Of a stretch of DNA of 64,000 nucleotides, positions 1-64,000 are shown piece by piece. The position numbers were made by a program, and so were the translations under genes. Source of the stretch: Antechinus flavipes (Eukaryota); NCBI RefSeq assembly GCF_016432865.1, contig NC_067399.1, positions 20,274,001 through 20,338,000 of the forward strand, in the 5' to 3' direction. Each line of letters opens with the position of its first letter. Position 1 is the first letter of the stretch. Under the pieces are notes generated by a model. That model was not told where the DNA came from and did not search any database. It was given only the letters and a program-made list of their open reading frames with translations.

Positions 1-1087
1 AGATGCGGCAGCTGAGGACGATTATCCCCCTCCCCCAGGGCTAGGAAGTTTCTTTATTTAAAGGCCCACAAAACAAAGTTTTTGTTTTTACTATAGTCTG
101 GCCCTCCAACAGTCTGAGGGACAGTGAACTAGCCCCCTATTTAAAAAGTTTGAGGACCCCTGCCTACAGTCTACATGCTGGGCTGTCCAGCTGCCCCTGA
201 CCTTCTCTGGAAATAGCTGAGGTGTAGGGTAAGGGGCTAGACCATGGGAAATGAGTGAACTGGGGAATGGGGAGATGAGGGGGTTTGAGGGAATATCATT
301 ATGAACTTCATGAACTTCAATAGGAACATAATGCCTCTTTATTTTCATGAAACCCGAACTCAATTTTAGCATTTCTTTCAATTATGAATGTAGAAAAAAA
401 AGCCTGCCTCTGAGGAGTTCATAGGCTTTATCCACTTGCCAAAGGGGTATCTGACACAAAGTAAGCTGAGAGCCCCTGATTTAGAGCCTTCGTTTTACAG
501 AAAAGGAAACTGAGGTTCAAGAGGAAGGGACTCGTCCACATACAGGTAGTAGGAGAGACAAAGCTGAGATCTGAATCCAAGTCCTTTGACTTAACATTGA
601 AATCATCGCTTTTTCTACTTTGGAACATCCTGACCTGGTGAAGGGGGGCCCACATCTGGAAGAGTTTGCCTTGAAGGAGGAAGGAGGAAAGGTCTTTGGC
701 AGGCAGCCCAGGAGTAAAGAAGCAGAGGCCGGGTGGGGAGAAGAGAAGGAAGAGAAGGCAAAGCTGCAGAGAGTCCCCACCTCCCACCCCCGTTGTGCTT
801 GAGAGCAGAGGAGGATGGGAAAGAAGGTGGGATGGAGGGACACTGGGAGCCCAAAAGAGGAAGAGGCTTTCTCCGAGGTCAGTAACCTTACAGAAAGTCA
901 GCCAGTGAACGAGCAAATATGAAGTGCCAATCAATCGGTAAGCATTCATTCAGCTTTTCCTCTGCCCTGGGCACTGGGTGAAGCCGTGGGAGTACAAAAA
1001 AGGCAAAAACAATTCCTGACTTTGGGGAGGTCACAGAAAAATAGGACAAGGGAGGGAAAGTGGGGGAAAGGATTGGGGAGGAATGTG

Positions 1088-1745
1088 TGAATTAGTGTGT
1101 GTGTGAGAGAGAGTGAGTGTGTATGAGAGTGAGTGTGTATGTGAGTGTGTGGTGAGTGNNNNNNNNNNNNNNNNNNNNNNNNNNNNNNNNNNNNNNNNNN
1201 NNNNNNNNNNNNNNNNNNNNNNNNNNNNNNNNNNNNNNNNNNNNNNNNNNNNNNNNNNNNNNNNNNNNNNNNNNNNNNNNNNNNNNNNNNNNNNNNNNNN
1301 NNNNNNNNNNNNNNNNNNNNNNNNNNNNNNNNNNNNNNNNNNNNNNNNNNNNNNNNNNNNNNNNNNNNNNNNNNNNNNNNNNNNNNNNNNNNNNNNNNNN
1401 NNNNNNNNNNNNNNNNNNNNNNNNNNNNNNNNNNNNNNNNNNNNNNNNNNNNNNNNNNNNNNNNNNNNNNNNNNNNNNNNNNNNNNNNNNNNNNNNNNNN
1501 NNNNNNNNNNNNNNNNNNNNNNNNNNNNNNNNNNNNNNNNNNNNNNNNNNNNNNNNNNNNNNNNNNNNNNNNNNNNNNNNNNNNNNNNNNNNNNNNNNNN
1601 NNNNNNNNNNNNNNNNNNNNNNNNNNNNNNNNNNNNNNNNNNNNNNNNNNNNNNNNNNNNNNNNNNNNNNNNNGTGAGTGTGTGGTGAGTGAATGTGTAT
1701 GTGACTGTGAGTGTGTGTGTGAGTGTGTGTGTGAGTGAGTGTGTG
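1088..1745. repeat. (GT)n/(GAGT)n microsatellite spanning an assembly gap (N 1159-1673)
   Basis: GTGAGTGTGT-type repeats on both sides of a 515-N run; the X-rich ORFs here are artefacts. Confidence 0.95.
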
Positions 1746-2049
1746 TTCTCCTGAACACACATTTGGAGGCGGCTCACTCTGTGTAAAGAGCCTTGTCCCT
1801 GGAGCAAGGGACTTAAGCACCAGCACCTCCCTTTAGGGGAGACTCAACAAATTGCTTCACTTCTGTCTCTCTCTTCCTTACTGGATTTGGACTAAATTGG
1901 GTCCTTAATCTCTGTGTATGTCTTGGACCCCTTTGGCAGGAGTCTGGTGAACCCCTGGATGGTCCCCTTATCAGAAGAATGTTTGTAAATGCAGAAAATA
2001 AAAATATTCCAGTTAGCTTTTCCTTATCTCCACTTTCCCATCACAGTTT

Positions 2050-2505
2050 CAAGATAAATAGATCTATCAATCTATCAGTATATCCATCCTTCTTTCTTTC
2101 TATCGATCTATCTATGTATCTATCAGTATATCCATCCTTCTTTCTATCAATCATTTATCTATCTATCTATCTATCAATCTATCAGTATATCTATCCTTCT
2201 TTCTTTCTATCGATCTATCAGTATATCCATCCTTCTTTCTTTCTATCGATCTATCAATCTATCAGTATATCCATCCTTCTTTCTTTCTATCTATCTATGT
2301 ATCTATCAGTATATCCATCCTTCTTTCTATCAATCATTTATCTATCTATCTATCTATCTATCTATGTATCTATCAGTATATCCATCCTTCTTTCTTTCTA
2401 TCGATCTATCAGTATATCCATCCTTCTTTCTTTCTATCGATCTATCAGTATATCCATCCTTCTTTCTTTCTATCTATCTATGTATCTATCAGTATATCCA
2501 TCCTA
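2050..2505. repeat. Compound TATC/TCTT minisatellite
   Basis: The unit ATCTATCAGTATATCCATCCTTCTTTC(TTT) recurs about 10 times, interspersed with (TATC)n. Confidence 0.9.
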
Positions 2506-3149
2506 GAAATTAAATGGGAATCTTTGGGGAGTTTTGCAGAACTTGCAGATGTCACACAAAATCTAGCAGACAACACAGAAAGAGTTTAGAGACTTAATAT
2601 ACATACATATATCTATAGTATTGTATAATATCAACATATTTTACCTTTTAGTTCCATATAATTCAGACTTTTTCTATGATACAAAAATTTGACGTGGATT
2701 TTCCAGAGTGTGGGGGTGCTGCACCCCAACCCCTGGGATGTGGAAGGAATAACCGTATATTGGAATATAGTTATTTAAGGAGTAGAAAACCAGTTCTCAG
2801 ACCACTGGTCACTCCATGGATCTCAACGTCCTTTTGTTTCCTAAATGTCCGATCCCACAAAACAGACTCCCCGGCAATGCAAAATGCACGGGCAGGAAAG
2901 AGGGAAGAGTTTTCTGAAGGCCTGAGTGTGGATCGTGTGTGATGCTACTGACACCTGACTTAGATCAAGAAGGGAAATGAGGCTGGGGGTGTATTTAGGA
3001 GAGGGGCTGTAAAAAAGCACCAGGGCCAATATCCAAAAAAAGGACCAGAGACCTTGAGAAATCACTGGGTCCAGCCCCTTATCCTCAGGAGGATTTTTCT
3101 CTGAACCATGAGTTTTTTATAGCCTGGATCTATCCATTTGTTTGTTTCT

Positions 3150-3400
3150 TGAGAGAGGCAGGTAAGTGGTCCAGTGGAAGCAAGAAGACCCGAGTTCAAA
3201 TCTGTTCAAGGACACTTACAAACTGTGTGTGGGTGAGTCACTTAATCTCTTCCTGCCTCAGTTTCCCCAGTTCTAAAATGGGGATAATGAGTGCTAGATT
3301 TGTCCTCCTGTACTTCCCAGGGCTGTTGTGAAAAGCAAATGAGACAGTATTTATAAAGCATTTAACATGGGGGTAGGCACATAGTAGGTCCTTAATAAAT
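3150..3400 (+). mobile_element. MIR/CORE-type SINE fragment
   Basis: CORE-like GTCACTTAATCTCTTCCTGCCTCAGTTTCCCCAGTTCTAAAATGGGGATAAT, followed by an AATAAATGC tail. Confidence 0.7.
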
Positions 3401-3898
3401 GCTTTTCCCCTCCCCTTTATAATATCACATATTTTATTTTATGAGTTAATTTTTTTCTGAAAAAAGGTTCCTTAGACTTCTGAAAAGGGGTCACACCAGA
3501 CTGTCCACAAGATCCAGGACCCAAAAAAAGGCTAAGAACCCTTGTTCTAAACTCTCTGGGAGAATTGTTCTTTAAGATGTTGTATAAAATATGTTCTATA
3601 CCGTAATATAAAAAGTCAGGGCTGGGTTTGCCATTGCTGGGCTCGGTAATAATTTAGAGGAGCGTAGAGTTAGAGCTGAAAGAGACATTGGGAGCCGATG
3701 TTCTCTTTTTACACCCAAGGGAATTGAGTCTCAAAGAAATAAAAGACTTGCTGGGTGCTAACAAGTCTGGCACCCTAGGTACTAGAAACCTCTGGGTACA
3801 AAAACAAATTAAAAATCCATCCTCCAGACTCTTGCTTCCGTATCCCAGCTACCTTCTCTTGGTGAGATGGGAGGGGACGGGGGTCCACAGTGGCTCAC

Positions 3899-3992
3899 CT
3901 GGAGGCGTCAGCTTGACGTGCTGGTGAGCTGCATTGAAGTGAGCCCCTGAGCTGGTGAGCTCGCTCTCCTCCTTCACGGGCTGATCCCCCAT
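3899..3992 (-). CDS. First coding exon of a probable type II transmembrane C-type lectin (CD207/langerin- or CLEC4F-like cytoplasmic tail): MGDQPVKEESELTSSGAHFNAAHQHVKLTPP(G)
   Basis: ATG in strong context (GACATGG). 94 nt = 31 codons + 1, ending at a consensus donor G|GTGAGC. TATAAA lies 88 nt upstream. The AHF-x4-Q-x-V-x-L-x-P pattern is in register with human CD207 AHFTVDKQNISLWPR and CLEC4F RFCTDNQCVSLHPQ (recalled from memory). Downstream exons were not securely found. Confidence 0.55.
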
Positions 3993-4079
3993 GTCCGGCC
4001 TATCATCCAAGTGCAATCCTTCGAGAGATTTTTGTCCAGAGAGAACAAGGGGAAATAAAACTAGTGTAATTCTGGGGCC

Positions 4080-4085
4080 TTTATA
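4080..4085 (-). promoter_or_regulatory. TATA box of the minus-strand lectin gene
   Basis: The minus strand reads CCACCTATAAAGGCCCC upstream of the ATG at 3992. Confidence 0.55.
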
Positions 4086-5289
4086 GGTGGATGACCTGGC
4101 TCTGTCCCAATTTACCCCTAAGCCCTCAGTTCTTTTGACTCAGCAGAACTGGTCAGCAGCCATTGGATTAGGTTGACGTTCTAACTTGGGGGCTCTCAGT
4201 TCTTCACCAGCCCCTGTACCCGAGAGGAACCCTGTTCTCTGCCTCAGAACTCTGCTTAAGCTCCGTCCAGATGTCCATCGTTAATCCTGGCCAGAGACTG
4301 ACAGCCCCAGTAGAGCTTCTCTCTGACCCTGACCTCAGTCCCCCTTGGGCAAGTGCCCTGAGAGCCTGAAGCTGAGGCAGAGAAACCTGAAGGGCTTGGG
4401 AGGGACCTGAACAAGAACCCCTGCACTTGTAGCTTTTGCTTGAGGACTGCCAGTGAGCGAGGAGCCCATCGGGGTGACAAGGGTGAAGCATTTTGTGGTA
4501 GTGGGAAAGTGCCAGACTCCCAACCTCATTGTCATCCTGGACTCCTCATTCCCATCCACTCCATCTTTCCATGTTATTGTCAAGTCCTCATTGGGTGACA
4601 TGGTGGGGTTGGGGCAGGGCCAAGGACCGGAGAGTCTGAATTTGGATTCTGCCTTGGCTGACTTAATATAGTGACCGTCATTTGTCTCTGCTTGAGCTTC
4701 CTCTTGCAGTAAAAGGGGTCAGAGCAAACCTGAAGGGCCTGGAGTTTTAGGGTCCCTCCAGCTCTTCAGCCTCCATGAAAGAGGGCAATTGGACGAGCTG
4801 GCCCTCTGAGAAGCTCTGAAAGTGGGACGGGGGAAGGAAAGGGGGAAAGGGAAGCTCCTCAAGGAGGATCTGGATGGAAGGGACGCTTCCACATGGGCGC
4901 CGGGCGTCTGCAGGAGAGTCAGTGAAAGGGGGGAAATGCTGACCTTAACTTTCCGTTTCTCATACCCCTTCCACCCCCCCTCCTTCTTATTCCTGGAGGG
5001 GAAATTCTGAGGCAGGACCTCAGGGAGTATTCCATTTAAAATGGAACACAGTATTACTGCACTTCTGTGGTACTTTCCTGTTCTACAGAAGAAATGAGAT
5101 CAGGCAGGAAGGAGCCTCCAGAAGGGAGAGGATGGTAAAATTTAGCACAGGAAGAATGGGGGAGACCACCTAGTATAATCATAGTTCCCTGTCCTCCTCT
5201 CAGGCTTTTTTTTTGGCTGGATCACCGTCTATGTTTTGTCCTTTTATGTGTATCTGCCTTGGAATTCTATCCTGGATTCTTTCTTCCCC

Positions 5290-5715
5290 TCCCCTTCTCT
5301 CCTCCTCTCCTCTCTTCTCCTCTCCTTTCCTCTCCTCTCCTCTTCTCTTTCCTTCTCTTCCCCTCTCTTGCCTTCTCTTCTCCCTGTCTTTCTTCTTGTT
5401 TCTTCTCTTCCTTCTCTTTTCTTTTTTCTCATTTCTTCTATTCATTCTCTTCTCTTTCCTCTTTTCCTTATTTTTCTTTTTTTTCTATTTTTCTCCTTCT
5501 TTTCTCTTTTCTTCTCTACTCTTTTTCTTGTTTCTTTTCTTCTCTTCCTTCTTTTTTCTCTTTTCTCATTTCTTCTCTTCTCTTTCTCCTCTTCTTTTTC
5601 CTCTTCTCTTCTCTTCCTTCTTCTTCTCTTCCCTTCCTTCTTTTTTATTTCTTCTTGCTTCTTCTCTTTTCTTTCTTTTCTTCCTTCTTTTCTCTTTCTC
5701 ATCTTCTCTTTCTCT
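5290..5715. repeat. CT-rich low-complexity tract
   Basis: Almost purely C/T; source of the F/L/S-rich and K/R/E-rich spurious ORFs. Confidence 0.95.
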
Positions 5716-6287
5716 ATAGTTTCTGGTGACTCCATCAGCTCTTATGAATCAATTATTATCTATATGCAGAAGATTTCTAGCCCTCACCTGTTTCCTGATG
5801 TCCAATTCCATAACTCCAACTGCCCACAGGATACCTGCACCTGGATGTCCCATAGACAACAAAGCCTCAACTTACCTAAAATAGAATTAATTATATCCCC
5901 TATTCCCTCCCCCAATACACTTTTCTGTTGCTGTGAAAGTTTCTACCTTTCTTTCACTGACTCAGGTTGTCAACCTCCTGATATCCTCAGTTTCTCACTT
6001 TTACTAGTCATCATCCCAAGCCTTCTACCCCTTCCCCAGAATGTGACCTCTCCACTCTCATCATTATCCTACAATTCAGGTTCACATTATTCCCTGCCTA
6101 GATTAATGTTGGTTCTTTAATCCATCCTCCACAAAGCAGCCAGTTTTTGTCTAAAGCAAAAATTAGATTGTGCACTTTTCTGCTCAAGAAGCTTCAATGA
6201 TTCCCTGTCATCTCTAGGATAAGCTATGAACTTCTCAAGCTTCTGAGGAAGTGAATTGGGAAAGCAAGTCAGGAAGGCTGAATTCAG

Positions 6288-6289
<2 letters not shown>

Positions 6290-6365
<76 letters not shown>

Positions 6366-6366
6366 T
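6290..6366. repeat. (CT)n(GT)n microsatellite
   Basis: A pure CT run followed directly by a GT run. Confidence 0.97.
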
Positions 6367-6644
6367 ATTAGAAGGTTCCTAGCTGCAAATTTTTCTGTTT
6401 GCCTCAGTTTCCTCATTTGTAATGATGATAATAATATCTACCTCCCAAGGTGGTTGTGAAGAGTAAATGATGTATTTGGCACACAATAGGCGCTTAATAA
6501 ATAGGTAATGAATTGGAATGAAATTGACCCTTCCATCTTACAGAGCATGAATTATAATGGAAAGGACTCTTGATTTGGAGGAAAAGGATTTGGGCTGTGT
6601 TGCTATATGACCTTGGGCAAATTACTAATAATAGACTCAAATAA

Positions 6645-7876
6645 TTTACCTGTCACATTTATGGAGAAGGGAAGAATCTATGACCAAACAAGAGATAGAG
6701 AACATGATGAAATACAAAATGGATAATTTTGAGTATATTAAAAAGTTTTTGCACAAACAGAGCCAATGCAACCAAGATTATAAGAGAAGCAGAAAGCTGG
6801 GAAACAATTTTTGCAACCAGTGTTTATGATAAATATCTCATTTCTAAAATATGTAGAGAAGTCAAATTTATAAGAATACAAGTCATTCACCAGTTGATAA
6901 ATGGTCAAAGGATGTGAACAGGCAGTTTCAGATGAAGAAATCAAATCCATCTGTGATCATATAAAAAAGCTCTAAAAGCTATTGATGAGAGAAATGCAAA
7001 TTAAAACATCTCTGATCTATCACTTCATATCTATCAGACTATACAACAGAAAAGGAAAAATGGCAAATATTGGAGAGGCTTGGGGGAAAATTGGAAAATA
7101 AATACATTATTGGTGGAGTTGTGAACTGATTCAACCAAAGTAAAAAATAATTTCAAACTATGTCCTCCCAAATTATTTAAAAACATACATGTCCTTTGAG
7201 CCGGAAATCTCACTATTAGGTCTGTATACCAAAGAGGTCCCAAAAAAGGGAAAAGGACCCACATGTACAAACACGTTTATAACAGCTCTCTTTCTAGTAG
7301 CAAGGAACTGGAAATCAAGGAGATTTCCATCAAGTGACAAATGGCTGAACAAGTTGTGGTATATTAATGTAATACTCTTATTGTTCTATAAGAAATAATG
7401 ATCGGGTAGATTTCAAAAAACCTGGAAAGACTTACATGAACTGGTGCAGAGTGAAGTGAGCAGAACCAGGAGAACATTGTACACAGCAACAGCAAGGTTA
7501 TGTGACGATCAACAATGAGAGACTTGTTCTCAGCAGTAATTCTAGACAATTCCAAAAGATTCATGATTGAAAATGTCATCCACATCCAGAGAAAGAACTA
7601 TGGAGTCTGAAACGCAGATGGAAACATACAATTTTCGTTTGTTGTGTGTGTGTTTTTTTCCCTTTCTTGTGGTTTTTCTTTTTTGTTCTGATTTTTCTTT
7701 TACAACAGGACTAACGTGAAAATATGTTTAATATGATTGTAAATGTAGTTTAAATCATGTTGCTTGCTGTCCTGGAGAGGGGGGAGGAGAGGGAAGAAGG
7801 GAGAAAAAATGGAAATCAAAATCTCAAAAGTAAATGATGAAAACTTTTAAAAATAAATAAATAAGAATATAAAAAA
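6645..7876 (+). mobile_element. Degenerate LINE-1 3' fragment (end of ORF2 plus 3' UTR)
   Basis: Decayed similarity to the C-terminus of the intact L1 ORF2 at 54805-57312 (e.g. KGPTCTNTFITALFLVARNWK); ends in an A-rich tail. Confidence 0.85.
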
Positions 7877-8988
7877 GTCCAAAAGTATTTCAACATCTCT
7901 GTGACCTTATTACTGCAGACACAAGTGAATATCCACATGGGGACAAGAAGAGGATGTCACTAAGTCCCTATGATAGCCTCATCTCAGCCATGGCATTGGC
8001 TGATACCTATAATCACTAAAATCATAATTTACCAAGTGTTTGGATTAGCTCAGAGTGTAATGTTGGAGGTGGCCACCAGGTGGAATTCTACTCGAATTAT
8101 TCATCTAAGTACCAAGTGAGTCAGACTTTGGGATCCCATTGGGGGTTTTCTTGGCAAAGACACTGAAGTGATTTGCCATTTCCTTCTCTAGCCCATTTTA
8201 CAGATGAGTAAATTGAGGCGAACAGGATTGAGTGATAATAGCACCAATTAGCATAACCACCAGAGCTGTCACGAGGAGCTAATGAAATAGTATTTGCAAA
8301 GCACTTGCATGAAGATCTCCCTTCTTAGCCGATGCCTCTCCCTTCCTATGAGGTAGCTGGGGGGTCTGAAGTTAAGAGGATCTGAGTTCAAATCTGGTCA
8401 CAGATATTTAATTAGCTCAGACACTCAGTTTCTTCAGCTGTAAAATGGGGAGAACTTGTAGAGGAAAGTTTAACTCAATGTCAAGAAAAACTCCCCAAAG
8501 CTTAGATTTATTTCAAAATGGAGTCAGTTTCCTAGGGAGGAAGTAGGTCCCCCCTCATTGGATGTCTTCCAGCAGAGGCAAGCTGAAAAGGGACTCTTGT
8601 TGGGGTTCAGGGACCGCGGTCCCTCGTGCCTCTGAAATGCTGACGTTGACAACATGAAGCAAGAGTCGGAAAGCCCAGAGCACGATGGAGATAGGTAACG
8701 GGGGGCGATGACACTAAATGTGAAGGTTCTGGGATCTCCTCTGTCACTGCTTCCTGCTGCCCCTTTCCCTCTGGGATCCACTGCCCCGGCTTCTCCTCCC
8801 TCCTCCTCCTTTCTCCGCTCAGCTCTCGGGTCCCTGTGTACGCACTCGCCTTGGGTGCACCTTGTTCCCTGGCCGTGGGAAAGGAACAGCTGAGTGCCTT
8901 GGGGACGAGACCCTCCTGAGCTCCTCACTGGGAGAATCATGACCTGGCTCTGCTGGGAAGCGAGGGCTCTCCTGCCAGCACCTCCCCT

Positions 8989-8997
8989 TTCTGGGAA
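8989..8997 (+). promoter_or_regulatory. STAT/GAS element (TTCTGGGAA) in the REG-A promoter
   Basis: TTCN3GAA about 90 bp upstream of the TATA box; several CTGGGA hexamers lie nearby. Confidence 0.55.
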
Positions 8998-9084
8998 GAG
9001 ACGGTCCTCACTCACGGCCATCCCTTCCTCCCCTTTCCATTCCCTCCTCTTTTATTCCTGCCCCAGACTCCCACCTCTGCCCCC

Positions 9085-9138
9085 TATAAAGGCTCATGTA
9101 GGCCCCTGCGGGACATATTGATCCAGACCAGCCAGAGG
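9085..9138 (+). promoter_or_regulatory. REG-A TATA box (9085-9090) and non-coding exon 1 (ends 9138)
   Basis: CCTATAAAGG, then donor G|GTAAGT at 9139; same layout as the five paralogues. Confidence 0.85.
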
Positions 9139-9501
9139 GTAAGTGGGGAACCTACAGGGGAGGACCATTGGAGGAGCAGGGACCTGCCACCCCTTCTTAG
9201 GCAAGGAGCCCCTCCTACTAAGGTCCCCGCAGCTCGGGAGCTTCTCCGAGGGCTCCGGGACCCTCCGTTCTCCGGAAACCACAAAACGTCCAGATTTCCT
9301 CATATTCAGGGAGGAGGAGGCAGAACTTGGGGAGTTAGAGGGGTGGGAGGGCAGGATGGACCCACTGCCGAGAACAGGGAGGAGGGAGGAGAATCCCACC
9401 GAACTCTCTTTTTTCCCTGTTTTTCCCTGGCTCCATCTCAGCCTGGGATCAGAAGCCGATGCTGTCCAGGGTTTCAGGGTCTTCCCCCTCCCACAGATGT
9501 A

Positions 9502-11576
9502 ATGTTGCCCTCCAGCCTCTCCAAGTGGCTCTTCTACTGCCTGCTGCTCCCAGATCTGGTCCTGGGTGAGTCACCCCTGTCCAGGGTGCATGTCCCCGGC
9601 ATCCCGCTGTGTGACCTTAGATAAAGCCCCTCTCTCTCTGATCCTACTCCCCAGAGAGGGGAGAAGTCCGACCGCATGGGTGGGATTCCTTCTGATCCCA
9701 CCTGCCTCCCATAGCAAGACCCCGGGTTTCTCACTTTGCTTCTTTTATCCGACTTGCCCTCAGGCCAGATTACCAAATGGATCACTCCTCCCCAGATCTC
9801 CTGCCCAGAAGGATCCAAGATCTATGGCTCCCACTGCTACGCAGTATTCCAGGAACCCCAAACCTGGACCGCTGCAGAGGTGCTTGGTTATAGGCCACCC
9901 GGTATGGGTTTGCAGGGGAGGCGTGTTTGCCATTTGATTTCAGGGCTCCTTGGGTCGATGCCACGGGATGGGAACGGGACTGCACCTTCATTGCCCCCTA
10001 AGCTGACCCAGACGTCACTCGTGCTTTCCCCCTCCCACCTGGATCCTCAATCCTCCCCCAGCAGCAACCCCCCCCCCCCGTGGCTCTCCCTGGGTCAGTT
10101 TCCCTGTCTGTAAGGAGAGACCCTCCCCAAGTGCCTCAGTCCTTGCCTTTTCTGATAGCGCTCCCTTCCTCCCCTGCCCTCTCACTGCAGACCCTCCCTG
10201 GGCAGCATAGCCTTTACCCCCTACAATGTCCCTTCTCCTCTTTTCCTCAGCTGAAGTGTCAAATGCTGACCTCCGGCCATCTCCTGTCCTTGATGAATGA
10301 GTCCGAAGCCTCCTTTGCGGCCGCTCTGGCCACCCAGAGTCTCGGACACAACCGGAGTTACCTCTGGATCGGCCTTCACGACCCCTCCCAGGTTTTTCCA
10401 CTCCCCCACCCCCCACCCCCCAGTCCATCTCCTCTGTCTGAATTCTGGGGCTGAGGGGGTGGAAGGGGAAATAGGGGGAGGAGAGAGCTATGGAGAAGAG
10501 AAGTCCACTCTTGCCTCCCCATCCCCACGATCAGTTTTCTTACCTATCCTCAGTCTTCCCCTTGCAGCCATCCATGCAGAGACCCATTCTTAAACACAAA
10601 TCATTTCTCTGAGAGGAGAGGGGAATGGAAATGCATGGGCCGCCTCCAGCCCCCTTCACTCAACTAGAGGCTGGGAAGGGTCAGAGTATAAGGAAGAACT
10701 CAGAGGTCCTGGGTTCCAATCCCAGCTTTGCCCGTGTGATTTGGGGCAAGTTCCAAAAGTGTGTAAAGGGAGGGGGTAGCTTAGGTGACCTTTCAACTTG
10801 GAATCAATGATAATAATGATAGCTAGCATTGACAACCACTTTAAGGTTTGCACAGTGCTTTCTGTACTGTGCTCAATAAGCTCCTTACAACAGCCTTTGG
10901 AGGGAGGGGCCACCATGATCGCTGTTTTAGAGATGGGGAAACTGAGGCAGACAGAAGCCGAATGTTTGTGCAAAGCAACATAGCTGGGACGATTGAAGCA
11001 GGAATCAGATCCGGTTCTTTCGGGCCCAGCATTCTCCCCACTATGTTTATGGTGATACTCTTTGTTGGGTGATTTCTAGGGGGGATTTTTACACAGACGC
11101 GGGTGGAACTCAATGTCTTCTGAGGTTCCTTCCAATACTGAGCAGCCTCTGGCCTTCCCCAGAACCGCCGCTGGCACTGGAGCGACAATGCCATGCTTAC
11201 CTTAAATACCTGGGAGAAAGGAGCCCCCGCGAAAACCACCCTCAGGTTCTGCGTGAGTCTGTCCCCACGCTCAGGTGAGAGAGGAAAACCCTTCTCTTCA
11301 GTCCTATCTCCATCCCTGCCCGAGTCAAGCGGGACCTCGGGGAGCCGGGGCTGCCCTCTTCCTCTTGCTCTTTTCTTCTTTTATTCCCCTCTCTCCTCAA
11401 TTCTTTCTTTTCCAGGCCATAAATCCCTATCTCACCTATGGGGTTGGGCAGCTCCTGCCTGAGCTCAGAGCCTACAGTGGAGACTTTTCCTTTTCTTTTT
11501 GTCTTCAGAGTACCTACTGTGGAAGGATCAACACTGCAACGAGGAGCTTCCCTTTATCTGCAAGTTCTCAGTCTAG
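9502..11576 (+). CDS. REG-A: REG-family (REG1/lithostathine-like, REG3-related) secreted C-type lectin, 166 aa
   Basis: Exons 9502-9565, 9764-9879, 10251-10391, 11163-11274, 11509-11576 (64+116+141+112+68 = 501 nt), all GT-AG and open. Protein: MLPSSLSKWLFYCLLLPDLVLG-QITKWITPPQISCPEGSKIYGSHCY...WIGLHDPSQNRRWHWSD...FCVSL...WKDQHCNEELPFICKFSV. Signal peptide plus six CTLD Cys. AATAAA at 12042. Confidence 0.93.
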
Positions 11577-11689
11577 AGGACTTAAGAGCACCTGGAGGCT
11601 GAAGAGAGCAGGGAACTGAGTATGAAATCACCATGGAGCTAGGAATGGACTCAGGAGACCAGGAGTCCAGCCTCCCAAAGAAACTTCTC

Positions 11690-11995
11690 CTCCTCTTCCT
11701 TGCCTTCCTTTCCTCTTTGTCTCTTCCTTCCCCTTATTCTCTCTTCTTCGCTCTTTCTTTTTCTTCTCTCACCTCCTCCTTCCATTTCTTCTTCTCTCTT
11801 CTTGCCTACCCTTTCCTTTCTCTCATTCCTTCCTCTTCCTTCCCTTTCCTACTCCTCTTCCTTCCCTCCTCTTCCCCTCTTTTCTTCTTCTCCTCTTCCT
11901 TCTCCTCCCCTCTTTTTCTTTTCCTTCCTTTCCTCCTCTTCCTTTTTATGTTCCCCAATTTCTCCCCTCCCTTCTTTCCTCATCCAAATTTCTAT
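11690..11995. repeat. CT-rich low-complexity tract in the REG-A 3' UTR
   Basis: Pyrimidine-only stretch between the stop (11576) and AATAAA (12042). Confidence 0.85.
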
Positions 11996-12089
11996 ATGGA
12001 TTTTATGGCCCTAACCCTAACCCTAACTCTAAAAACATCAAAATAAAATTTTGTCTTCTTCAACTGTCTCCTGTGTTTATTTTGTTTGA

Positions 12090-13420
12090 ATAAAAAAAGA
12101 TATTCTTAAAAAAAAACTTTTTAAAATGGTATTTTATTTTTTCCCCCAATTCCATGTCAAGACAATTTTTAGCATTCAGTTTTACAAGATTTTGACTTCC
12201 AAATTTCTCTCTCTCTTTCCTGATAGGCAATTCGATTGAGGTCATACATGTGAGGTCATGTAAAATATATTTTTAAAATAGTCACCATTATGAAAGAAGA
12301 AACAGAGTAAAAGGGAAAAAATCATGAAGAAGAATAACATTAGTTAAAAAAAAAGTATAGTTCAATCTGCATTCACAATCCATCATTCTTTATCCTGAAT
12401 GGCATTTTCTTTCATGAATTCTTTGTAGTTGTGGATCATTGTGTAGCTGAGAAGAGCTTGAGTCATTAATAGTTGATCCTCTTACAATGTTTTTGATACT
12501 GTATATAAAATTTTCCTGATTCTACTCATTCCCTTTACATCAGTTTGTATAAGTCTTTCCATTTTTTTCTGAAACCTTCCTGCTTTTTCTTTCTTTCTTT
12601 TAAAAATAATAATAGCTTTTTATTTTTCAAAATTCATGCAAAGATAGTTTTCAACATTCACCCTTACAAAACTTTGTGTTCCAGATTTTTCTCTCTCTTT
12701 CCTCCACTCCCCTAGACAGCAACCAATCCAATATAGGTTAAACATGTACAATTCCTCTAAACATATTTCCACATTTGTCATTTTGTGCAAAAAAAATAAG
12801 CTCAAAATGGAGAAAAAACATAAGAAAAAACAAGCAAACAGCAACAACAAAGATGAAAATACAATGCTTTGATCAGTCTCCATACTTCTCTCTCTGGATG
12901 CAGATGACATTTTCCATCACAAGTCTATGGAATTGTCCTGAATCACCTCATTATTGAAAAGAGCCACGTCCATCATGCTCACAATCATCTCACAATCTTG
13001 TTGCTGTGTACAATGATCTCCTGGTTCTGCTCATTTCACTCAGCATCAGTTCATGTCAGTCTCTCCAGGCCTCCCTGAAATCATCCTAGTGATCATTTCT
13101 TACAGAACAATAATATTCCTTAACATTCATATACCACAATTTATTCATCCACTGATGGGCATCCACTCCCTTTCCAGTTTCTGGCCACTACAAAGAGACC
13201 TGCTACAAACGTTTTTGCACATGGGGGTCCCTTTTCCCTCCTTTAAGATCTCTTTGGGATACAGACCCAATAAGAGACACTGCTGGATCAAAGGGTCTGC
13301 ACAGTTTGATCTCCCTTTGGGCACAGTTCCAACTGCTCTCCATGATGTTTGGATCGGTTCACAACTCTACCAACAATGTTCCAGTTTTCCCACATCCCCT
13401 CCAACATTTATCATTATGGA
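12090..13420 (-). mobile_element. Two adjacent degenerate LINE-1 3' ends (about 12090-12600 and 12620-13420)
   Basis: T-rich tails on +; 3' UTR and ORF2-end motifs (CTGGTTCTGCTCATTTCACTCAGCATCAGTTCATG) shared with the other L1 copies in the window. Confidence 0.8.
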
Positions 13421-13779
13421 AGGGGATTTGGGTGATCAAGAAAGGCTTCTGGTAGAGAAAATGGGGCTTGTGGTATTTAAAGTCAGGAAGATCAGAGTTT
13501 AAATCTGGCCTCGGATATTTACTGCTGTTGCAGTGGTTTGGAACACCCCTGGATCACCCAAGACAGAGTTATCGAAGACGTTTGGGACCTGGGAGATGAG
13601 ACTGACACTGACACAGGTGTAGACATTCTGGGTTAAGAGCATCCTCTTTCCATTGGCTGCTCCATTATTCAATGGAACTTTAGGGAGCACCTCGAGGCCC
13701 AGAATGCCTAATACAGTGTCGTGTGCTTTCTAAAGATTTGAATTGAACTCAAGGAAATCATGACCCTAGACTAGCAATA

Positions 13780-13960
13780 CTGAGTGGGACGGATCGATAC
13801 CATTCTACTTGGCTACCCCGATGACGATGCTTTTGCTCTTTCCCAGTCACCAATGGAGTGAAGCAAGGCTGGGTGCTTGTTCCCACGCTTTCTAGAGTGA
13901 TGTTATCCGATGTCTTCAACAATGATGAAAACTGCATCCAGGTCATCTAACCACATCGTA
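13780..13960 (+). mobile_element. RTE-clade LINE reverse-transcriptase fragment
   Basis: TTCCCAGTCACCAATGGAGTGAAGCAAGGCTGGGTGCTTGTTCCCACGCTTT translates as FPVTNGVKQGWVLVPTL, the RTE-type GVKQGCVLAPTLF motif. Confidence 0.65.
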
Positions 13961-15258
13961 GAAGGCAGAGATCACCCCAGAATATCTGCAAACCTTGACA
14001 TTGAAATAACCCTAAGGCTGCCATAATGTTCTGAAATAAAAAATGGACATAATAAATGAAAAGTAAAAGATAGTAATAAAAATGTCTTTTTAAAAAGTGT
14101 CATAGAGCCCTTCTAGAAAGCAATTTGGAATTTCAGCTCAGAAGTCACTAAGCCCTTCGAGCCCTTTTATTCATCCACATCAGTCCCTGGCATTTACTCC
14201 ACTTTGATTAATCAGAGAGAGCTGCCCCGTGAATATGACGGGCATTTTGAGATACCAGTGTGTGACTTTGTTTTGCTTGGCAATATTGCTTTGATAAAAG
14301 GAAGGGCTTTCAAAGTATGGGAATTAGTGTGTAAAGAGAATGGTAATAACAAAAGAAAAGGCAAAAGGATCTTCTTGGGATGCTAATGATATATTATTAC
14401 ATTACATATTAACATATATAATATAGAAATAATATATTGTTGATTATATTAATTAGTGATATTATTAATATAACATAACATATAATTTAGATATCAATTA
14501 TATGTTATATTAATATTATTATATAATATATTGCATATATTATATATAACATGTTGTAATATTACATTATATATATGTATATATGTTCTGAAAGGAATAG
14601 GAGGAAGTATAGATGGAAGTCCAAATGACCAGGACAGTATTGGCGCTGTCATATTGATTTTAATATGCATTCAAAATAAACCATAGGTGATCCAAGTTCA
14701 TATTTTATACATAATCCACTTGATCTCTTCTTGGTAATTGGAAAAGTTGGTATTAGTTTAAGTCTGACAAGCACGTATTTAAAAAAGATAGGAAAAGCAA
14801 GCTTTAAGATTGCTGGTCCAGTGCTGGTGATGAACGAGCCTTGCCAAAACTTCTCAGATTTCTTTCTTGTTTTAGAGATTCCAGGAAGTTCTGTTAAGGG
14901 GTGTGTGTGGCCAAGACCTCGTGTCCCCTTGCTACCTTTGGCTGCAGTTCCCTTCTCCCAGCCCTTTCCTAGACTCCTTCCTTCCACAGCAGGGTGCTGC
15001 TGGAAGCTCCCTCATCCTAGCGTAAGCTCCCTCCTCCTCCTCCTCCTCATCCCATCTCAGGTTTCCCAAGGCTGTGGGAAGGGGGCAGCTGGTCACCATG
15101 GCAGAAGGGACTCACCCCCTGCCCCGGCCTGGAGAAACGATTGTTCCTCTGTGCCAGAAAGAAGGTATTTCCTGGCCCAGCTCCCGCACCCTCCCATCCC
15201 TGCCTTCATCCCCTTCTCTTCTACCCCGGCCCATGTTCACTCCCCTTTGGGCTCTGCT

Positions 15259-15308
15259 TATAAAGGGTCCTGTCCCCGCTGGGTCGGACACACAGTGGGG
15301 CCAGTCTG
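15259..15308 (+). promoter_or_regulatory. REG-B TATA box (15259-15264) and non-coding exon 1; GAS TTCCAGGAA at 14879-14887
   Basis: TTATAAAGG, then donor G|GTGAGT at 15309. Confidence 0.85.
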
Positions 15309-15644
15309 GTGAGTGAGAGAGAAGGGCCCGGGCAGGGCTTGGTCACTTCACACATGAGGTTATTCCCTTTTCAGAGGCAGGAAGGAGGCGTCTCACTTTG
15401 GGAAGGGAGCAGGGTTAGAGGGAAATGAAAGCAAAGATTCTTCCTGAGCCTCTATGAGAGGGAAGGGTCTGTTTCCTCAGGCCCAGCTTTGGTCCAGCCC
15501 CAGAATCCCAGGAAAGGGGAGGTGGAAGGGGCCCCCAGCCTCAGCTCAGGGAAGCCAGAAGGATCTGAGCCCCGACCCCAGCTGCCCTCAGGGCTGGGGG
15601 GGCAGGGGGCTCAGGTCTCTCTCTGTGTCCTCAGACTCCAAAGG

Positions 15645-18600
15645 ATGCTGCCCCTCACTTTCTCCGAGCTGCTCTTCGCCTGCCTGATCCTCCCAGGTCT
15701 GGCACAAGGTGAGAGCTTCCCCTGGACCTGGACCAGCCCTCGGGAGGAAAGGAGGGGGCCGGAGCAAAGGGATGTGGGAAGGACGAAGCCATGCCGGCAG
15801 CAGGGATCTCTGGGACTTCAGGCAGAAGCTGAGGCTCCCACTTGTCTTCCTTCCCCCAGGCCTGGAGGACCCCTCGGATGCTCCCTCAGCCAGGAGCTCC
15901 TGCCCCGAAGGCTTCCTTTGGTTTGATTCCAACTGCTATGGTTTAGTACGCTACGAAGAGACTTGGAGCTTCGCGGAAGTTGGTTGGGGAAAGGGATCCT
16001 TGAGGGAGGGGAGAGGGGGACCCCCGGTGGGTGAGCTCTAGGACCTGGAGGAAGTCCCGCCCTCCTCACCTAGCTCCGCCCTTCTGCCAAGGAGCACGCC
16101 CGACCCTCACCCTCTTTTAGACTCATTGGCTGCCCTGCCCTTGCTAGTGCTCCCCATCCCCGTTCTCCTCCCCCCTGACGCTCGCCCCCCTGCTTTCCCC
16201 CACAGCTGCTGTGCCAGAACTACCCCTCAGGCCACCTTGTGTCCCTGCACAGCGAGGCTGAGAAACGCTTCGTGGCCACCGTGATTACTGAGAATGGGGG
16301 CAGCCAGAAGCCCATTTGGATCGGTCTCTATGACCCCCAGGAGGTGAGACCCCAAAGCGCCCCCCTCTCTCTGCCCAAGACGAAGGGGGGAGCGGGGGCT
16401 TGTGCCAGTCATCCTGGCTCGGGATCTTTCTCGCCTCTCCAGAATAAGGGTCCGGAGCCGTGGAAAAGGGAAAGAAAGGGAAAAGAAACCTGGAGACAGC
16501 TGCAAAGTGGACATTTAGAAATGGGGGTGGGGCAAACCCAAGTGACTTGCCCAGGGTCCCACAGCCAGGAAGTATCTGAGACCAGATTTGAACCCGGCTC
16601 CTCCTGACTTCAGGGCTGGTTCTCTATCCACTGTCCCACCCAGCTGCCCCTTCCCATTGCTTTTGGTTCAACTAGCACGCACAGTGTGCTCAGCCTGAGC
16701 TTCCCTAGAAACTGTGATAAGAGCCGAGCTTACAAAAAAGTAAAAACAATCTGTCCCCCCAGAACCCCGCCCCCAACCTCACATTCTAACGGATGGGGCA
16801 ACAAATAACTGAGTCCATGCAAGAGCTATCGGGGCAGATAGCTCTGTCTCTGTGTGTGTCTCTCTCTTTCTCTGTGTGTCTCTGTTTCTCTTTCTCCCTT
16901 TCTCTGTCTCTCTGTGTGTCTTGGTGTTTTTCTGTCTCTGTCTCTCTCTCTCTGTGTCTCTGTCTCTCTGTGTCTATCTCTGTCTCTTTCTCTGTCTCCC
17001 TGTCTGTCTCTGTCTCTCTGTGTGTCTCTCTGTCTCTTTCTGTGTCTTCGTCTGTCTTAATCTATCTCTGTCCCTCTCCCCCTGTCTATCCTTTTCTCTC
17101 TATCTCCCTCACAAATTAGAGAGGAGAGAATATATGGAAGGAGACACTTGCTGTCGGTCCTTCATTCTTGGAGGACCCCTGACATCAGGAAGAGGATGTG
17201 TTGACTTGCAGGTGACGAGGACCTACGTGAGACAGGGCCATGCAAAGTCACCAACCTCACTTTCTCCTCTAGTCATCTGGGTCCAGTAGCAAGACATAGG
17301 TCAGGATGACCGGAGATGGCGCTGGAGAGAGGGAGAAAATGGACTGAGAAAAAGCCAATAACCCGGGGAATTCAGGCTCACTGATGACTTAGGGGCTGTT
17401 TTCTGTGGGCTGGGAGACAAGGATCAGGCCAGCCTAAAGCTGGTTAAGGAGAAAGTGAGAGTGGAGAAAGTAGACTGTGGTCACAAAGAGGAAAGCTTGG
17501 ATTTAGGGATCGGTTTGTGACTTGGGGGTCCCTAAGGTTATGGGACTGGCTGGGCCAGGACGAGGAGGGTCAGAGATAGAGGAGTCTGAGACCCAGAAAT
17601 TATAGAAGGGTCCCTGGTCAGGGCAGGGCTCTGAGTGGATGAAGGGGGATGGCTCAAGAATTGCAGCTGGACTAGCAACAGCAGCATCTGGAAAGGCTTA
17701 GAGGGCAGAGCCATCCCAACATGTTCTGGGGGAACCCAGGGAAGGTTCATAAACATCTGGTCTACAAGAATGGGAGGGGAGGGGATCGGGGTGTCTCACT
17801 CTTTACTAACCACTGCATTATCTGACCCCTCCCCCAGAACCGCAGGTGGCGCTGGTCCAGCGGTGGCCTTTTTGTCTTTCAATCCTGGGATAAGGGAGCC
17901 CCCAGTCAAACCAACCCAAACTATTGCGTAATCCTGACCCAGGATTCAGGTGAGAAAGAGAGAAACACCAATAATTCTGGCAATAGCCAGGCACATCTGT
18001 GTTTGCTAAAGCCCTGGATTCACAGGGGTCCCTAGAACATGAGCTCTGCTGTGTCCCTCCTCTCCCTCTTTTCTCCTTTCCTCTCCTCTTTCTTTTCTTT
18101 TCCCTTCCCTTCCTTTTCCTTCCCTTCCCTTTCCTTCCTTTCCCTTTCTATTTCCTTCCCTTTCCACTTCCATCCCTTTCCTTTCCTTCCCTTCCCTTTT
18201 TTCCCCTCCCCTCCCTTCTTTTCCTTTTGTTCTCTTTCTCCTCTCCTCACTTCTCCCTTTACCTCTCATTTCTTTATTTCTCTCCTTTTTTAGCCACAAT
18301 GTCATAGCTGTGTTGCCCACAATCTGAGCTCATTCTTCCAATCCCCACTGACACTGGCAGGTTAGGTTCCAGAGGAAGACTACTCCCTCTCTCCTCAGGA
18401 TTCTCAAAGTAAACTTAGATCTACACCCGACAGGGTTTCCAGAAGCCATTTACTTCCATGCTTTTATTGGATTATTGGATAGGCAAGGAGACTGAAACTC
18501 TGAGAACTTGCAAAAGTTTACATGTGTCTATCTGAGGGACTGATTTTATAATTAGCCTTTACTGGTATACTTTCCCCAGTAATTATCAGTTCACATTAAT

Positions 18601-19176
18601 TAAACATTCAGACTTGGAATCATACTCTAGAATTAAAAAAATTCCATTGGGATAGAAAGAATAGCTCTCACAACCCCTCCTCCACAGAAAAAATCCCAAG
18701 GGTACGTACTTTCTCCCCCAAACACATGCAGAGACAAGAAAAAAGAGGTCTCAAACTGGGAAATCCCATGGAGCGACATCCTTAGTATCCAATGCTATTC
18801 CAAGCAGCAAGATGGGCAGTGGATAGGGTTTCTCCCAATGCACCTTCTGTTCAGCGTCATTCCATTTCTTTCCATGGATTTTACATCACTCAAATGATCA
18901 AGGACTTTTCAGTTTCAGTCTAATGCACTAGACTGAGCCATTGATTCAATTAAAATAATTGCTTTAAGCTGCCTAGACTGTTTCATTTGATACAATGACT
19001 CCCACTCTCAAACACAAATGAATGGAAGGAAAAGGCCAAGGTCATCAGAACAGGGACCTTCAGACCCAGTCTAGCCAGACAAACATAACCTATACTCTTT
19101 CTCTCTAGGATTCCAAGCATGGAAGGATGAGCTGTGTAAAGTAAAGCTCCCCTACGTCTGCAAGTTCAAGGCCTAG
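15645..19176 (+). CDS. REG-B: REG-family secreted C-type lectin, 166 aa
   Basis: Exons 15645-15708, 15860-15978, 16206-16343, 17838-17949, 19109-19176 (64+119+138+112+68), GT-AG and open. Protein: MLPLTFSELLFACLILPGLAQG-LEDPSDAPSAR-SSCPEGFLWFDSNCY...WIGLYDPQENRRWRWSS...NYCVIL...WKDELCKVKLPYVCKFKA. AATAAA at 19418. Confidence 0.95.
16845..17085. repeat. (CT)/(CTGT) low-complexity repeat in REG-B intron 4
   Basis: Degenerate TCTCTGTC repeats. Confidence 0.9.
18050..18290. repeat. (CCTT/CTTT) low-complexity repeat in REG-B intron 5
   Basis: Pyrimidine-only tract. Confidence 0.9.
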
Positions 19177-22100
19177 AAGTGGTGAATCAGAAGAATGAAT
19201 TAAGGTTCTTCAACCCCTGATTCAAATGGACTTTCAGAGGGTCCTGGGTGTATTTTCTCTGCCCTATCAGAGAACCTTCATTCCACCCACCTCCCCACAC
19301 ATGAACCGTTCTCCCCTTGTCATGGCCCTCCTGTACCCCTTTCTCCCTCCCCTCCCCTTTTCCTTCCATCATTACCCTTATGCTCATTACCTTTGATTCA
19401 GAGCACTGACCATGAAGAATAAACTGTCCTTCTCCCTACCTTGATGCCTCATGTTCTCTGTATGATTCTTCAAATATAGATTATTGTGTGTATTTACACG
19501 GATACATATTTTGTGGGGTACTGACCAACTTCTCTCCGCTCTAGCCTATTCAGCGAGGCTATTGATTTATTCGTGAAGACTTTATCGAATAAATAGTAAG
19601 TGACCTACTTGTTGCTGAGACTCCTGCAGATTGTGGGAAAGGCAAACTATGTCCCCCATTCTTTGGGGGTTCAGTTTTAACTGAAAGTAAAGACACAATA
19701 TGTGACATAGATGATAGAATTCCAGACCCACAGAATTTCAGAATTGAAAAGAACTGGACCCCAATCTCGTTTAAGCCGCGTTCCCAAACTAGTACAAATT
19801 GCGGTCTAATTCCCCCTTTTCAGAGAGGACAAGTCCCTGAAACAGGGCAGGTGGGAGTCAGATCTTCTAATGAAGAACGAGAACATTTCCATCGGTGCCT
19901 GAGTGAGAGGACAGGGAGAACCTCCGATCAGATTTCAGAGTCTGGAGATGCATCGGGGAACATCTGGTTGGCTAGGACTCTGAGGCGGGTGGGCTCTTGT
20001 CCCTGGAACCATCTCTCTGTCCAGTTTAAGAGGAGAAGAACAGACAGTTCTTGCCCCCTTTCCTGCCCAGAAGACAGTGCAGCAGTGCAGATCTGTGTTC
20101 CGGGTGAGGAAGCTGTTCCCCTCCAGGAGCTGTCCATGGTAGCCTTGAACAGAAGCTGGTAGAAATCACATGGCCTCAAACACAACTTTCTTACCCACTT
20201 GGGCTGAGATGAGAGTTACTCAGAGTGCACTTTATCAGCCCCAAAGATTGTATTATCCAAAGTTTTTTAAGTCCTTGTTTTTTGTCAGACTTATTGGGGA
20301 TACAAATAAAAGGGAAAAGAAAGGTATAGTTGATAGTCAAGGAACTTACATGCTAATGGAGAGAAGAAACATGCAAAGGGGAGATGAATGGAGAGAGAAG
20401 GTATCTGGGAAGGGGACATGGGGGTGAGGTCTGGAGAGGCAGAAGCACCGAGGAGAATGCTTCTATTCACTCAGGTGAATGGAGGTGAATGAAAAATTGT
20501 CCATTTGGGACTTTCTCCAAAATGGAGACCAACAGAAGGCACTTTTCACTGGGGGAAAGGGACTGACATGGCAGAAGGATGTTCCTGCGTGAGAGAGGAT
20601 AGGCAATCAGGACATGCATTTGGGGGACAAAGAGTCTTCCTACTGTGAAAAGTTTAGTAAGGGATAGTGTAGATCACCTAGAAGGGTTTTAGGTTTGCAC
20701 AATTTTCTCTATGAAGGTCTTCAAGCCCAGCTTTATATCTGATCCAATGTTAAGCTCTCCAGTAGCCCTGACCGATGTATATTCAGCATGTTCTTGAATA
20801 CTTTCCTATGATAGGGAGCTCACTGCTCTTTTGGAAGGTCATTTTCATTCTGGATGGATCACCATTATAGCAAATGGTCTCCTTGGTGGACAAAAGCATA
20901 ATCGTCCCTGTTGTTTCCAGTCATAAGCCTGCTCCAGACAAAGAGATGGAAGCCGATCTCTCTTTAGCTGACAGGATTGATGATGTTAGAATGCTGCCAG
21001 TTGTGGCAGGCAGGGCTTTCTACAGCCGAAGGGCTGATAGGAGGCAGTAAGACAGACAATGAGGGAGTGTGCCTCCGGGAGCCCATGATCCTTTGGGTGG
21101 CTGGATCCACAAAAGATCTTTGAGTAGCAGGGAGAAATTCCAGTCTGGGATTCTGAATATGCAGATGTCTTTGGGGGTGTGTGGAGATAAACAGCTTGGC
21201 CCCAAGGGCCAGCTCCTGTCTCCTATGCCACAGGGCCACACGTCTCTGTAAGGTCCATGAGCACCTCTCACTGCATATCCTGAATCCCTTGTTCCGGCAG
21301 GGGGACTGTTCCATGTGGACATCATCACGTGTGCTGGGATGGGTTCATTCTCCAGCCACCTGCTGGGCTTCACCTGGACTCAGCTAAAAGGCTTCTCTTC
21401 TTGATTCAGACACGGTTTTCTTTTATTTGAGCCCAGAAACCAAACTTCAGCTCCCTCAGAGACAAAGAAAGGCCTCACACCCCCAGCTGGATGGTGGCTT
21501 CCTCTCCGCACAGAGAGGTGACAGCCATGGACCTACGTGTCAGTCTATACCCAAATTTGCATCTTCCATACAAATATCCCAAACTGGGAAAAAATAGGAA
21601 AAGAAAATGGGCATTTTTGAAAGTGCCTACAATGTACCAGCACTCTGCCAAGTGATTTACAAATTACCAACTTATTTGATCCTCATTTTATAGATAAGGA
21701 AACTGAGGCACAGTAATTTGCTTAGGGTCATAATCATAAGTGTCTGAGGCAGGACTTGAACTCAGGCCTTCCTAACTCAGTCCTAGCATTCTATTCCCTG
21801 TACCTAGATTGTGAGGTCCCAGAGGAAAAGTGCCATTGATCTCTGTGCTGCTTCCACCGCACCTGGTGTCTGGTAGAGGGGCACTGATAACATACATCCC
21901 ACCTGGATGAAGGCCCAGTAGTATAATTATATTATATTATGATAGTGTATCTAATCCGACAACCAGGAACCCATTAGCTAGAATTCCCTCCTAATTTAGT
22001 TCTTTTCGGATCCTTGCCTTCTTCACCCAAGTCCTGCTGGGAATTCAGTCTGTGCATATTCCTTACTTTTCGACTCTCCAACCTATCACAGAATGTATTA

Positions 22101-22328
22101 GGGTTATGGGAAAGAGGCAGCTGCCACCCTTTGGGGAAAGAATTAATCGTGTGTCCCTTCATTAATATTCCAGGAAGAATGAGTTTCTCTTGCCAAGTCC
22201 CGACCCTCGCTCAGGAAAGACCACACCCTTTGCTAGGAATCCCCCCCACCCCGACCATCCCAGATGTTCCGGTCCCTACCCTCGGCCTTATCGCTCAGGG
22301 ACCCTTCCCCCACCTTGCCTTCTCTCCC

Positions 22329-22384
22329 TATAAAGTCCCTGCCACAGCCTGGCCAGAAACACCTTCCCCAACCTCCCCGGCCTG
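22329..22384 (+). promoter_or_regulatory. REG-C TATA box (22329-22334) and non-coding exon 1; GAS TTCCAGGAA at 22168-22176
   Basis: CCTATAAAG, then donor G|GTAAGT at 22385. Confidence 0.85.
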
Positions 22385-22725
22385 GTAAGTGAGAAGCGAA
22401 GGGCCTGGGGAAGTTGGGTCCCTCCAGACCGATGAGAGCCATCCGATTGCTGGGAGAAGGAGCCCTTTAATCTCAGGGAAGGAGCTACATTCTGGAGAGG
22501 TGTCAGTTGGTTCTCAAGCTGGAGCCACTCTGAAGAGCGGGGTTCCCTTCTCCCATCAGGTTCCTCCCAGCCCCAGTTGCCCTATTCCTCAAGAGCCCAG
22601 AAGGGAAGAGGTGGGAGGACAGAGTAGGGCTAAGAGGAACAGGTCCGAGCCCCCATCTCTGACCTCGTTGCAGAGCCAAGAGCCCCCGTACCTCACGAGC
22701 TGCGCTTGCACCCCTGTCTCCCACG

Positions 22726-24471
22726 ATGTCACCCACCTTCCCAGGAATCCTGGTCACCTGCCTGCTGCTCTCAGGCCTGGCACAAGGTGGGTCCTCCAGC
22801 ACTTGGCACCTGGGCCTGGCAGGAGAATGGGAGGGGACGGTCAGATGGAAGAGGGGAGATGCAGGGTTTGTGGGGACAGGCTTTGGGTGGGGAGGCCATG
22901 AGGCCCTGCTCCCCTCCCCTGTATCTCCTTTCCTCCCTCCCTAGGCCAGGAGGAGGCCCCTGCTCCCCCCCATGCCAGGAGCTCCTGCCCTCAAGGCTCT
23001 GCCTTCCATGGCTCCTACTGCTATGGCATACTGTTCACTAACGATACCTGGGACGCTGCCGAGGTTTGTCGGGGAGAGGGAGCCCTGAGGGGGAGAGCCA
23101 CCTTCCCATGCATTGTCCTCCACATAAACCTTATTCCTTACTTCTAAATCATCTGCTCCTCCACTTTTTATCTCCAGAGCCTTCTCCCTCTGTCTCTCTG
23201 GGGGCATCCGGCTTCCCCCAAACCCTCTTCCTCTCCTCCTGCCTTGGCTGACCCCCTCTCACCTCCTTCCCAGACCCTCCTGCAATGACCCCGGCCTCTC
23301 CTGCTTCCCCCACAGCTGCTGTGCCAGGACTATTTCTCGGGCCACCTGCTGTCCCTGCTCAATAAGGCCGAGGCCTCCTTCGTGGCCACCATGGTCACCG
23401 AGAGCAGGCCTGGTCAGAAGCCTTTTTGGATTGGCCTTCGGGACTACAGTGAGGTAGGACCCGAAGCCCCCCTTCTCTCTGCCCAGGGAGGGATCAGTAG
23501 GAAGGGGAGGGTTCTGCTCCTTTTCCATGTCCCCTGGGGGGCCTCTCCACACTTGCTCCAGGGAGCAGGAAGATCTTGGGGGGGGGAGAGTGGCCAAAGC
23601 CGGAGAGGCTGCCCTCCTTCCCACTGCCAGCCCCCCTGAGGAATGACCCGACGGGCCATTGAGAGCAGGAATCACATCCGCCACCATCAGGGTGTAAGAC
23701 CTAGATGAACTGATGCAAAGTGAAGTGAGGGGAAGCAGGAAGTGTAATGATGATCAGCCAGCAAAGACTCAGCTACTCTGAACAATAAAGAGCATCCCAG
23801 AGGTCTCATTTCGCACTGACTGTTGCCTTTCCTGGTCCCCCCTCCCCAGAATGGTCGGTGGAAATGGAGCAGCAACACCCTCTTAATCTACCAAGCCTGG
23901 GACACTGACGCTCCCAAGAATGACCAACCCAACTTCTGTGCCGTCCTGACTCCTGAATCTGGTGAGAGAATAAAACCCCAGCAGTTCTGATCCACCCAGG
24001 CCGAGTCCCCCACTTCTCTGCTGTCTAAACCCCTGGATAACTGGGAGTAACTCAGCATTTAAAATGTGGACGTGTCTCTCCTCTCCACTCCTCTTCTCTT
24101 TTTCTTCCCCTTCCCTTTTACTTTCCTTTCCTCCCCTCATCTTTCATTTCTCCCCTTTATCTTCTCTCCTTCAGCTACCCTCTACTCTCCCTTCTCCTTT
24201 TCCCAACTCTCTTCCCCCTTCTTTCCTCTCAGTCTCTCAGTCCTTTTTCTCATCCCTTTTACTTCCCACTCCTCCTTTACTCTTCCTTCTACTTTAGTAC
24301 ATGAATGGGTACAGGACCCCTGGGCGTGAGGTCTGAGTCATCCGTCCGGGATGCATTTCTGATGGTTGCCCTGGCCAGCCTAACCTAGGCTATCTCTCTG
24401 CAGGATTCCAGAAATGGAGAAATGAATCCTGCGACAAAAAATACAATTTTCTCTGCAAATTCAAAGCCTAG
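22726..24471 (+). CDS. REG-C: REG-family secreted C-type lectin, 165 aa
   Basis: Exons 22726-22786, 22945-23063, 23316-23453, 23850-23961, 24404-24471 (61+119+138+112+68), GT-AG and open. Protein: MSPTFPGILVTCLLLSGLAQG-QEEAPAPPHAR-SSCPQGSAFHGSYCY...WIGLRDYSENGRWKWSS...NFCAVL...WRNESCDKKYNFLCKFKA. AATAAA at 24682. Confidence 0.95.
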
Positions 24472-24742
24472 AGGAGATAAGTGTGAACAAAGAGTGAGGA
24501 TTCTGCAGTCTGGAGCCAAACGTGTACCCTGGGGACCCTGACTGAAGTCTGCCTTCCCAGAAATCCTTCTTCCTCTCCCCTACATCCCTTCTCTCTTTTG
24601 AAATGTCCTTCATGTCTTCATTTCTCTTCCTCCTCTCACTTACATTCCTCCTGGGGCTGTCTGGCCTGGGGTCCTGGCAAGAATAAACCATCCTCTCTAT
24701 TATCCCACTGTCTCTAGTATTTGTTTGGTTTCAAATCTGGAG

Positions 24743-24930
24743 NNNNNNNNNNNNNNNNNNNNNNNNNNNNNNNNNNNNNNNNNNNNNNNNNNNNNNNNNN
24801 NNNNNNNNNNNNNNNNNNNNNNNNNNNNNNNNNNNNNNNNNNNNNNNNNNNNNNNNNNNNNNNNNNNNNNNNNNNNNNNNNNNNNNNNNNNNNNNNNNNN
24901 NNNNNNNNNNNNNNNNNNNNNNNNNNNNNN
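24743..24930. other. Assembly gap (188 N)
   Basis: Run of N. Confidence 1.
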
Positions 24931-26959
24931 TTTCTTCTCCCCTTCAATCAAAGCCTTTCATTACTCATTCTTTAAATAAGACCAAACCAAAATTGGAGAG
25001 TACATCTCCTGAGGACAACAGATAAGGGAAACTTGTAAGTTGTAAAAAAAAATCTACAGGACAGAAACCCAGAACCACAACATTTCAAAGTTGAAAGAGA
25101 TCTTGGCCATTACATAATACAAGCCATATTCTGAAACCATCCTCAGGGCAATATATAAGATCTTTATTTTAGTCCCTTTCCCTTTTTCAAAGGGGAAAAC
25201 ATTGAAAGGTTTGAGGCAGGTTTGAGTCCCATGGATACCTCCCTCTGGAAAGTTAGGGCATTCTCACTGACATCTGGTCAAGAGGATAAGGCTTCAGAGA
25301 TGGTGGATGGCTTGGAGGTAACTTGTCGGCCAGGGCTCTAGGGAGAATGGACTCTCATCACAGGGGCCATGTCTCTCTGCCTGCCTGTGAAAGGTGCTTT
25401 CAGGCTGTTTTCAAAGTTTTTTCTTTCCCTTTTCCTGTTCAAAAGTCAATGGACACTACACAGCAGACCTGGGTCCTATTATGAGGGAAGCTAAGCTTGT
25501 GCATGTATGTAGTTTCCTGCTCCCAGGAACTACTGATGTCTGCCTCGGGGTGGAAGCTCCTGGGTCTTCCATGTGCTCATTCAAAGCTTTCTCACCCCCT
25601 TAACTTGAGATGAGCATCATTGATAATGGACTTTTACAAGAAATTACATGGGCCAAGGCCATTTTGAGTCTCTCTAGATAAACACAGCAGAAAGGGACTT
25701 GTGCTTGCTGTGGAGCGGTGTCGAAGGATACTGTTCCTTTAGTCAGGAGATTCCTGTATCAGAAAAACAATCTCAGAATCTAAGAATGGAAGCCTTCTGC
25801 AACAGCCATCTTTAGGGATTGTCTTTAGAGGCTCCTCAGTTCTGAAAGTTCAGGGATTGGACCTTGCGGAGAAAGAAGTATATTTCCCTAGCTCTGTGTT
25901 GGAGACGAGCATGATGGTCCTTGAAACTGGATAGCAAAGCCCCGGCAGGGAGGAATCTCTCCACACCTTTCTGTTTCAGTGAATGATGTGGATTCTGGGG
26001 TTCTGATGGGAAGGAAATGCTTGGCTAGCAGCTCCAAAGTGTATTTGCTTTCAGATGGGAGTCTGAGTCCCAGAAAACACTGTGAGGCTGGAAGGAACTA
26101 TTTTGGATCAATGGGACAACTAGGGATGCAGGAGAAAGGAACGTTGGAAATCATTGCTCACCCCAAGTTTTGCCTTTCAATGGGAACTGCCAATGGATAT
26201 TGATGCTGATGGGTTTTTTTGGTGTATTTAAGTGTCTTTTAAAATTTTTTTATGAGTTCCCAGAAGTCCTTCACAACTTTTGCATTTTATGTGAAGGCCA
26301 TTCTCCCTCCAATATACATTTGTTACCTTGAGAGGTATATGGATGAAAACTTGATGAAAACTTACACGTGAGCTCCACTTTGAAATATTCCCAGAGGAAA
26401 CTGTCAGTGAAGTTGCTATTGAGAAGACTGGCATCTCTTGGTCTCTTTAAGAAATTACATGGGCCAAGACCATTTTGAGTCTCTCTAGATAAACACAGCA
26501 GAAAGGGACTTGTACTTGCCCAATTGGCTATGGAAGAGTGTTGAAGGATACTTCACACACTTAGCACAGTGTACTTAGCATAGTGACTGCATGTAGTTAG
26601 TGTTTAATAAATGTTTATTGATTGATCTTCTTGATTTTAGAAGGTGATTCTCAGGATCACGTGGACCCAGAGTACCGTTTCTACCCTAAATTTTCATCTG
26701 TAGTCTAAATTTTCAGTGATCTTATTACCTGCAGATATTTATCAAGTTATCCATCTATGAGTAATATTCATTAAGCACTTTCTATGTTCCCGGCAGTATG
26801 ATGGGGATACAGTCCTGAGTTGAAATAGAACTCATTCTAATGGAACAAATGACACATAGGTATTTATGAATGGATCAAATACATACAAAGTAATTAGTAG
26901 GGAAGGCTCTAGCCGTTGGGGGAAGAGGAATGGCGAAGGGGATGAAATGGAAAGGCATT

Positions 26960-27268
26960 AGCTACACCCAAAGAAAGAACACTGGGAAATGAATATAAAC
27001 TGTTTGCATTTCTGTTTTTCTTCCCGGGTTATTTATGCCTTCTGAATCCAATTCTCCCTGTGCAACAAGAGAACTGTTCGGTTCTGCACACATATATTGT
27101 ATCTAGGATATACTGTAACCTATTCAACATGTAAAGGACTGCTTGCCATCTGGGGGAGGAGGTGGAGGGAGGGAGGGGAAAAATCGGAACAGAAGTGAGT
27201 GCAAGGGATAATGTTGTAAAAAATTACCCTGGCATGGGTTCTGTCAATAAAAAGTTATTTAAAAAAAA
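26960..27268 (+). mobile_element. Young 5'-truncated LINE-1 (3' UTR only) with a 16-bp TSD
   Basis: GAAATGGAAAGGCATT at 26944-26959 and 27269-27284. The insert is close to the reverse complement of the L1 3' UTR at about 54460-54745 and ends in AATAAA plus a poly(A) tail. Confidence 0.92.
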
Positions 27269-28189
27269 GAAATGGAAAGGCATTGTCCGGAAACCAACAC
27301 TAGATCTACATCTTGAGGGAAGCTTTTCTAAGATCTTTCTAAGATTACCCCAGTCAGTCAAAAAAAAATTAATTAAGGACCTAATATGTGCCAGGTACTA
27401 TGCTATGAACTAGGCATAAAAAAGAAGCAAAAAAAGTTCCTGGTCTTCAAGAACTTACAATTTAACAGGAAACACAACAAGCCAACAAAATATGCTACAA
27501 ACAAAATAATCAGGGGATAATCAAGAGATGGAAAGCACAAGATTAAGAAGACGGGGTAAAGGCTTTCTCTAAAATGTGGGATTTTTTTTTTTTTTTTTGC
27601 TGATTTAAAGGAAGCCGAGGGATTAGTAAATTGGAATGAGAAGAGAGAAAGTCCCAGATAAGGGGGACAGCCAGAGAAACTGCCTGGAATATAGAAATTG
27701 AGCATGTTATTGCTGGACCGGTTAGGAGAGCAGTGTCATTGAGCCAGGGTGTGTGTGTGTGATGTAGAATAAGGTGAAAGGAGACTAGAAAGGCAGGAGA
27801 ACAGGAGGATTTTGTATTTGATCTTGGAGGTGATGGGGAAGCAATAGTTTATTAAGAAGGGATGTGATGGGCAAGTCACAACCCTAATTGTCTCAGCAAA
27901 AAGAAAAAAAAGAAAGGAGGTGACTTGGAAAGATCTGGTCTTTAGGAAACTTGAAGTTAAATGGAGAATAGATCAGCATGGGGAGAGACTAGAGGCAAAC
28001 GGACTCAAAGCAGGTCATTGCAATATTCTAGGACAGATGAAAAGATGCTGGTTTGGGAAGCCTAGTCCAGAATAAAGGAATTGATGATGCTCCTGACCTC
28101 AGGGCTGTTTACATCCTGTCCAGGATGTCATGGGCTGTTCTGGGAACTATACAAAGAGAGAGACATTGGGGTTTAAAATAAGTACCATC

Positions 28190-29300
28190 CCAGCTGTGAT
28201 CCAGTCCTCCATTCAGTCCCTGTGGAGTCTGGTCTGGTCTCTGGGAGAGAAAGATTGTCGGGTGTGACACCGAAATCTCCCCTCACGGCCCTCCTGAGAC
28301 ACCAGGAGATTGCCCTTGGTCTGTATTTATTGGCGTATGCTTGATTTAGGGAGTTTTGTTTTGTTCTAATGGTCCTAGCCCTTTGGCAAAGATGGGGCAG
28401 TCCTCTTGCATGTTATTTTTGTCTGTGTCTGCATCTTTGTGCAGAATATTTGTTCTGTGAGCTAGATTCTGTTACCTGGAAAGATTTAAAATCCAACAAG
28501 CAAGAGAAAAAAAAAACTCCTGTGCTGTAGTTAGAATTCTGGGAAAGATTTTTTAATATCCTTGACTCCCACCTTAAAAGGAACTTTTAAAAAAGCCTCA
28601 CTTGTTCCTGTGGATCTCAGCTCTGGCCAAACTGGGGACTACAGAAATAAAGTCAGCTAATTAAAATTAAAGTAGCATCTTAGATTTTCTGAGTTTTGAG
28701 AACAATGATTAAGGAGTTTGGCAATTAGTCATTTTAAGATTGCAAGAAAAAATTGGGGATAATTCCAGGAATTGACTCCATTCTGAAAGAAAAAACAAAG
28801 TAGGTAAAGAGCAATATTTTGCTAAGCCTTCCTTGATTCCTATTTTTCCAGAGTCCCCTCCTGCTCCTTTGGGAAAGCACCCCAGAAAGTATTAAGGGAC
28901 CCTCTCCACTCCACTCCCCAAAGTGTTGAATGTGGTGATTGCTAACTAGATCTGTATAGCCCTAGAGTTTGCAAACTCCTCTCAAGATTAAGAAAAGAGA
29001 ATGCTAAAATCTGCCTCTGGAGAAATAAGGGAAGCAGCAACAGCTGTGGGGACCCCACACGACCTCGCCCAAACACCTCCCCAGCCCAGCTAGGGGGAAA
29101 GGGGATGTAGTGGGGGTCAGCATTCCCTGAGGCCTGAGCCCAGAACCAGCTACCCCAGCCTTCAGCAAATTCAGCTCCCCAGGAAAAATCCGGGTACCCC
29201 TAGTACCACCCAGCATGGCAGTGTGAGGTCAGTCAGCCAGTCAGCCTCTGCATTTGGTCAGTCCATTCTCTACTGAAGATATGTATTAACTATTGTAATG
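28190..29300 (+). mobile_element. Possible degenerate ERV/LTR-element internal remnant
   Basis: Composition and leader-like motifs resemble ERV 5' internal sequence; no ORF or termini identified. Confidence 0.3.
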
Positions 29301-29495
29301 TATTGATTATGTAATTTATGGCAAATTATTTTATTTCTGCCCAGTTTTCTGATTTGTAAAGGGAAATAGTCATGGTTGTTGTGCAGATCACATGATTGCA
29401 AAGGTACTTAGCAGAAAACAAACGCTTATGTGAATGTTAGCTGCTTTATTGGATCTCATTGCTTCATATTTGATTTTATTTGAGATACGATAGTA

Positions 29496-29646
29496 GGGGC
29501 AGCTAGAGGGTGCAATGGATAGTGTACCAGTCCTGAAGTCAGGAGGATCTAAATTCAAATTTTAATTTCTAGCTGTGTGACCCTAAGCAAGTCACTTAAC
29601 CCCAAATGCCGCAGCTAAAAAAAAAAAAGAAAAAAGAAAGAAAAAA
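29496..29646 (+). mobile_element. Short tRNA-head CORE SINE (WSINE1/MAR1-type) with poly(A) tail and TSD
   Basis: GGGGCAGCTAG...GTCAGGAGGA...GTCACTTAACCCC followed by a poly(A) tail. Flanks are AGATACGATAGTA (29483-29495) and AGATATGATAGTA (29647-29659), one CpG-type mismatch. Confidence 0.85.
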
Positions 29647-30355
29647 AGATATGATAGTAAAAGTAATTTTAAAGGAGCTCTAATCAAAGCTTACTAAAAG
29701 AATGTGCAAATTGTAATCTATTTGCACTGACTGTTAACAGAAGATTTAAGAGTTTGAGAACTTTAGGAAAAAATAATAATTCACTGCTACCTTAAAATCT
29801 CTGGCAAAGAACAGCCTGCTTTTGAATGATCTCGAGTCAGATTTCTGTCAGTAAAAATTGGCACTTTAACCTGTTCCTGGCTTACAGAAGAGAAATAGTT
29901 CATGTGCACTGGAAAATAACCAATGGCAATTGAGTTTGCCTGGAACATTTAATTAGAATTTAGGGAATCTCATGAACTGCAGTCAATTTAAAAATCTGGT
30001 CTATCTCAATTTTAAGAATTATCTTGTTTTCTTCCCCAAAAAGGGAAATTTATTTAAGGAAATAAAAATCCTCCTCTCAGGACCCCAAGTGGGTCTTATT
30101 GGCTCAGCCGTCCTGCCCCCCTTTCCCTTCAAAGCTAACTGCAGAAGGGTTGAATGGGCTAGACTGACTTGAAAGGGCAGTTTTCTGCCACCTTGAATTT
30201 TGGGGCTGTGAATGTTTAAATTGGAATTCTGATTCTTAAATTGTAGGAGATAATTTCTCTTAACTGGTACATGCTAAATTTGTTCTGGGTATAAGATCGG
30301 AGAAGTTTGTTCAAATATTGCAGTATTATACTGGAAATTTAAATCTAAATTTGAA

Positions 30356-30790
30356 TTCCAGGAATTAATGGAAAGACAGAGGGTTTTTTCAGGAAAACGT
30401 GGCTCCCCTGACTGGAATCCCCTCCTTCTCCAAGGCCAGGCCTCTGACTCTACACCTTTCCCAGCAGGAAGTTCCCCCATTCCTGTGAGTTCCCTCTTCC
30501 CCCCATCGCCAACCTTCCCAGAAAGTTCCCCTGGCTGTGGGAACGGGGCAGCTGGGGAGCTTTGGGCAGGAGCCAGTCATGGGTCTCTACCTCACCCTGG
30601 GGGAAGAACCCGGGGCTCCTCTCTGCTCCTGACCCCAAAGTGAGGAAGACCTCGCCTCTTCCAGGAAGCCCCTGCCCCTCCCCAGCCCCTGTGCTCGGCC
30701 CTCCCTCCTCCCGGCCCTGCCCCCATAGTGGGCCCTGTCCCTATAAAGGTTCCATCCTCTTCTGCTCAGACACAGGATTCCTTCAGGCCG
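30356..30790 (+). promoter_or_regulatory. REG-D promoter: GAS sites 30356-64, 30515-23, 30659-67; TATA 30742-47; exon 1 ends 30790
   Basis: TTCCAGGAA, TTCCCAGAA and TTCCAGGAA; CCTATAAAGG; donor G|GTAAGT at 30791. Confidence 0.85.
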
Positions 30791-31173
30791 GTAAGTGAGG
30801 GGGAGCAGGTCTGGGAGACTGAGCTCTGGAGGCTGGCTCTGGAGACCGTTCCCTTCCCAGGGGGGAAAGGAGGCAGCCGCTCCAGGAGGCCGTTACCTTG
30901 GGGGAAAGGCCAGGAGAGGGTCATTTCTAACAGAAGGGTCTCTGCTCACTGGTCCGCCCCTCCAGTAGCTCCCAGATTCTGTCCTGCTCCTGGAGTCTGC
31001 AAATTCCCTGAGACCCCAAGAAGGAGAGAGGACAGAAATCATCCCAGCCTGGGCCCAGAGAACAGGAGCAGCACTATGAGTCTATTGAGGAATAGGCTGC
31101 CATCCTTGTCCCCTTCTCCCCATGGCCCTTGGGCGGGAGATCAGGGTTTCTCTCGTCTCCTCCCCAGAATCAG

Positions 31174-33435
31174 ATGACGCTCTCTGCCATGATGTCCCCC
31201 AGCTTCTCAGGGCTGCTCCTTGCCTGCCTGCTGCTCCCCTGCCTGACACAAGGTGGGTCCCTCAGGCCTCCCTCTGACTGCCCACCTGGCCTAGAACAGG
31301 GGCTTGGACATAGAGGGAAAGGGAAGGGGCTGGAGAGCAGCAAGGGGGGCACCGTGGGACAGAGAAGAAGGGGTTGGGGGTCTGTAGGGTTCAAAGCCTG
31401 ATGTCCAGGGAGCAGGAACCTCAGCTGTGCTCCCCTGCAGCTTCTCTCCTCCCTCCCCAGGCCATCAGGAGGCCCCTGAACCCCCCTCTGCCAGGAGCTC
31501 CTGCCCCCAGGGCTTTGGCTTCCATGGCTCCCACTGCTATGGAGTATTGGGTCCTGAGGAGACCTGGAACACTGCCGAGGTGGGTGCTGGACAGGGCCCC
31601 TGGGAGGGGGCGGGGTCTGTCTCCCTATCCCAGGTTCCTTGGGGTCATCAGTGTGGCCTCCATGAGTCCCTAAGCCCTCACCCGTGACCCAGACCTTCAC
31701 TTCTCAGGGGACTCCAGGGCTTTGCTCCCCTTTTTGGTGTTTCTTACCCCCACTTCCCACAAAAAACCCCTGCCCCCCACAGCCATCTCCCCATGGTCCC
31801 TTTAGCTTCTTCTCTTCCTCTATTGACCACCCTGTCCCCGAGGCTCCCAGGAGCCTTCTCCTGCCTCCTTCGCCCCCGGCCCCACACATTTACCCAGCCC
31901 CGCTCCCTCCCTCCGCAGCTGCTGTGCCAGGGCTACCCCTCGGGCCATCTGGGCTCCCTGCTAAACGAGGCCGAGGCCACCTTCGTGGCCACCATGATCA
32001 AGGAGAACGGGGTTGAGGACCCCGTCTGGATCGGTCTGCACGACCCCAACAAGGTATGTCCGAGGGGCTGACCCCGTCCGAGTCCTGGAGAGAAGGACTT
32101 TCTCCTTCTCTCCACTATGTGTGTGTGGAGCTGATGGGAAGGTGGTTCATATAGTTCTTGGAGGTTCAGGACTCTGAGAAAAGCACTCGAATTAGGGAAG
32201 CAAGTGAGTAGAAAAGGGGCAGGAGCTTGGAGGGTCATGGGGAGAGTCGGCACTGGGTCCTGGGCCGGAGGGAGTCTGCACTTCCACCCCCAGCATTTTA
32301 TTACTCACCTATGCCTCATCTGAGTCCACTGTCACTGCCCATCCCTTTGGTTCGATGGGAAATTTTTTCTGCCCATTTCTGGGCTGAGTTCCCAGCATCC
32401 CCCATATGGGACTTCTCAGTCACCACCCTCATGGAGACCAGGGTCACAATAAGGAAACCTCGCATCGGGGGAACAGCCCAATGCAATCTGGGCCTAAGTC
32501 TCCCCAAGAGACCCCTCAGAGAAGGGCCTGGGCCAGAGCCAGGCAGAAGAGTGGCAGGAGTCGGAAGGTTTTCTGGCAGAGGGAGAGAGGGTCTGGGTCT
32601 CCCAGAGAGAACGTGATGGACAGGCTGGAGCTGACCAGTGGCAGAAGCAGCAGCCGGGGCCACAGCACCTGGGAAGATTTAGGGAACAGAATGAGCCCGG
32701 GTTGGGAGGTCTGGGCTAAATAAGGTGCAGCTGGTCTGTTTATGATAAGGAGTTATTATATACAAGAGGTAGATGGGGGGGTGTCTCACTCTTCCCTAAC
32801 CGCTCCCTTCCCGATCCTTTCCCCCAGAATCGCAGGTGGAAATGGAGCAGCAACGCCCTTTACCTCTACAAGGCCTGGGGGGAGGGCTTCCCAGTGAACG
32901 ACGAACCCTACTACTGTGTGAGCCTGACTCCTGAGTCTGGTGAGCTCCAACCCTCCCCTCTGGCAGCTACACAGAAGCATCCTCTTCTCCTTGGATTGTC
33001 TGAAAGCCTGGGGGCATAGGGGCACCTCCCTCCAAGAATATGAGAATGACTCCTCTCTTGCCCTCCCCTCTTTTCCTTTTCTCTTTTCTTTCCCCCTAAT
33101 TTATCATCTTCTTTCCTCTCTTCTCCAATTCCCAACCTTCTTCCATCTTAGCTTTCTTTCCTTTTTCTTCCTCTTCCTCTTCTTCTGCTTCCCTCCTTCC
33201 TTGTCTTCTATTTCCCTCTTTTTTTCTATCTTCATTCTCCTTTCTTCTTGTTACCTCAAGAACTGTCTTGAATGAGGAGACCCTGTGGCCTGGAAGCCAC
33301 AATCACCAGAATGGGGATCTCTTGCCCTACGTTGTCCCTCAGCTGAACCCAGACTCTCTCTCCACAGGATTCCAGAATTGGAAAAATGAAGCTTGTAAGG
33401 AGAAGAACATCTACCTCTGCAAGTTCAGACCTTAA
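31174..33435 (+). CDS. REG-D: REG-family secreted C-type lectin, 170 aa (165 aa from the second ATG at 31189)
   Basis: Exons 31174-31252, 31461-31579, 31919-32053, 32828-32939, 33368-33435 (79+119+135+112+68), GT-AG and open. Protein: ...PCLTQG-HQEAPEPPSAR-SSCPQGFGFHGSHCY...WIGLHDPNKNRRWKWSS...YYCVSL...WKNEACKEKNIYLCKFRP. AATAAA at 34003 is conserved in E (42310) and F (49305). Confidence 0.95.
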
Positions 33436-36400
33436 AGGGGATCAGACAGAAGAAGAGCTTGGAATTCGGCTGCTTGCATCCAAGCACAGCCGAGGAGGGC
33501 CGCGGCCATCATCTCTCTGCCCTCCCAGAGCATCTTCTTTCCATCATCCTTCCTCATCAGCACCACCCTCCCTTCTGTTATCTGACCACTCTCGCCACTT
33601 CTCCTGTTCCTGTTCTTCTCTTCACCCTCCACTGCACTCAGCACTACCTGCCCAAGTGCCTTTTATTTTCCATACCACAAATAGCTCAAAGTTGATACAA
33701 AACCTAAATATAAATGGTCACACTGTTGTTAAAAAGTAGAAAAGTTCCAGTTTAAGTTCCTTTCAGAAATCTTGGGAATGTGAGAGTTCTCAACCAAGGA
33801 GTCAAAGAGATCATTCAAGACAAAAATGTCATCCCTTGAAATTTGAAATCCAAGTTAGATTTTAGGGGATGAATTTCTGCTTTTTTCTGTGTTGTGGGAA
33901 TGGTAGAGACTGTGGTCTCCTTTGTGATCTTCTTCTCATAATCAAGGTGCTCTGTTTGTGGCTAGTTCTGTTGTAGACATTTCAAATGGTTATGTATCTT
34001 TGAATAAACTACTTTCTGACCTGATCCTCTGAATTATTTAAAGACTCACTGGTTTTTAAGCATGATGGCGCTTCATGGTTTATAAAAAACATTGCTCATT
34101 TCCATCTTTAATACCATCTCCAATTTTAGTGATGAGGAAAGTGGGGGTGAGAGAGATTCCCAGCATCATAGTTAGGAGGACTTGAACCTCTCTGTCTTTG
34201 GATTTCACATCTGGTCAGGTAAGGTGTCAGAGAGGCAGGACCCATCACCTTATTTAAATTCAAGTGAGAGTGGTCCCTTTCATGGATCTTTCTTTACAAA
34301 ACTCACTTTTTTGGCCTTCTCTCAATGTGTCTTAATCCATGTTGTCCCTGAGATCTCCTTCATTTGAGCCTGCGGTTGCCACAGAACCTTTTGGGGCAGG
34401 AGCCCCAGAGTCTGATGTTTTGCACCCAGAAGTCCCTGGCCTGCTTGACCCATAAAGAGTCTTGTATTTGGCTTTATGCCATCTTTTCTTGGTCTTCCCA
34501 ACTTCGTCCTGCTGGAGGCCTCTGGGATTGATGCATCTGGAGTTTTTATTCTCTTCTCAATCTCTGTACGTGTCACGTTGGAAGGACCACGTGGAGAAGC
34601 TGATTGTTGAGGCAGGTTCTCCTCTGAGAAGAAGCAATTTGTGCATTAAGTTACACCTTCACTTTGATCTCTTGATATTCTAAGCTTTCACCTGGATTTA
34701 GTCTCAGAATGAGCTAAATGCCCTTGAATTGGGTCCCATTGTCCTGGTCCCCTGCCTCATGCCAGTCCCTCACAGTGGCAGGGAGCATATTTCTGCCTCT
34801 CCTCATATCAAAAATGGTATTGATTATTGTCCCTGCCTCTAAAAGCTTAAGGCCCTTCTTCAGTCTTTGGCCATGTTTACTGAGCAAAGATGTATTACCT
34901 GCAGGAAAGAATCACCACAGCAGAGATGTCCAGAGTTGTGGAAAAAAGGAGCAACCATCGTCTTCAGAGAATGAAGACACACGTGTGTGTGTGTGTGTGT
35001 GTTCAGTATTCTTGGAATATTTCTTTATTCCTTCCCAGTAAAAGTAATAAGATTGTGGAGGAGCAGCCCCCCATATCTCTTTACTTAACCACTTTTGCTT
35101 TGAGACTTTGTTGGGAGAGTCACTGTTCAGTGTGAGAAACAGTGTGGACATTAACACTTAAGTAAGGTCCCTGGGAGCTTGCAGTAGCTACTTTCTTGGG
35201 ACTTTATATCCCTATCCACCTCTCCTATTTTTTATTTCTTTATGGCTCAAAATGTGGCGAGTCCATGATAGATGCTGGGGGAACTCAGAGATGTTGAAGT
35301 TTCCTCCAGGTGTGACCTGGAGTTGTGTATTTGAACTCCTGAAATTGAGTTCAATCTCTGATCTCTTGCAAGGGAGTCCACCAGTTGGTCTCAAGAACCA
35401 TTTTTTTCAGAATATGATGGGCCTCAGAAGCCATACACCAAACTTGTTTTAAAGTAGACAATGTTGGCATGATGTAAAAAATAGTGTAAGGAAGACAGCT
35501 GTGCTCCCCTGTATGAGTTTCCTCACCTGGTACTCAAGTCAAGAAAATGTATTTCTTAAGTACCCATAATATACCATCATTATGCTACCAAAAATACAAA
35601 GAGGGGAGCCTCTTCTAAAGGAACCCACAGTCTAATGTGGTGTAGGGGGGTGTTGCTTAATGAAAATTAAAATAGAGAAGCAATTTATATAAAGGATGAA
35701 TTGGAGATAAACCAACCAAGGGGAGTTATTAGAATGAATTGACATTAGGAAAGGCTAGGTACAGAATGTGGGATTTTATCTGGGATTTGAAATTAGATAA
35801 GGAAGACAGGAGAGGGAAGCAGGAGGGAGAGACTTCCAGACATGGAGCTCAGCCAGAGAATATGCATAGAGTCTGGAGACCACTTGTCTTGGGCCATGAG
35901 ATGGATGCTGAGGGTCTCCAGCTGAGTTGAGAAGATGACTGCCATTTTTCTGAATATGTCTTCTGTCACCCAAGTGTGATGTTGGAAGCACACCCCAATT
36001 TTAGGGCAGGTCCCCTAAATAAGAAAATCTATGGTTCCATGTGTTTTATGAGTCTATATTCACTAAAACCCTAACATGTGCTCTTGCATATTTACTAGTA
36101 GAAAAAAGACTTTTGAAGAGATCACATGGTAAGAAGAGGAGCAAGGAAACATTTTTGTCTTTATCTGGGGAAAGTTCTCCCTCATATAGACATAACAGCA
36201 ACAGGAACACAATGAAGAGATCATTCATAAAGGGGAAAAGATATTTTTTTATGTCCAAAAGTCAACTGCTGAGTTTCCTCTCTAGAAACTGGACTAGTTT
36301 CAGCCTAAGCAAGGACAAACTTACAGAGGGATATCCTTGTGGGCCAGGAATGGTGAAATTAAGACCATGATTGATGAGTAATTCAAGCCTCCAAAGGTAC

Positions 36401-37239
36401 AAGGCCAAGGACATCTCTTAGTGATGTCATCAAGGTATTCCCACCTGGTTTGTTTCACATCTAGTAGATACTGCTCCACTAACAGATGGTTCTTGGACTG
36501 AAATGGTCTGCCTTTGCTCTTCTCAGAACAGGAAAGTCTTCTAACAGAGAATTTTGTATTTGATTTTGGAGGCTATAGCCTCCAAACAGAAATTTATAAG
36601 AAGGGATTTGACATGGAAAGATTTTTTTTTACATTTGTGGTTAAATGGAGGAGAGACTAGAGTAGGAAGAAGGTATAGACAAACAGCAGGCCAATTGTCA
36701 ACATGCTAGATGGTCATGATTACTGATCAGAACAAAGGCAGGAATGGTGCCAGTGACCTAAAGATGGGTCACATTCTGGGTTCTTCTGGGAACTGTATTG
36801 TAAGGTAGATCTGGATGTTTAAATTACATCATGGTCTACTGGGGATAATCCAAAATAAATCACCCACTGGGTACTCCAAGGGCTTGTCAGTGTGGTCCAA
36901 AGTTGTGAATTTGTGGAAATCAAATCGATTTCCAATTGCCCAAGTCCTGCTAAAGGGAACACATTTTAAATCTCTAGCAGAGAATTTTCTAAAAAGAAGG
37001 GAGTTGGGAATCAGAAGTAGACATGCAGTAGATGAATGCTGAGTGTCTCCACCTGAGTTGAGATTTGGGGCTATTTATTCAATTTTCTCTTTTTGACATT
37101 TTATAAAGTAATTTATTAATTTGGATTTTTATTAATTTAAAATTGTGATAACTCCTTTTTTTCCTCTGAAAGCACAGCTTAGTAATGGTGTCTAAAATTG
37201 AAAAATTCTAAAATGTTAATATTTTAGAAACACTATTTT

Positions 37240-39900
37240 TCTTTCTTTTTTTTATTATAGATTTTTATCTACATATGCATGGATAATTTTTCAACACTGA
37301 CCTTTGCAAAACCTTCTATTTCAAATTTTCCCCTCCTTCCCCCCATCCTCTCCCCTAGATAGGAGGTATTCTAATACATGTAAAAATGTATCTTAAATCC
37401 AATATACGTATACATATCCATACAGTTATCTTGATGCACAAGAAAAAATCAGATCTAGAAAGAAAAAAAAATCTGAGAAGGAAAACAAAAATGCAAGCAA
37501 ACAATAATAGAAAGAGTGAAAACGCTATATTGTGATCCACAGTCAATTCCCATAGTCCTCTCTCTGGGTGTAGATGGCTCTCTTCATTACTGAACAATTG
37601 GATTCTGGTTTTTAATCCAATATGCTATCTGCTTCCACTTTATGGGAGAGTTCACCCCATTCACATTTATAGTTAAAACTACAAATTCTGTATTTCCTGT
37701 CATCTTATTATCCCCAGATTATACTTTTCTCTTTCCTTTTCCACTTTCCCTCTTCCCCAGTATTTAGCTTATGAGCACCACTTGCCTCAAGCAGCCCTCC
37801 CTCTTTAGAATCCCTCCCCCTTCAAAATTCTTCTCCCTTTCTTATACCTTTCCCCTATTATTTCTGTTTTCCCTTCAATTTAACCTATTCCTTCCCTTTT
37901 TGCCTTTCCCCTCCCACTTTTCAATAAGGTGAGAGAAGTTTCTCTGTAAAACAAATATGTGTAATATTTTCTCTTTGAGCCAAATCTGATGAGAATAAGA
38001 TTCACACCATGTTCATCCCTCTCCCTTCTTTCCCTCAAATATAATAGATTTCCTTTCTCTCTTCATGAGATATAATTTCCCTCATTTTAACTCCATTTTC
38101 CCCTTTTTTGGTACAATTCCCTTTCCACCTCTAGTTCCTTTTTTTATATTATAACAGTAAAATCAAATCATACATGCACTCTTTACAGTTCTCAAGAGTT
38201 CTTTTTACCTTCTCTTGAGTCCAATATTTGGAAGTTAAACCTTTTGTTTAGCTCTGGTCTTTTCATCAGAAATAAATGGAATTCACCTGTTTCATTGAAT
38301 GTCCATCTTCTTCCCTGGAAGAAAATGCTCAGTTTATTGGGATAGTTTATTCTTGGCTGCATTCCAAGTTCCTTTGTCTTTTGGAATGTCAGATTCCAGG
38401 CCCTTCAATCCTTTTAGATGGAAGCTGCTAGATTCTGGGTAATCCTTATTGTGGCTCCTCAATATTTGAATTGTTTTTTCTGGCTGCTTATATTTTTTCC
38501 TTGGTCCAATAGTTCTGAAATTTAGCCATGATATTCTTGGGGTTTTAATTTTGGGGTCTCTTTCAGGAGGTGTTTGGTGAATTCTTTCAATGGCTATTTT
38601 ACTTTCTGATTCTATGACATCAGAGCAATTCTCTTTGATGATTTCCTAAAAAATGGTGTCTAGGTTCTTTTTTCATCATGGTTTTCAGGAAATCCAAAAA
38701 TGCTTAGACTGTCTCTCCTAGATCTATTTTCCAGGTCAGTTGTTTTCCCAAGTAGGAATTTTACATTTTTTCCCCATTTTTTTTCATTTTTTTGGTTTTG
38801 CTTGACTGGTTCTTGATGTCTCATTGAGTCATACATTTTCATTTGTTCAGTTCCGAATTTTAGTGGATTATTTTCTTCATTTACTATTTTTTTTTTTTTT
38901 ACTTCTTTTTGTATTTGTCCAATTGAGTTTTTATTTTTTTTTTGTTTGGTTTTTTTGTGCCACATTTTTTTGTTTTGGTGTATTTTATTCATTCATTCAT
39001 GCATTCATTCATTCATTCGTTTGTTTGTTTGTTTTCTCAATTCAGTTTTTAAATGAATTGTTTTGTCTGATGGAATTTTTTTTCATTTCACAAATTCTGT
39101 TTTCCTGGGAGTTATTTTCCTTTTCCATTTCACAAATTCTGTTTTTCAAAGTTGTTTTCTTTTTCCATTTTATCAAATCTATTTTAATGAATTGTATGCC
39201 TTTTCCAAACTCTCTTGCAAAATTTTCATTTCCTTTCCCCATTTTTCTTCTAGCTCTCTTTTAATATCTTTTTAATTTCTTCTAGGAGAGCCTTGTATGA
39301 TGGGGAACAGGTTATACCACCTTTTGGGGCTTTATCTGAAGACAATATGCTTTTAGTCTCCTCAGGGTCTGAAACCTGTTCTTCTCTTTCATCATAAAGC
39401 TATCTATAGTCAAGAGTTCTCTTAGCTTTTTTACTCATTTTTTTTAAAGTTGGGATTTACTTTTAGGGTAAGGGAGTTTCTCCAAGTTTCCTCTACAAGC
39501 AGCAGTGGCTACACTGCATCAGTGTTTACTTCTGGTGCTGAGTGGGTATAGCCAGGTCCCCCAAGGCCCTGGTGCTTCAGGGTTCACTCTTTACCTTTTG
39601 TGTTTATGTTGGATGTCTTATAATTAGTCTGCTGATCTACTGGCTTGCCACCAAGGGAGAGTAGCCAACACTGCTGTGAATCCTCCCTATAGATTTTTCA
39701 CAGCATAGAGACTGCACCACCCTGGGTTTGCACAGCATGCGCTGGCCTCCGTGCTCTTCTTGCCTGCCTGCGCCTGGCCACCACCTCCTCTGCACAATCA
39801 AAACAACCTTTTCTAGTGATCTTTAAAATTATCTTCTACTGGTAATTTGCTGCACTCCCAATATTTGTGGATTCTGCCAATCCAGAGCTAATTCAGAGGC
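37240..39900 (-). mobile_element. Old LINE-1 retaining 5' UTR, degenerate ORF1, the first ~35 codons of ORF2 and the 3' UTR; most of ORF2 absent
   Basis: ORF1 motif KTTDLENRSRRDSLSIFGFPE (38660-38992 ORF). The endonuclease start NVNGVNSPIKWKQIAYWIKNQNP near 37610-37680 joins directly to 3' UTR sequence at about 37600. Confidence 0.8.
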
Positions 39901-41030
39901 TGGATTTGTTAATTAGTTGAGGGTTTGTGGGAGAAGATCAGAAAGAAGCATGTGTCCTCTCCACCCTCAATTTCTTTTGATCTTGGGAGATTCACCACTT
40001 GGTTCTGCTTATCTTCTTCTTTGGGGGCGGTTTTCTGCTAGAAGAAGCTACAGAGAACGCTGTTCTTTATTGATTGTGTCAATGGAACCCAAATCCACTC
40101 TAGAGAATGAGATGCCCTTCCCAAGAGTCTGAAATCTTTCTTTTCTGGGGAATTTCAGTAATTAATAGGAAGTTAGAAGATCCAGTCAAGTCCCCTCTGG
40201 TCCACTGACTGGAATTCCCTCCTTCTCCAAGGCCAAAGTCTCTCACGCTACACCTTTCCCAGAACTTGGTCTTTTCCATCCAAACCCTGCAGAAGGCTCA
40301 CTCAATCCCATGGTTCTTTCCTCTTCCTTCAATGATCAAACATCAATGTTTCCTGTGGCTATGGGAACATGGCAGCTGGTATGCTTTGGGGCAGGAGCCA
40401 GTCATATGTCTCTATCTCATATTATGGGAGGAAAGCAGTGGTCTGATCTTCTCCTGAACCCAGGTGAGGAAGACCTCATCTCTTCCAGGAATCCCCCTGC
40501 CCCTCACCAGCACCTGTGCTCTGATCCTCCCTCCATCCACCTGTCCCTGCCAAGTCCCCTCCTTTTAAATGCCTCCCAAAATCTACACCCACTTGGGTCC
40601 TCTCTCTAAAAAAGTTTTGTCCTCTTCTGGTCAGAGCTATTATCCCTTCAATCTACCAATCTGATAAATAAAGGAGATAAGGTCTGGGAGATCAGGCCCC
40701 TGCAGGTTCCTGAGACGATTTCCTTCCCATTTTGGAGGGAGATGGCATTAGATGGTCATTTCTAATACATTATGATGGAAAGAACGCTGTTCACTGGACC
40801 ATCCAGTGAACCATCCAAAATGCACCCAGATTTACATATTCCCTGAGACCCCCAGGAAGAGGAGAAGAGAAAGGAGAAAAGAGGGAAATCAGTCCCAGCC
40901 TGGGCGCAGAGACTAGGAGACTAGTAGCAGCCTGGGGCTCCCAAAGTCTTGGCCATTATCCTTGTCCCCATTTCCCCATGGTCCTTGGGGTGGGAGATCA
41001 GGGTTTCTCTCACCTCCTCCCCAGAATCAG

Positions 41031-41743
41031 ATAACGCTCTCTGCCATGATGTCCCCCAGCTTCTCAGGGCTGCTCCTCGCCTCCTGCTGCTCCCCTGCCT
41101 GACACAAGGTGGGTCCCTCAGGCCTCCCTCTGACTACCCACCTGGGCCTAGAACAGGGGCTTGGACATAGTAAGAGGGAAAGGGAAGGGGCTCTACAACA
41201 GCAGGGGGCACCGTGGGACAGAGAAGAAGGGGTTGGGGGTCTGTAGGGTTCAAAGCCTGATGTCCAGAGAGCAGGAACCTCAGCTGTGCCCCCCTGCAGC
41301 TGCTCTCCTCTCTCCCCAGGCCAGCAGGAGGCCCCTGCACCCTCCTCTGCCAGGGGCTCCTGCCCCCAGGGCTTTGGCTTCCATGGCTCCCACTGCTATG
41401 GAGTATTGGGTCCTGAGGAGATCTGGAACACTGCCGAGGTGGGTGCTGGACAGGGCCCCTGGGAGGGGGCGGGGTCTGTCTCCCTATCCCAAGGTTCCTT
41501 GGGGTCATCAGTGTGGCCTTCATGAGTCCCTAAGCGCTCACCTGTCACTCAGACCTTCCCTTCTCAAGTTTTGCCAGAGCTTTGCTCTCCTTTTGGTGTT
41601 TTGTGGATCTCCCATTTCCCAAAAAAGTAACCCCTGTGCCCCATAGCCATCTCACACGGTCCCTTTAGTCTCTTCTCTTCCTCTCTCTGCAGGATTCCAG
41701 AGGTGGAAAGATGAACCTGTTCCTCTGCAAGTTCAAAGCTTAA
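41031..41743 (+). pseudogene. REG-E pseudogene
   Basis: First ATG mutated to ATA (41031). A 1-nt deletion in exon 2 gives TGA at 41100. Exon 3 is intact (41320-41438). Exons 4-5 are deleted. Exon 6 (41693-41743) lacks 17 nt. The TATA box and exon-1 donor are degraded (about 40600-40680). Confidence 0.93.
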
Positions 41744-43794
41744 AGAGGACAAGACAGAAGGAAGAATTGGAATTCTCTTGTCTTAGAGCCAGACTCAGTC
41801 ATGGACCGCCATGGCCATAATATCTCTGCCCTCCTAGAACATCTTCCCTTCTGACTTCCTCACACCAACCATCTACACCCTCTTTAATATCCACTATCGC
41901 TCTTTAAGCATCTCACTCAGTGCCTTGGAACCTTTTATGTTATAGACTACAATAAGCCCTAAGTTGACAGGCGACCTGAACATAAATGGTCACAATATTT
42001 TTAAAAAGTAGAAGAGATCAAGTTTAACTCTTTTGACAAACATTAGTAGGGTGAAAATTCTTCAGCAGCGAGTCAAGGAGGTCATTGAAGAAAAAAACAA
42101 ATATGATTATTTTAAATTGAAAATAAGCTAACTCTCAAAGTATGAAATTCTACTTTTGCCTCTATATTGGGAAGATAGAAGACAAGAATTCTTCACATGG
42201 ACTCCTTGGGACTATGACTGAAGGAGAATTCTACTTCAGGTTCTTTCAATATGTTGTCGTCTTTACAGATAGCTCTGTTATAGACTCCACATATAATTTT
42301 GTGTCTTTGAATAAAGTTCTTTTTGATCTGAAGCTTTGAATTTTTTGAAGAGTCACACGTTTTTAAGCACAATGATGCTTCATGGTTTATAAATTACTTC
42401 TCTCATAACAACATTGTTTGAAAGAACTTCAATTTTAGAGATGCTGAGAGTCAAGGATACTTTCAACATCACAGATCTTTGGATTTCACATTCTCATTTC
42501 ATTTCAGCTTAGAATATCCCACAGTCTAGTGAGGTCAAATATTATTTCCAAAGTACACTTTTTTGGCTTCTCTTTTTATTTGCTCTTGCTGATTGTAAGA
42601 TATCCTTCATGTTCAGCCTGCCATTGCCATCAAATTTTGGGTTCCTGCCCCAATGTCTGGTACTTTGAAAGCCTCTGGCCTATTTGGCCCCCAGGAGTCA
42701 TGAGTTTTACTTCATGGCATCTTTTTTTGGCCTTGTATGTTTTTCTATCCTGGGATATTCTAACATCATCATCCTTGAAAGTTTCATGATCTTCTTACAT
42801 CTCTGTGCATATTAGATTGAATGAAGCATATGGAAAAACTAATTGTGGAGGCAGGACCTCCCCTCAGAAGTGTAGTGATTAAGTTACACATTGAGTTTGT
42901 CTTCCTGATATTCTAAGATTCCCCCTGGATTTAGGTTTCCAATGATTCTCATGTCTTTGAGACATGTATGACTCTCCCGGTGCCCTATTTCATGCTGGTT
43001 TCTTCCGTGGACCTTTTTTCTGCCTCTTCTCATATTCAAAAATCTTTTCCAAGTTGTAATCATCCCTGAACATAGCAGGTTCTTTATTAGCCTTTTGGTA
43101 GATTTACTGACTCTTGCCAGTGGGTAAGAATCATCACAGGAGAAAAATCCAGAGTTGTTGAGACCAACATACATCTTCAGAGAATTCATTCAGTCAATCA
43201 AGAAAAGAAGTGAATTTATTCAACATTTCTTCTGACCCAGATTGTAATAATTCTCTTTAGAATGTAATGTTCTCTGTTGGGATTTTCTTGGGGTCTCTGG
43301 GAGCAGCCTTCGTTTCAGTTCAGTAATCATCACACGAGTAGCCAGGGGTTAAAGTCCAAATCCTTTATTGTTTCCTTCAAAGTCTTGTTTCCTTCACTTG
43401 GGGCTCGGCTAGTTTTCTGGATCTTGGTTTCAGTGGAGAAGCGAAGGAGGAGAACCTACCACCACTTCTCTGTCTTCCCTAGTTCTGATTCTGGCTGAGT
43501 TTGTCCAAGCTTAGATGCTCTCTTATCAAAGGTGTGAGCATCATACTAAGTAATCATTGTCTCTATCAATTCTATTGACTTAGCACCTTGTTTCAAGTTC
43601 TGACCCATAACACCACATAATATTAGGGGTTTAAAGAAAGGCAAAATCTAGGTCCTTACCTGCAAAGGGCTTGCATTCTGAAGGGAAAGACAGCATACAT
43701 AGATCATCATACTCAAGTGGCGGAAGTTGCTTTCAGAGGTGTTTTACTCAGTCTAACAGGAATCATAAGTATGAGATCTCTCCATGATGTTAAG

Positions 43795-44630
43795 ATCTCA
43801 TTTCTTTGTTTCAAGATAATTATCTTTCTATTTTCAAAATATACGCAAAGCTAGTTTTCAACACCCACCTTTGCAATGCGTAGTGTTCTCCCTCTCTTCC
43901 CCTCATCCTTCCCTTGGACAACAAGAGTCCAATATATTAAATGTGCAATTATTTTATAAAGATTTTCACAAGTATCATGCTGAACAAGAAAAATCAGACT
44001 AAAAAGGGAAAAAATGAGAGAAAACAAAAAGCAAGCAAACAGCAAAAAAAAGACGAAAATATTAAGCTATGTTCCACCTTCAATCTCCCTACTCCCGTCT
44101 CTGGCAGTGGATGGCTCTCTCCATCATAAATCTATTAGAATTGCTTTTAGTCGCTTCATCTTGAAAAGAGCCAACTCCATCACAGTTGATTACACAATCT
44201 TGTTGTTGCTGTGGACAATATTCTCTTGATTCTACTCATTTCACTTAGCATCAGTTCCTATAAGTCTCTCCAGATCTTTCTGAAATCATCCTGTTGATCG
44301 TTTCTCATAGAACAATAATATTCCATAATGTTCATATGCCATAATTTATTCAGCCATTCTCCAGCTGATGGGCATCCCCTCAGTTTCCAGTTTCTAGCCA
44401 GTAGAAAAAGGGCTGCCACAAACATTTTTGCCCTTGTGGGACCCTTTTCCTTTTTATGATCTTTAGGGGTACCAGCCCAGTGGAGATACAGCTGGATCGA
44501 AGGGCATGCCCAATGTGATCGCTCTTGGGCATAGTTCCAAATTGCTCTCTAGAACAGTTGGGTCATTTCCACCAACAATGTATTAGTGTCCTAGTTTTCC
44601 CACATGCCCTCCAACGTTTATAATTATCTC
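43795..44630 (-). mobile_element. Degenerate LINE-1 3' end
   Basis: Same 3' UTR and ORF2-end motifs as the other L1 copies. Confidence 0.8.
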
Positions 44631-45908
44631 TTCCCGAAGGACCTTATTCCTCAGTCATTCCAAGGACAAATAGCACCTGAGAAAGGAGCAGGAGCAAATA
44701 TACAAGCAAAAGACTCTCCACATGCAGGGACAGAGCTGATTTTTCTCTCTTCAATGACTGATTCCCAAAACGTTCTCCAAAATACCTTTCCCCTATTTCA
44801 TTTCTAAATTCAGGCCCCTTCAATTCCCTATGCACAGCTTGGTATCACATAGGAATTAAACAATAAGTTAATCTTTATATAAAGATGTAAAACTGGTGAA
44901 ATGCTTTTCAGCTCTTTCATTGAATATTGTAACAATTCCCTGACTGAGGGGATCACATTGTAGCATATGTATATGAGAGAGTATATGGATACGTTTCCAT
45001 ATGAGGAGGCTATGGATAAGAACGGAGAAATGGTATACCAGCAAATTCAGGTCTGAAGAAGGATTGGAACTCAGTTCTTTCTCATTTTCAGTCATGCTTT
45101 CTTCCACATGCCGACTAATTCCCTTCGTATTGTTATTACACAGTTAGGGATATATCTCCCTCCCTTTGGGCACCAATTCACTTTCTCTTTGCAGCAGCTA
45201 TGTGTCTTCCTACCATTAACAACTATGACTTCTTCTTCCCTCCTTGCTCGCTAATGTTCCCTTTTTCCGTGTAATAGAATTTCTTTGTACTCTCTTGTAA
45301 AGTACAGAGACTGTTAATATGTTTTTGGTTAATTATGGAATATTGGACATGAACAACCTGACGTTCTTAGAAGCAGTTGGGAAAAGAGAGAGATTTCTCT
45401 CCTGGCCAGAGAAGGTTTAAAAGAGGTCGGAGAGGAAGAAGTGTTTGGGGAATCATAGTGAGACAGACATTGGCGCTGACACTAGACTATGTCCTCAGTC
45501 GGATCATCTGCTTTGAAACCCAATGGGAACCCAAAGAGTCAGTCAGGGGGTTCTGACATTTGAATGAGGAGAATCAAACCAGCTTCCAACTGCCCCAGTC
45601 CCACTGATGGGAACCCATTTGAAGCCTCTTGTTGAGAATCTTAGAACAGGGAGAGTTCAGAATGAGGAGTAATCGTCTGGTAGATGGATGTTGTGGGTCT
45701 ACACCAGGGTTCAGGAGACTTAGGCCCCTACTCTGTCCTGGTGACTCTTGCCTCTGTCCTTTAAGGGGAGGTTGTGCTAGAAGAAGCTGAAGGGAACTTA
45801 ATTCTTTCTTGACTATGTGGAAGCAACCTCAAATCAGCCCCGGAGGATGTGCAGGGGATCGTGGGGAAGCTCTTCCCAAGAGCCTGGAAACCTTCCTTGT
45901 CCCAGGAA

Positions 45909-46344
45909 TTCCAGGAATTAATGGAAAGACAGAGGGTTTTATCAGGAAAACGTGGCTCCCCTGACTGGAATCCCCTCCTTCTCCAAGGCCAGGTCTCTGA
46001 CCCTACACCTTTCCCAGCAGGAAGTTCCCCCATTCCTGTGAGTTCCCTCTTCCCCCCATCGCCAACCTTCCCAGAAAGTTCCCCTGGCTGTGGGAACGGG
46101 GCAGCTGGCGAGCTTTGGGCAGGAGCCAGTCATGGGTCTCTACCTCACCCTGGGGGAAGAACCCAGGGCTCCTCTCTGCTCCTGACCCCAAAGTGAGGAA
46201 GACCTCGCCTCTTCCAGGAAGCCCCTGCCCCTCCCCAGCCCCTGTGCTCGGGCCCTCCCTCCTCCCGGCCCTGCCCCCATAATGGGCCCTGTCCCTATAA
46301 AGGTTCCATCCTCTTCTGCTCAGACACAGGATTCCTTCCGGCCG
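45909..46344 (+). promoter_or_regulatory. REG-F promoter: GAS sites 45909-17, 46068-76, 46212-20; TATA 46296-46301; exon 1 ends 46344
   Basis: Near-identical to the REG-D promoter; donor G|GTAAGT at 46345. Confidence 0.85.
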
Positions 46345-46721
46345 GTAAGTGAGGGGGAGCAGGTCTGGGACATGGGCCCCTGCAGGCTCTGGAGGCCGTT
46401 CCCTTCCCAGGGGGGAGAGGAGGCAGCCGCTCCGGGAGGCCGTTACCTCGGGGGAAAGGCCAGGAGAGGGTCACTCTTCTCAGAGTCCACCCTGTCCAGG
46501 GCTCCCAGATTCTGTCCTGCTCCTGCGGTCTGCACATTCCTAAGGCTCAGAAAGGGGAGGAGGAGGAGAGAGGAGGGAACTCAGTCCCAGCCCGGGCCCA
46601 GAGACCGGGGGAACAGCAGCAGCCCGGGGCTCCCGAGGTCTCGGCCATTATCCTTGTCCCCTTCTCCCCATGGTCCTTGGGCGGGAGATCAGGGTTTCTC
46701 TTGTCTCCTCCCCAGAATCAG

Positions 46722-48773
46722 ATGACGCTCTCTGCCATGATGTCCCCCAGCTTCTCGGGGCTGCTCCTCGCCTGCCTGCTGCTCCCCTGCCTGACACAAG
46801 GTGGGTCCCTCAGGCCTCCCTCTGACTGCCCACCTGGGCCTAGAACAGGGGCTTGGACATAGTAAGAGGGAAAGGGAAGGGGCTGGACAGCAGCAGGGGG
46901 GGCACCGTGGGACAGAGAAGAAGGGGTTGGGGGTCTGTAGGGTTCAAAGCCTGATGTCCAGGGAGCAGGATCTCAGCTGTGCTCCCCTGCAGCTGCTCTC
47001 CTCCCTCCCCAGGCCATCAGGAGGCCCCTGAACCCCCCTCTGCCAGGAGCTCCTGCCCCCAGGGCTTTGGCCTCCATGGCTCCCACTGCTATGGAATATT
47101 GGGTTCTGAGGAGACCTGGAACACTGCCGAGGTGGGTGCTGGACAGGGCCCCTGGGAGGGGGCGGGGTCTGTCTCCCTATCCCAGGTTCCTTGGGGTCAT
47201 CAGTGTGGCCTCCATGAGTCCCTAACCCCCACCTGTGACCCAGACCTTCCCTTCTCAGGTGACTCCAGGGCTTTGCTCCCCTTTTTGGTGTTTCTTACCC
47301 CCACTTCCCACAAAAGTAACCCCTGTCCCCCACAGCCATCTCCCCATGGTCCCTTTAGTTTCTTCTCTTCCTCTATTGACCACCCTGTCTCCCGAGGCTC
47401 CCAGGAGCCTTCTCCTGCCTCCTTCGCCCCCGGCCCCACACATTTACCCAGCCCCGCTCCCTCCCTCCACAGCTGCTGTGCCAGGGCTACCCCTCGGGCC
47501 ACCTGGGCTCCCTGCTCAACGAGGCCGAGGCCACCTTCGTGGCCACCATGATCATGGAGAACAGGGTTAAGGACCCCGTCTGGATCGGTCTGCACGACCC
47601 CAACAAGGTATGTCCGAGGGCCCGTCCCCGTCCGAGTCCTGGAGAGAAGGGGAACAACTATGTGTGTGGCGCTGATGGGGAGGAGGATCCTCAGAGGTCC
47701 GAGACCCTAAAGGAGCAGAAGCATCAGGAAGAACAGGAGAACTCCAGGGGGCAGGAGGTGGGGGGCAGGGAGAAGGGTCTGCAAGGTCTCCAGGGCTGGA
47801 GGGGGATTGCATCTCTCCCAGGGCTCCTGGGGACTCACCAACCCGCAGGTTCTCCTCGTGTCTCTGCCCGTTCTTTGCAATGAGCGACTCTTGTGTGACC
47901 TGTTACTTCTCATCCCCCAGAGGGCCCTTCTCAGGCCCCCCACTAATGGAGACCTGGGTCCCCGTGCATTTGAGGAACAGTCCAAGAGAGTCTCGGCCTC
48001 CCCAAGAGGCTCAGGGAGCTCAGGGCAGGGCCTGGGCCAGAGCTGGGCAGGAGAGTGACCGGCAGCAGCCAGGGGAGCTTTCTGGCAGAGGGAGGGAGGG
48101 GGGCTCTGCCTAAGAGAACGTGATGGGGCGGAACAGGCTGGTGCTGCCCAGTGGCAGAAGCAGCAGCCGGGGCCACAGCACCTGGGAACGACTCGGGGAA
48201 CAGAACGAGCCCGGGTTGGGAGGTCTGGGCTAACTAAGGGGCAGCTGGTCTGTTTCTTATAAGGAGTTATATACAAGAGGTAGGTGGGGGGGGTCTTGCT
48301 CTTCCCTGACCGCCCCTTCCCGATCCTCCCCCGCAGAACCGCAGGTGGAGATGGAGCAGCAACGCCCTTTACCTCTACAAGGCCTGGGAGAAGGGCTTCC
48401 CAGGGAATACCGATCCTAACTACTGCGTGAGCCTGACTCCTGAGTCTGGTGAGCTCGGACCCTCCCTCTGCCAGCTGCACAGGAGCATCCTCTTCTCCAT
48501 CTGTTCTTCCATCTTACCTTTCTATCACTTTACCTCCTTCCCCTCCTTCCTTGTTCTCTCCTTCCCTCCTTCCTTGTTCTCTCCTTCCCTCCTTTTCCTG
48601 TCATCATTCTCTGTTCTTCTTGGGACTAAAGGACAATCCTGAATGAGGAGACCCTGTGGCCAGGAAGCCATGATCCTCAACTAAACCGAGACCATCTCTC
48701 CGCAGGATTCCAGAGGTGGAAAGATGAACCTTGTCAGAACGAGAACCTCTTCCTCTGCAAGTTCAAAGCTTAA
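46722..48773 (+). CDS. REG-F: REG-family secreted C-type lectin, 170 aa (165 aa from the second ATG at 46737)
   Basis: Exons 46722-46800, 47013-47131, 47473-47607, 48337-48448, 48706-48773, GT-AG and open. Protein: ...HQEAPEPPSAR-SSCPQGFGLHGSHCY...WIGLHDPNKNRRWRWSS...NYCVSL...WKDEPCQNENLFLCKFKA. AATAAA at 49305. Confidence 0.95.
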
Positions 48774-50822
48774 AGGGGACAAGACAGGAGGAAAAGTTGG
48801 AATTCTGCTGTCTTGGAGCCAGGCTCAGCCAAGGACGGCCACGGCCATCCTCTCTCTGCCCTCCCAGAACTTCTTCCCATCTGACTTCTTCACCCAGCCA
48901 TTCACACCCACTTTGTTAGCCATCCACTCTCTCCAAGCACCTCCCTGGATGCTAACCTGCTCGGGGGCCTTTTATTTTATTGAGCACAATTATTCCAAAT
49001 CATAGGTAACATGAACATAAAGGGTAGATTAGTTTTAAAATATAAAAGGGATCAAGTTTAAGCATTTTGACTAGTCTTGTTGAGAATTTTTAAGCAGGAA
49101 GTCAAGGAGATGATTGAAAAAAAAAAACTGATTACTTGAAATTGAAAAACAAACCTGAACCTTATTTATGAAATCCTACTTTTACCTCTATTTTGGCAAG
49201 ATGGAGGAAGGCCATTCTCTATGTGTATATTCCTAGGAACTCCTTCAGGTGTTGTCTTTATGGTTAGCTTTGTTGTAATCTCCATCAATGTTTATTTGTC
49301 TTTTAATAAACTTTTTTTCTGACCTGATTCTCTGAATTATTGTGGTGAGCTATTGGTTTTTAAGCATGATGACGCTTCATGGTTTATAAAGAGCTTCCCT
49401 CATACCCCCCCTGTGGAAACAACCCCAATTTTAAAGATGACAAAAGTTGGGGTCAGAGACCCTCTCAATAGCACAGATCTTTCACATGGAAAATGAGAAT
49501 CCTTCTTGGCAGTGAAGTGCAGGAGAGAGACTGGGCCCATAGCCCCATTTAGTTCAGATTAGATCGTCTCAAGATCTGGTGAGATCCATCATTATTTCTA
49601 AAATAAACTTTTTTGATCTTCTAACTCCTGTTAATCCCGAGATCTCCTTCACGGTTTGTCGCCATTGCCAACAAATGTTGAGTTCCTGTCCCCGTGTCTG
49701 ATGCTTTGAATTTGGAAGCTCCTGGCCTATTTGGCCCCCGAGGAGTCATGAGTTTCATGAACTTCATGACATCTTTTTTCTTTGCTTTGTGAGCTTTTTC
49801 CGTCCTGCGGTATCCGAGGATCATCACAGTTGGAAGGTTCATGGTCGTCTTACAGTTCTCTGCATGTCAGAGTGCAGGAAGCACATGGAAAAGCTGATTG
49901 TGGAGGCAGAAGTACCATGAACATCAGCCAAGTTCCCCGTTGAGTTTGTCCCCCTGATATACTCAGGTCTTTCAGTGACTCCCGTGCCCTTGAAGTATGT
50001 TTCACTCCCTGGTGGCCTGTTTCATGCCGGGGAGCTTATTTCTCCCTCTCCTTGTAGCAAAAGCCCTGTCCATGATTGTTTCTAGCCCTAAAAATATGAG
50101 GTTCTCCTTTATTCTTCCAGTAGAGATATATTACCTCTGGATAAGAATCAACAGAGCAGCAACATGCAGAGTTGTTGAGAACAACAGTCATTTTCAGAGA
50201 ATTAGTTTAATCACTCATCAGCTAACCAATCAGACAAAAGCATTTATTCAGCATTTCCTGGGTCCCAGACAATGCTAGGGATGCACAGAAAGGCCAAAAG
50301 GAAGGGCTCACATTCTACTGGGGGAGACAGTATATGTAGATGAAAGATCCTTCAGAGACATTTTATTCAGCTAGTCCCACAGGAGATCCAGGTATGGGAC
50401 CTCTCCCCATCTCCCAGACCTTATTCCTTGGGTAGCCAAAGGGCAAGCAGCACCTGAGACAGGAGCAGGAGTAGATATTCCCGCAAAAGACCCTCAAAAT
50501 GATGGGACAGAGCTGATTTTTTCCTCTCCAATGACTAATTCCCAAAATGCCCCCGGAAACATCATCTTCCCCGTTTCATCTCGAAATTCATGTCCCCTCA
50601 ATATACTGGGCACAGCAGGGGGACCTTCCCCTTTATCTCAGGTAGGAGTTTAACCGAACCTAGCATTTATATAGAGAGATGTCAAGTTTGGGAAACACTT
50701 TACAACCATTTCCAATTCTCGGAGAGAGGTGATATTATTGTCTTACTTTTCCTAAGGATGAGAAAAGTTAAATGACATACCCAGCAAATTCAGGTCTGAA
50801 GCAGAACTGGAACTCAAACGTT

Positions 50823-52909
50823 ATGCTATTACATTATATGGATGATATATTGGGATGTGCACCTGAGGAGCGAATGTTAGAAGCATGTCTACAAAAGACC
50901 ATAGAAACACTAAGATACTACAAACTTCATACTGCTACAGAAAAAATTCAAAGGCATGCTCCTTTTCAATATTTAGGATATGAAATATATCCTAAGGCAC
51001 TTACACTACAAAAACTGTCTCTAAGAACAGAGAGGTTGAACACCTTAAATGATTTCCAAAAATTAATAGGAGATATCCAATGGATGCGTCCAGTATTAGG
51101 TTTAACTACCAATCAATTGCAACCCCTGTATGACATTTTAAGGGGAGACACTGCTTTAAATTCACCACGCCAGCTTATAAAAGAAGCTCAAGAGGCTTAT
51201 CCAATGTAGTTGAAAGAGTAACTCAAAAACCCTTGGAAATATCAGGTTTTGCTACGAAAGAAGCACCCACAGCAGTCCTTCATCAAGGAGACAGTGTGAT
51301 AGAGTGGGTGAACCTCCAAGCACAACCAGAACAAAGCCTTACTCCTTACCCAGTGCTTGTGGCTAGAATTTTATTAAAGGCCATTAAGCGAGCAGTACAA
51401 TTATCTGGGACAAGACCTGACAAGATATACACCTTTTATACAAATGCACAAATTAATGTATGCTGTGAAACCATCCCAGGGTGGCAAATTTTATTGGCCA
51501 TGGCTCCAAATTTTGCACATGGATCTCCATTAAAGATAACCAGACTACTGCATAATTGGCAATGGATTTTTGAGGAGAAGGTTTCTAAGGTTCCTCTTAA
51601 AGGACCAACTATTTTTACAGACGCAGCCAAACAAAATATTTGTGCTGTATACTCTCATGATTTAACCGTAAAAAGAGTAGTCAGAACTTCTTTTCAGTCC
51701 ACTCAGCAGAATGAATTATATGCGATCATGTTAGCTCTCACTTATTACCTAGGCGACATAAATATAATATCTGATTCAGCCTATTCAGTAGGTATGGTGC
51801 AAAGAATTGCCACAGCCCAAATAAAATTTGCAGCTTCTAATATATATCAGCTCTTTAAGGAACTTCAAGAGCAAGTGAGAAAGCATCCAGGAAAGATTTA
51901 TATCCTGCATGTCCACTCACATAGTGGACTTCCAGGTCCTATTTTTGATGGAAATTCAAAGGCAGATAGCCTTCTAACTATGTTGGCCAGTACGCCTTTA
52001 TTTCAGGAGGTCCAGGAATCCCATTCTAAATACCATCAGGCTGCTCGAGCTTTGCGTTTACAGTTTGGGATTACAAAAGAAGAAGCTAGGAGCATAGTGA
52101 AAAGCTGTACAGCTTGCCTTCCCTTCCACGCTCCTACACTGCCTCTAGGGAAGAACCCTCGTGGTTTGAGACCCAATGAAATCTGGCAAATGGATGTGAC
52201 CCATTATAAATCTTTCGGTCGTCTGTCTTTTATCCACTTCGTGGTAGACACCTTTTCAGGATTCTCTTTTGCCATACCAGCAGCAAAAGAGACAGCCCGA
52301 GTGATCACTGAATTCCTCATTCAAGCATTTGCAATTATGGGAGTGCCACAAGAAATAAAAAGAGACAATGGACCGGCATATACCTCCAAACATTTTGAAC
52401 ACTTTTGTGCACAGTATAAGATTTTACACACTACTGGCATACCCTTTAATCCTCAAGGTCAGGCAATCGTAGAAAGAAGAAATAGGGACATTAAGACACT
52501 CCTCCAAAAACAAAAGAAAGGGGGAGCCACGGGTAACCCTAGAGAACTTCTAAATTTAGTTCTCTATACCATTAATTTTTTAATCTTTGATAAAGATGCA
52601 CAGGCTCCAGCAGACAGGTTTTATAACCCACCAGAAGAGCAGTGTCCAATGCGAGCAGCTCCACTATCTTTAGATAATCGCCAGGTGATGTGGAGAGATC
52701 CAGAAAGTGGTGAATGGAAGGGACCAGATAGGCTAACTGCTTGGGGGAGAGGATTTGCTTGCATCTCTACAGGTGGAGAAGGAATCAGATGGGTGCCGAC
52801 GAGCCACATTCGCCTTGTCCATCGCAGAGAGATGGAGCAGACCCTAGAAACAAAGGAGAAGACCCAAGAAATATCGGGTGGTTCTGTTGCTGATTGTGCT
52901 CACCATTGA
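50823..52909 (+). pseudogene. pol: ERV pol (RT C-terminal part, RNase H, integrase), one frameshift near 51195
   Basis: LHYMDDILG; QKLIGDIQWMRP; RNase H TIFTDAAK / QQNELYAI / IISDSAY; integrase HSKYH..CTAC, WQMDVTH, DNGPAY, AIVERRN; GPY/F-like WKGPD. Confidence 0.92.
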
Positions 52910-53477
52910 AAGAGCACAGCTGGCAATGAGACTGTTAGAAAAACTTTAAAAAATCTTCAGGAATCATTGGATTAAGACAAGATGAGACTGTTTCAGTTCT
53001 TGAAAAAACAGCAAGAATCATTGGATTCCTTAAGATGAAAAATTGTTGATGAGACTTTTTGCAGTACATTCAGTTCATGCTGGCACATGAACTAATGGAC
53101 AATGGATTCCTTATGAACTATTTCTAGGACTTATGGACATGTGTAAATTTTCAGGTTGATTCATGTTGTTACATTACTACTAGCCTGTGTTATATTGCTA
53201 TGTGCTTATGTAAATTGTGTATAATGCCTCCCATATTGATGGATTTATGTATACCATGTATATCTGTTACAAAGTTCTGGCCCATATTGATGGATTTATG
53301 TGTACCCCTTCAGAAACCCACTAATCTGATTTGATTTCCTATTTCCTTTGGTGTTTTCATTTCCCTTCCTGAGATGTCAGGGAAGGCGTGATCACCTTTT
53401 AGGTGGGGTTCTCACCTCCTTGAGAAATCAGGGAGGTCATGACCATCCTATGTTCCAAAACAAAAGAAAGGGGGAGA

Positions 53478-54214
53478 TGTTGGAATCCTTACAAACTGCT
53501 AACTAATTAGAGTTGATCTAATCTTACAAGAAGATTTTGGCCAGAACCTGAAACAAGGTACTAAGTAGAACTAAGTAGTACAATGCTTGTGTTTATACCT
53601 TTGTGTTCACACCTCCCTTAAAGCACTTTGGGCCAGAGAGCACTATGGGAGAAAACCCATAATCCCATTCTCTCAGAAGATTTACATATAAGGCCAATGA
53701 AGAGAGAGAGCTATTCCAGAATATATTTTCCACTTGGCTGGCTGGTCACAGAGGAGAGTTCAGCTGGACTGGAGAGGAGCAACTCTGGTGCAGACAGAGA
53801 GCACTTTGACGGATTTCAGCGGAATTACGCCAGAAGCCCTCTCTCCGAGACAAGGCAGAATATTTTCCACTTGGCTGGCTGGTGGCAGAAGAGTTTTCAG
53901 AGGAAGAAACTACGAGTCGAGAGTTCAGTGGACAACCAGATTCATCTTCATCTCACCCCACTGTAGTTGGTGGCTGGGCTCCTGCACGCCCCCCACTGAG
54001 ACCAAGCTGGTCTGAAAGACTCACCAGAAAGCTAGCCGAGCCCCAAGTGAAGGAGACAAGAGATTCATTCCATCTCTGTGCTGGTTGGAGGCAGAAGAAA
54101 GCAGGGGCAGAGGCTAAAGGACAGAACCTTTGGATTTGGAGATATTTGGAGGGCTCTAAGCTAAACGGGCTGTGTTTATAGAAGAACAAGAACTCAACAT
54201 TTGAAACCCCAACA
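53478..54214 (+). mobile_element. ERV 3' LTR (737 bp)
   Basis: Follows the PPT AAAAGAAAGGGGGAGA directly. Perfect 6-bp terminal inverted repeat TGTTGG/CCAACA. TATAAG at 53687. Internal direct repeat ATTTTCCACTTGGCTGGCTGGT at about 53725 and 53862. Confidence 0.9.
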
Positions 54215-54459
54215 GGCACCAATTCATTTTCTCTTTGCAGCAGCTATGTGTCTTCCTACCATTAACAACTATGACTTCTTCTTCCCTCCTTGCTCACTAA
54301 TGTTCCCTTTTTCCGTGTAATAGAATTTCTTTGTACTCTCTTGTAAAGTACAGAGACTGTTAATATGTTTTTGGTTAATTATGGAATATTGGACATGAAC
54401 AACCTGACGTTCCTCAGTTGGGAAAAGAGAAAGATTTCTCTCCTGGCCAGAGAAGGTTT

Positions 54460-57312
54460 TTTTTTTTTTAAATTTTTATTTAATAATTACTTTATATTGA
54501 CACTCGTTTCTGTTCCAATTTTTTTCCCTCCCTCCCTCCACCCCCTCCCCTAGATGGCAAGCAGTCCTTTATGTGTTGGATATGTTGCAGTATATCCTAG
54601 AGAGAATATATGTTTGCAGAACCGAACAGTTCTCTTGTTGCATAGGGAGAATTGGATTCAGAAGGTATAAATAACCCGGGAAGAAAAACAAAAATGCAGA
54701 TAGTTCACATTCGTTTCCCAGTGTTCTTTCTTTAGGTGTAGCTGCTTTTGTCTGTCATTTATCAATTGAAACTCAGATCTCTTTGTCAAAGAAATCCCCT
54801 TCCATCAAAATATGTCCTCATACAATATCGTTGTCGAAGTGTATAATGATCTCCTGGTTCTGCTCATTTCACTTAGCATCAGTTCATGTAAGTCTCGCCA
54901 GTCCTCTCTGTATTCATCCTGGTGGTCATTTCTTACAGAACAATAATATTCCATAACATTCATATACCATAATTTACCCAGCCATTCTCCAATTGATGGG
55001 CATCCATTCATTTTCCAGTTTCTAGCCACTACAAACAGGGCTGCTACAAACATTTTGGCACATACAGGTCCCTTCCCCTTCTTTAGTATTTCTTTGGGAT
55101 ATAAGCCCAATAGAAACACTGCTGGATCAAAGGGTATGCACAATTTGATAATTTTTTGGGCATAATTCCAGATTGCTCTCCAGAATGGTTGGATTCGTTC
55201 ACAACTCCACCAACAATGCAATAGTGTCCCAATTTTCCCGCATCCCCTCCAACATTCATCATTATTTTTTCCTGTCATCTTAGCCAATCTGACAGGTGTG
55301 TAGTGGTATCTCAGAGTTGTCTTAATTTGCATTTCTCTGATTAATAATGATTTGGAACACTCTTTCATATGAGTGGTAATAGTTTCAATTTCATCCTCTG
55401 AGAATTGTCTGTTCATATCCTTTGACCATTTATCAATTGGAGAATGGCTTGATTTCTTATAAATTTGAGTCAGTTCTCTATATATTTTGGAAATGAGGCC
55501 TTTATCAGAACCTTTAACTGTGAAAATGTTTTCCCAGTTTGTTGCTTCCCTTCTAATCTTGTTTGCATTAGTTTTATTTGTACAAAGGCTTTTTAATTTG
55601 ATGTAATCGAAATTTTCTATTTTGTGATCAGTAATGGTCTCTAGTTCATCTTTGGTCACAAATTTCTTTCTCCTCCACAAGTCTGAGAGATAAACTATTC
55701 TATGTTCCTCTAATTTATTTATAATCTCGTTCTTTATGCCTAGGTCATAGACCCATTTTGATCTTATCTTGGTATATGGTGTTAAGTGTGGGTCCATGCC
55801 TAATTTCTGCCATACTAATTTCCAATTATCCCAGCAGTTTTTATCAAATAATGAATTCTTTTCCCAGAAGTTAGGGGCTTTGGGTTTGTCAAACACTAGA
55901 TTGCTATAATTGACTATTCTGTCTTGTGAACCTAGCCTTTTCCACTGATCCACTAATCTATTTCTTAGCCAATACCAAATGGTTTTGGTGACTGCTGCTT
56001 TATAATATAATTTTAGATCAGGTACAGCTAGGCCACCTTCATTTGATTTTTTTTTCATTAATTCCCTTGAGATTCTCGACTTTTTATTGTTCCATATGAA
56101 TTTTGTTGTTATTTTTTCTAGATCAATAAAATATTTTCTTGGAAGTCTGATTGGTATAGCACTAAATAAATAGATTAGTTTAGGGAGTATTGTCATCTTT
56201 ATTATGTTCGCTCGGCCGGTCCAAGAGCACTTAATATTTTTCCAATTATTTAAGTCTGACTTTATTTGTGTGGAGACTTTTTTATAATTTTGCTCATATA
56301 ATTCCTGACTTTCCTTTGGTAGATAGATTCCCAAATATTTTATGGTATCAACAGTTATTCTGAATGGAATTTCTCTTTGTATCTCTTGCTGTTGGGTTTT
56401 GTTGGTGATATATAAAAATGCTGAGGATTTATGGGGATTTATTTTGTAGCCAGCTACTTTGCTAAAATTATGAATTATTTCCAATAGCTTTTTAGTGGAA
56501 TCTCTGGGGTTCTCTAGGTATACCATCATATCATCTGCAAAGAGTGATAGTTTGGTTTCCTCATTGCCTACTCTAATTCCTTTAATTTCTTTCTCGACTC
56601 TTATTGCCGAGGCTAGTGTTTCTAATACGATATTAAATAATAATGGTGATAGTGGGCAACCTTGCTTCACTCCAGATCTTACTGGGAAAGGTTCCAGTTT
56701 TTCCCCATTGCATATGATGCTTACTGATGGTTTTAAATATATGCTCCTGACTATTTTAAGGAAAAGTCCATTTATTCCTATGCTCTCAAGTGTTTTTATT
56801 AGGAATGGATGTTGGATTTTATCAAATGCTTTTTCTGCATCTATTGAGATGATCATATGGTTTTTATTTGTTTGGTTATTGATATAGTCAATTATGCTAA
56901 TAGTTTTCCTAATATTGAACCAGCCCTGCATTCCTGGTATAAATCCTACTTGGTCATAGTGTATTATCCTGGTGATGATTTTCTGTAATCTTTTTGCTAA
57001 TATTTTATTTAAGATTTTAGCATCAATATTCATTAGGGAGATTGGTCTATAATTTTCTTTCTCTGTTTTCGGCCTACCTGGTTTAGGTATCAGTACCATG
57101 TCTGTGTCATAAAAGGAGTTTGGTAGGACTCCTTCAATCCCTATTTTTTCAAATAGTTTATATAACATTGGAGTTAATTGTTCTTTAAATGTTTGGTAGA
57201 ATTCACATGTAAATCCATCTGGTCCTGGGGATTTTTTCTTAGGGAGTTGATTGATAGTTTGTTCTATTTCTTTTTCTGAGATGGGACTGTTTAGGATATT
57301 TACTTCTTCCTC
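54460..57312 (-). mobile_element. Young 5'-truncated LINE-1 (2853 nt) with a 15-bp TSD
   Basis: GGCCAGAGAAGGTTT at 54445-59 and 57313-27; poly(T) at the left end; empty site at 45404-18 followed by AAAA, giving an endonuclease-type TT|AAAC site. Confidence 0.97.
54805..57312 (-). CDS. LINE-1 ORF2p fragment (RT plus C-terminal Cys-rich domain), 835 uninterrupted codons
   Basis: [56 protein letters not shown]. The frame stays open from the truncation point (57312) past the ORF-track start (57168) to the stop. Confidence 0.93.
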
Positions 57313-58003
57313 GGCCAGAGAAGGTTTAAAAGAGGTCGGAGAGGAAGAAGTGTTTGGGGAATCATAGTGAGACAGACATTGGCGCTGACACTAGACTATG
57401 TCCTCAGTCGGATCATCTGCTTTGAAACCCAATGAGAACCCAAAGAGTCAGTCAGGGGGTTCTGACATTTGAATGAGGAGAATCAAACCAGCTTCCAACT
57501 GCCCCAGTCCCACTGATGGGAACCCATTTGAAGCCTCTTGTTGAGAATCTTAGAACAGGGAGAGTTCAGAATGAGGAGTAATCGTCTGGTAGATGGATGT
57601 TGTGGGTCTACACCAGGGTTCAGGAGACTTAGGCCCCTACTCTGTCCTGGTGACTCTTGCCTCTGTCCTTTAAGGGGAGGTTGTGCTAGAAGAAGCTGAA
57701 GGGAACTTAATTCTTTCTTGACTATGTGGAAGCAACCTCAAATCAGCTCCGGAGGCCGTGCAGGGGATCGGGGGAAGCTCTTCCCAAGAGCCTGGAAACC
57801 TTCCTTGTCCCAGGAATTCCAGGAATTAATGGAAAGACAGAGGTTTTATCAGGAAACCGTGGCTCCCCTGACTGGAATCCCCTCCTTCTCCAAGGCCAGG
57901 CCTGTGACCCTACACCTTTCCCAGCAGGAAGTTCCCCCATTCCTGTGAGTTCCCTCTTCCCCCCATCGCCAACCTTCCCAGAAAGTTCCCCTGGCTGTGG
58001 GAA
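57313..58003 (+). pseudogene. REG-G: upstream/promoter-distal remnant of a recent duplicate of REG-F (continues from 54215-54459)
   Basis: Near-identical to 45404-46096. Keeps two GAS sites (57817-25, 57975-83). Similarity stops about 200 bp before the TATA box. Confidence 0.85.
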
Positions 58004-58417
58004 GGTAGCATAGAAGAAAAAAAAAAGAAGAGGACCCTGGAAGATAGGTTGAGTACACCAAATTAGTGGGAGCAACTGTGAATAGAAGATCCATCAAAAG
58101 AGAATGAGGGTTTATTGAAGTGATTCCTGGAAAATAGTGGATTAGGTCAGAAAATGCCAAGCTATCCCCCATAAGCATGACAAAATATCACCTCAAGGCA
58201 AATGTAGAGCTGTGAAAATAAGCAAGAGTTAGGGCAGAACAATGGTAGTCCTAAAATAACCAGAAAATAGAAAGCAGAATGGAGATTTGGCCCACATGAA
58301 GTGTAAACACTTTCAGGATAATTCTGCAGAAACAACCAGTGGGGAGGCCTGAGAACAATTGGATTGGGAAGTAATTTTGATCCCAGTTAGATGAATTTGT
58401 ACTTCTCAGACAATGTG

Positions 58418-58917
58418 NNNNNNNNNNNNNNNNNNNNNNNNNNNNNNNNNNNNNNNNNNNNNNNNNNNNNNNNNNNNNNNNNNNNNNNNNNNNNNNNNNN
58501 NNNNNNNNNNNNNNNNNNNNNNNNNNNNNNNNNNNNNNNNNNNNNNNNNNNNNNNNNNNNNNNNNNNNNNNNNNNNNNNNNNNNNNNNNNNNNNNNNNNN
58601 NNNNNNNNNNNNNNNNNNNNNNNNNNNNNNNNNNNNNNNNNNNNNNNNNNNNNNNNNNNNNNNNNNNNNNNNNNNNNNNNNNNNNNNNNNNNNNNNNNNN
58701 NNNNNNNNNNNNNNNNNNNNNNNNNNNNNNNNNNNNNNNNNNNNNNNNNNNNNNNNNNNNNNNNNNNNNNNNNNNNNNNNNNNNNNNNNNNNNNNNNNNN
58801 NNNNNNNNNNNNNNNNNNNNNNNNNNNNNNNNNNNNNNNNNNNNNNNNNNNNNNNNNNNNNNNNNNNNNNNNNNNNNNNNNNNNNNNNNNNNNNNNNNNN
58901 NNNNNNNNNNNNNNNNN
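58418..58917. other. Assembly gap (500 N)
   Basis: Run of N. Confidence 1.
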
Positions 58918-60900
58918 GATGACGCTTCATGGTTTATAAAGAGCTTCCCTCATACCCCCCCTGTGGAAACAACCCCAATTTTAAAGATGACAAAAGTTGG
59001 GGTCAGAGACCCTCTCAATAGCACAGATCTTTCACATGGAAAATGAAAATCCTTCTTGGCAGTGAAGTGCAGGAGAGAGACTGGGCCCATAGCCCCATTT
59101 AGTTCAGATTAGATTGTCTCAAGATCTGGTGAGATCCATCATTATTTCTAAAATAAACTTTTTTGATCTTCTAACTCCTGTTAATCCCGAGATCTCCTTC
59201 ACAGTTTGCCTGTCATTGCCAGCAAATGTTGAGTTCCTGTCCCCGTGTCTGATGCTTTGAATTTGGAAGCCCCTGGCCTGTTTGGCTCCCGAGGAGTCAT
59301 GAGTTTCATGAACTTCATGACATCTTTTTTCTTTGCTTTGTGAGCTTTTTCCCTCCTGCGGTATCCGAAGATCATCACAGTTGGAAGGTTCATGGTCTTC
59401 TTACAGTTCTCTGCATGTCAGAGTGCAGGAAGTACATGGAAAAGCTGATTGTGGAGGCAGAAGTACTATGAACATCAGCTAAGTTCCCCATTGAGTTTGT
59501 CCCCCTGATAGACTAAGGTCTTTCAGTGACTCTCGTGCCCTTGAAGTATATTTCACTCTCCTGGTGGCCTGTTTCATGCCGGGGAGCTTATTTCTCCCTC
59601 TCCTTTAGCAAAAGTCCTGTCCATGATTGTTTCTAGCCCTAAAAATATGAGGTTCTCCTTTACTCTGGATAAGAATCAACAGAGCAGCAACATCCAGAGT
59701 TGTTGAGAACAACAGTCATTTTCAGAGAATTAGTTTAATCACTCATCAACTAACCAATCAAACAAAAGAATTTATTCAGCATTTCCTGGGTCCCAGACAA
59801 TGCTAGGGATGCACAGAAAGGGCAAAAGGAAGGACTCACATTCTACTGGGGGAGACAATATATGTAGATGAAAGATCCTTCAGAGACATTTTATTCAGCT
59901 AGTCCCACAGGAGATCCAGGTATGGAACCTCTCCCCATCTCCCAGACCTTATTCCTTGGGTAACCAAAGGGCAAACAGCACCTGAGACAGGAGCAGGAGT
60001 AGATATTCCCGCAAAAGACCCTCAAAATGATGGGACAGAGCTGATTTTTTCCTCTCCAATGACTAATTCCCAAAATGCCCCCAGAAACATCATCTTCCCC
60101 GTTTCATCTCGAAATTCATGTCCCTTCAACTCCCTGTGCCCAGATACAGAGCACAGCAGGTGAACCTTCCCTTTTTTTTTTATCAGGTAGGAGTTTATTT
60201 TTTTATTTTTATTTTTTAAAAATATATTTTATTTTATTTTATAATAACTTGTTATTGACAGAACCCATGCCAGGGTAATTTTTTACAACATTATCCCTTG
60301 CACTCATTTCTGTTCCGATTTTTCCCCTCCCCTAGATGGCAAGCAGTCCTTTATATGTTGGATATGTTGCAGTATATCCTAGATACGATATATGTTTGCA
60401 GAACCGAACAGTTCTCTTGTTGCACAGGGAGAATTGGATTCAGAAGGTAGAAATAACCCGGGAAGAAAAACAAAAATGCAGATAGTTCACATTCGTTTCC
60501 CAGTGTTCTTTCTTTGGGTGTAGCTGCTTCTGTCCATCATTTATCAATTGAAACTCAGTTAGGTCTCTTTGTCAAAGAAATCCACTTCCTTCAGAATACA
60601 TCCTCATACAATATCATTGTCGAAGTGTATAATGATCTCCTGGTTCTGCTCATTTCACTTAGCATCAGTTCATGTAAGTCTCGCCAGTCCTCTCTGTATT
60701 CATTCAGGTAGGAGTTTAACCTAATCTAGCATTTATATAGATATGTCAAGTTTGGGAAACACTTTACAACCATTTCCTTAAGAGTAGCAACAATTCTCGG
60801 AGAGAGGTGATATTATCGTCCTACTTTTCCTAAGGATGAGAAAAGTTAAATGACATACCCAGCAAATTCAGGTCTGAAGAAGGATTGGAACTCAAATGTT
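58918..60900 (+). repeat. Segmental duplicate of the REG-F 3' flank (49368-50820)
   Basis: Starts GATGACGCTTCATGGTTTATAAAGAGC exactly as at 49368; colinear and highly similar apart from an L1 insertion. Confidence 0.93.
60198..60703 (-). mobile_element. Young 5'-truncated LINE-1 (506 nt) with a 14-15-bp TSD
   Basis: TCAGGTAGGAGTTTA at 60183-97 and 60704-18; empty site at 50638-52. Confidence 0.95.
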
Positions 60901-61489
60901 CCTCACTTTGGAGTCAAAGCTTTCTTCCACATGCTGATATATTCCCTTTGTATTGTTATTGCACATTTAGCGATAGATCTCCCTCCCTTTGGGCACCAAT
61001 TCACTTTCTCTTTGCAGCGGCTATATGTCTTCCTGCCCTTAACAACCTATGACCTCTCTTTCCTTTCTTCCTCACTATTGTTCACTTTTCCAGGGTAACA
61101 TAATTTCTAAAACTGTCTTGCAAAATATAGAGACTGTTACTATATTTCTAATTGATTTTGGAATATTAGATATTAACAATCTGACATTCTTAGAAGCAGT
61201 TGTGAAAAGAGAAAGAATCTTATCATGGCTAGAGAGAGTTTAAAAGAAAAGGAAGAACTCCCTTAGAGAACTTTCACCCTTATATAGGAATAAAGAAGAT
61301 GAGGTTTCTTAAGAGACACAAGCAAGTATCTGGAGAAGATAAATGATAGGGCTATGGTTCAGAGGTGAGGAGAAGCCATGATCAGAAATATTGTGAAGAA
61401 ATAAACATTACTCATTGACCTTTTTTCAAGGCTAAACATTTTAATTTTTATTATTTATATTTATTATTTATGAAAAGGTGCTTTAGATC

Positions 61490-61700
61490 ACTATTGATCA
61501 GAGAAATGCAAATTAAAACAACTCTGAAATAGCACTACACACCTCTCAGACTGGCTAAGATGACAGGAAAAGATACTGACAAATGTTGGAGGGAATGTGG
61601 GAAAACTGGAACACTGATACATTGTTGGTGGACCTGTGAACGTATCCAACCATTCTGGAGAGCAATTTGGAAGTATGCCCAAAGGGCTATCAAACTGTAC
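61490..61700 (+). mobile_element. LINE-1 ORF2 C-terminal fragment
   Basis: [46 protein letters not shown]. Confidence 0.85.
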
Positions 61701-63916
61701 AGACACACAAGTGCAGAAATAGATATTTCTCTTTCCATATATATAATATTTATATTCATATATACACATAGATTCAGTTTTCTTGAAATATTTCTTTATT
61801 CCTTCTGAGGAAAAGTATGCATAATGAGGGAGGAAAAGTCCTCACATTTGTTTAATTACCAACTGTGCTTTGAGGTTTATTGGGAGGATCTCTGTTTGGT
61901 GTAAGAGACACGTGGGCATTAAAAGCCAGGTAAGATCCTGGAGACTCACAATGGCTGGATTGTTGAGAGCTTCTGTCCCTGCCTCCCTCTTCTGTCCTTT
62001 TGTTCTTTGTGGCCCTAGCTGCTGACATGGTAGAAACTGGGCTTACACACAGAAGGAAAACTCAGAGTTGACGGACGTTCCTTTAGGTTTGGGCTGCACA
62101 TGTACATTTGAGTTCCTGACACTGGTCTTTATCCCTCAACTCTTGAGGACCATGGGTTGGTCTTGGGAATAAATGAATGAAAAAGTGCTCATTAAGCATT
62201 CATTATATACAAAGCATTGTGCTTAGTCGACACTGACCAACAAAAAAGCTAGAAAGCCCCTCCTTTCAAGGAGTTCCCATTCTGGAGGGAGAAGACTCCA
62301 CAGAAAGGTCATCTTATCATCTGGAAACTTCTCAGGGTCAATGAGGTGCAGAAACAAAAAGGATGGCCAAGATTCTCCTTTCATGTCCTTTCTACTGAAA
62401 AAATCACCACAATTTCTGCTGTTGACCCCTAGGATGTCTAAGTCAAGTACTTTGGTGACAAGGACCTTCATACATCTTGATCACTTTTTCAATATTATTG
62501 GTATATTCTAAGAGAGGGATTAACTGACCTGGAATAGGTTCCTGGGAGTGCGTACACAAGGATGATAAGAAGGACCCAAAAAACCTAGGAACAGGTGAGC
62601 AAAATGAAAATATTTAGTTGGGAGCGAAGACAGCTGCTTCCTCTGGTATGAGTTTCCTCAATTGATCCTCTAGTTAATGACACAAGCATTAAGAAATGTC
62701 ATTTACTATCCAAGCTCTCAACACTTTAATGTGGCAAAGGAGAATTTGTTTATTGAAAACTAAAATCTTGAAATAACTTACCTGCAGATAAATTTGGGGT
62801 CAACTAACAGACCCAAGGCAGGAAAATTAGAGGGAAGATGGAAAAACAGTTTGAAGAACATGGCATTTTATCTAGAACGTGAAGAAAGCCAGGAAAGCCT
62901 AGAGAGGGAAGGAAGAGGGAGAGACTTCCAGACAAGAACAATCAAAGAAAATGCGTAGAGTTGGAATCATCATTCTTGTCTTCTGCCATCTTTCTGAATA
63001 CCCCTTCCATCACCCAAGTGTAGTGCTTGGAGGCACATCCCAATTCCCAGGGCAAATTTCCTTAAGAAGGATCCCCACGGTTCAAGGTGTTCTGTGGCTG
63101 TAACTCTAAGAAAAGCATAATTATTGAGCCCTGGCACAATTATTGGTAAAGCAAAGACATTTCATTAGAGAACACAGATAAAAAGTGGGGGGTAATGAAC
63201 CCACTTTAAGTCCTAAGTCTGGGTAAATTTCTCCCTCAAATGTACACAGTATCTTATCAACAGGAACATAATACAGAAATCATTTATAAAGGGGAAGAGA
63301 TTCTAGTTATATTGAAAGATCAACTACTGCGCCCTTCTCTAGATACTGGACTGGGTTCAGGCTAAGCAAGTGGAATACATGTCTTCAGGATAGCCCTACA
63401 GGGAGTAATATCCTTGTGACCCTGGGAATTGGTGAAACTGGAATAAAAATTAATGAATAACCAGTTTCCTGGAGCACAAGGCCAAGGAAATCCCTTAGTG
63501 ATATCATCATGCTTTTCCCGGCAGGTTTATTCCCCATTAGCCTTTGCCACACATTGCTCCACGAGTATTAGTTTCTATCAGATGCTTCCTTGATTGATAT
63601 GGACTGCCACCATTCTTCCTGGCACATGGAAATCCTTTGCTTCTCACGTCCAACTTTGACTGAAGTTCCTGGTTCTGGTACCATTGTTTTCTCATGAGAA
63701 CATTAGGCTCTGCCATGCTTTGAGTTTAAAAAAAAAAAAAGAGAGACTATTTTAAAAAATAATTTCTTTTATCATCCCTGGCTGAGGGATGGGGAGGAAA
63801 AAAGATACCTCATTTTTTGTTTTTCCTTTTTTGTTGTTGCTGGTTTTTTTCCTAAATACCAAGCATTCATTAAGTAGCTCTTGGGTTCAAGGCTATTGGA
63901 TGAGACTGACTTGGTG

Positions 63917-63922
63917 AGATAG

Positions 63923-63959
<37 letters not shown>
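63917..63959. repeat. (GATA)n microsatellite
   Basis: About 10 GATA units. Confidence 0.95.
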
Positions 63960-64000
63960 CAAAGAAAGTGAGACAGAGAGAAACACAGTGACAGAGAGAG

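What the first reader, a model, noticed from the sequence alone, without database searches (positions are those of the whole stretch)
3899..4085. Hidden langerin/CLEC4F-like gene start, head-to-head with the REG cluster
Seen: a minus-strand TATAAA (4080-85), a strong-context ATG (3992), a 94-nt phase-1 exon and a consensus GTGAGC donor. The exon is too short for the ORF track. There is also a weak, out-of-frame upstream ATG (4006; 10-codon uORF overlapping the start). Knowledge (recalled): the peptide aligns in register with the first exons of human CD207 and CLEC4F, which lie on the same arm (2p) as the human REG cluster but megabases away. Inference: here a membrane C-type lectin receptor and the secreted REG lectins sit 5 kb apart and are divergently transcribed. 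This may be an ancestral or marsupial-specific compact lectin locus with a shared regulatory interval.
Basis: partly seen in the sequence, partly recalled or inferred. Interest (0 to 1): 0.7.

Follow-up and report, generated by a model that had tools for sequence, protein, structure and literature searches.

The report
First exon of antechinus CLEC4F-like lectin
The short stretch is the real promoter and first coding exon of a marsupial relative of the Kupffer-cell sugar receptor CLEC4F, pointing away from the neighbouring REG lectin genes; it is an ordinary member of a known gene family in an unusual neighbourhood.

Summary
They are the TATAAA (4085-4080), the strong-context ATG (3992), a 94-nt phase-1 exon, the GTGAGC donor (3898-3893) and an overlapping 10-codon uORF (from 4006). 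This combination occurs once in the window; about 0.03 are expected by chance.

The 31-residue peptide hit exactly one of 1.84 billion representative proteins. It matches residues 1-31 of a 597-aa protein of the fat-tailed dunnart, another dasyurid (XP_074141676.1, "uncharacterized LOC141554048"), with 27/31 identical and E 7e-8. That protein is a type II membrane lectin with a long coiled-coil neck and a galactose-type (QPD) C-type lectin domain. Its closest relatives are eutherian CLEC4F, then langerin. So the exon encodes the cytoplasmic tail of a long-necked CLEC4F-type gene, not langerin proper.

The first REG gene starts 5,000 bp away on the other strand, so the head-to-head layout is real.

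Not shown:
- No TM, neck or lectin-domain exon lies in the readable 3.9 kb left in the window.
- No RNA evidence could be obtained.
- Nothing supports a shared regulatory interval.
- Synteny in other species could not be tested.

This is a new member of a known kind, of modest interest.

The parts
4080..4085 (-). TATA box (TATAAA) of the CLEC4F-like gene
   Evidence: Read directly. It is part of a composite found once in the window against 0.03 expected. Function is inferred.
4052..4058 (-). Initiator-like TTATTTC. The predicted transcription start is the A at 4056, placing the first T of the TATA box at -29.
   Evidence: Read directly. This is inference from canonical TATA-Inr spacing, with no RNA evidence.
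3993..4056 (-). Predicted 5' UTR, about 64 nt
   Evidence: Inference from the TATA/Inr position and the ATG.
3974..4006 (-). Out-of-frame uORF: a weak-context ATG, 10 codons and a stop. It overlaps the main ATG.
   Evidence: Read directly. Whether it lies within the transcript depends on the predicted start site.
3899..3992 (-). Coding exon 1 (94 nt, phase 1). It encodes the 31-residue cytoplasmic tail plus the first base of a G-starting codon.
   Evidence: Translation. It matches residues 1-31 of XP_074141676.1 at 27/31, E 7e-8, among 1.84 billion proteins. Local tblastn gives 3992-3897, E 2e-12. The columns invariant across CLEC4F N-termini (F19, Q24, V26, L28) are all kept.
3893..3898 (-). 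Splice donor GTGAGC, after CAG
   Evidence: Read directly. The boundary falls just before the invariant Gly32 of the family alignment.
1..3892 (-). Intron 1 (incomplete). It holds a MIR-like SINE near 3180-3420, a tandem repeat at 2062-2504, an N gap at 1159-1673 flanked by CA-type microsatellites, a CT-rich stretch at 640-870 and a SINE-like stretch at 440-620.
   Evidence: tblastn with the dunnart protein finds no further exon here.
4086..9084 (.). Intergenic interval between the two divergent TATA boxes
   Evidence: CpG observed/expected is at most 0.39 throughout. It contains CT-rich repeats at 5285-5715, (TC)n at 6290-6348, and an interspersed repeat at 6640-7845 with copies elsewhere in the window.
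9085..9090 (+). TATA box of the first REG gene, whose signal-peptide ATG is at 9502
   Evidence: REG-type lectin exons follow on the + strand.

Best explanation
Window 4085-3893 (minus strand) holds the TATA-type core promoter, a short 5' UTR and the first coding exon of the yellow-footed antechinus ortholog of the dasyurid long-necked CLEC4F-like gene (dunnart LOC141554048).

Shown:
- The exon encodes the 31-residue cytoplasmic tail of a type II membrane lectin.
- It ends in phase 1 at a consensus donor, just before the conserved glycine that opens the transmembrane exon in the family.

Inferred from the dunnart ortholog and from published work on CLEC4F:
- The full product is a single-pass type II protein with a TM helix around residues 46-64.
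- It has a roughly 400-residue heptad-repeat neck that forms a trimer.
- It has a C-terminal calcium-dependent lectin domain with QPD...W, and so binds galactose/GalNAc.
- It probably acts as an endocytic or clearance receptor on liver macrophages or other myeloid cells.

The remaining exons lie in the N gap or, more likely, beyond the left edge of the window. The gene is transcribed away from the REG cluster, whose first gene starts 5 kb off on the other strand from its own TATA promoter. The two promoters are most likely independent.
For: - The sequence features are all present, and the composite pattern is unique in the window.
- One hit only among 1.84 billion representatives: an N-terminus to N-terminus match, 1-31 to 1-31, 87% identity, E 7e-8. 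The hit is XP_074141676.1 of Sminthopsis crassicaudata.
- That protein has Lectin_C at 481-589, a TM helix at 46-64, QPD at 553 and WND at 574.
- Its best full-length relatives are all named CLEC4F, E 1e-84 to 1e-88.
- Its best solved structure is the CLEC4F CRD 6jjj, at 198 bits against 165 for langerin.
- The exon peptide aligns in register with eutherian CLEC4F N-termini and keeps the invariant columns F19, Q24, V26 and L28. Its split codon starts with G, where the family has invariant G32.
- In rat CLEC4f the cytoplasmic domain is a single exon, exon 1 (PMC6422238).
- REG-A has its TATA at 9085 and its ATG at 9502 on the + strand.
Against: - No TM, neck or lectin-domain exon lies in the readable 3.9 kb downstream, so the gene's integrity in antechinus is unproven.
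- No antechinus protein with this N-terminus was found in the word-search collection at 328-1045 aa or at 30-96 aa. That is as expected for an unannotated gene, but also for a broken one.
- Only 31 residues are compared. Four replacements across dasyurid subfamilies is compatible with constraint but does not prove it.
Confidence: 0.82

Rival explanations
1. The exon is a relic. The promoter and first exon survive, but the rest of the antechinus gene is deleted, broken or pseudogenised, so no receptor is made.
For: - No downstream exon in 1-3898.
- No antechinus product with this N-terminus, and no other dasyurid ortholog besides the dunnart's, in the protein collections.
- CLEC4F has been lost or disabled in other lineages, such as humans (PMC6422238).
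Against: - The ATG, reading frame, donor, TATA box and all family-invariant residues are intact.
- The last 15 residues are identical to the dunnart protein.
- The missing exons are explained simply by the window ending 3.9 kb downstream and by a 515-N gap.
Confidence: 0.13
2. It is the first exon of true langerin (CD207), not of a CLEC4F-type gene.
For: - The peptide shares AHF...Q..[VI].L.P with human langerin's N-terminus, as seen in PDB chain 7wz8_C.
- CD207 and CLEC4F are tandem neighbours with similar tails (PMC6422238).
Against: - The only significant match is to the 597-aa long-necked QPD protein at 87% identity.
- That protein is closer to CLEC4F than to langerin over its full length and in the CRD.
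- The langerin N-terminal match scores only 5 bits.
Confidence: 0.03
3. The two lectin genes share a bidirectional or common regulatory interval.
For: Only the divergent orientation and the 5-kb spacing.
Against: - Each gene has its own TATA box.
- The spacing is five times the usual limit of about 1 kb for bidirectional promoters (established knowledge).
- There is no CpG island, with observed/expected at most 0.39.
- Much of the interval is microsatellite and interspersed repeat.
- In eutherians REG genes are gut and pancreas genes, while CLEC4F is a macrophage gene (established knowledge).
Confidence: 0.05
4. It is a chance ORF with chance signals.
For: The exon is short, and the signals are individually common (69 TATAAA in the window).
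Against: - E 7e-8 against 1.84 billion proteins, with an exact N-terminus to N-terminus match.
- The composite is expected 0.03 times per window.
Confidence: 0.01

Closest known systems
Sminthopsis crassicaudata LOC141554048 (XP_074141676.1), an NCBI-predicted 'uncharacterized protein' of 597 aa
   Same: The first 31 residues are 87% identical to the exon's product, and both start at the same methionine. The glycine at position 32 fits the split G-starting codon.
   Different: It comes from a different dasyurid subfamily. There are four replacements (V6L, S10R, L12P, G16R). The rest of the antechinus gene was not seen, so its neck length and CRD are inferred.
Eutherian CLEC4F (Kupffer cell receptor; rat, mouse, cattle; PDB 6jjj)
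   Same: The architecture of the dunnart ortholog is the same: a cytoplasmic tail encoded by exon 1, a TM helix, a long heptad neck and a QPD-type CRD (PMC6422238). The N-terminal motif HF...Q.V.L.P.G is in register.
   Different: Overall identity is only 33-37%. Eutherian CLEC4F lies next to CD207, and the eutherian REG cluster is flanked by LRRTM4 and CTNNA2 (PMC6422238; PMC9650133). Here the gene abuts the REG cluster. Earlier scan notes report a second, short-necked CLEC4F-type gene beyond the far end of this window; I did not check this.
Langerin (CD207 / CLEC4K)
   Same: It is the sister gene of CLEC4F and has a similar cytoplasmic-tail motif (AHF...Q.I.L.P), a trimeric neck and a related CRD (PMC6422238).
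   Different: Langerin has a short neck and an EPN (mannose-type) site. The ortholog of this exon has a long neck and QPD.

Membership tests
CLEC4F (Kupffer cell receptor) type | Exon 1 encodes the N-terminal cytoplasmic domain of a type II protein, with the family's conserved tail motif | tested here: met
   The peptide matches 1-31 to 1-31 with the dunnart CLEC4F-like protein. It keeps F19, Q24, V26 and L28, and the G-starting codon at 32. In rat, exon 1 is the cytoplasmic domain (PMC6422238).
CLEC4F (Kupffer cell receptor) type | A transmembrane exon following exon 1 | tested here: inconclusive
   tblastn of P0001 finds nothing in 1-3898. The window ends 3.9 kb downstream and has a 515-N gap. 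The feature is present in the dunnart ortholog (TM 46-64).
CLEC4F (Kupffer cell receptor) type | A long heptad-repeat coiled-coil neck | not testable with these tools
   It would lie outside the window. It was seen only in the ortholog P0001, which gives coiled-coil family hits over 111-470.
CLEC4F (Kupffer cell receptor) type | A C-terminal C-type CRD with the QPD galactose-type site | not testable with these tools
   It would lie outside the window. The ortholog P0001 has Lectin_C at 481-589, QPDNW at 553 and WND at 574, and its best PDB match is the CLEC4F CRD.
CLEC4F (Kupffer cell receptor) type | Tandem neighbour of CD207 | not testable with these tools
Langerin (CD207) | A short neck and an EPN mannose-type CRD | tested here: not met
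   This was tested on the ortholog only. P0001 is 597 aa with QPD and no EPN, and it is closer to CLEC4F than to langerin.
Bidirectional promoter pair | Divergent start sites less than about 1 kb apart, usually CpG-rich and TATA-less | tested here: not met
   The TATA boxes are at 4085 (-) and 9085 (+), 5,000 bp apart. CpG observed/expected is at most 0.39 across the interval.

The most novel reading that the evidence does not exclude
In dasyurid marsupials the REG cluster may sit inside the CLEC4F/CD207 lectin block. The long-necked CLEC4F-type gene lies on one side (this finding). According to earlier scan notes, a short-necked CLEC4F-type gene lies beyond the far end of this window. In eutherians the two blocks are megabases apart, and REG is flanked by LRRTM4 and CTNNA2. 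If opossum and monotremes share the compact layout, it would be the ancestral therian arrangement, later split in eutherians. It would then offer a natural case for asking whether membrane and secreted C-type lectin genes were ever co-regulated.
Probability: 0.2. Interest if true: 0.4.

Novelty: new member of a known kind. Interest (0 to 1): 0.3.

Why it matters
The finding places the start of a CLEC4F-type receptor gene in the antechinus genome. The protein collections searched hold no antechinus product with this N-terminus. That would help a correct annotation of marsupial myeloid lectins.

It also shows that in this dasyurid the CLEC4F-type gene directly abuts the REG cluster, a neighbourhood not seen in eutherians. 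That is a useful synteny marker for reconstructing rearrangements of this chromosome region.

It does not reveal a new kind of gene or mechanism.

Tried and rejected
- **Downstream exons by eye.** I looked for a TM exon in three-frame translations of 1-3898. Hydrophobic-looking stretches at 3065-2990 and 870-640 turned out to be a polypyrimidine tract and CT-rich low complexity without a credible TM. SINE-like repeats explain the other open frames.
- **Downstream exons by search.** tblastn with the dunnart protein confirmed that no further exon is present.
- **Pfam** on the exon peptide and on the 55-aa ORF: no family, as expected for a cytoplasmic tail.
- **PDB search** with the peptide alone: no hit. 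A six-protein profile gave only a weak in-register match to langerin's tail.
- **Word search** with the 55-aa ORF for short fragments or partial transcripts: no candidates.
- **Word search** with residues 1-80 of the dunnart protein: only the protein itself.
- **RNA evidence.** The run search listed six holders, none on record as RNA. After that I sent no query holding those places to any search tool. The local tblastn did use the whole window file as its subject, inside the closed script machine. Later scripts were restricted to 3500 and above.
- **Literature.** No paper joins CLEC4F with marsupials.
- **Left out on purpose.** The N gap was not filled.

Full report
**Observation**

- TATAAA at 4085-4080.
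- ATG at 3992-3990, with G at -3 and G at +4.
- An open frame of 31 codons plus one base, running to 3899.
- The donor CAG|GTGAGC at 3898-3893.
- An upstream ATG at 4006 in weak context (T at -3, A at +4). It opens a 10-codon out-of-frame uORF that stops at 3976-3974, past the main ATG.

The exon translates to MGDQPVKEESELTSSGAHFNAAHQHVKLTPP.

I scanned both strands of the window for the composite pattern: TATAAA, then a Kozak ATG within 50-160 nt, then an ORF of at least 60 nt ending in AGGTRAG. Only this site was found. Simulated sequence of the same first-order composition gives 0.03 per window. The pattern was defined after the fact, so I treat this as indicative only.

An initiator-like TTATTTC lies at 4058-4052. 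Its A at 4056 places the first T of the TATA box at -29, which predicts a 5' UTR of about 64 nt that would contain the uORF. This is inference from the sequence.

**What it is**

Pfam has nothing for the peptide, as expected for a cytoplasmic tail. The word-index protein search cannot see proteins much longer than its query.

Among 1.84 billion representatives there was exactly one hit with E at or below 0.001. It is P0001, 597 aa, matched 1-31 to 1-31 at 87% identity, E 7.1e-8. P0001 is XP_074141676.1, "uncharacterized protein LOC141554048", of Sminthopsis crassicaudata. Earlier notes of this scan name the window's genome as the yellow-footed antechinus, also a dasyurid.

Features of P0001:
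- Residue 32 is Gly, which fits the G that the phase-1 exon leaves for the next codon.
- Its most hydrophobic segment is residues 46-64.
- Coiled-coil family matches cover about 111-470, and Lectin_C covers 481-589.
- It has QPDNW at 553 and WND at 574, and no EPN.

Relatives of P0001:
- Its full-length relatives in the 5.8-billion collection are all named CLEC4F: bats, gundi and macaque, at 33-37% identity and E 1e-66 to 1e-88.
- Among solved structures, the CLEC4F CRD 6jjj scores 198 bits and the best langerin chain 165 bits.

Taylor et al. 2019 (PMC6422238) describe CLEC4f as follows:
- The neck is a trimeric heptad-repeat coiled coil.
- The sugar-binding site is QPD.
- The gene is always next to CD207.

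The exon here therefore corresponds to CLEC4f exon 1.

**Register with the family**

I aligned the exon peptide with the first 90 residues of P0001-P0006. It lines up as KEESELTSSGAHFNAAHQHVKLTPP against, for example, MKAAEMSGDQVHFCTDNQTVSLHPQ, followed by G in every sequence. In the full alignment A1 the invariant N-terminal columns are F19, Q24, V26, L28 and G32. The antechinus exon keeps the first four, and it supplies the G of the codon for the fifth.

A profile of A1 aligns human full-length langerin (PDB chain 7wz8_C) in the same register: AHFTVDKQNISLWPRE. That stretch scores only 5 bits, so on its own it is not significant.

For langerin the alignment is in the same register, but that short match is not significant by itself.

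**What is not in the window**

Local tblastn of P0001 against the window finds only exon 1 (3992-3897, E 2e-12). It finds nothing credible in 1-3898. That region consists of:
- a MIR-like SINE near 3180-3420;
- a tandem repeat at 2062-2504;
- a 515-N gap at 1159-1673, flanked on both sides by CA-type microsatellites;
- a CT-rich low-complexity stretch;
- another SINE-like stretch.

Exon 2 is therefore in the gap or, more likely, left of the window, so intron 1 is at least 2.2 kb and probably more than 3.9 kb.

**Expression and annotation**

The run search returned six holders of the stretch, none on record as RNA. After that I sent no query holding those places to any search tool. The local tblastn used the whole window file as its subject, inside the closed script machine.

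No antechinus protein carrying this N-terminus is in the collections at 328-1045 aa or at 30-96 aa. The exhaustive search found no separate representative either. This fits an unannotated or mis-modelled gene, but it does not exclude a broken one.

I built and searched no joined model; only the single exon was used, by reference.

**Neighbourhood**

WIGL-type lectin exons lie on the + strand at 10365, 16317, 23427, 32027 and 47581.

The first REG gene has:
- TATAAA at 9085;
- a signal peptide starting at 9502 (MLPSSLSKWLFYCLLLPDLVLG);
- typical REG exons after it.

The two TATA boxes are 5,000 bp apart and point away from each other.

The interval between them has no CpG island (observed/expected at most 0.39). 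It holds 430 bp of CT-rich repeat, a (TC)n run, and a 1.2-kb interspersed repeat with copies elsewhere in the window. This is not the anatomy of a bidirectional promoter, and I see no evidence for shared control.

In human and dog the REG cluster is flanked by LRRTM4 and CTNNA2 (PMC9650133), and CLEC4F sits next to CD207 (PMC6422238). So the CLEC4F-REG adjacency differs from the eutherian layout.

Earlier scan notes report a short-necked CLEC4F-type gene about 34 kb beyond the window's far end. They also say that marsupials have a true langerin and a second, long-necked copy. I did not test those notes. However, P0001 is a long-necked copy of that kind, and this exon belongs to its antechinus counterpart.

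**Mechanism**

Shown: a TATA-type promoter layout, and a conserved first exon encoding the cytoplasmic tail.

Inferred from the ortholog and from work on rodent and bovine CLEC4F:
- The product is a trimeric type II receptor.
- Its QPD...W site binds galactose/GalNAc in a calcium-dependent way.
- It is probably expressed on liver macrophages or other myeloid cells, for uptake of glycoconjugates or pathogens.

The weak uORF would be bypassed mostly by leaky scanning, and any regulatory role for it is speculative.

**Constraint**

There are four replacements in 31 residues between two dasyurid subfamilies, and the last 15 residues are identical. That suggests purifying selection. Without the dunnart DNA I could not compare it with the neutral rate.

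**Verdict**

The gene-start reading is supported and refined: this is the long-necked CLEC4F type, not langerin. The head-to-head layout with REG is confirmed. The shared-regulation idea and the ancestral-locus idea are, respectively, unsupported and untested.

This is a new member of a known kind, of modest interest, mainly for annotation and for synteny.

Noticed in passing
window 4136-4145 and 4162-4166, minus strand: A TGCTGAGTCA (MARE/AP-1-type consensus) lies about 80 nt upstream of the predicted start of the CLEC4F-like gene, and a CCAAT pentamer about 110 nt upstream. Single motif matches of this length are common by chance.
   Followed up: no
window 1084-1151, 1159-1673 and 1674-1746: The 515-N stretch is flanked on both sides by CA/GT-type microsatellite. 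It probably stands for an unresolved simple repeat and not for unique sequence with an exon. It was not filled.
   Followed up: no
window 4085 and 9085: The TATAAA boxes of the CLEC4F-like gene (minus strand) and the first REG gene (plus strand) are exactly 5,000 bp apart. I take the round number for coincidence.
   Followed up: no
window 6640-7845: An interspersed repeat in the intergenic interval has diverged copies (69-76% identity) at about 54839-55699, 12646-13415 and 43938-44455, in both orientations. It is probably a LINE fragment.
   Followed up: partly
protein collections: Apart from the dunnart protein, no marsupial ortholog of the long-necked CLEC4F-like protein turned up at 328-1045 aa, not even from the Tasmanian devil or opossum. 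Either the gene is often missed or mis-modelled in marsupial annotations, or it is missing or broken in several species.
   Followed up: partly
window 2062-2504: A 440-bp compound tandem repeat (periods 4, 36 and 183) in intron 1 gives long open frames on both strands, which are artefacts of the repeat.
   Followed up: no

What the first reader, a model, noticed from the sequence alone, without database searches (positions are those of the whole stretch)
9085..49310. Expanded, actively turning-over marsupial REG lectin cluster (5 intact genes, 1 pseudogene, 1 truncated copy)
Seen: five complete spliced ORFs with conserved intron phases (1,0,0,1). A, B and C are deeply diverged from one another. 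D, E, F and G are a young sub-family with alignable flanks. Knowledge: eutherian REG1/REG3 proteins are secreted gut/pancreas lectins with antibacterial and regenerative roles; REG-B exon sizes 64/119/138/112/68 match those I recall for human REG1A. Inference: an independent birth-and-death expansion of innate-immune lectins. It could matter for pouch young, who depend on innate defence; milk, pouch skin or gut expression is plausible but not shown.
Basis: partly seen in the sequence, partly recalled or inferred. Interest (0 to 1): 0.75.

Follow-up and report, generated by a model that had tools for sequence, protein, structure and literature searches.

The report
Antechinus REG (lithostathine-like) lectin gene cluster
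This is a real tandem cluster of five intact REG/lithostathine-type secreted lectin genes plus one dead copy in the yellow-footed antechinus; the genes are already in NCBI's annotation, three are old and conserved among dasyurid marsupials, and only the last sub-family is duplicating, exchanging sequence and decaying.

Summary
The window is Antechinus flavipes chromosome CM028218.1, 20,274,001-20,338,000. It holds five intact + strand REG genes: A 9502-11576, B 15645-19176, C 22726-24471, D 31174-33435 and G 46722-48773. All have GT-AG introns in phases 1,0,0,1. Each is 100% identical to an existing NCBI "lithostathine-like" protein.

I found one degraded copy (about 41019-41755), not a pseudogene plus a separate truncated copy. 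That makes six copies in the stated range, not seven. The gap at 24743-24930 lies 272 nt past C's stop and just past its AATAAA, so it touches no reading frame.

All marsupial REGs form one clade (100/98) apart from eutherian REG1 and REG3, so there is no one-to-one orthology. Whether that clade is sister to REG1, to REG3 or to both is unresolved.

A, B and C keep the same order in Sminthopsis. Turnover is confined to the D/G-type array:
- Antechinus has three intact copies (one lies beyond the window), one pseudogene and perhaps one more hidden in the gap at 58418-58917.
- Sminthopsis has at least 12 copies.
- D and G share a recent 1.7 kb conversion tract.

The proteins are REG1-like (144-aa mature chain, Arg11, no REG3 EPN loop), so an antibacterial or pouch role is unsupported. 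Expression could not be tested. The scan had not found this cluster on other DNA.

The parts
9085..12047 (+). REG-A gene. TATAAA at 9085. Coding exons 9502-9565, 9764-9879, 10251-10391, 11163-11274 and 11509-11576 (166 aa). First AATAAA at 12042.
   Evidence: Spliced model. It is 100% identical over 166 aa to P0073, 'lithostathine-2-like isoform X2 [Antechinus flavipes]'. NCBI also calls a 206-aa product with the same start and stop. Exon 4 hits Pfam Lectin_C at E 4e-4. A lacks the Arg11 tryptic site.
15259..19423 (+). REG-B gene. TATAAA at 15259. Coding exons 15645-15708, 15860-15978, 16206-16343, 17838-17949 and 19109-19176 (166 aa). AATAAA at 19418.
   Evidence: Model. It is 100% identical to P0290, XP_051838855.1 'lithostathine-like'. 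Exon 4 aligns end to end with human lithostathine residues 40-84. Orthologues are 83-88% identical in Sminthopsis and Sarcophilus.
22329..24687 (+). REG-C gene. TATAAA at 22329. Coding exons 22726-22786, 22945-23063, 23316-23453, 23850-23961 and 24404-24471 (165 aa). AATAAA at 24682-24687.
   Evidence: Model. It is 100% identical to P0023 residues 48-212. NCBI's 212-aa model adds an exon at 21159-21248. A C-type orthologue lies after B in Sminthopsis, 82-87% identical in exons 4-6. C sits on a long branch and has unusual residues (RDY and NGRW where the family has HDP and NRRW).
24743..24930 (.). Assembly gap (188 N) just downstream of REG-C's polyadenylation signal. It is intergenic.
   Evidence: It lies 272 nt after C's stop. 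No exon of any model lies within 5 kb downstream.
30742..34008 (+). REG-D gene. TATAAA at 30742. Coding exons 31174 (inner ATG 31189)-31252, 31461-31579, 31919-32053, 32828-32939 and 33368-33435 (170 or 165 aa). AATAAA at 34003.
   Evidence: Model. It is 100% identical to P0288, XP_051838857.1. D has the longest end branch of the three Antechinus D/G-type genes (0.16 against 0.05-0.06). dN/dS against G is 0.93.
30375..32068 (+). Tract in which D and G (45928-47622) are 96-99% identical apart from a dip at about 30882-31150. It covers the promoter, introns 1-2 and exons 2-4.
   Evidence: Sliding identity. Introns 1-2 differ by 2%, intron 3 by 12%, intron 4 by 16% and the downstream flank by 24%. 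This fits a recent gene conversion or unequal exchange.
40033..43200 (+). Degraded D/G-type copy (a pseudogene; I call it psi-F). Its lesions:
- the TATA box reads TAAAAA (about 40606);
- the upstream ATG is ATA (41031-41033);
- exon 2 (41046-41108) has a 1-nt deletion;
- exon 3 (41320-41438) is intact in length;
- a deletion of about 1.3 kb removes exons 4 and 5, with the junction at about 41684;
- the exon 6 remnant (41693-41743) has a 17-nt deletion.
   Evidence: Three-way alignment with D and G, tblastn and blastn. NCBI calls no gene here.
46296..49310 (+). TATAAA at 46296. Coding exons 46722 (inner ATG 46737)-46800, 47013-47131, 47473-47607, 48337-48448 and 48706-48773 (170 or 165 aa). 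AATAAA at 49305.
   Evidence: Model. It is 100% identical to P0001, XP_051838856.1 'lithostathine-1-alpha-like [Antechinus flavipes]'. The AlphaFold2 model's best PDB matches are human lithostathine 1LIT and 1QDD.
54215..60197 (+). Second copy of G's flanks around the assembly gap at 58418-58917. It lies outside the finding's coordinates.
- 54215-54459 and 57304-58003 match G's upstream 45169-46096 at 96-98%.
- 58918-60197 matches G's downstream 49368-50652 at 94%.
- The gene body would fall inside the gap.
   Evidence: Self-blastn. 58004-58417 matches nothing in G. This may be a hidden further copy, a partial duplicate or an assembly artefact.

Best explanation
The stretch is the proximal part of the REG gene cluster of Antechinus flavipes. 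REG here means the lithostathine / regenerating islet-derived type of C-type-lectin-like protein.

Gene and protein make-up:
- There are five head-to-tail genes. Each has a TATA box 390-450 nt before the ATG and five coding exons in phases 1,0,0,1.
- Each encodes a small secreted protein: a 21-22 aa signal peptide and a 143-144 aa mature chain with the six cysteines of the REG fold.
- B, C, D and G keep an arginine at mature position 11, the trypsin site of human REG1A. A does not.
- All have the short REG1-type NRRW loop. None has the longer REG3 loop with its EPN peptidoglycan-binding motif.

Most likely way of working (inferred, not shown): like REG1/lithostathine, they are secreted into pancreatic juice or the gut lumen, clipped by trypsin after Arg11, and act as an insoluble, protease-resistant lectin-like core.

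Evolution (shown):
- All sampled marsupial REGs are one clade apart from eutherian REG1 and REG3.
- Within that clade, A, B and C are old genes with conserved order in dasyurids.
- The D/G-type gene is a tandem array that changes copy number between genera, exchanges sequence between copies (the D-G tract) and sheds pseudogenes (psi-F).
For: Gene models and database identity:
- Models and splice sites.
- Identity to NCBI proteins and gene calls at the same coordinates.

Family membership:
- Pfam Lectin_C on exon 4 of each gene, and precomputed PF00059 on the full proteins.
- The best single-domain PDB matches are human lithostathine and REG3A. G scores 162 bits against REG1A, 112 against REG3A and 98 against REG4.
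- The AlphaFold2 model of G matches 1LIT and 1QDD best (TM 0.74-0.75 by target).
- Signal peptide, six Cys, Arg11, the NRRW loop and no EPN in 0 of 47 marsupial sequences against 8 of 18 REG3 sequences. These are read against the family description in PMC6817481.

Evolution:
- Trees: marsupial clade 100/98; clade A 100/100; clade B 100/99; D+G 99/88. Antechinus D, G and the downstream gene form a clade at 98/98, and the Sminthopsis copies at 88/90.
- Same A-B-C order in Sminthopsis. At least 12 distinct 171-aa D/G-type proteins in Sminthopsis; the two loci I looked up hold five separate 171-aa gene calls about 8.7 kb apart.
- Pseudogene lesions.
- Mosaic D-G identity.
Against: - The only hint is that NCBI's pipeline calls these models.
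- The function is by analogy with REG1A only. The residue after Arg11 is Ser, not Ile as in eutherians.
- A is as close to REG3A as to REG1A (138 against 135 bits).
- C and D depart from otherwise conserved residues, so they may be changing function or decaying.
- The AlphaFold2 model is only moderately confident (mean pLDDT 72), and the loop at 116-132 is below 50.
- Clustering by taxon can be produced by gene conversion as well as by independent duplication.
Confidence: 0.85

Rival explanations
1. This is an expansion of innate-immune, antibacterial REG3-like lectins, born independently in marsupials, which protects pouch young through milk, pouch skin or gut.
For: - The marsupial clade is independent of eutherian REG1 and REG3.
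- The D/G-type array is fast-changing, with dN/dS up to 0.93. All 12 exon-6 differences between D and G change the amino acid.
- With a distant outgroup the marsupial clade groups with REG3 (99/88).
Against: - No marsupial REG has the REG3 loop insertion or the EPN motif that REG3A needs to bind peptidoglycan and kill bacteria (PMC6817481).
- Mature pI is 5.4-7.2, so the proteins are not cationic.
- The REG3 grouping is not robust. Holding eutherian REG1 and REG3 together costs 0.66 lnL units, AU p 0.455.
- The exon-6 pattern has a chance probability of about 0.12 (my calculation).
- There are no expression data and no searchable paper on marsupial REG.
Confidence: 0.2
2. Concerted evolution rather than recent birth. 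The D/G-type copies are old duplicates whose exons, and for D and G the whole 5' half, are kept alike within a species by gene conversion. On this view the species-specific clades and the 'young' look are misleading.
For: - D-G substitution differences are 2% in introns 1-2, 12-16% in introns 3-4 and 24% in the downstream flank.
- dS among D, G and the downstream gene is 0.07-0.13, while their flanks differ by 22-24%.
- Identity is mosaic: at 30882-31150, D is closer to the downstream gene (91%) than to G (78-82%).
Against: - Intron divergence between the downstream gene and D or G (12-20%) is not far above dS (0.12-0.13), so much of the pattern fits plain duplication followed by divergence.
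- I did not align DNA from the Sarcophilus or Sminthopsis arrays, so orthologous flanks were not tested.
- Copy number really differs between genera (3+ against at least 12), and that needs births or deaths.
Confidence: 0.45
3. Part of the apparent array is an assembly artefact. Haplotype copies or mis-joined contigs inflate or hide copies, so the copy count in this window is not the true one.
For: - G's flanks recur at 94-98% identity on both sides of an N gap (58418-58917) with no gene between them.
- There are three gaps in 64 kb.
Against: - D, psi-F and G differ by 10-30% outside the conversion tract, far more than haplotypes would.
- Each intact gene has its own distinct protein and NCBI model.
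- The related Sminthopsis assembly shows the same kind of array without N in the stretch I read.
Confidence: 0.15

Closest known systems
Human REG1A / lithostathine (pancreatic stone protein; PDB 1LIT, 1QDD)
   Same: - Precursor of 165-166 aa, signal peptide of about 22 aa, mature chain of 143-144 aa, six cysteines, and Arg at mature position 11 in B, C, D and G.
- The short NRRW loop, an acidic pI, and five coding exons in a 2-3.5 kb gene inside a tandem cluster.
- It is the best sequence and fold match for G (162 bits; 51-52% identity).
   Different: - It is not a one-to-one orthologue. The window genes sit in a marsupial-only clade.
- The residue after Arg11 is Ser, not Ile. The Thr5 O-glycosylation site is not conserved.
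- A lacks Arg11 altogether.
Eutherian REG3 (REG3A/HIP-PAP, REG3G, mouse Reg3b/g), the bactericidal gut lectins
   Same: - Same fold, same gene structure and the same kind of tandem cluster, with lineage-specific duplicates.
- A scores as well against REG3A as against REG1A.
- One rooted tree puts the marsupial clade next to REG3.
   Different: All window proteins lack the 5-residue loop insertion and the EPN motif of REG3. They are about 9-10 residues shorter and share only 37-42% identity. The sister relation is not statistically supported.
REG4
   Same: C-type-lectin-like fold and a short loop.
   Different: It matches clearly less well (98 and 82 bits). According to PMC6817481 it has seven exons and lies on another chromosome in human and mouse.
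Dasyurid REG clusters already annotated by NCBI (Sminthopsis crassicaudata, Sarcophilus harrisii)
   Same: Same A-B-C order followed by an array of D/G-type genes. Orthologues are 83-90% identical.
   Different: Copy number of the D/G-type array differs. Sminthopsis has at least 12 distinct proteins and Sarcophilus at least 2. Antechinus has 3 intact copies and 1 pseudogene, plus a possible copy in a gap.

Membership tests
REG family (REG1/REG3 group of C-type-lectin-like proteins) | A single C-type lectin-like domain (Pfam PF00059) as the whole mature protein | tested here: met
   Exon 4 of all five genes hits Lectin_C, with E from 2.7e-5 to 0.022; on these single-exon pieces only B reaches Pfam's cut-off. 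PF00059 is precomputed on the identical full proteins P0001, P0023 and P0073 and on the gene calls for B and D.
REG family (REG1/REG3 group of C-type-lectin-like proteins) | Closest solved relatives are REG proteins, with the same fold | tested here: met
   The best single-domain PDB sequence hits are lithostathine and REG3A. The Foldseek top hits of the G model are 1LIT, 1QDD, 1UV0 and 4MTH.
REG family (REG1/REG3 group of C-type-lectin-like proteins) | Secreted: N-terminal signal peptide, about 144-aa mature chain, six conserved cysteines | tested here: met
   All have a hydrophobic 21-22 aa N-terminus ending in QG or LG, a mature length of 143-144 aa and 6 Cys. The six Cys columns are invariant in 19 REGs. 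The signal cleavage site was judged by eye and alignment, not by a predictor.
REG family (REG1/REG3 group of C-type-lectin-like proteins) | Six-exon gene of 2-3 kb in a tandem cluster (PMC6817481) | tested here: inconclusive
   Five coding exons, genes of 2.1-3.5 kb from ATG to stop, and a head-to-tail cluster are shown. The non-coding exon 1 is only inferred from a TATA box 390-450 nt upstream. There was no RNA evidence.
REG family (REG1/REG3 group of C-type-lectin-like proteins) | Trypsin-sensitive Arg near the N-terminus of the mature protein (Arg11 in REG1A) | tested here: met
   Arg is at mature position 11 in B, C, D and G, in the motif (S/H)AR-SSC. A does not meet this: it has PPQ-ISC (definition from PMC6817481). 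Actual cleavage was not tested.
REG3 subfamily (bactericidal, peptidoglycan-binding) | Extended loop after WIGLHDP carrying the EPN motif | tested here: not met
   None of the 5 window proteins and none of the 42 other marsupial REGs has EPN. All five window proteins have the short N(R/G)RW loop, as do 18 of 19 eutherian REG1. In REG3, 8 of 18 have EPN and all six REG3 shown in the alignment carry the 5-residue insertion.
REG1 (lithostathine) as orthologue | Falls inside, or as exclusive sister to, the eutherian REG1 clade in a rooted tree | tested here: inconclusive
   The marsupial clade (100/98) is separate from REG1. With a distant multi-CTLD outgroup it groups with REG3 (99/88), but holding REG1 and REG3 together costs only 0.66 lnL, AU p 0.455. 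No REG4 or monotreme sequence was obtained.
REG4 | Best match to REG4; seven-exon gene outside the REG1/3 cluster | tested here: not met
   REG4 (2KV3) scores 98 bits for G and 82 bits for A, against 162 and 135 for REG1A. The gene has five coding exons and lies in a REG1/3-type tandem cluster.

The most novel reading that the evidence does not exclude
The whole marsupial REG repertoire (lineages A, B, C, D/G and a further lineage absent from this window) may have radiated from a single therian REG gene, in parallel with the eutherian REG1/REG3 split. On this reading the D/G-type array is a rapidly evolving, copy-number-variable gut or secretory lectin battery in dasyurids (3 to 12 or more copies per genus). 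It would be shaped by gene conversion and diversifying selection on the C-terminal exons, and would be a marsupial counterpart of the REG3 antimicrobial arm built on a REG1-type scaffold without the EPN loop.
Probability: 0.25. Interest if true: 0.55.

Novelty: new member of a known kind. Interest (0 to 1): 0.3.

Why it matters
REG proteins are studied in human and mouse for pancreatitis, gut barrier defence and tissue repair. The human and rodent sets are themselves lineage-specific duplicates.

This work shows that marsupials built their own set on the REG1-type scaffold. One sub-family changes from 3 to at least 12 copies between related dasyurid genera. That gives a natural comparison for which REG functions are ancestral and which were invented twice.

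For annotation, it shows that names such as 'lithostathine-1-alpha-like' imply an orthology that the tree does not support. It also shows that copy counts here are limited by assembly gaps.

It is not a new kind of gene. All five genes are already NCBI models. In eight full-text searches of the held library, five of them aimed at marsupial REG, I found no study of marsupial REG genes.

Tried and rejected

2. Outgroup for rooting. The one profile search of the representative library was swamped by giant multi-CTLD proteins. It gave no REG4, monotreme or non-mammal REG. I cut single CTLDs out of six to nine of those proteins as a distant outgroup. The root moved between runs: an unresolved trichotomy in the quick tree, and next to or inside REG1 in the careful tree. 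The AU test did not decide it.

3. A seventh copy inside 9085-49310. I searched with relaxed tblastn and with blastn at word size 9 on both strands and did not find one.

4. Positive selection on exon 6 of D against G. The count is right: 12 differences, all non-synonymous. With about 10.5 synonymous and 55.5 non-synonymous sites, the chance of 0 synonymous in 12 is about 0.12. For exons 5-6 together, pN 0.139 and pS 0.122 do not differ (Fisher p = 1).

5. A link to the gap at 24743-24930. Rejected, because the gap is intergenic.

6. Literature. I found no paper on marsupial REG or lithostathine.

7. The region 1700-9000 showed no convincing coding ORF in a mechanical ORF list.


Full report
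**What the window is.** The 64 kb window has three N runs: 1159-1673, 24743-24930 and 58418-58917. Exon 4 of the last intact gene is 100% identical to the NCBI protein 'lithostathine-1-alpha-like [Antechinus flavipes]'. Gene look-ups place the window on CM028218.1 of assembly GCA_016432865.2, at 20,274,001-20,338,000.

**Checking the observation.**
- A motif scan found five WIGL-type exons and five C-terminal exons ending in CKF, all on the + strand.
- I built the B model by hand from the DNA and the other four by aligning B's exons.
- All five models are open, every intron is GT-AG, and the phases are 1,0,0,1.
- Each model matches a database protein 100%: A = P0073, B = P0290 (XP_051838855.1), C = P0023 residues 48-212, D = P0288 (XP_051838857.1), G = P0001 (XP_051838856.1). 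NCBI calls genes at exactly these coordinates.
- Each gene has a TATAAA 390-450 nt before its ATG and an AATAAA 210-570 nt after its stop. The finding's limits, 9085 and 49310, are A's TATA box and G's poly(A) signal.

**How the spliced models were handled.** For the word search I used a stop-free genomic stretch with the 'region' option. I then used the database proteins that turned out identical to the models. The joined models were made only inside scripts from window coordinates, for translation, alignment and trees. The step of searching with a joined model was left out.

**Copy count.** In 9085-49310 I find six copies, not seven. The sixth, which I call psi-F (about 40033-43200), is one locus colinear with D and G. 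Its lesions are:
- the TATA box is changed to TAAAAA;
- the upstream ATG is changed to ATA;
- exon 2 has a 1-nt deletion;
- exon 3 is intact;
- a deletion of about 1.3 kb, between short TCTCT repeats, removes exons 4 and 5;
- exon 6 has a 17-nt deletion.

**The gap.** The gap at 24743-24930 begins 272 nt after C's stop and 56 nt after C's AATAAA. It is intergenic and no frame depends on it. I did not try to fill it.

**What the proteins are.**
- Exon 4 of every gene hits Pfam Lectin_C.
- B's exon 4 aligns end to end with residues 40-84 of human lithostathine.
- Full-length G scores 162 bits against REG1A, 112 against REG3A and 98 against REG4. A scores 135, 138 and 82.
- An AlphaFold2 model of G (mean pLDDT 72, with one loop of low confidence) matches 1LIT and 1QDD best, then REG3A.
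- All five have a 21-22 aa hydrophobic leader, a 143-144 aa mature chain and six Cys.
- B, C, D and G have Arg at mature position 11. According to PMC6817481, that is the trypsin site of the 144-aa human REG1A. A has Gln-Ile there instead.
- None of the 47 marsupial sequences has the EPN motif that REG3A needs for peptidoglycan binding and killing, and none of the marsupial sequences I aligned has the 5-residue REG3 loop insertion. All five window proteins have the REG1-type N(R/G)RW loop.
- The short loop may simply be the ancestral state, so it shows likeness to REG1, not orthology.

**Phylogeny.**
- The word searches gave 125 REG proteins from 12 marsupial genera and many eutherians.
- In an 81-row careful ML tree, all marsupial REGs form one clade (UFBoot 100 / SH-aLRT 98). 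Eutherian REG3 is a clade (100/99), and REG1 is a clade or a grade (quick trees).
- Rows left out of that tree: nine partial, erratic or redundant marsupial and REG3 rows, three erratic outgroup domains, and the human PDB chain.
- No window gene is therefore a one-to-one orthologue of REG1A, REG1B, REG3A or REG3G.
- The root is not settled. I obtained no REG4 or monotreme sequence, because the one big profile search was swamped by multi-CTLD giants. With distant CTLDs as outgroup, the marsupial clade sits next to REG3 (99/88). Holding REG1 and REG3 together costs only 0.66 log-likelihood units (AU p 0.455).
- Whether one or two REG genes existed in the therian ancestor stays open.

**Which parts are old and which turn over.** Inside the marsupial clade:
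- A has orthologues in Sarcophilus, Sminthopsis and Dromiciops.
- B has orthologues in dasyurids, bilby, koala, Dromiciops and a didelphid.
- C has a Sminthopsis orthologue.
- A-B-C lie in the same order in Sminthopsis.
- A fifth old lineage, found in nine species including didelphids, has no member in this window.

Turnover is confined to the D/G type:
- Antechinus has D, G and a third intact gene, P0289 (XP_051838858.1), which starts about 5.4 kb beyond the window's end. It also has psi-F.
- It may have one more copy. G's flanks recur at 94-98% identity on either side of the gap at 58418-58917.
- Sminthopsis has at least 12 distinct 171-aa proteins of this type. The two loci I looked up hold five separate 171-aa gene calls about 8.7 kb apart.
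- The copies group by genus: Antechinus 98/98, Sminthopsis 88/90.

**Birth or conversion.** D and G are a mosaic. From about 800 nt upstream to the end of exon 4 they differ by 1-4%, and introns 1-2 by 2%. Intron 3 differs by 12%, intron 4 by 16% and the downstream flank by 24%. One stretch of intron 1 is closer between D and the downstream gene than between D and G.
- This shows at least one recent conversion or unequal exchange. It also means the 'young' look of the sub-family partly reflects homogenisation.
- dS is 0.074 (D-G), 0.131 (D-I) and 0.121 (G-I), where I is the downstream gene. dN/dS is 0.93, 0.56 and 0.42.
- D carries most of the amino-acid change (end branch 0.16 against 0.05-0.06).
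With so few synonymous sites, the chance of that is about 0.12. This fits relaxed constraint as well as it fits positive selection.

**How it most likely works.**
- Shown: five intact, canonical REG genes encoding secreted CTLD proteins of the REG1 build.
- Inferred from the family (PMC6817481): secretion by exocrine pancreas or gut epithelium, trypsin cleavage after Arg11 in B, C, D and G, and a protease-resistant lectin-like core.
- Not supported: a REG3-type bactericidal mechanism, or expression in milk, pouch or skin.

**Novelty and verdict.**
- The genes are already NCBI models named 'lithostathine-like'.
- I found no paper on marsupial REG genes in the searchable library.
- One paper notes that REG1 is absent from birds and reptiles (PMC8144736), which fits a mammalian origin of the REG1/3 group.
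- The family is well known for lineage-specific duplicates, so a marsupial-specific set and a variable array are what a specialist would expect.
- I rate this as a new member of a known kind, of modest interest.

Noticed in passing
window 54215-60197: G's upstream and downstream flanks are repeated at 94-98% identity on the two sides of the assembly gap at 58418-58917. About 414 nt of unrelated sequence (58004-58417) lies just before the gap. A further D/G-type copy may be hidden in the gap, or this may be a partial duplicate or a mis-join.
   Followed up: partly
L004:10001-12166 (about 5.4 kb beyond the window's 3' end): A third intact D/G-type gene of Antechinus (P0289, XP_051838858.1, 169 aa). 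It is 90% identical to G and 86% to D. Its exons are 91-96% identical to D and G, while its introns differ by 12-20%.
   Followed up: partly
window 21159-21248 and 22675-22725: NCBI's model of REG-C (212 aa) starts in an extra exon 1.5 kb upstream and reads through the stretch before the ATG at 22726. That puts 47 residues in front of the signal peptide. It is probably an over-long start choice or an alternative 5' exon.
   Followed up: partly
window 9502-11576: NCBI also calls a 206-aa product for REG-A with the same start and stop as the 166-aa one. That implies an alternative or retained exon segment of about 120 nt. I did not examine it.
   Followed up: no
L006, L007, L008 (Sminthopsis crassicaudata CM109182.1, about 29.15-29.26 Mb): Sminthopsis has the same A-B-C order, then 171-aa D/G-type genes about 8.7 kb apart. 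It also has a second 209-aa gene, the same length as the C-type model, upstream of two more 171-aa genes. That suggests a higher-order duplication of part of the cluster.
   Followed up: partly
window 32828-33435 against 48337-48773: The scan's other note on this window holds as a count: all 12 exon-6 nucleotide differences between D and G change the amino acid. It is not statistically significant (chance about 0.12).
   Followed up: yes
window 5200-6120, 11630-12050, 16790-17120, 17999-18310, 33050-33250: There are long pyrimidine-rich (CT/TCC-type) low-complexity stretches in introns and between genes. They give long spurious ORFs on both strands and weak cross-matches between loci.
   Followed up: no
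window 6640-7850, 12590-13420, 43800-44630, 54820-55700: Interspersed repeat copies, 70-82% identical and in both orientations, lie between the REG genes. They are probably transposable-element fragments. I did not classify them.
   Followed up: no
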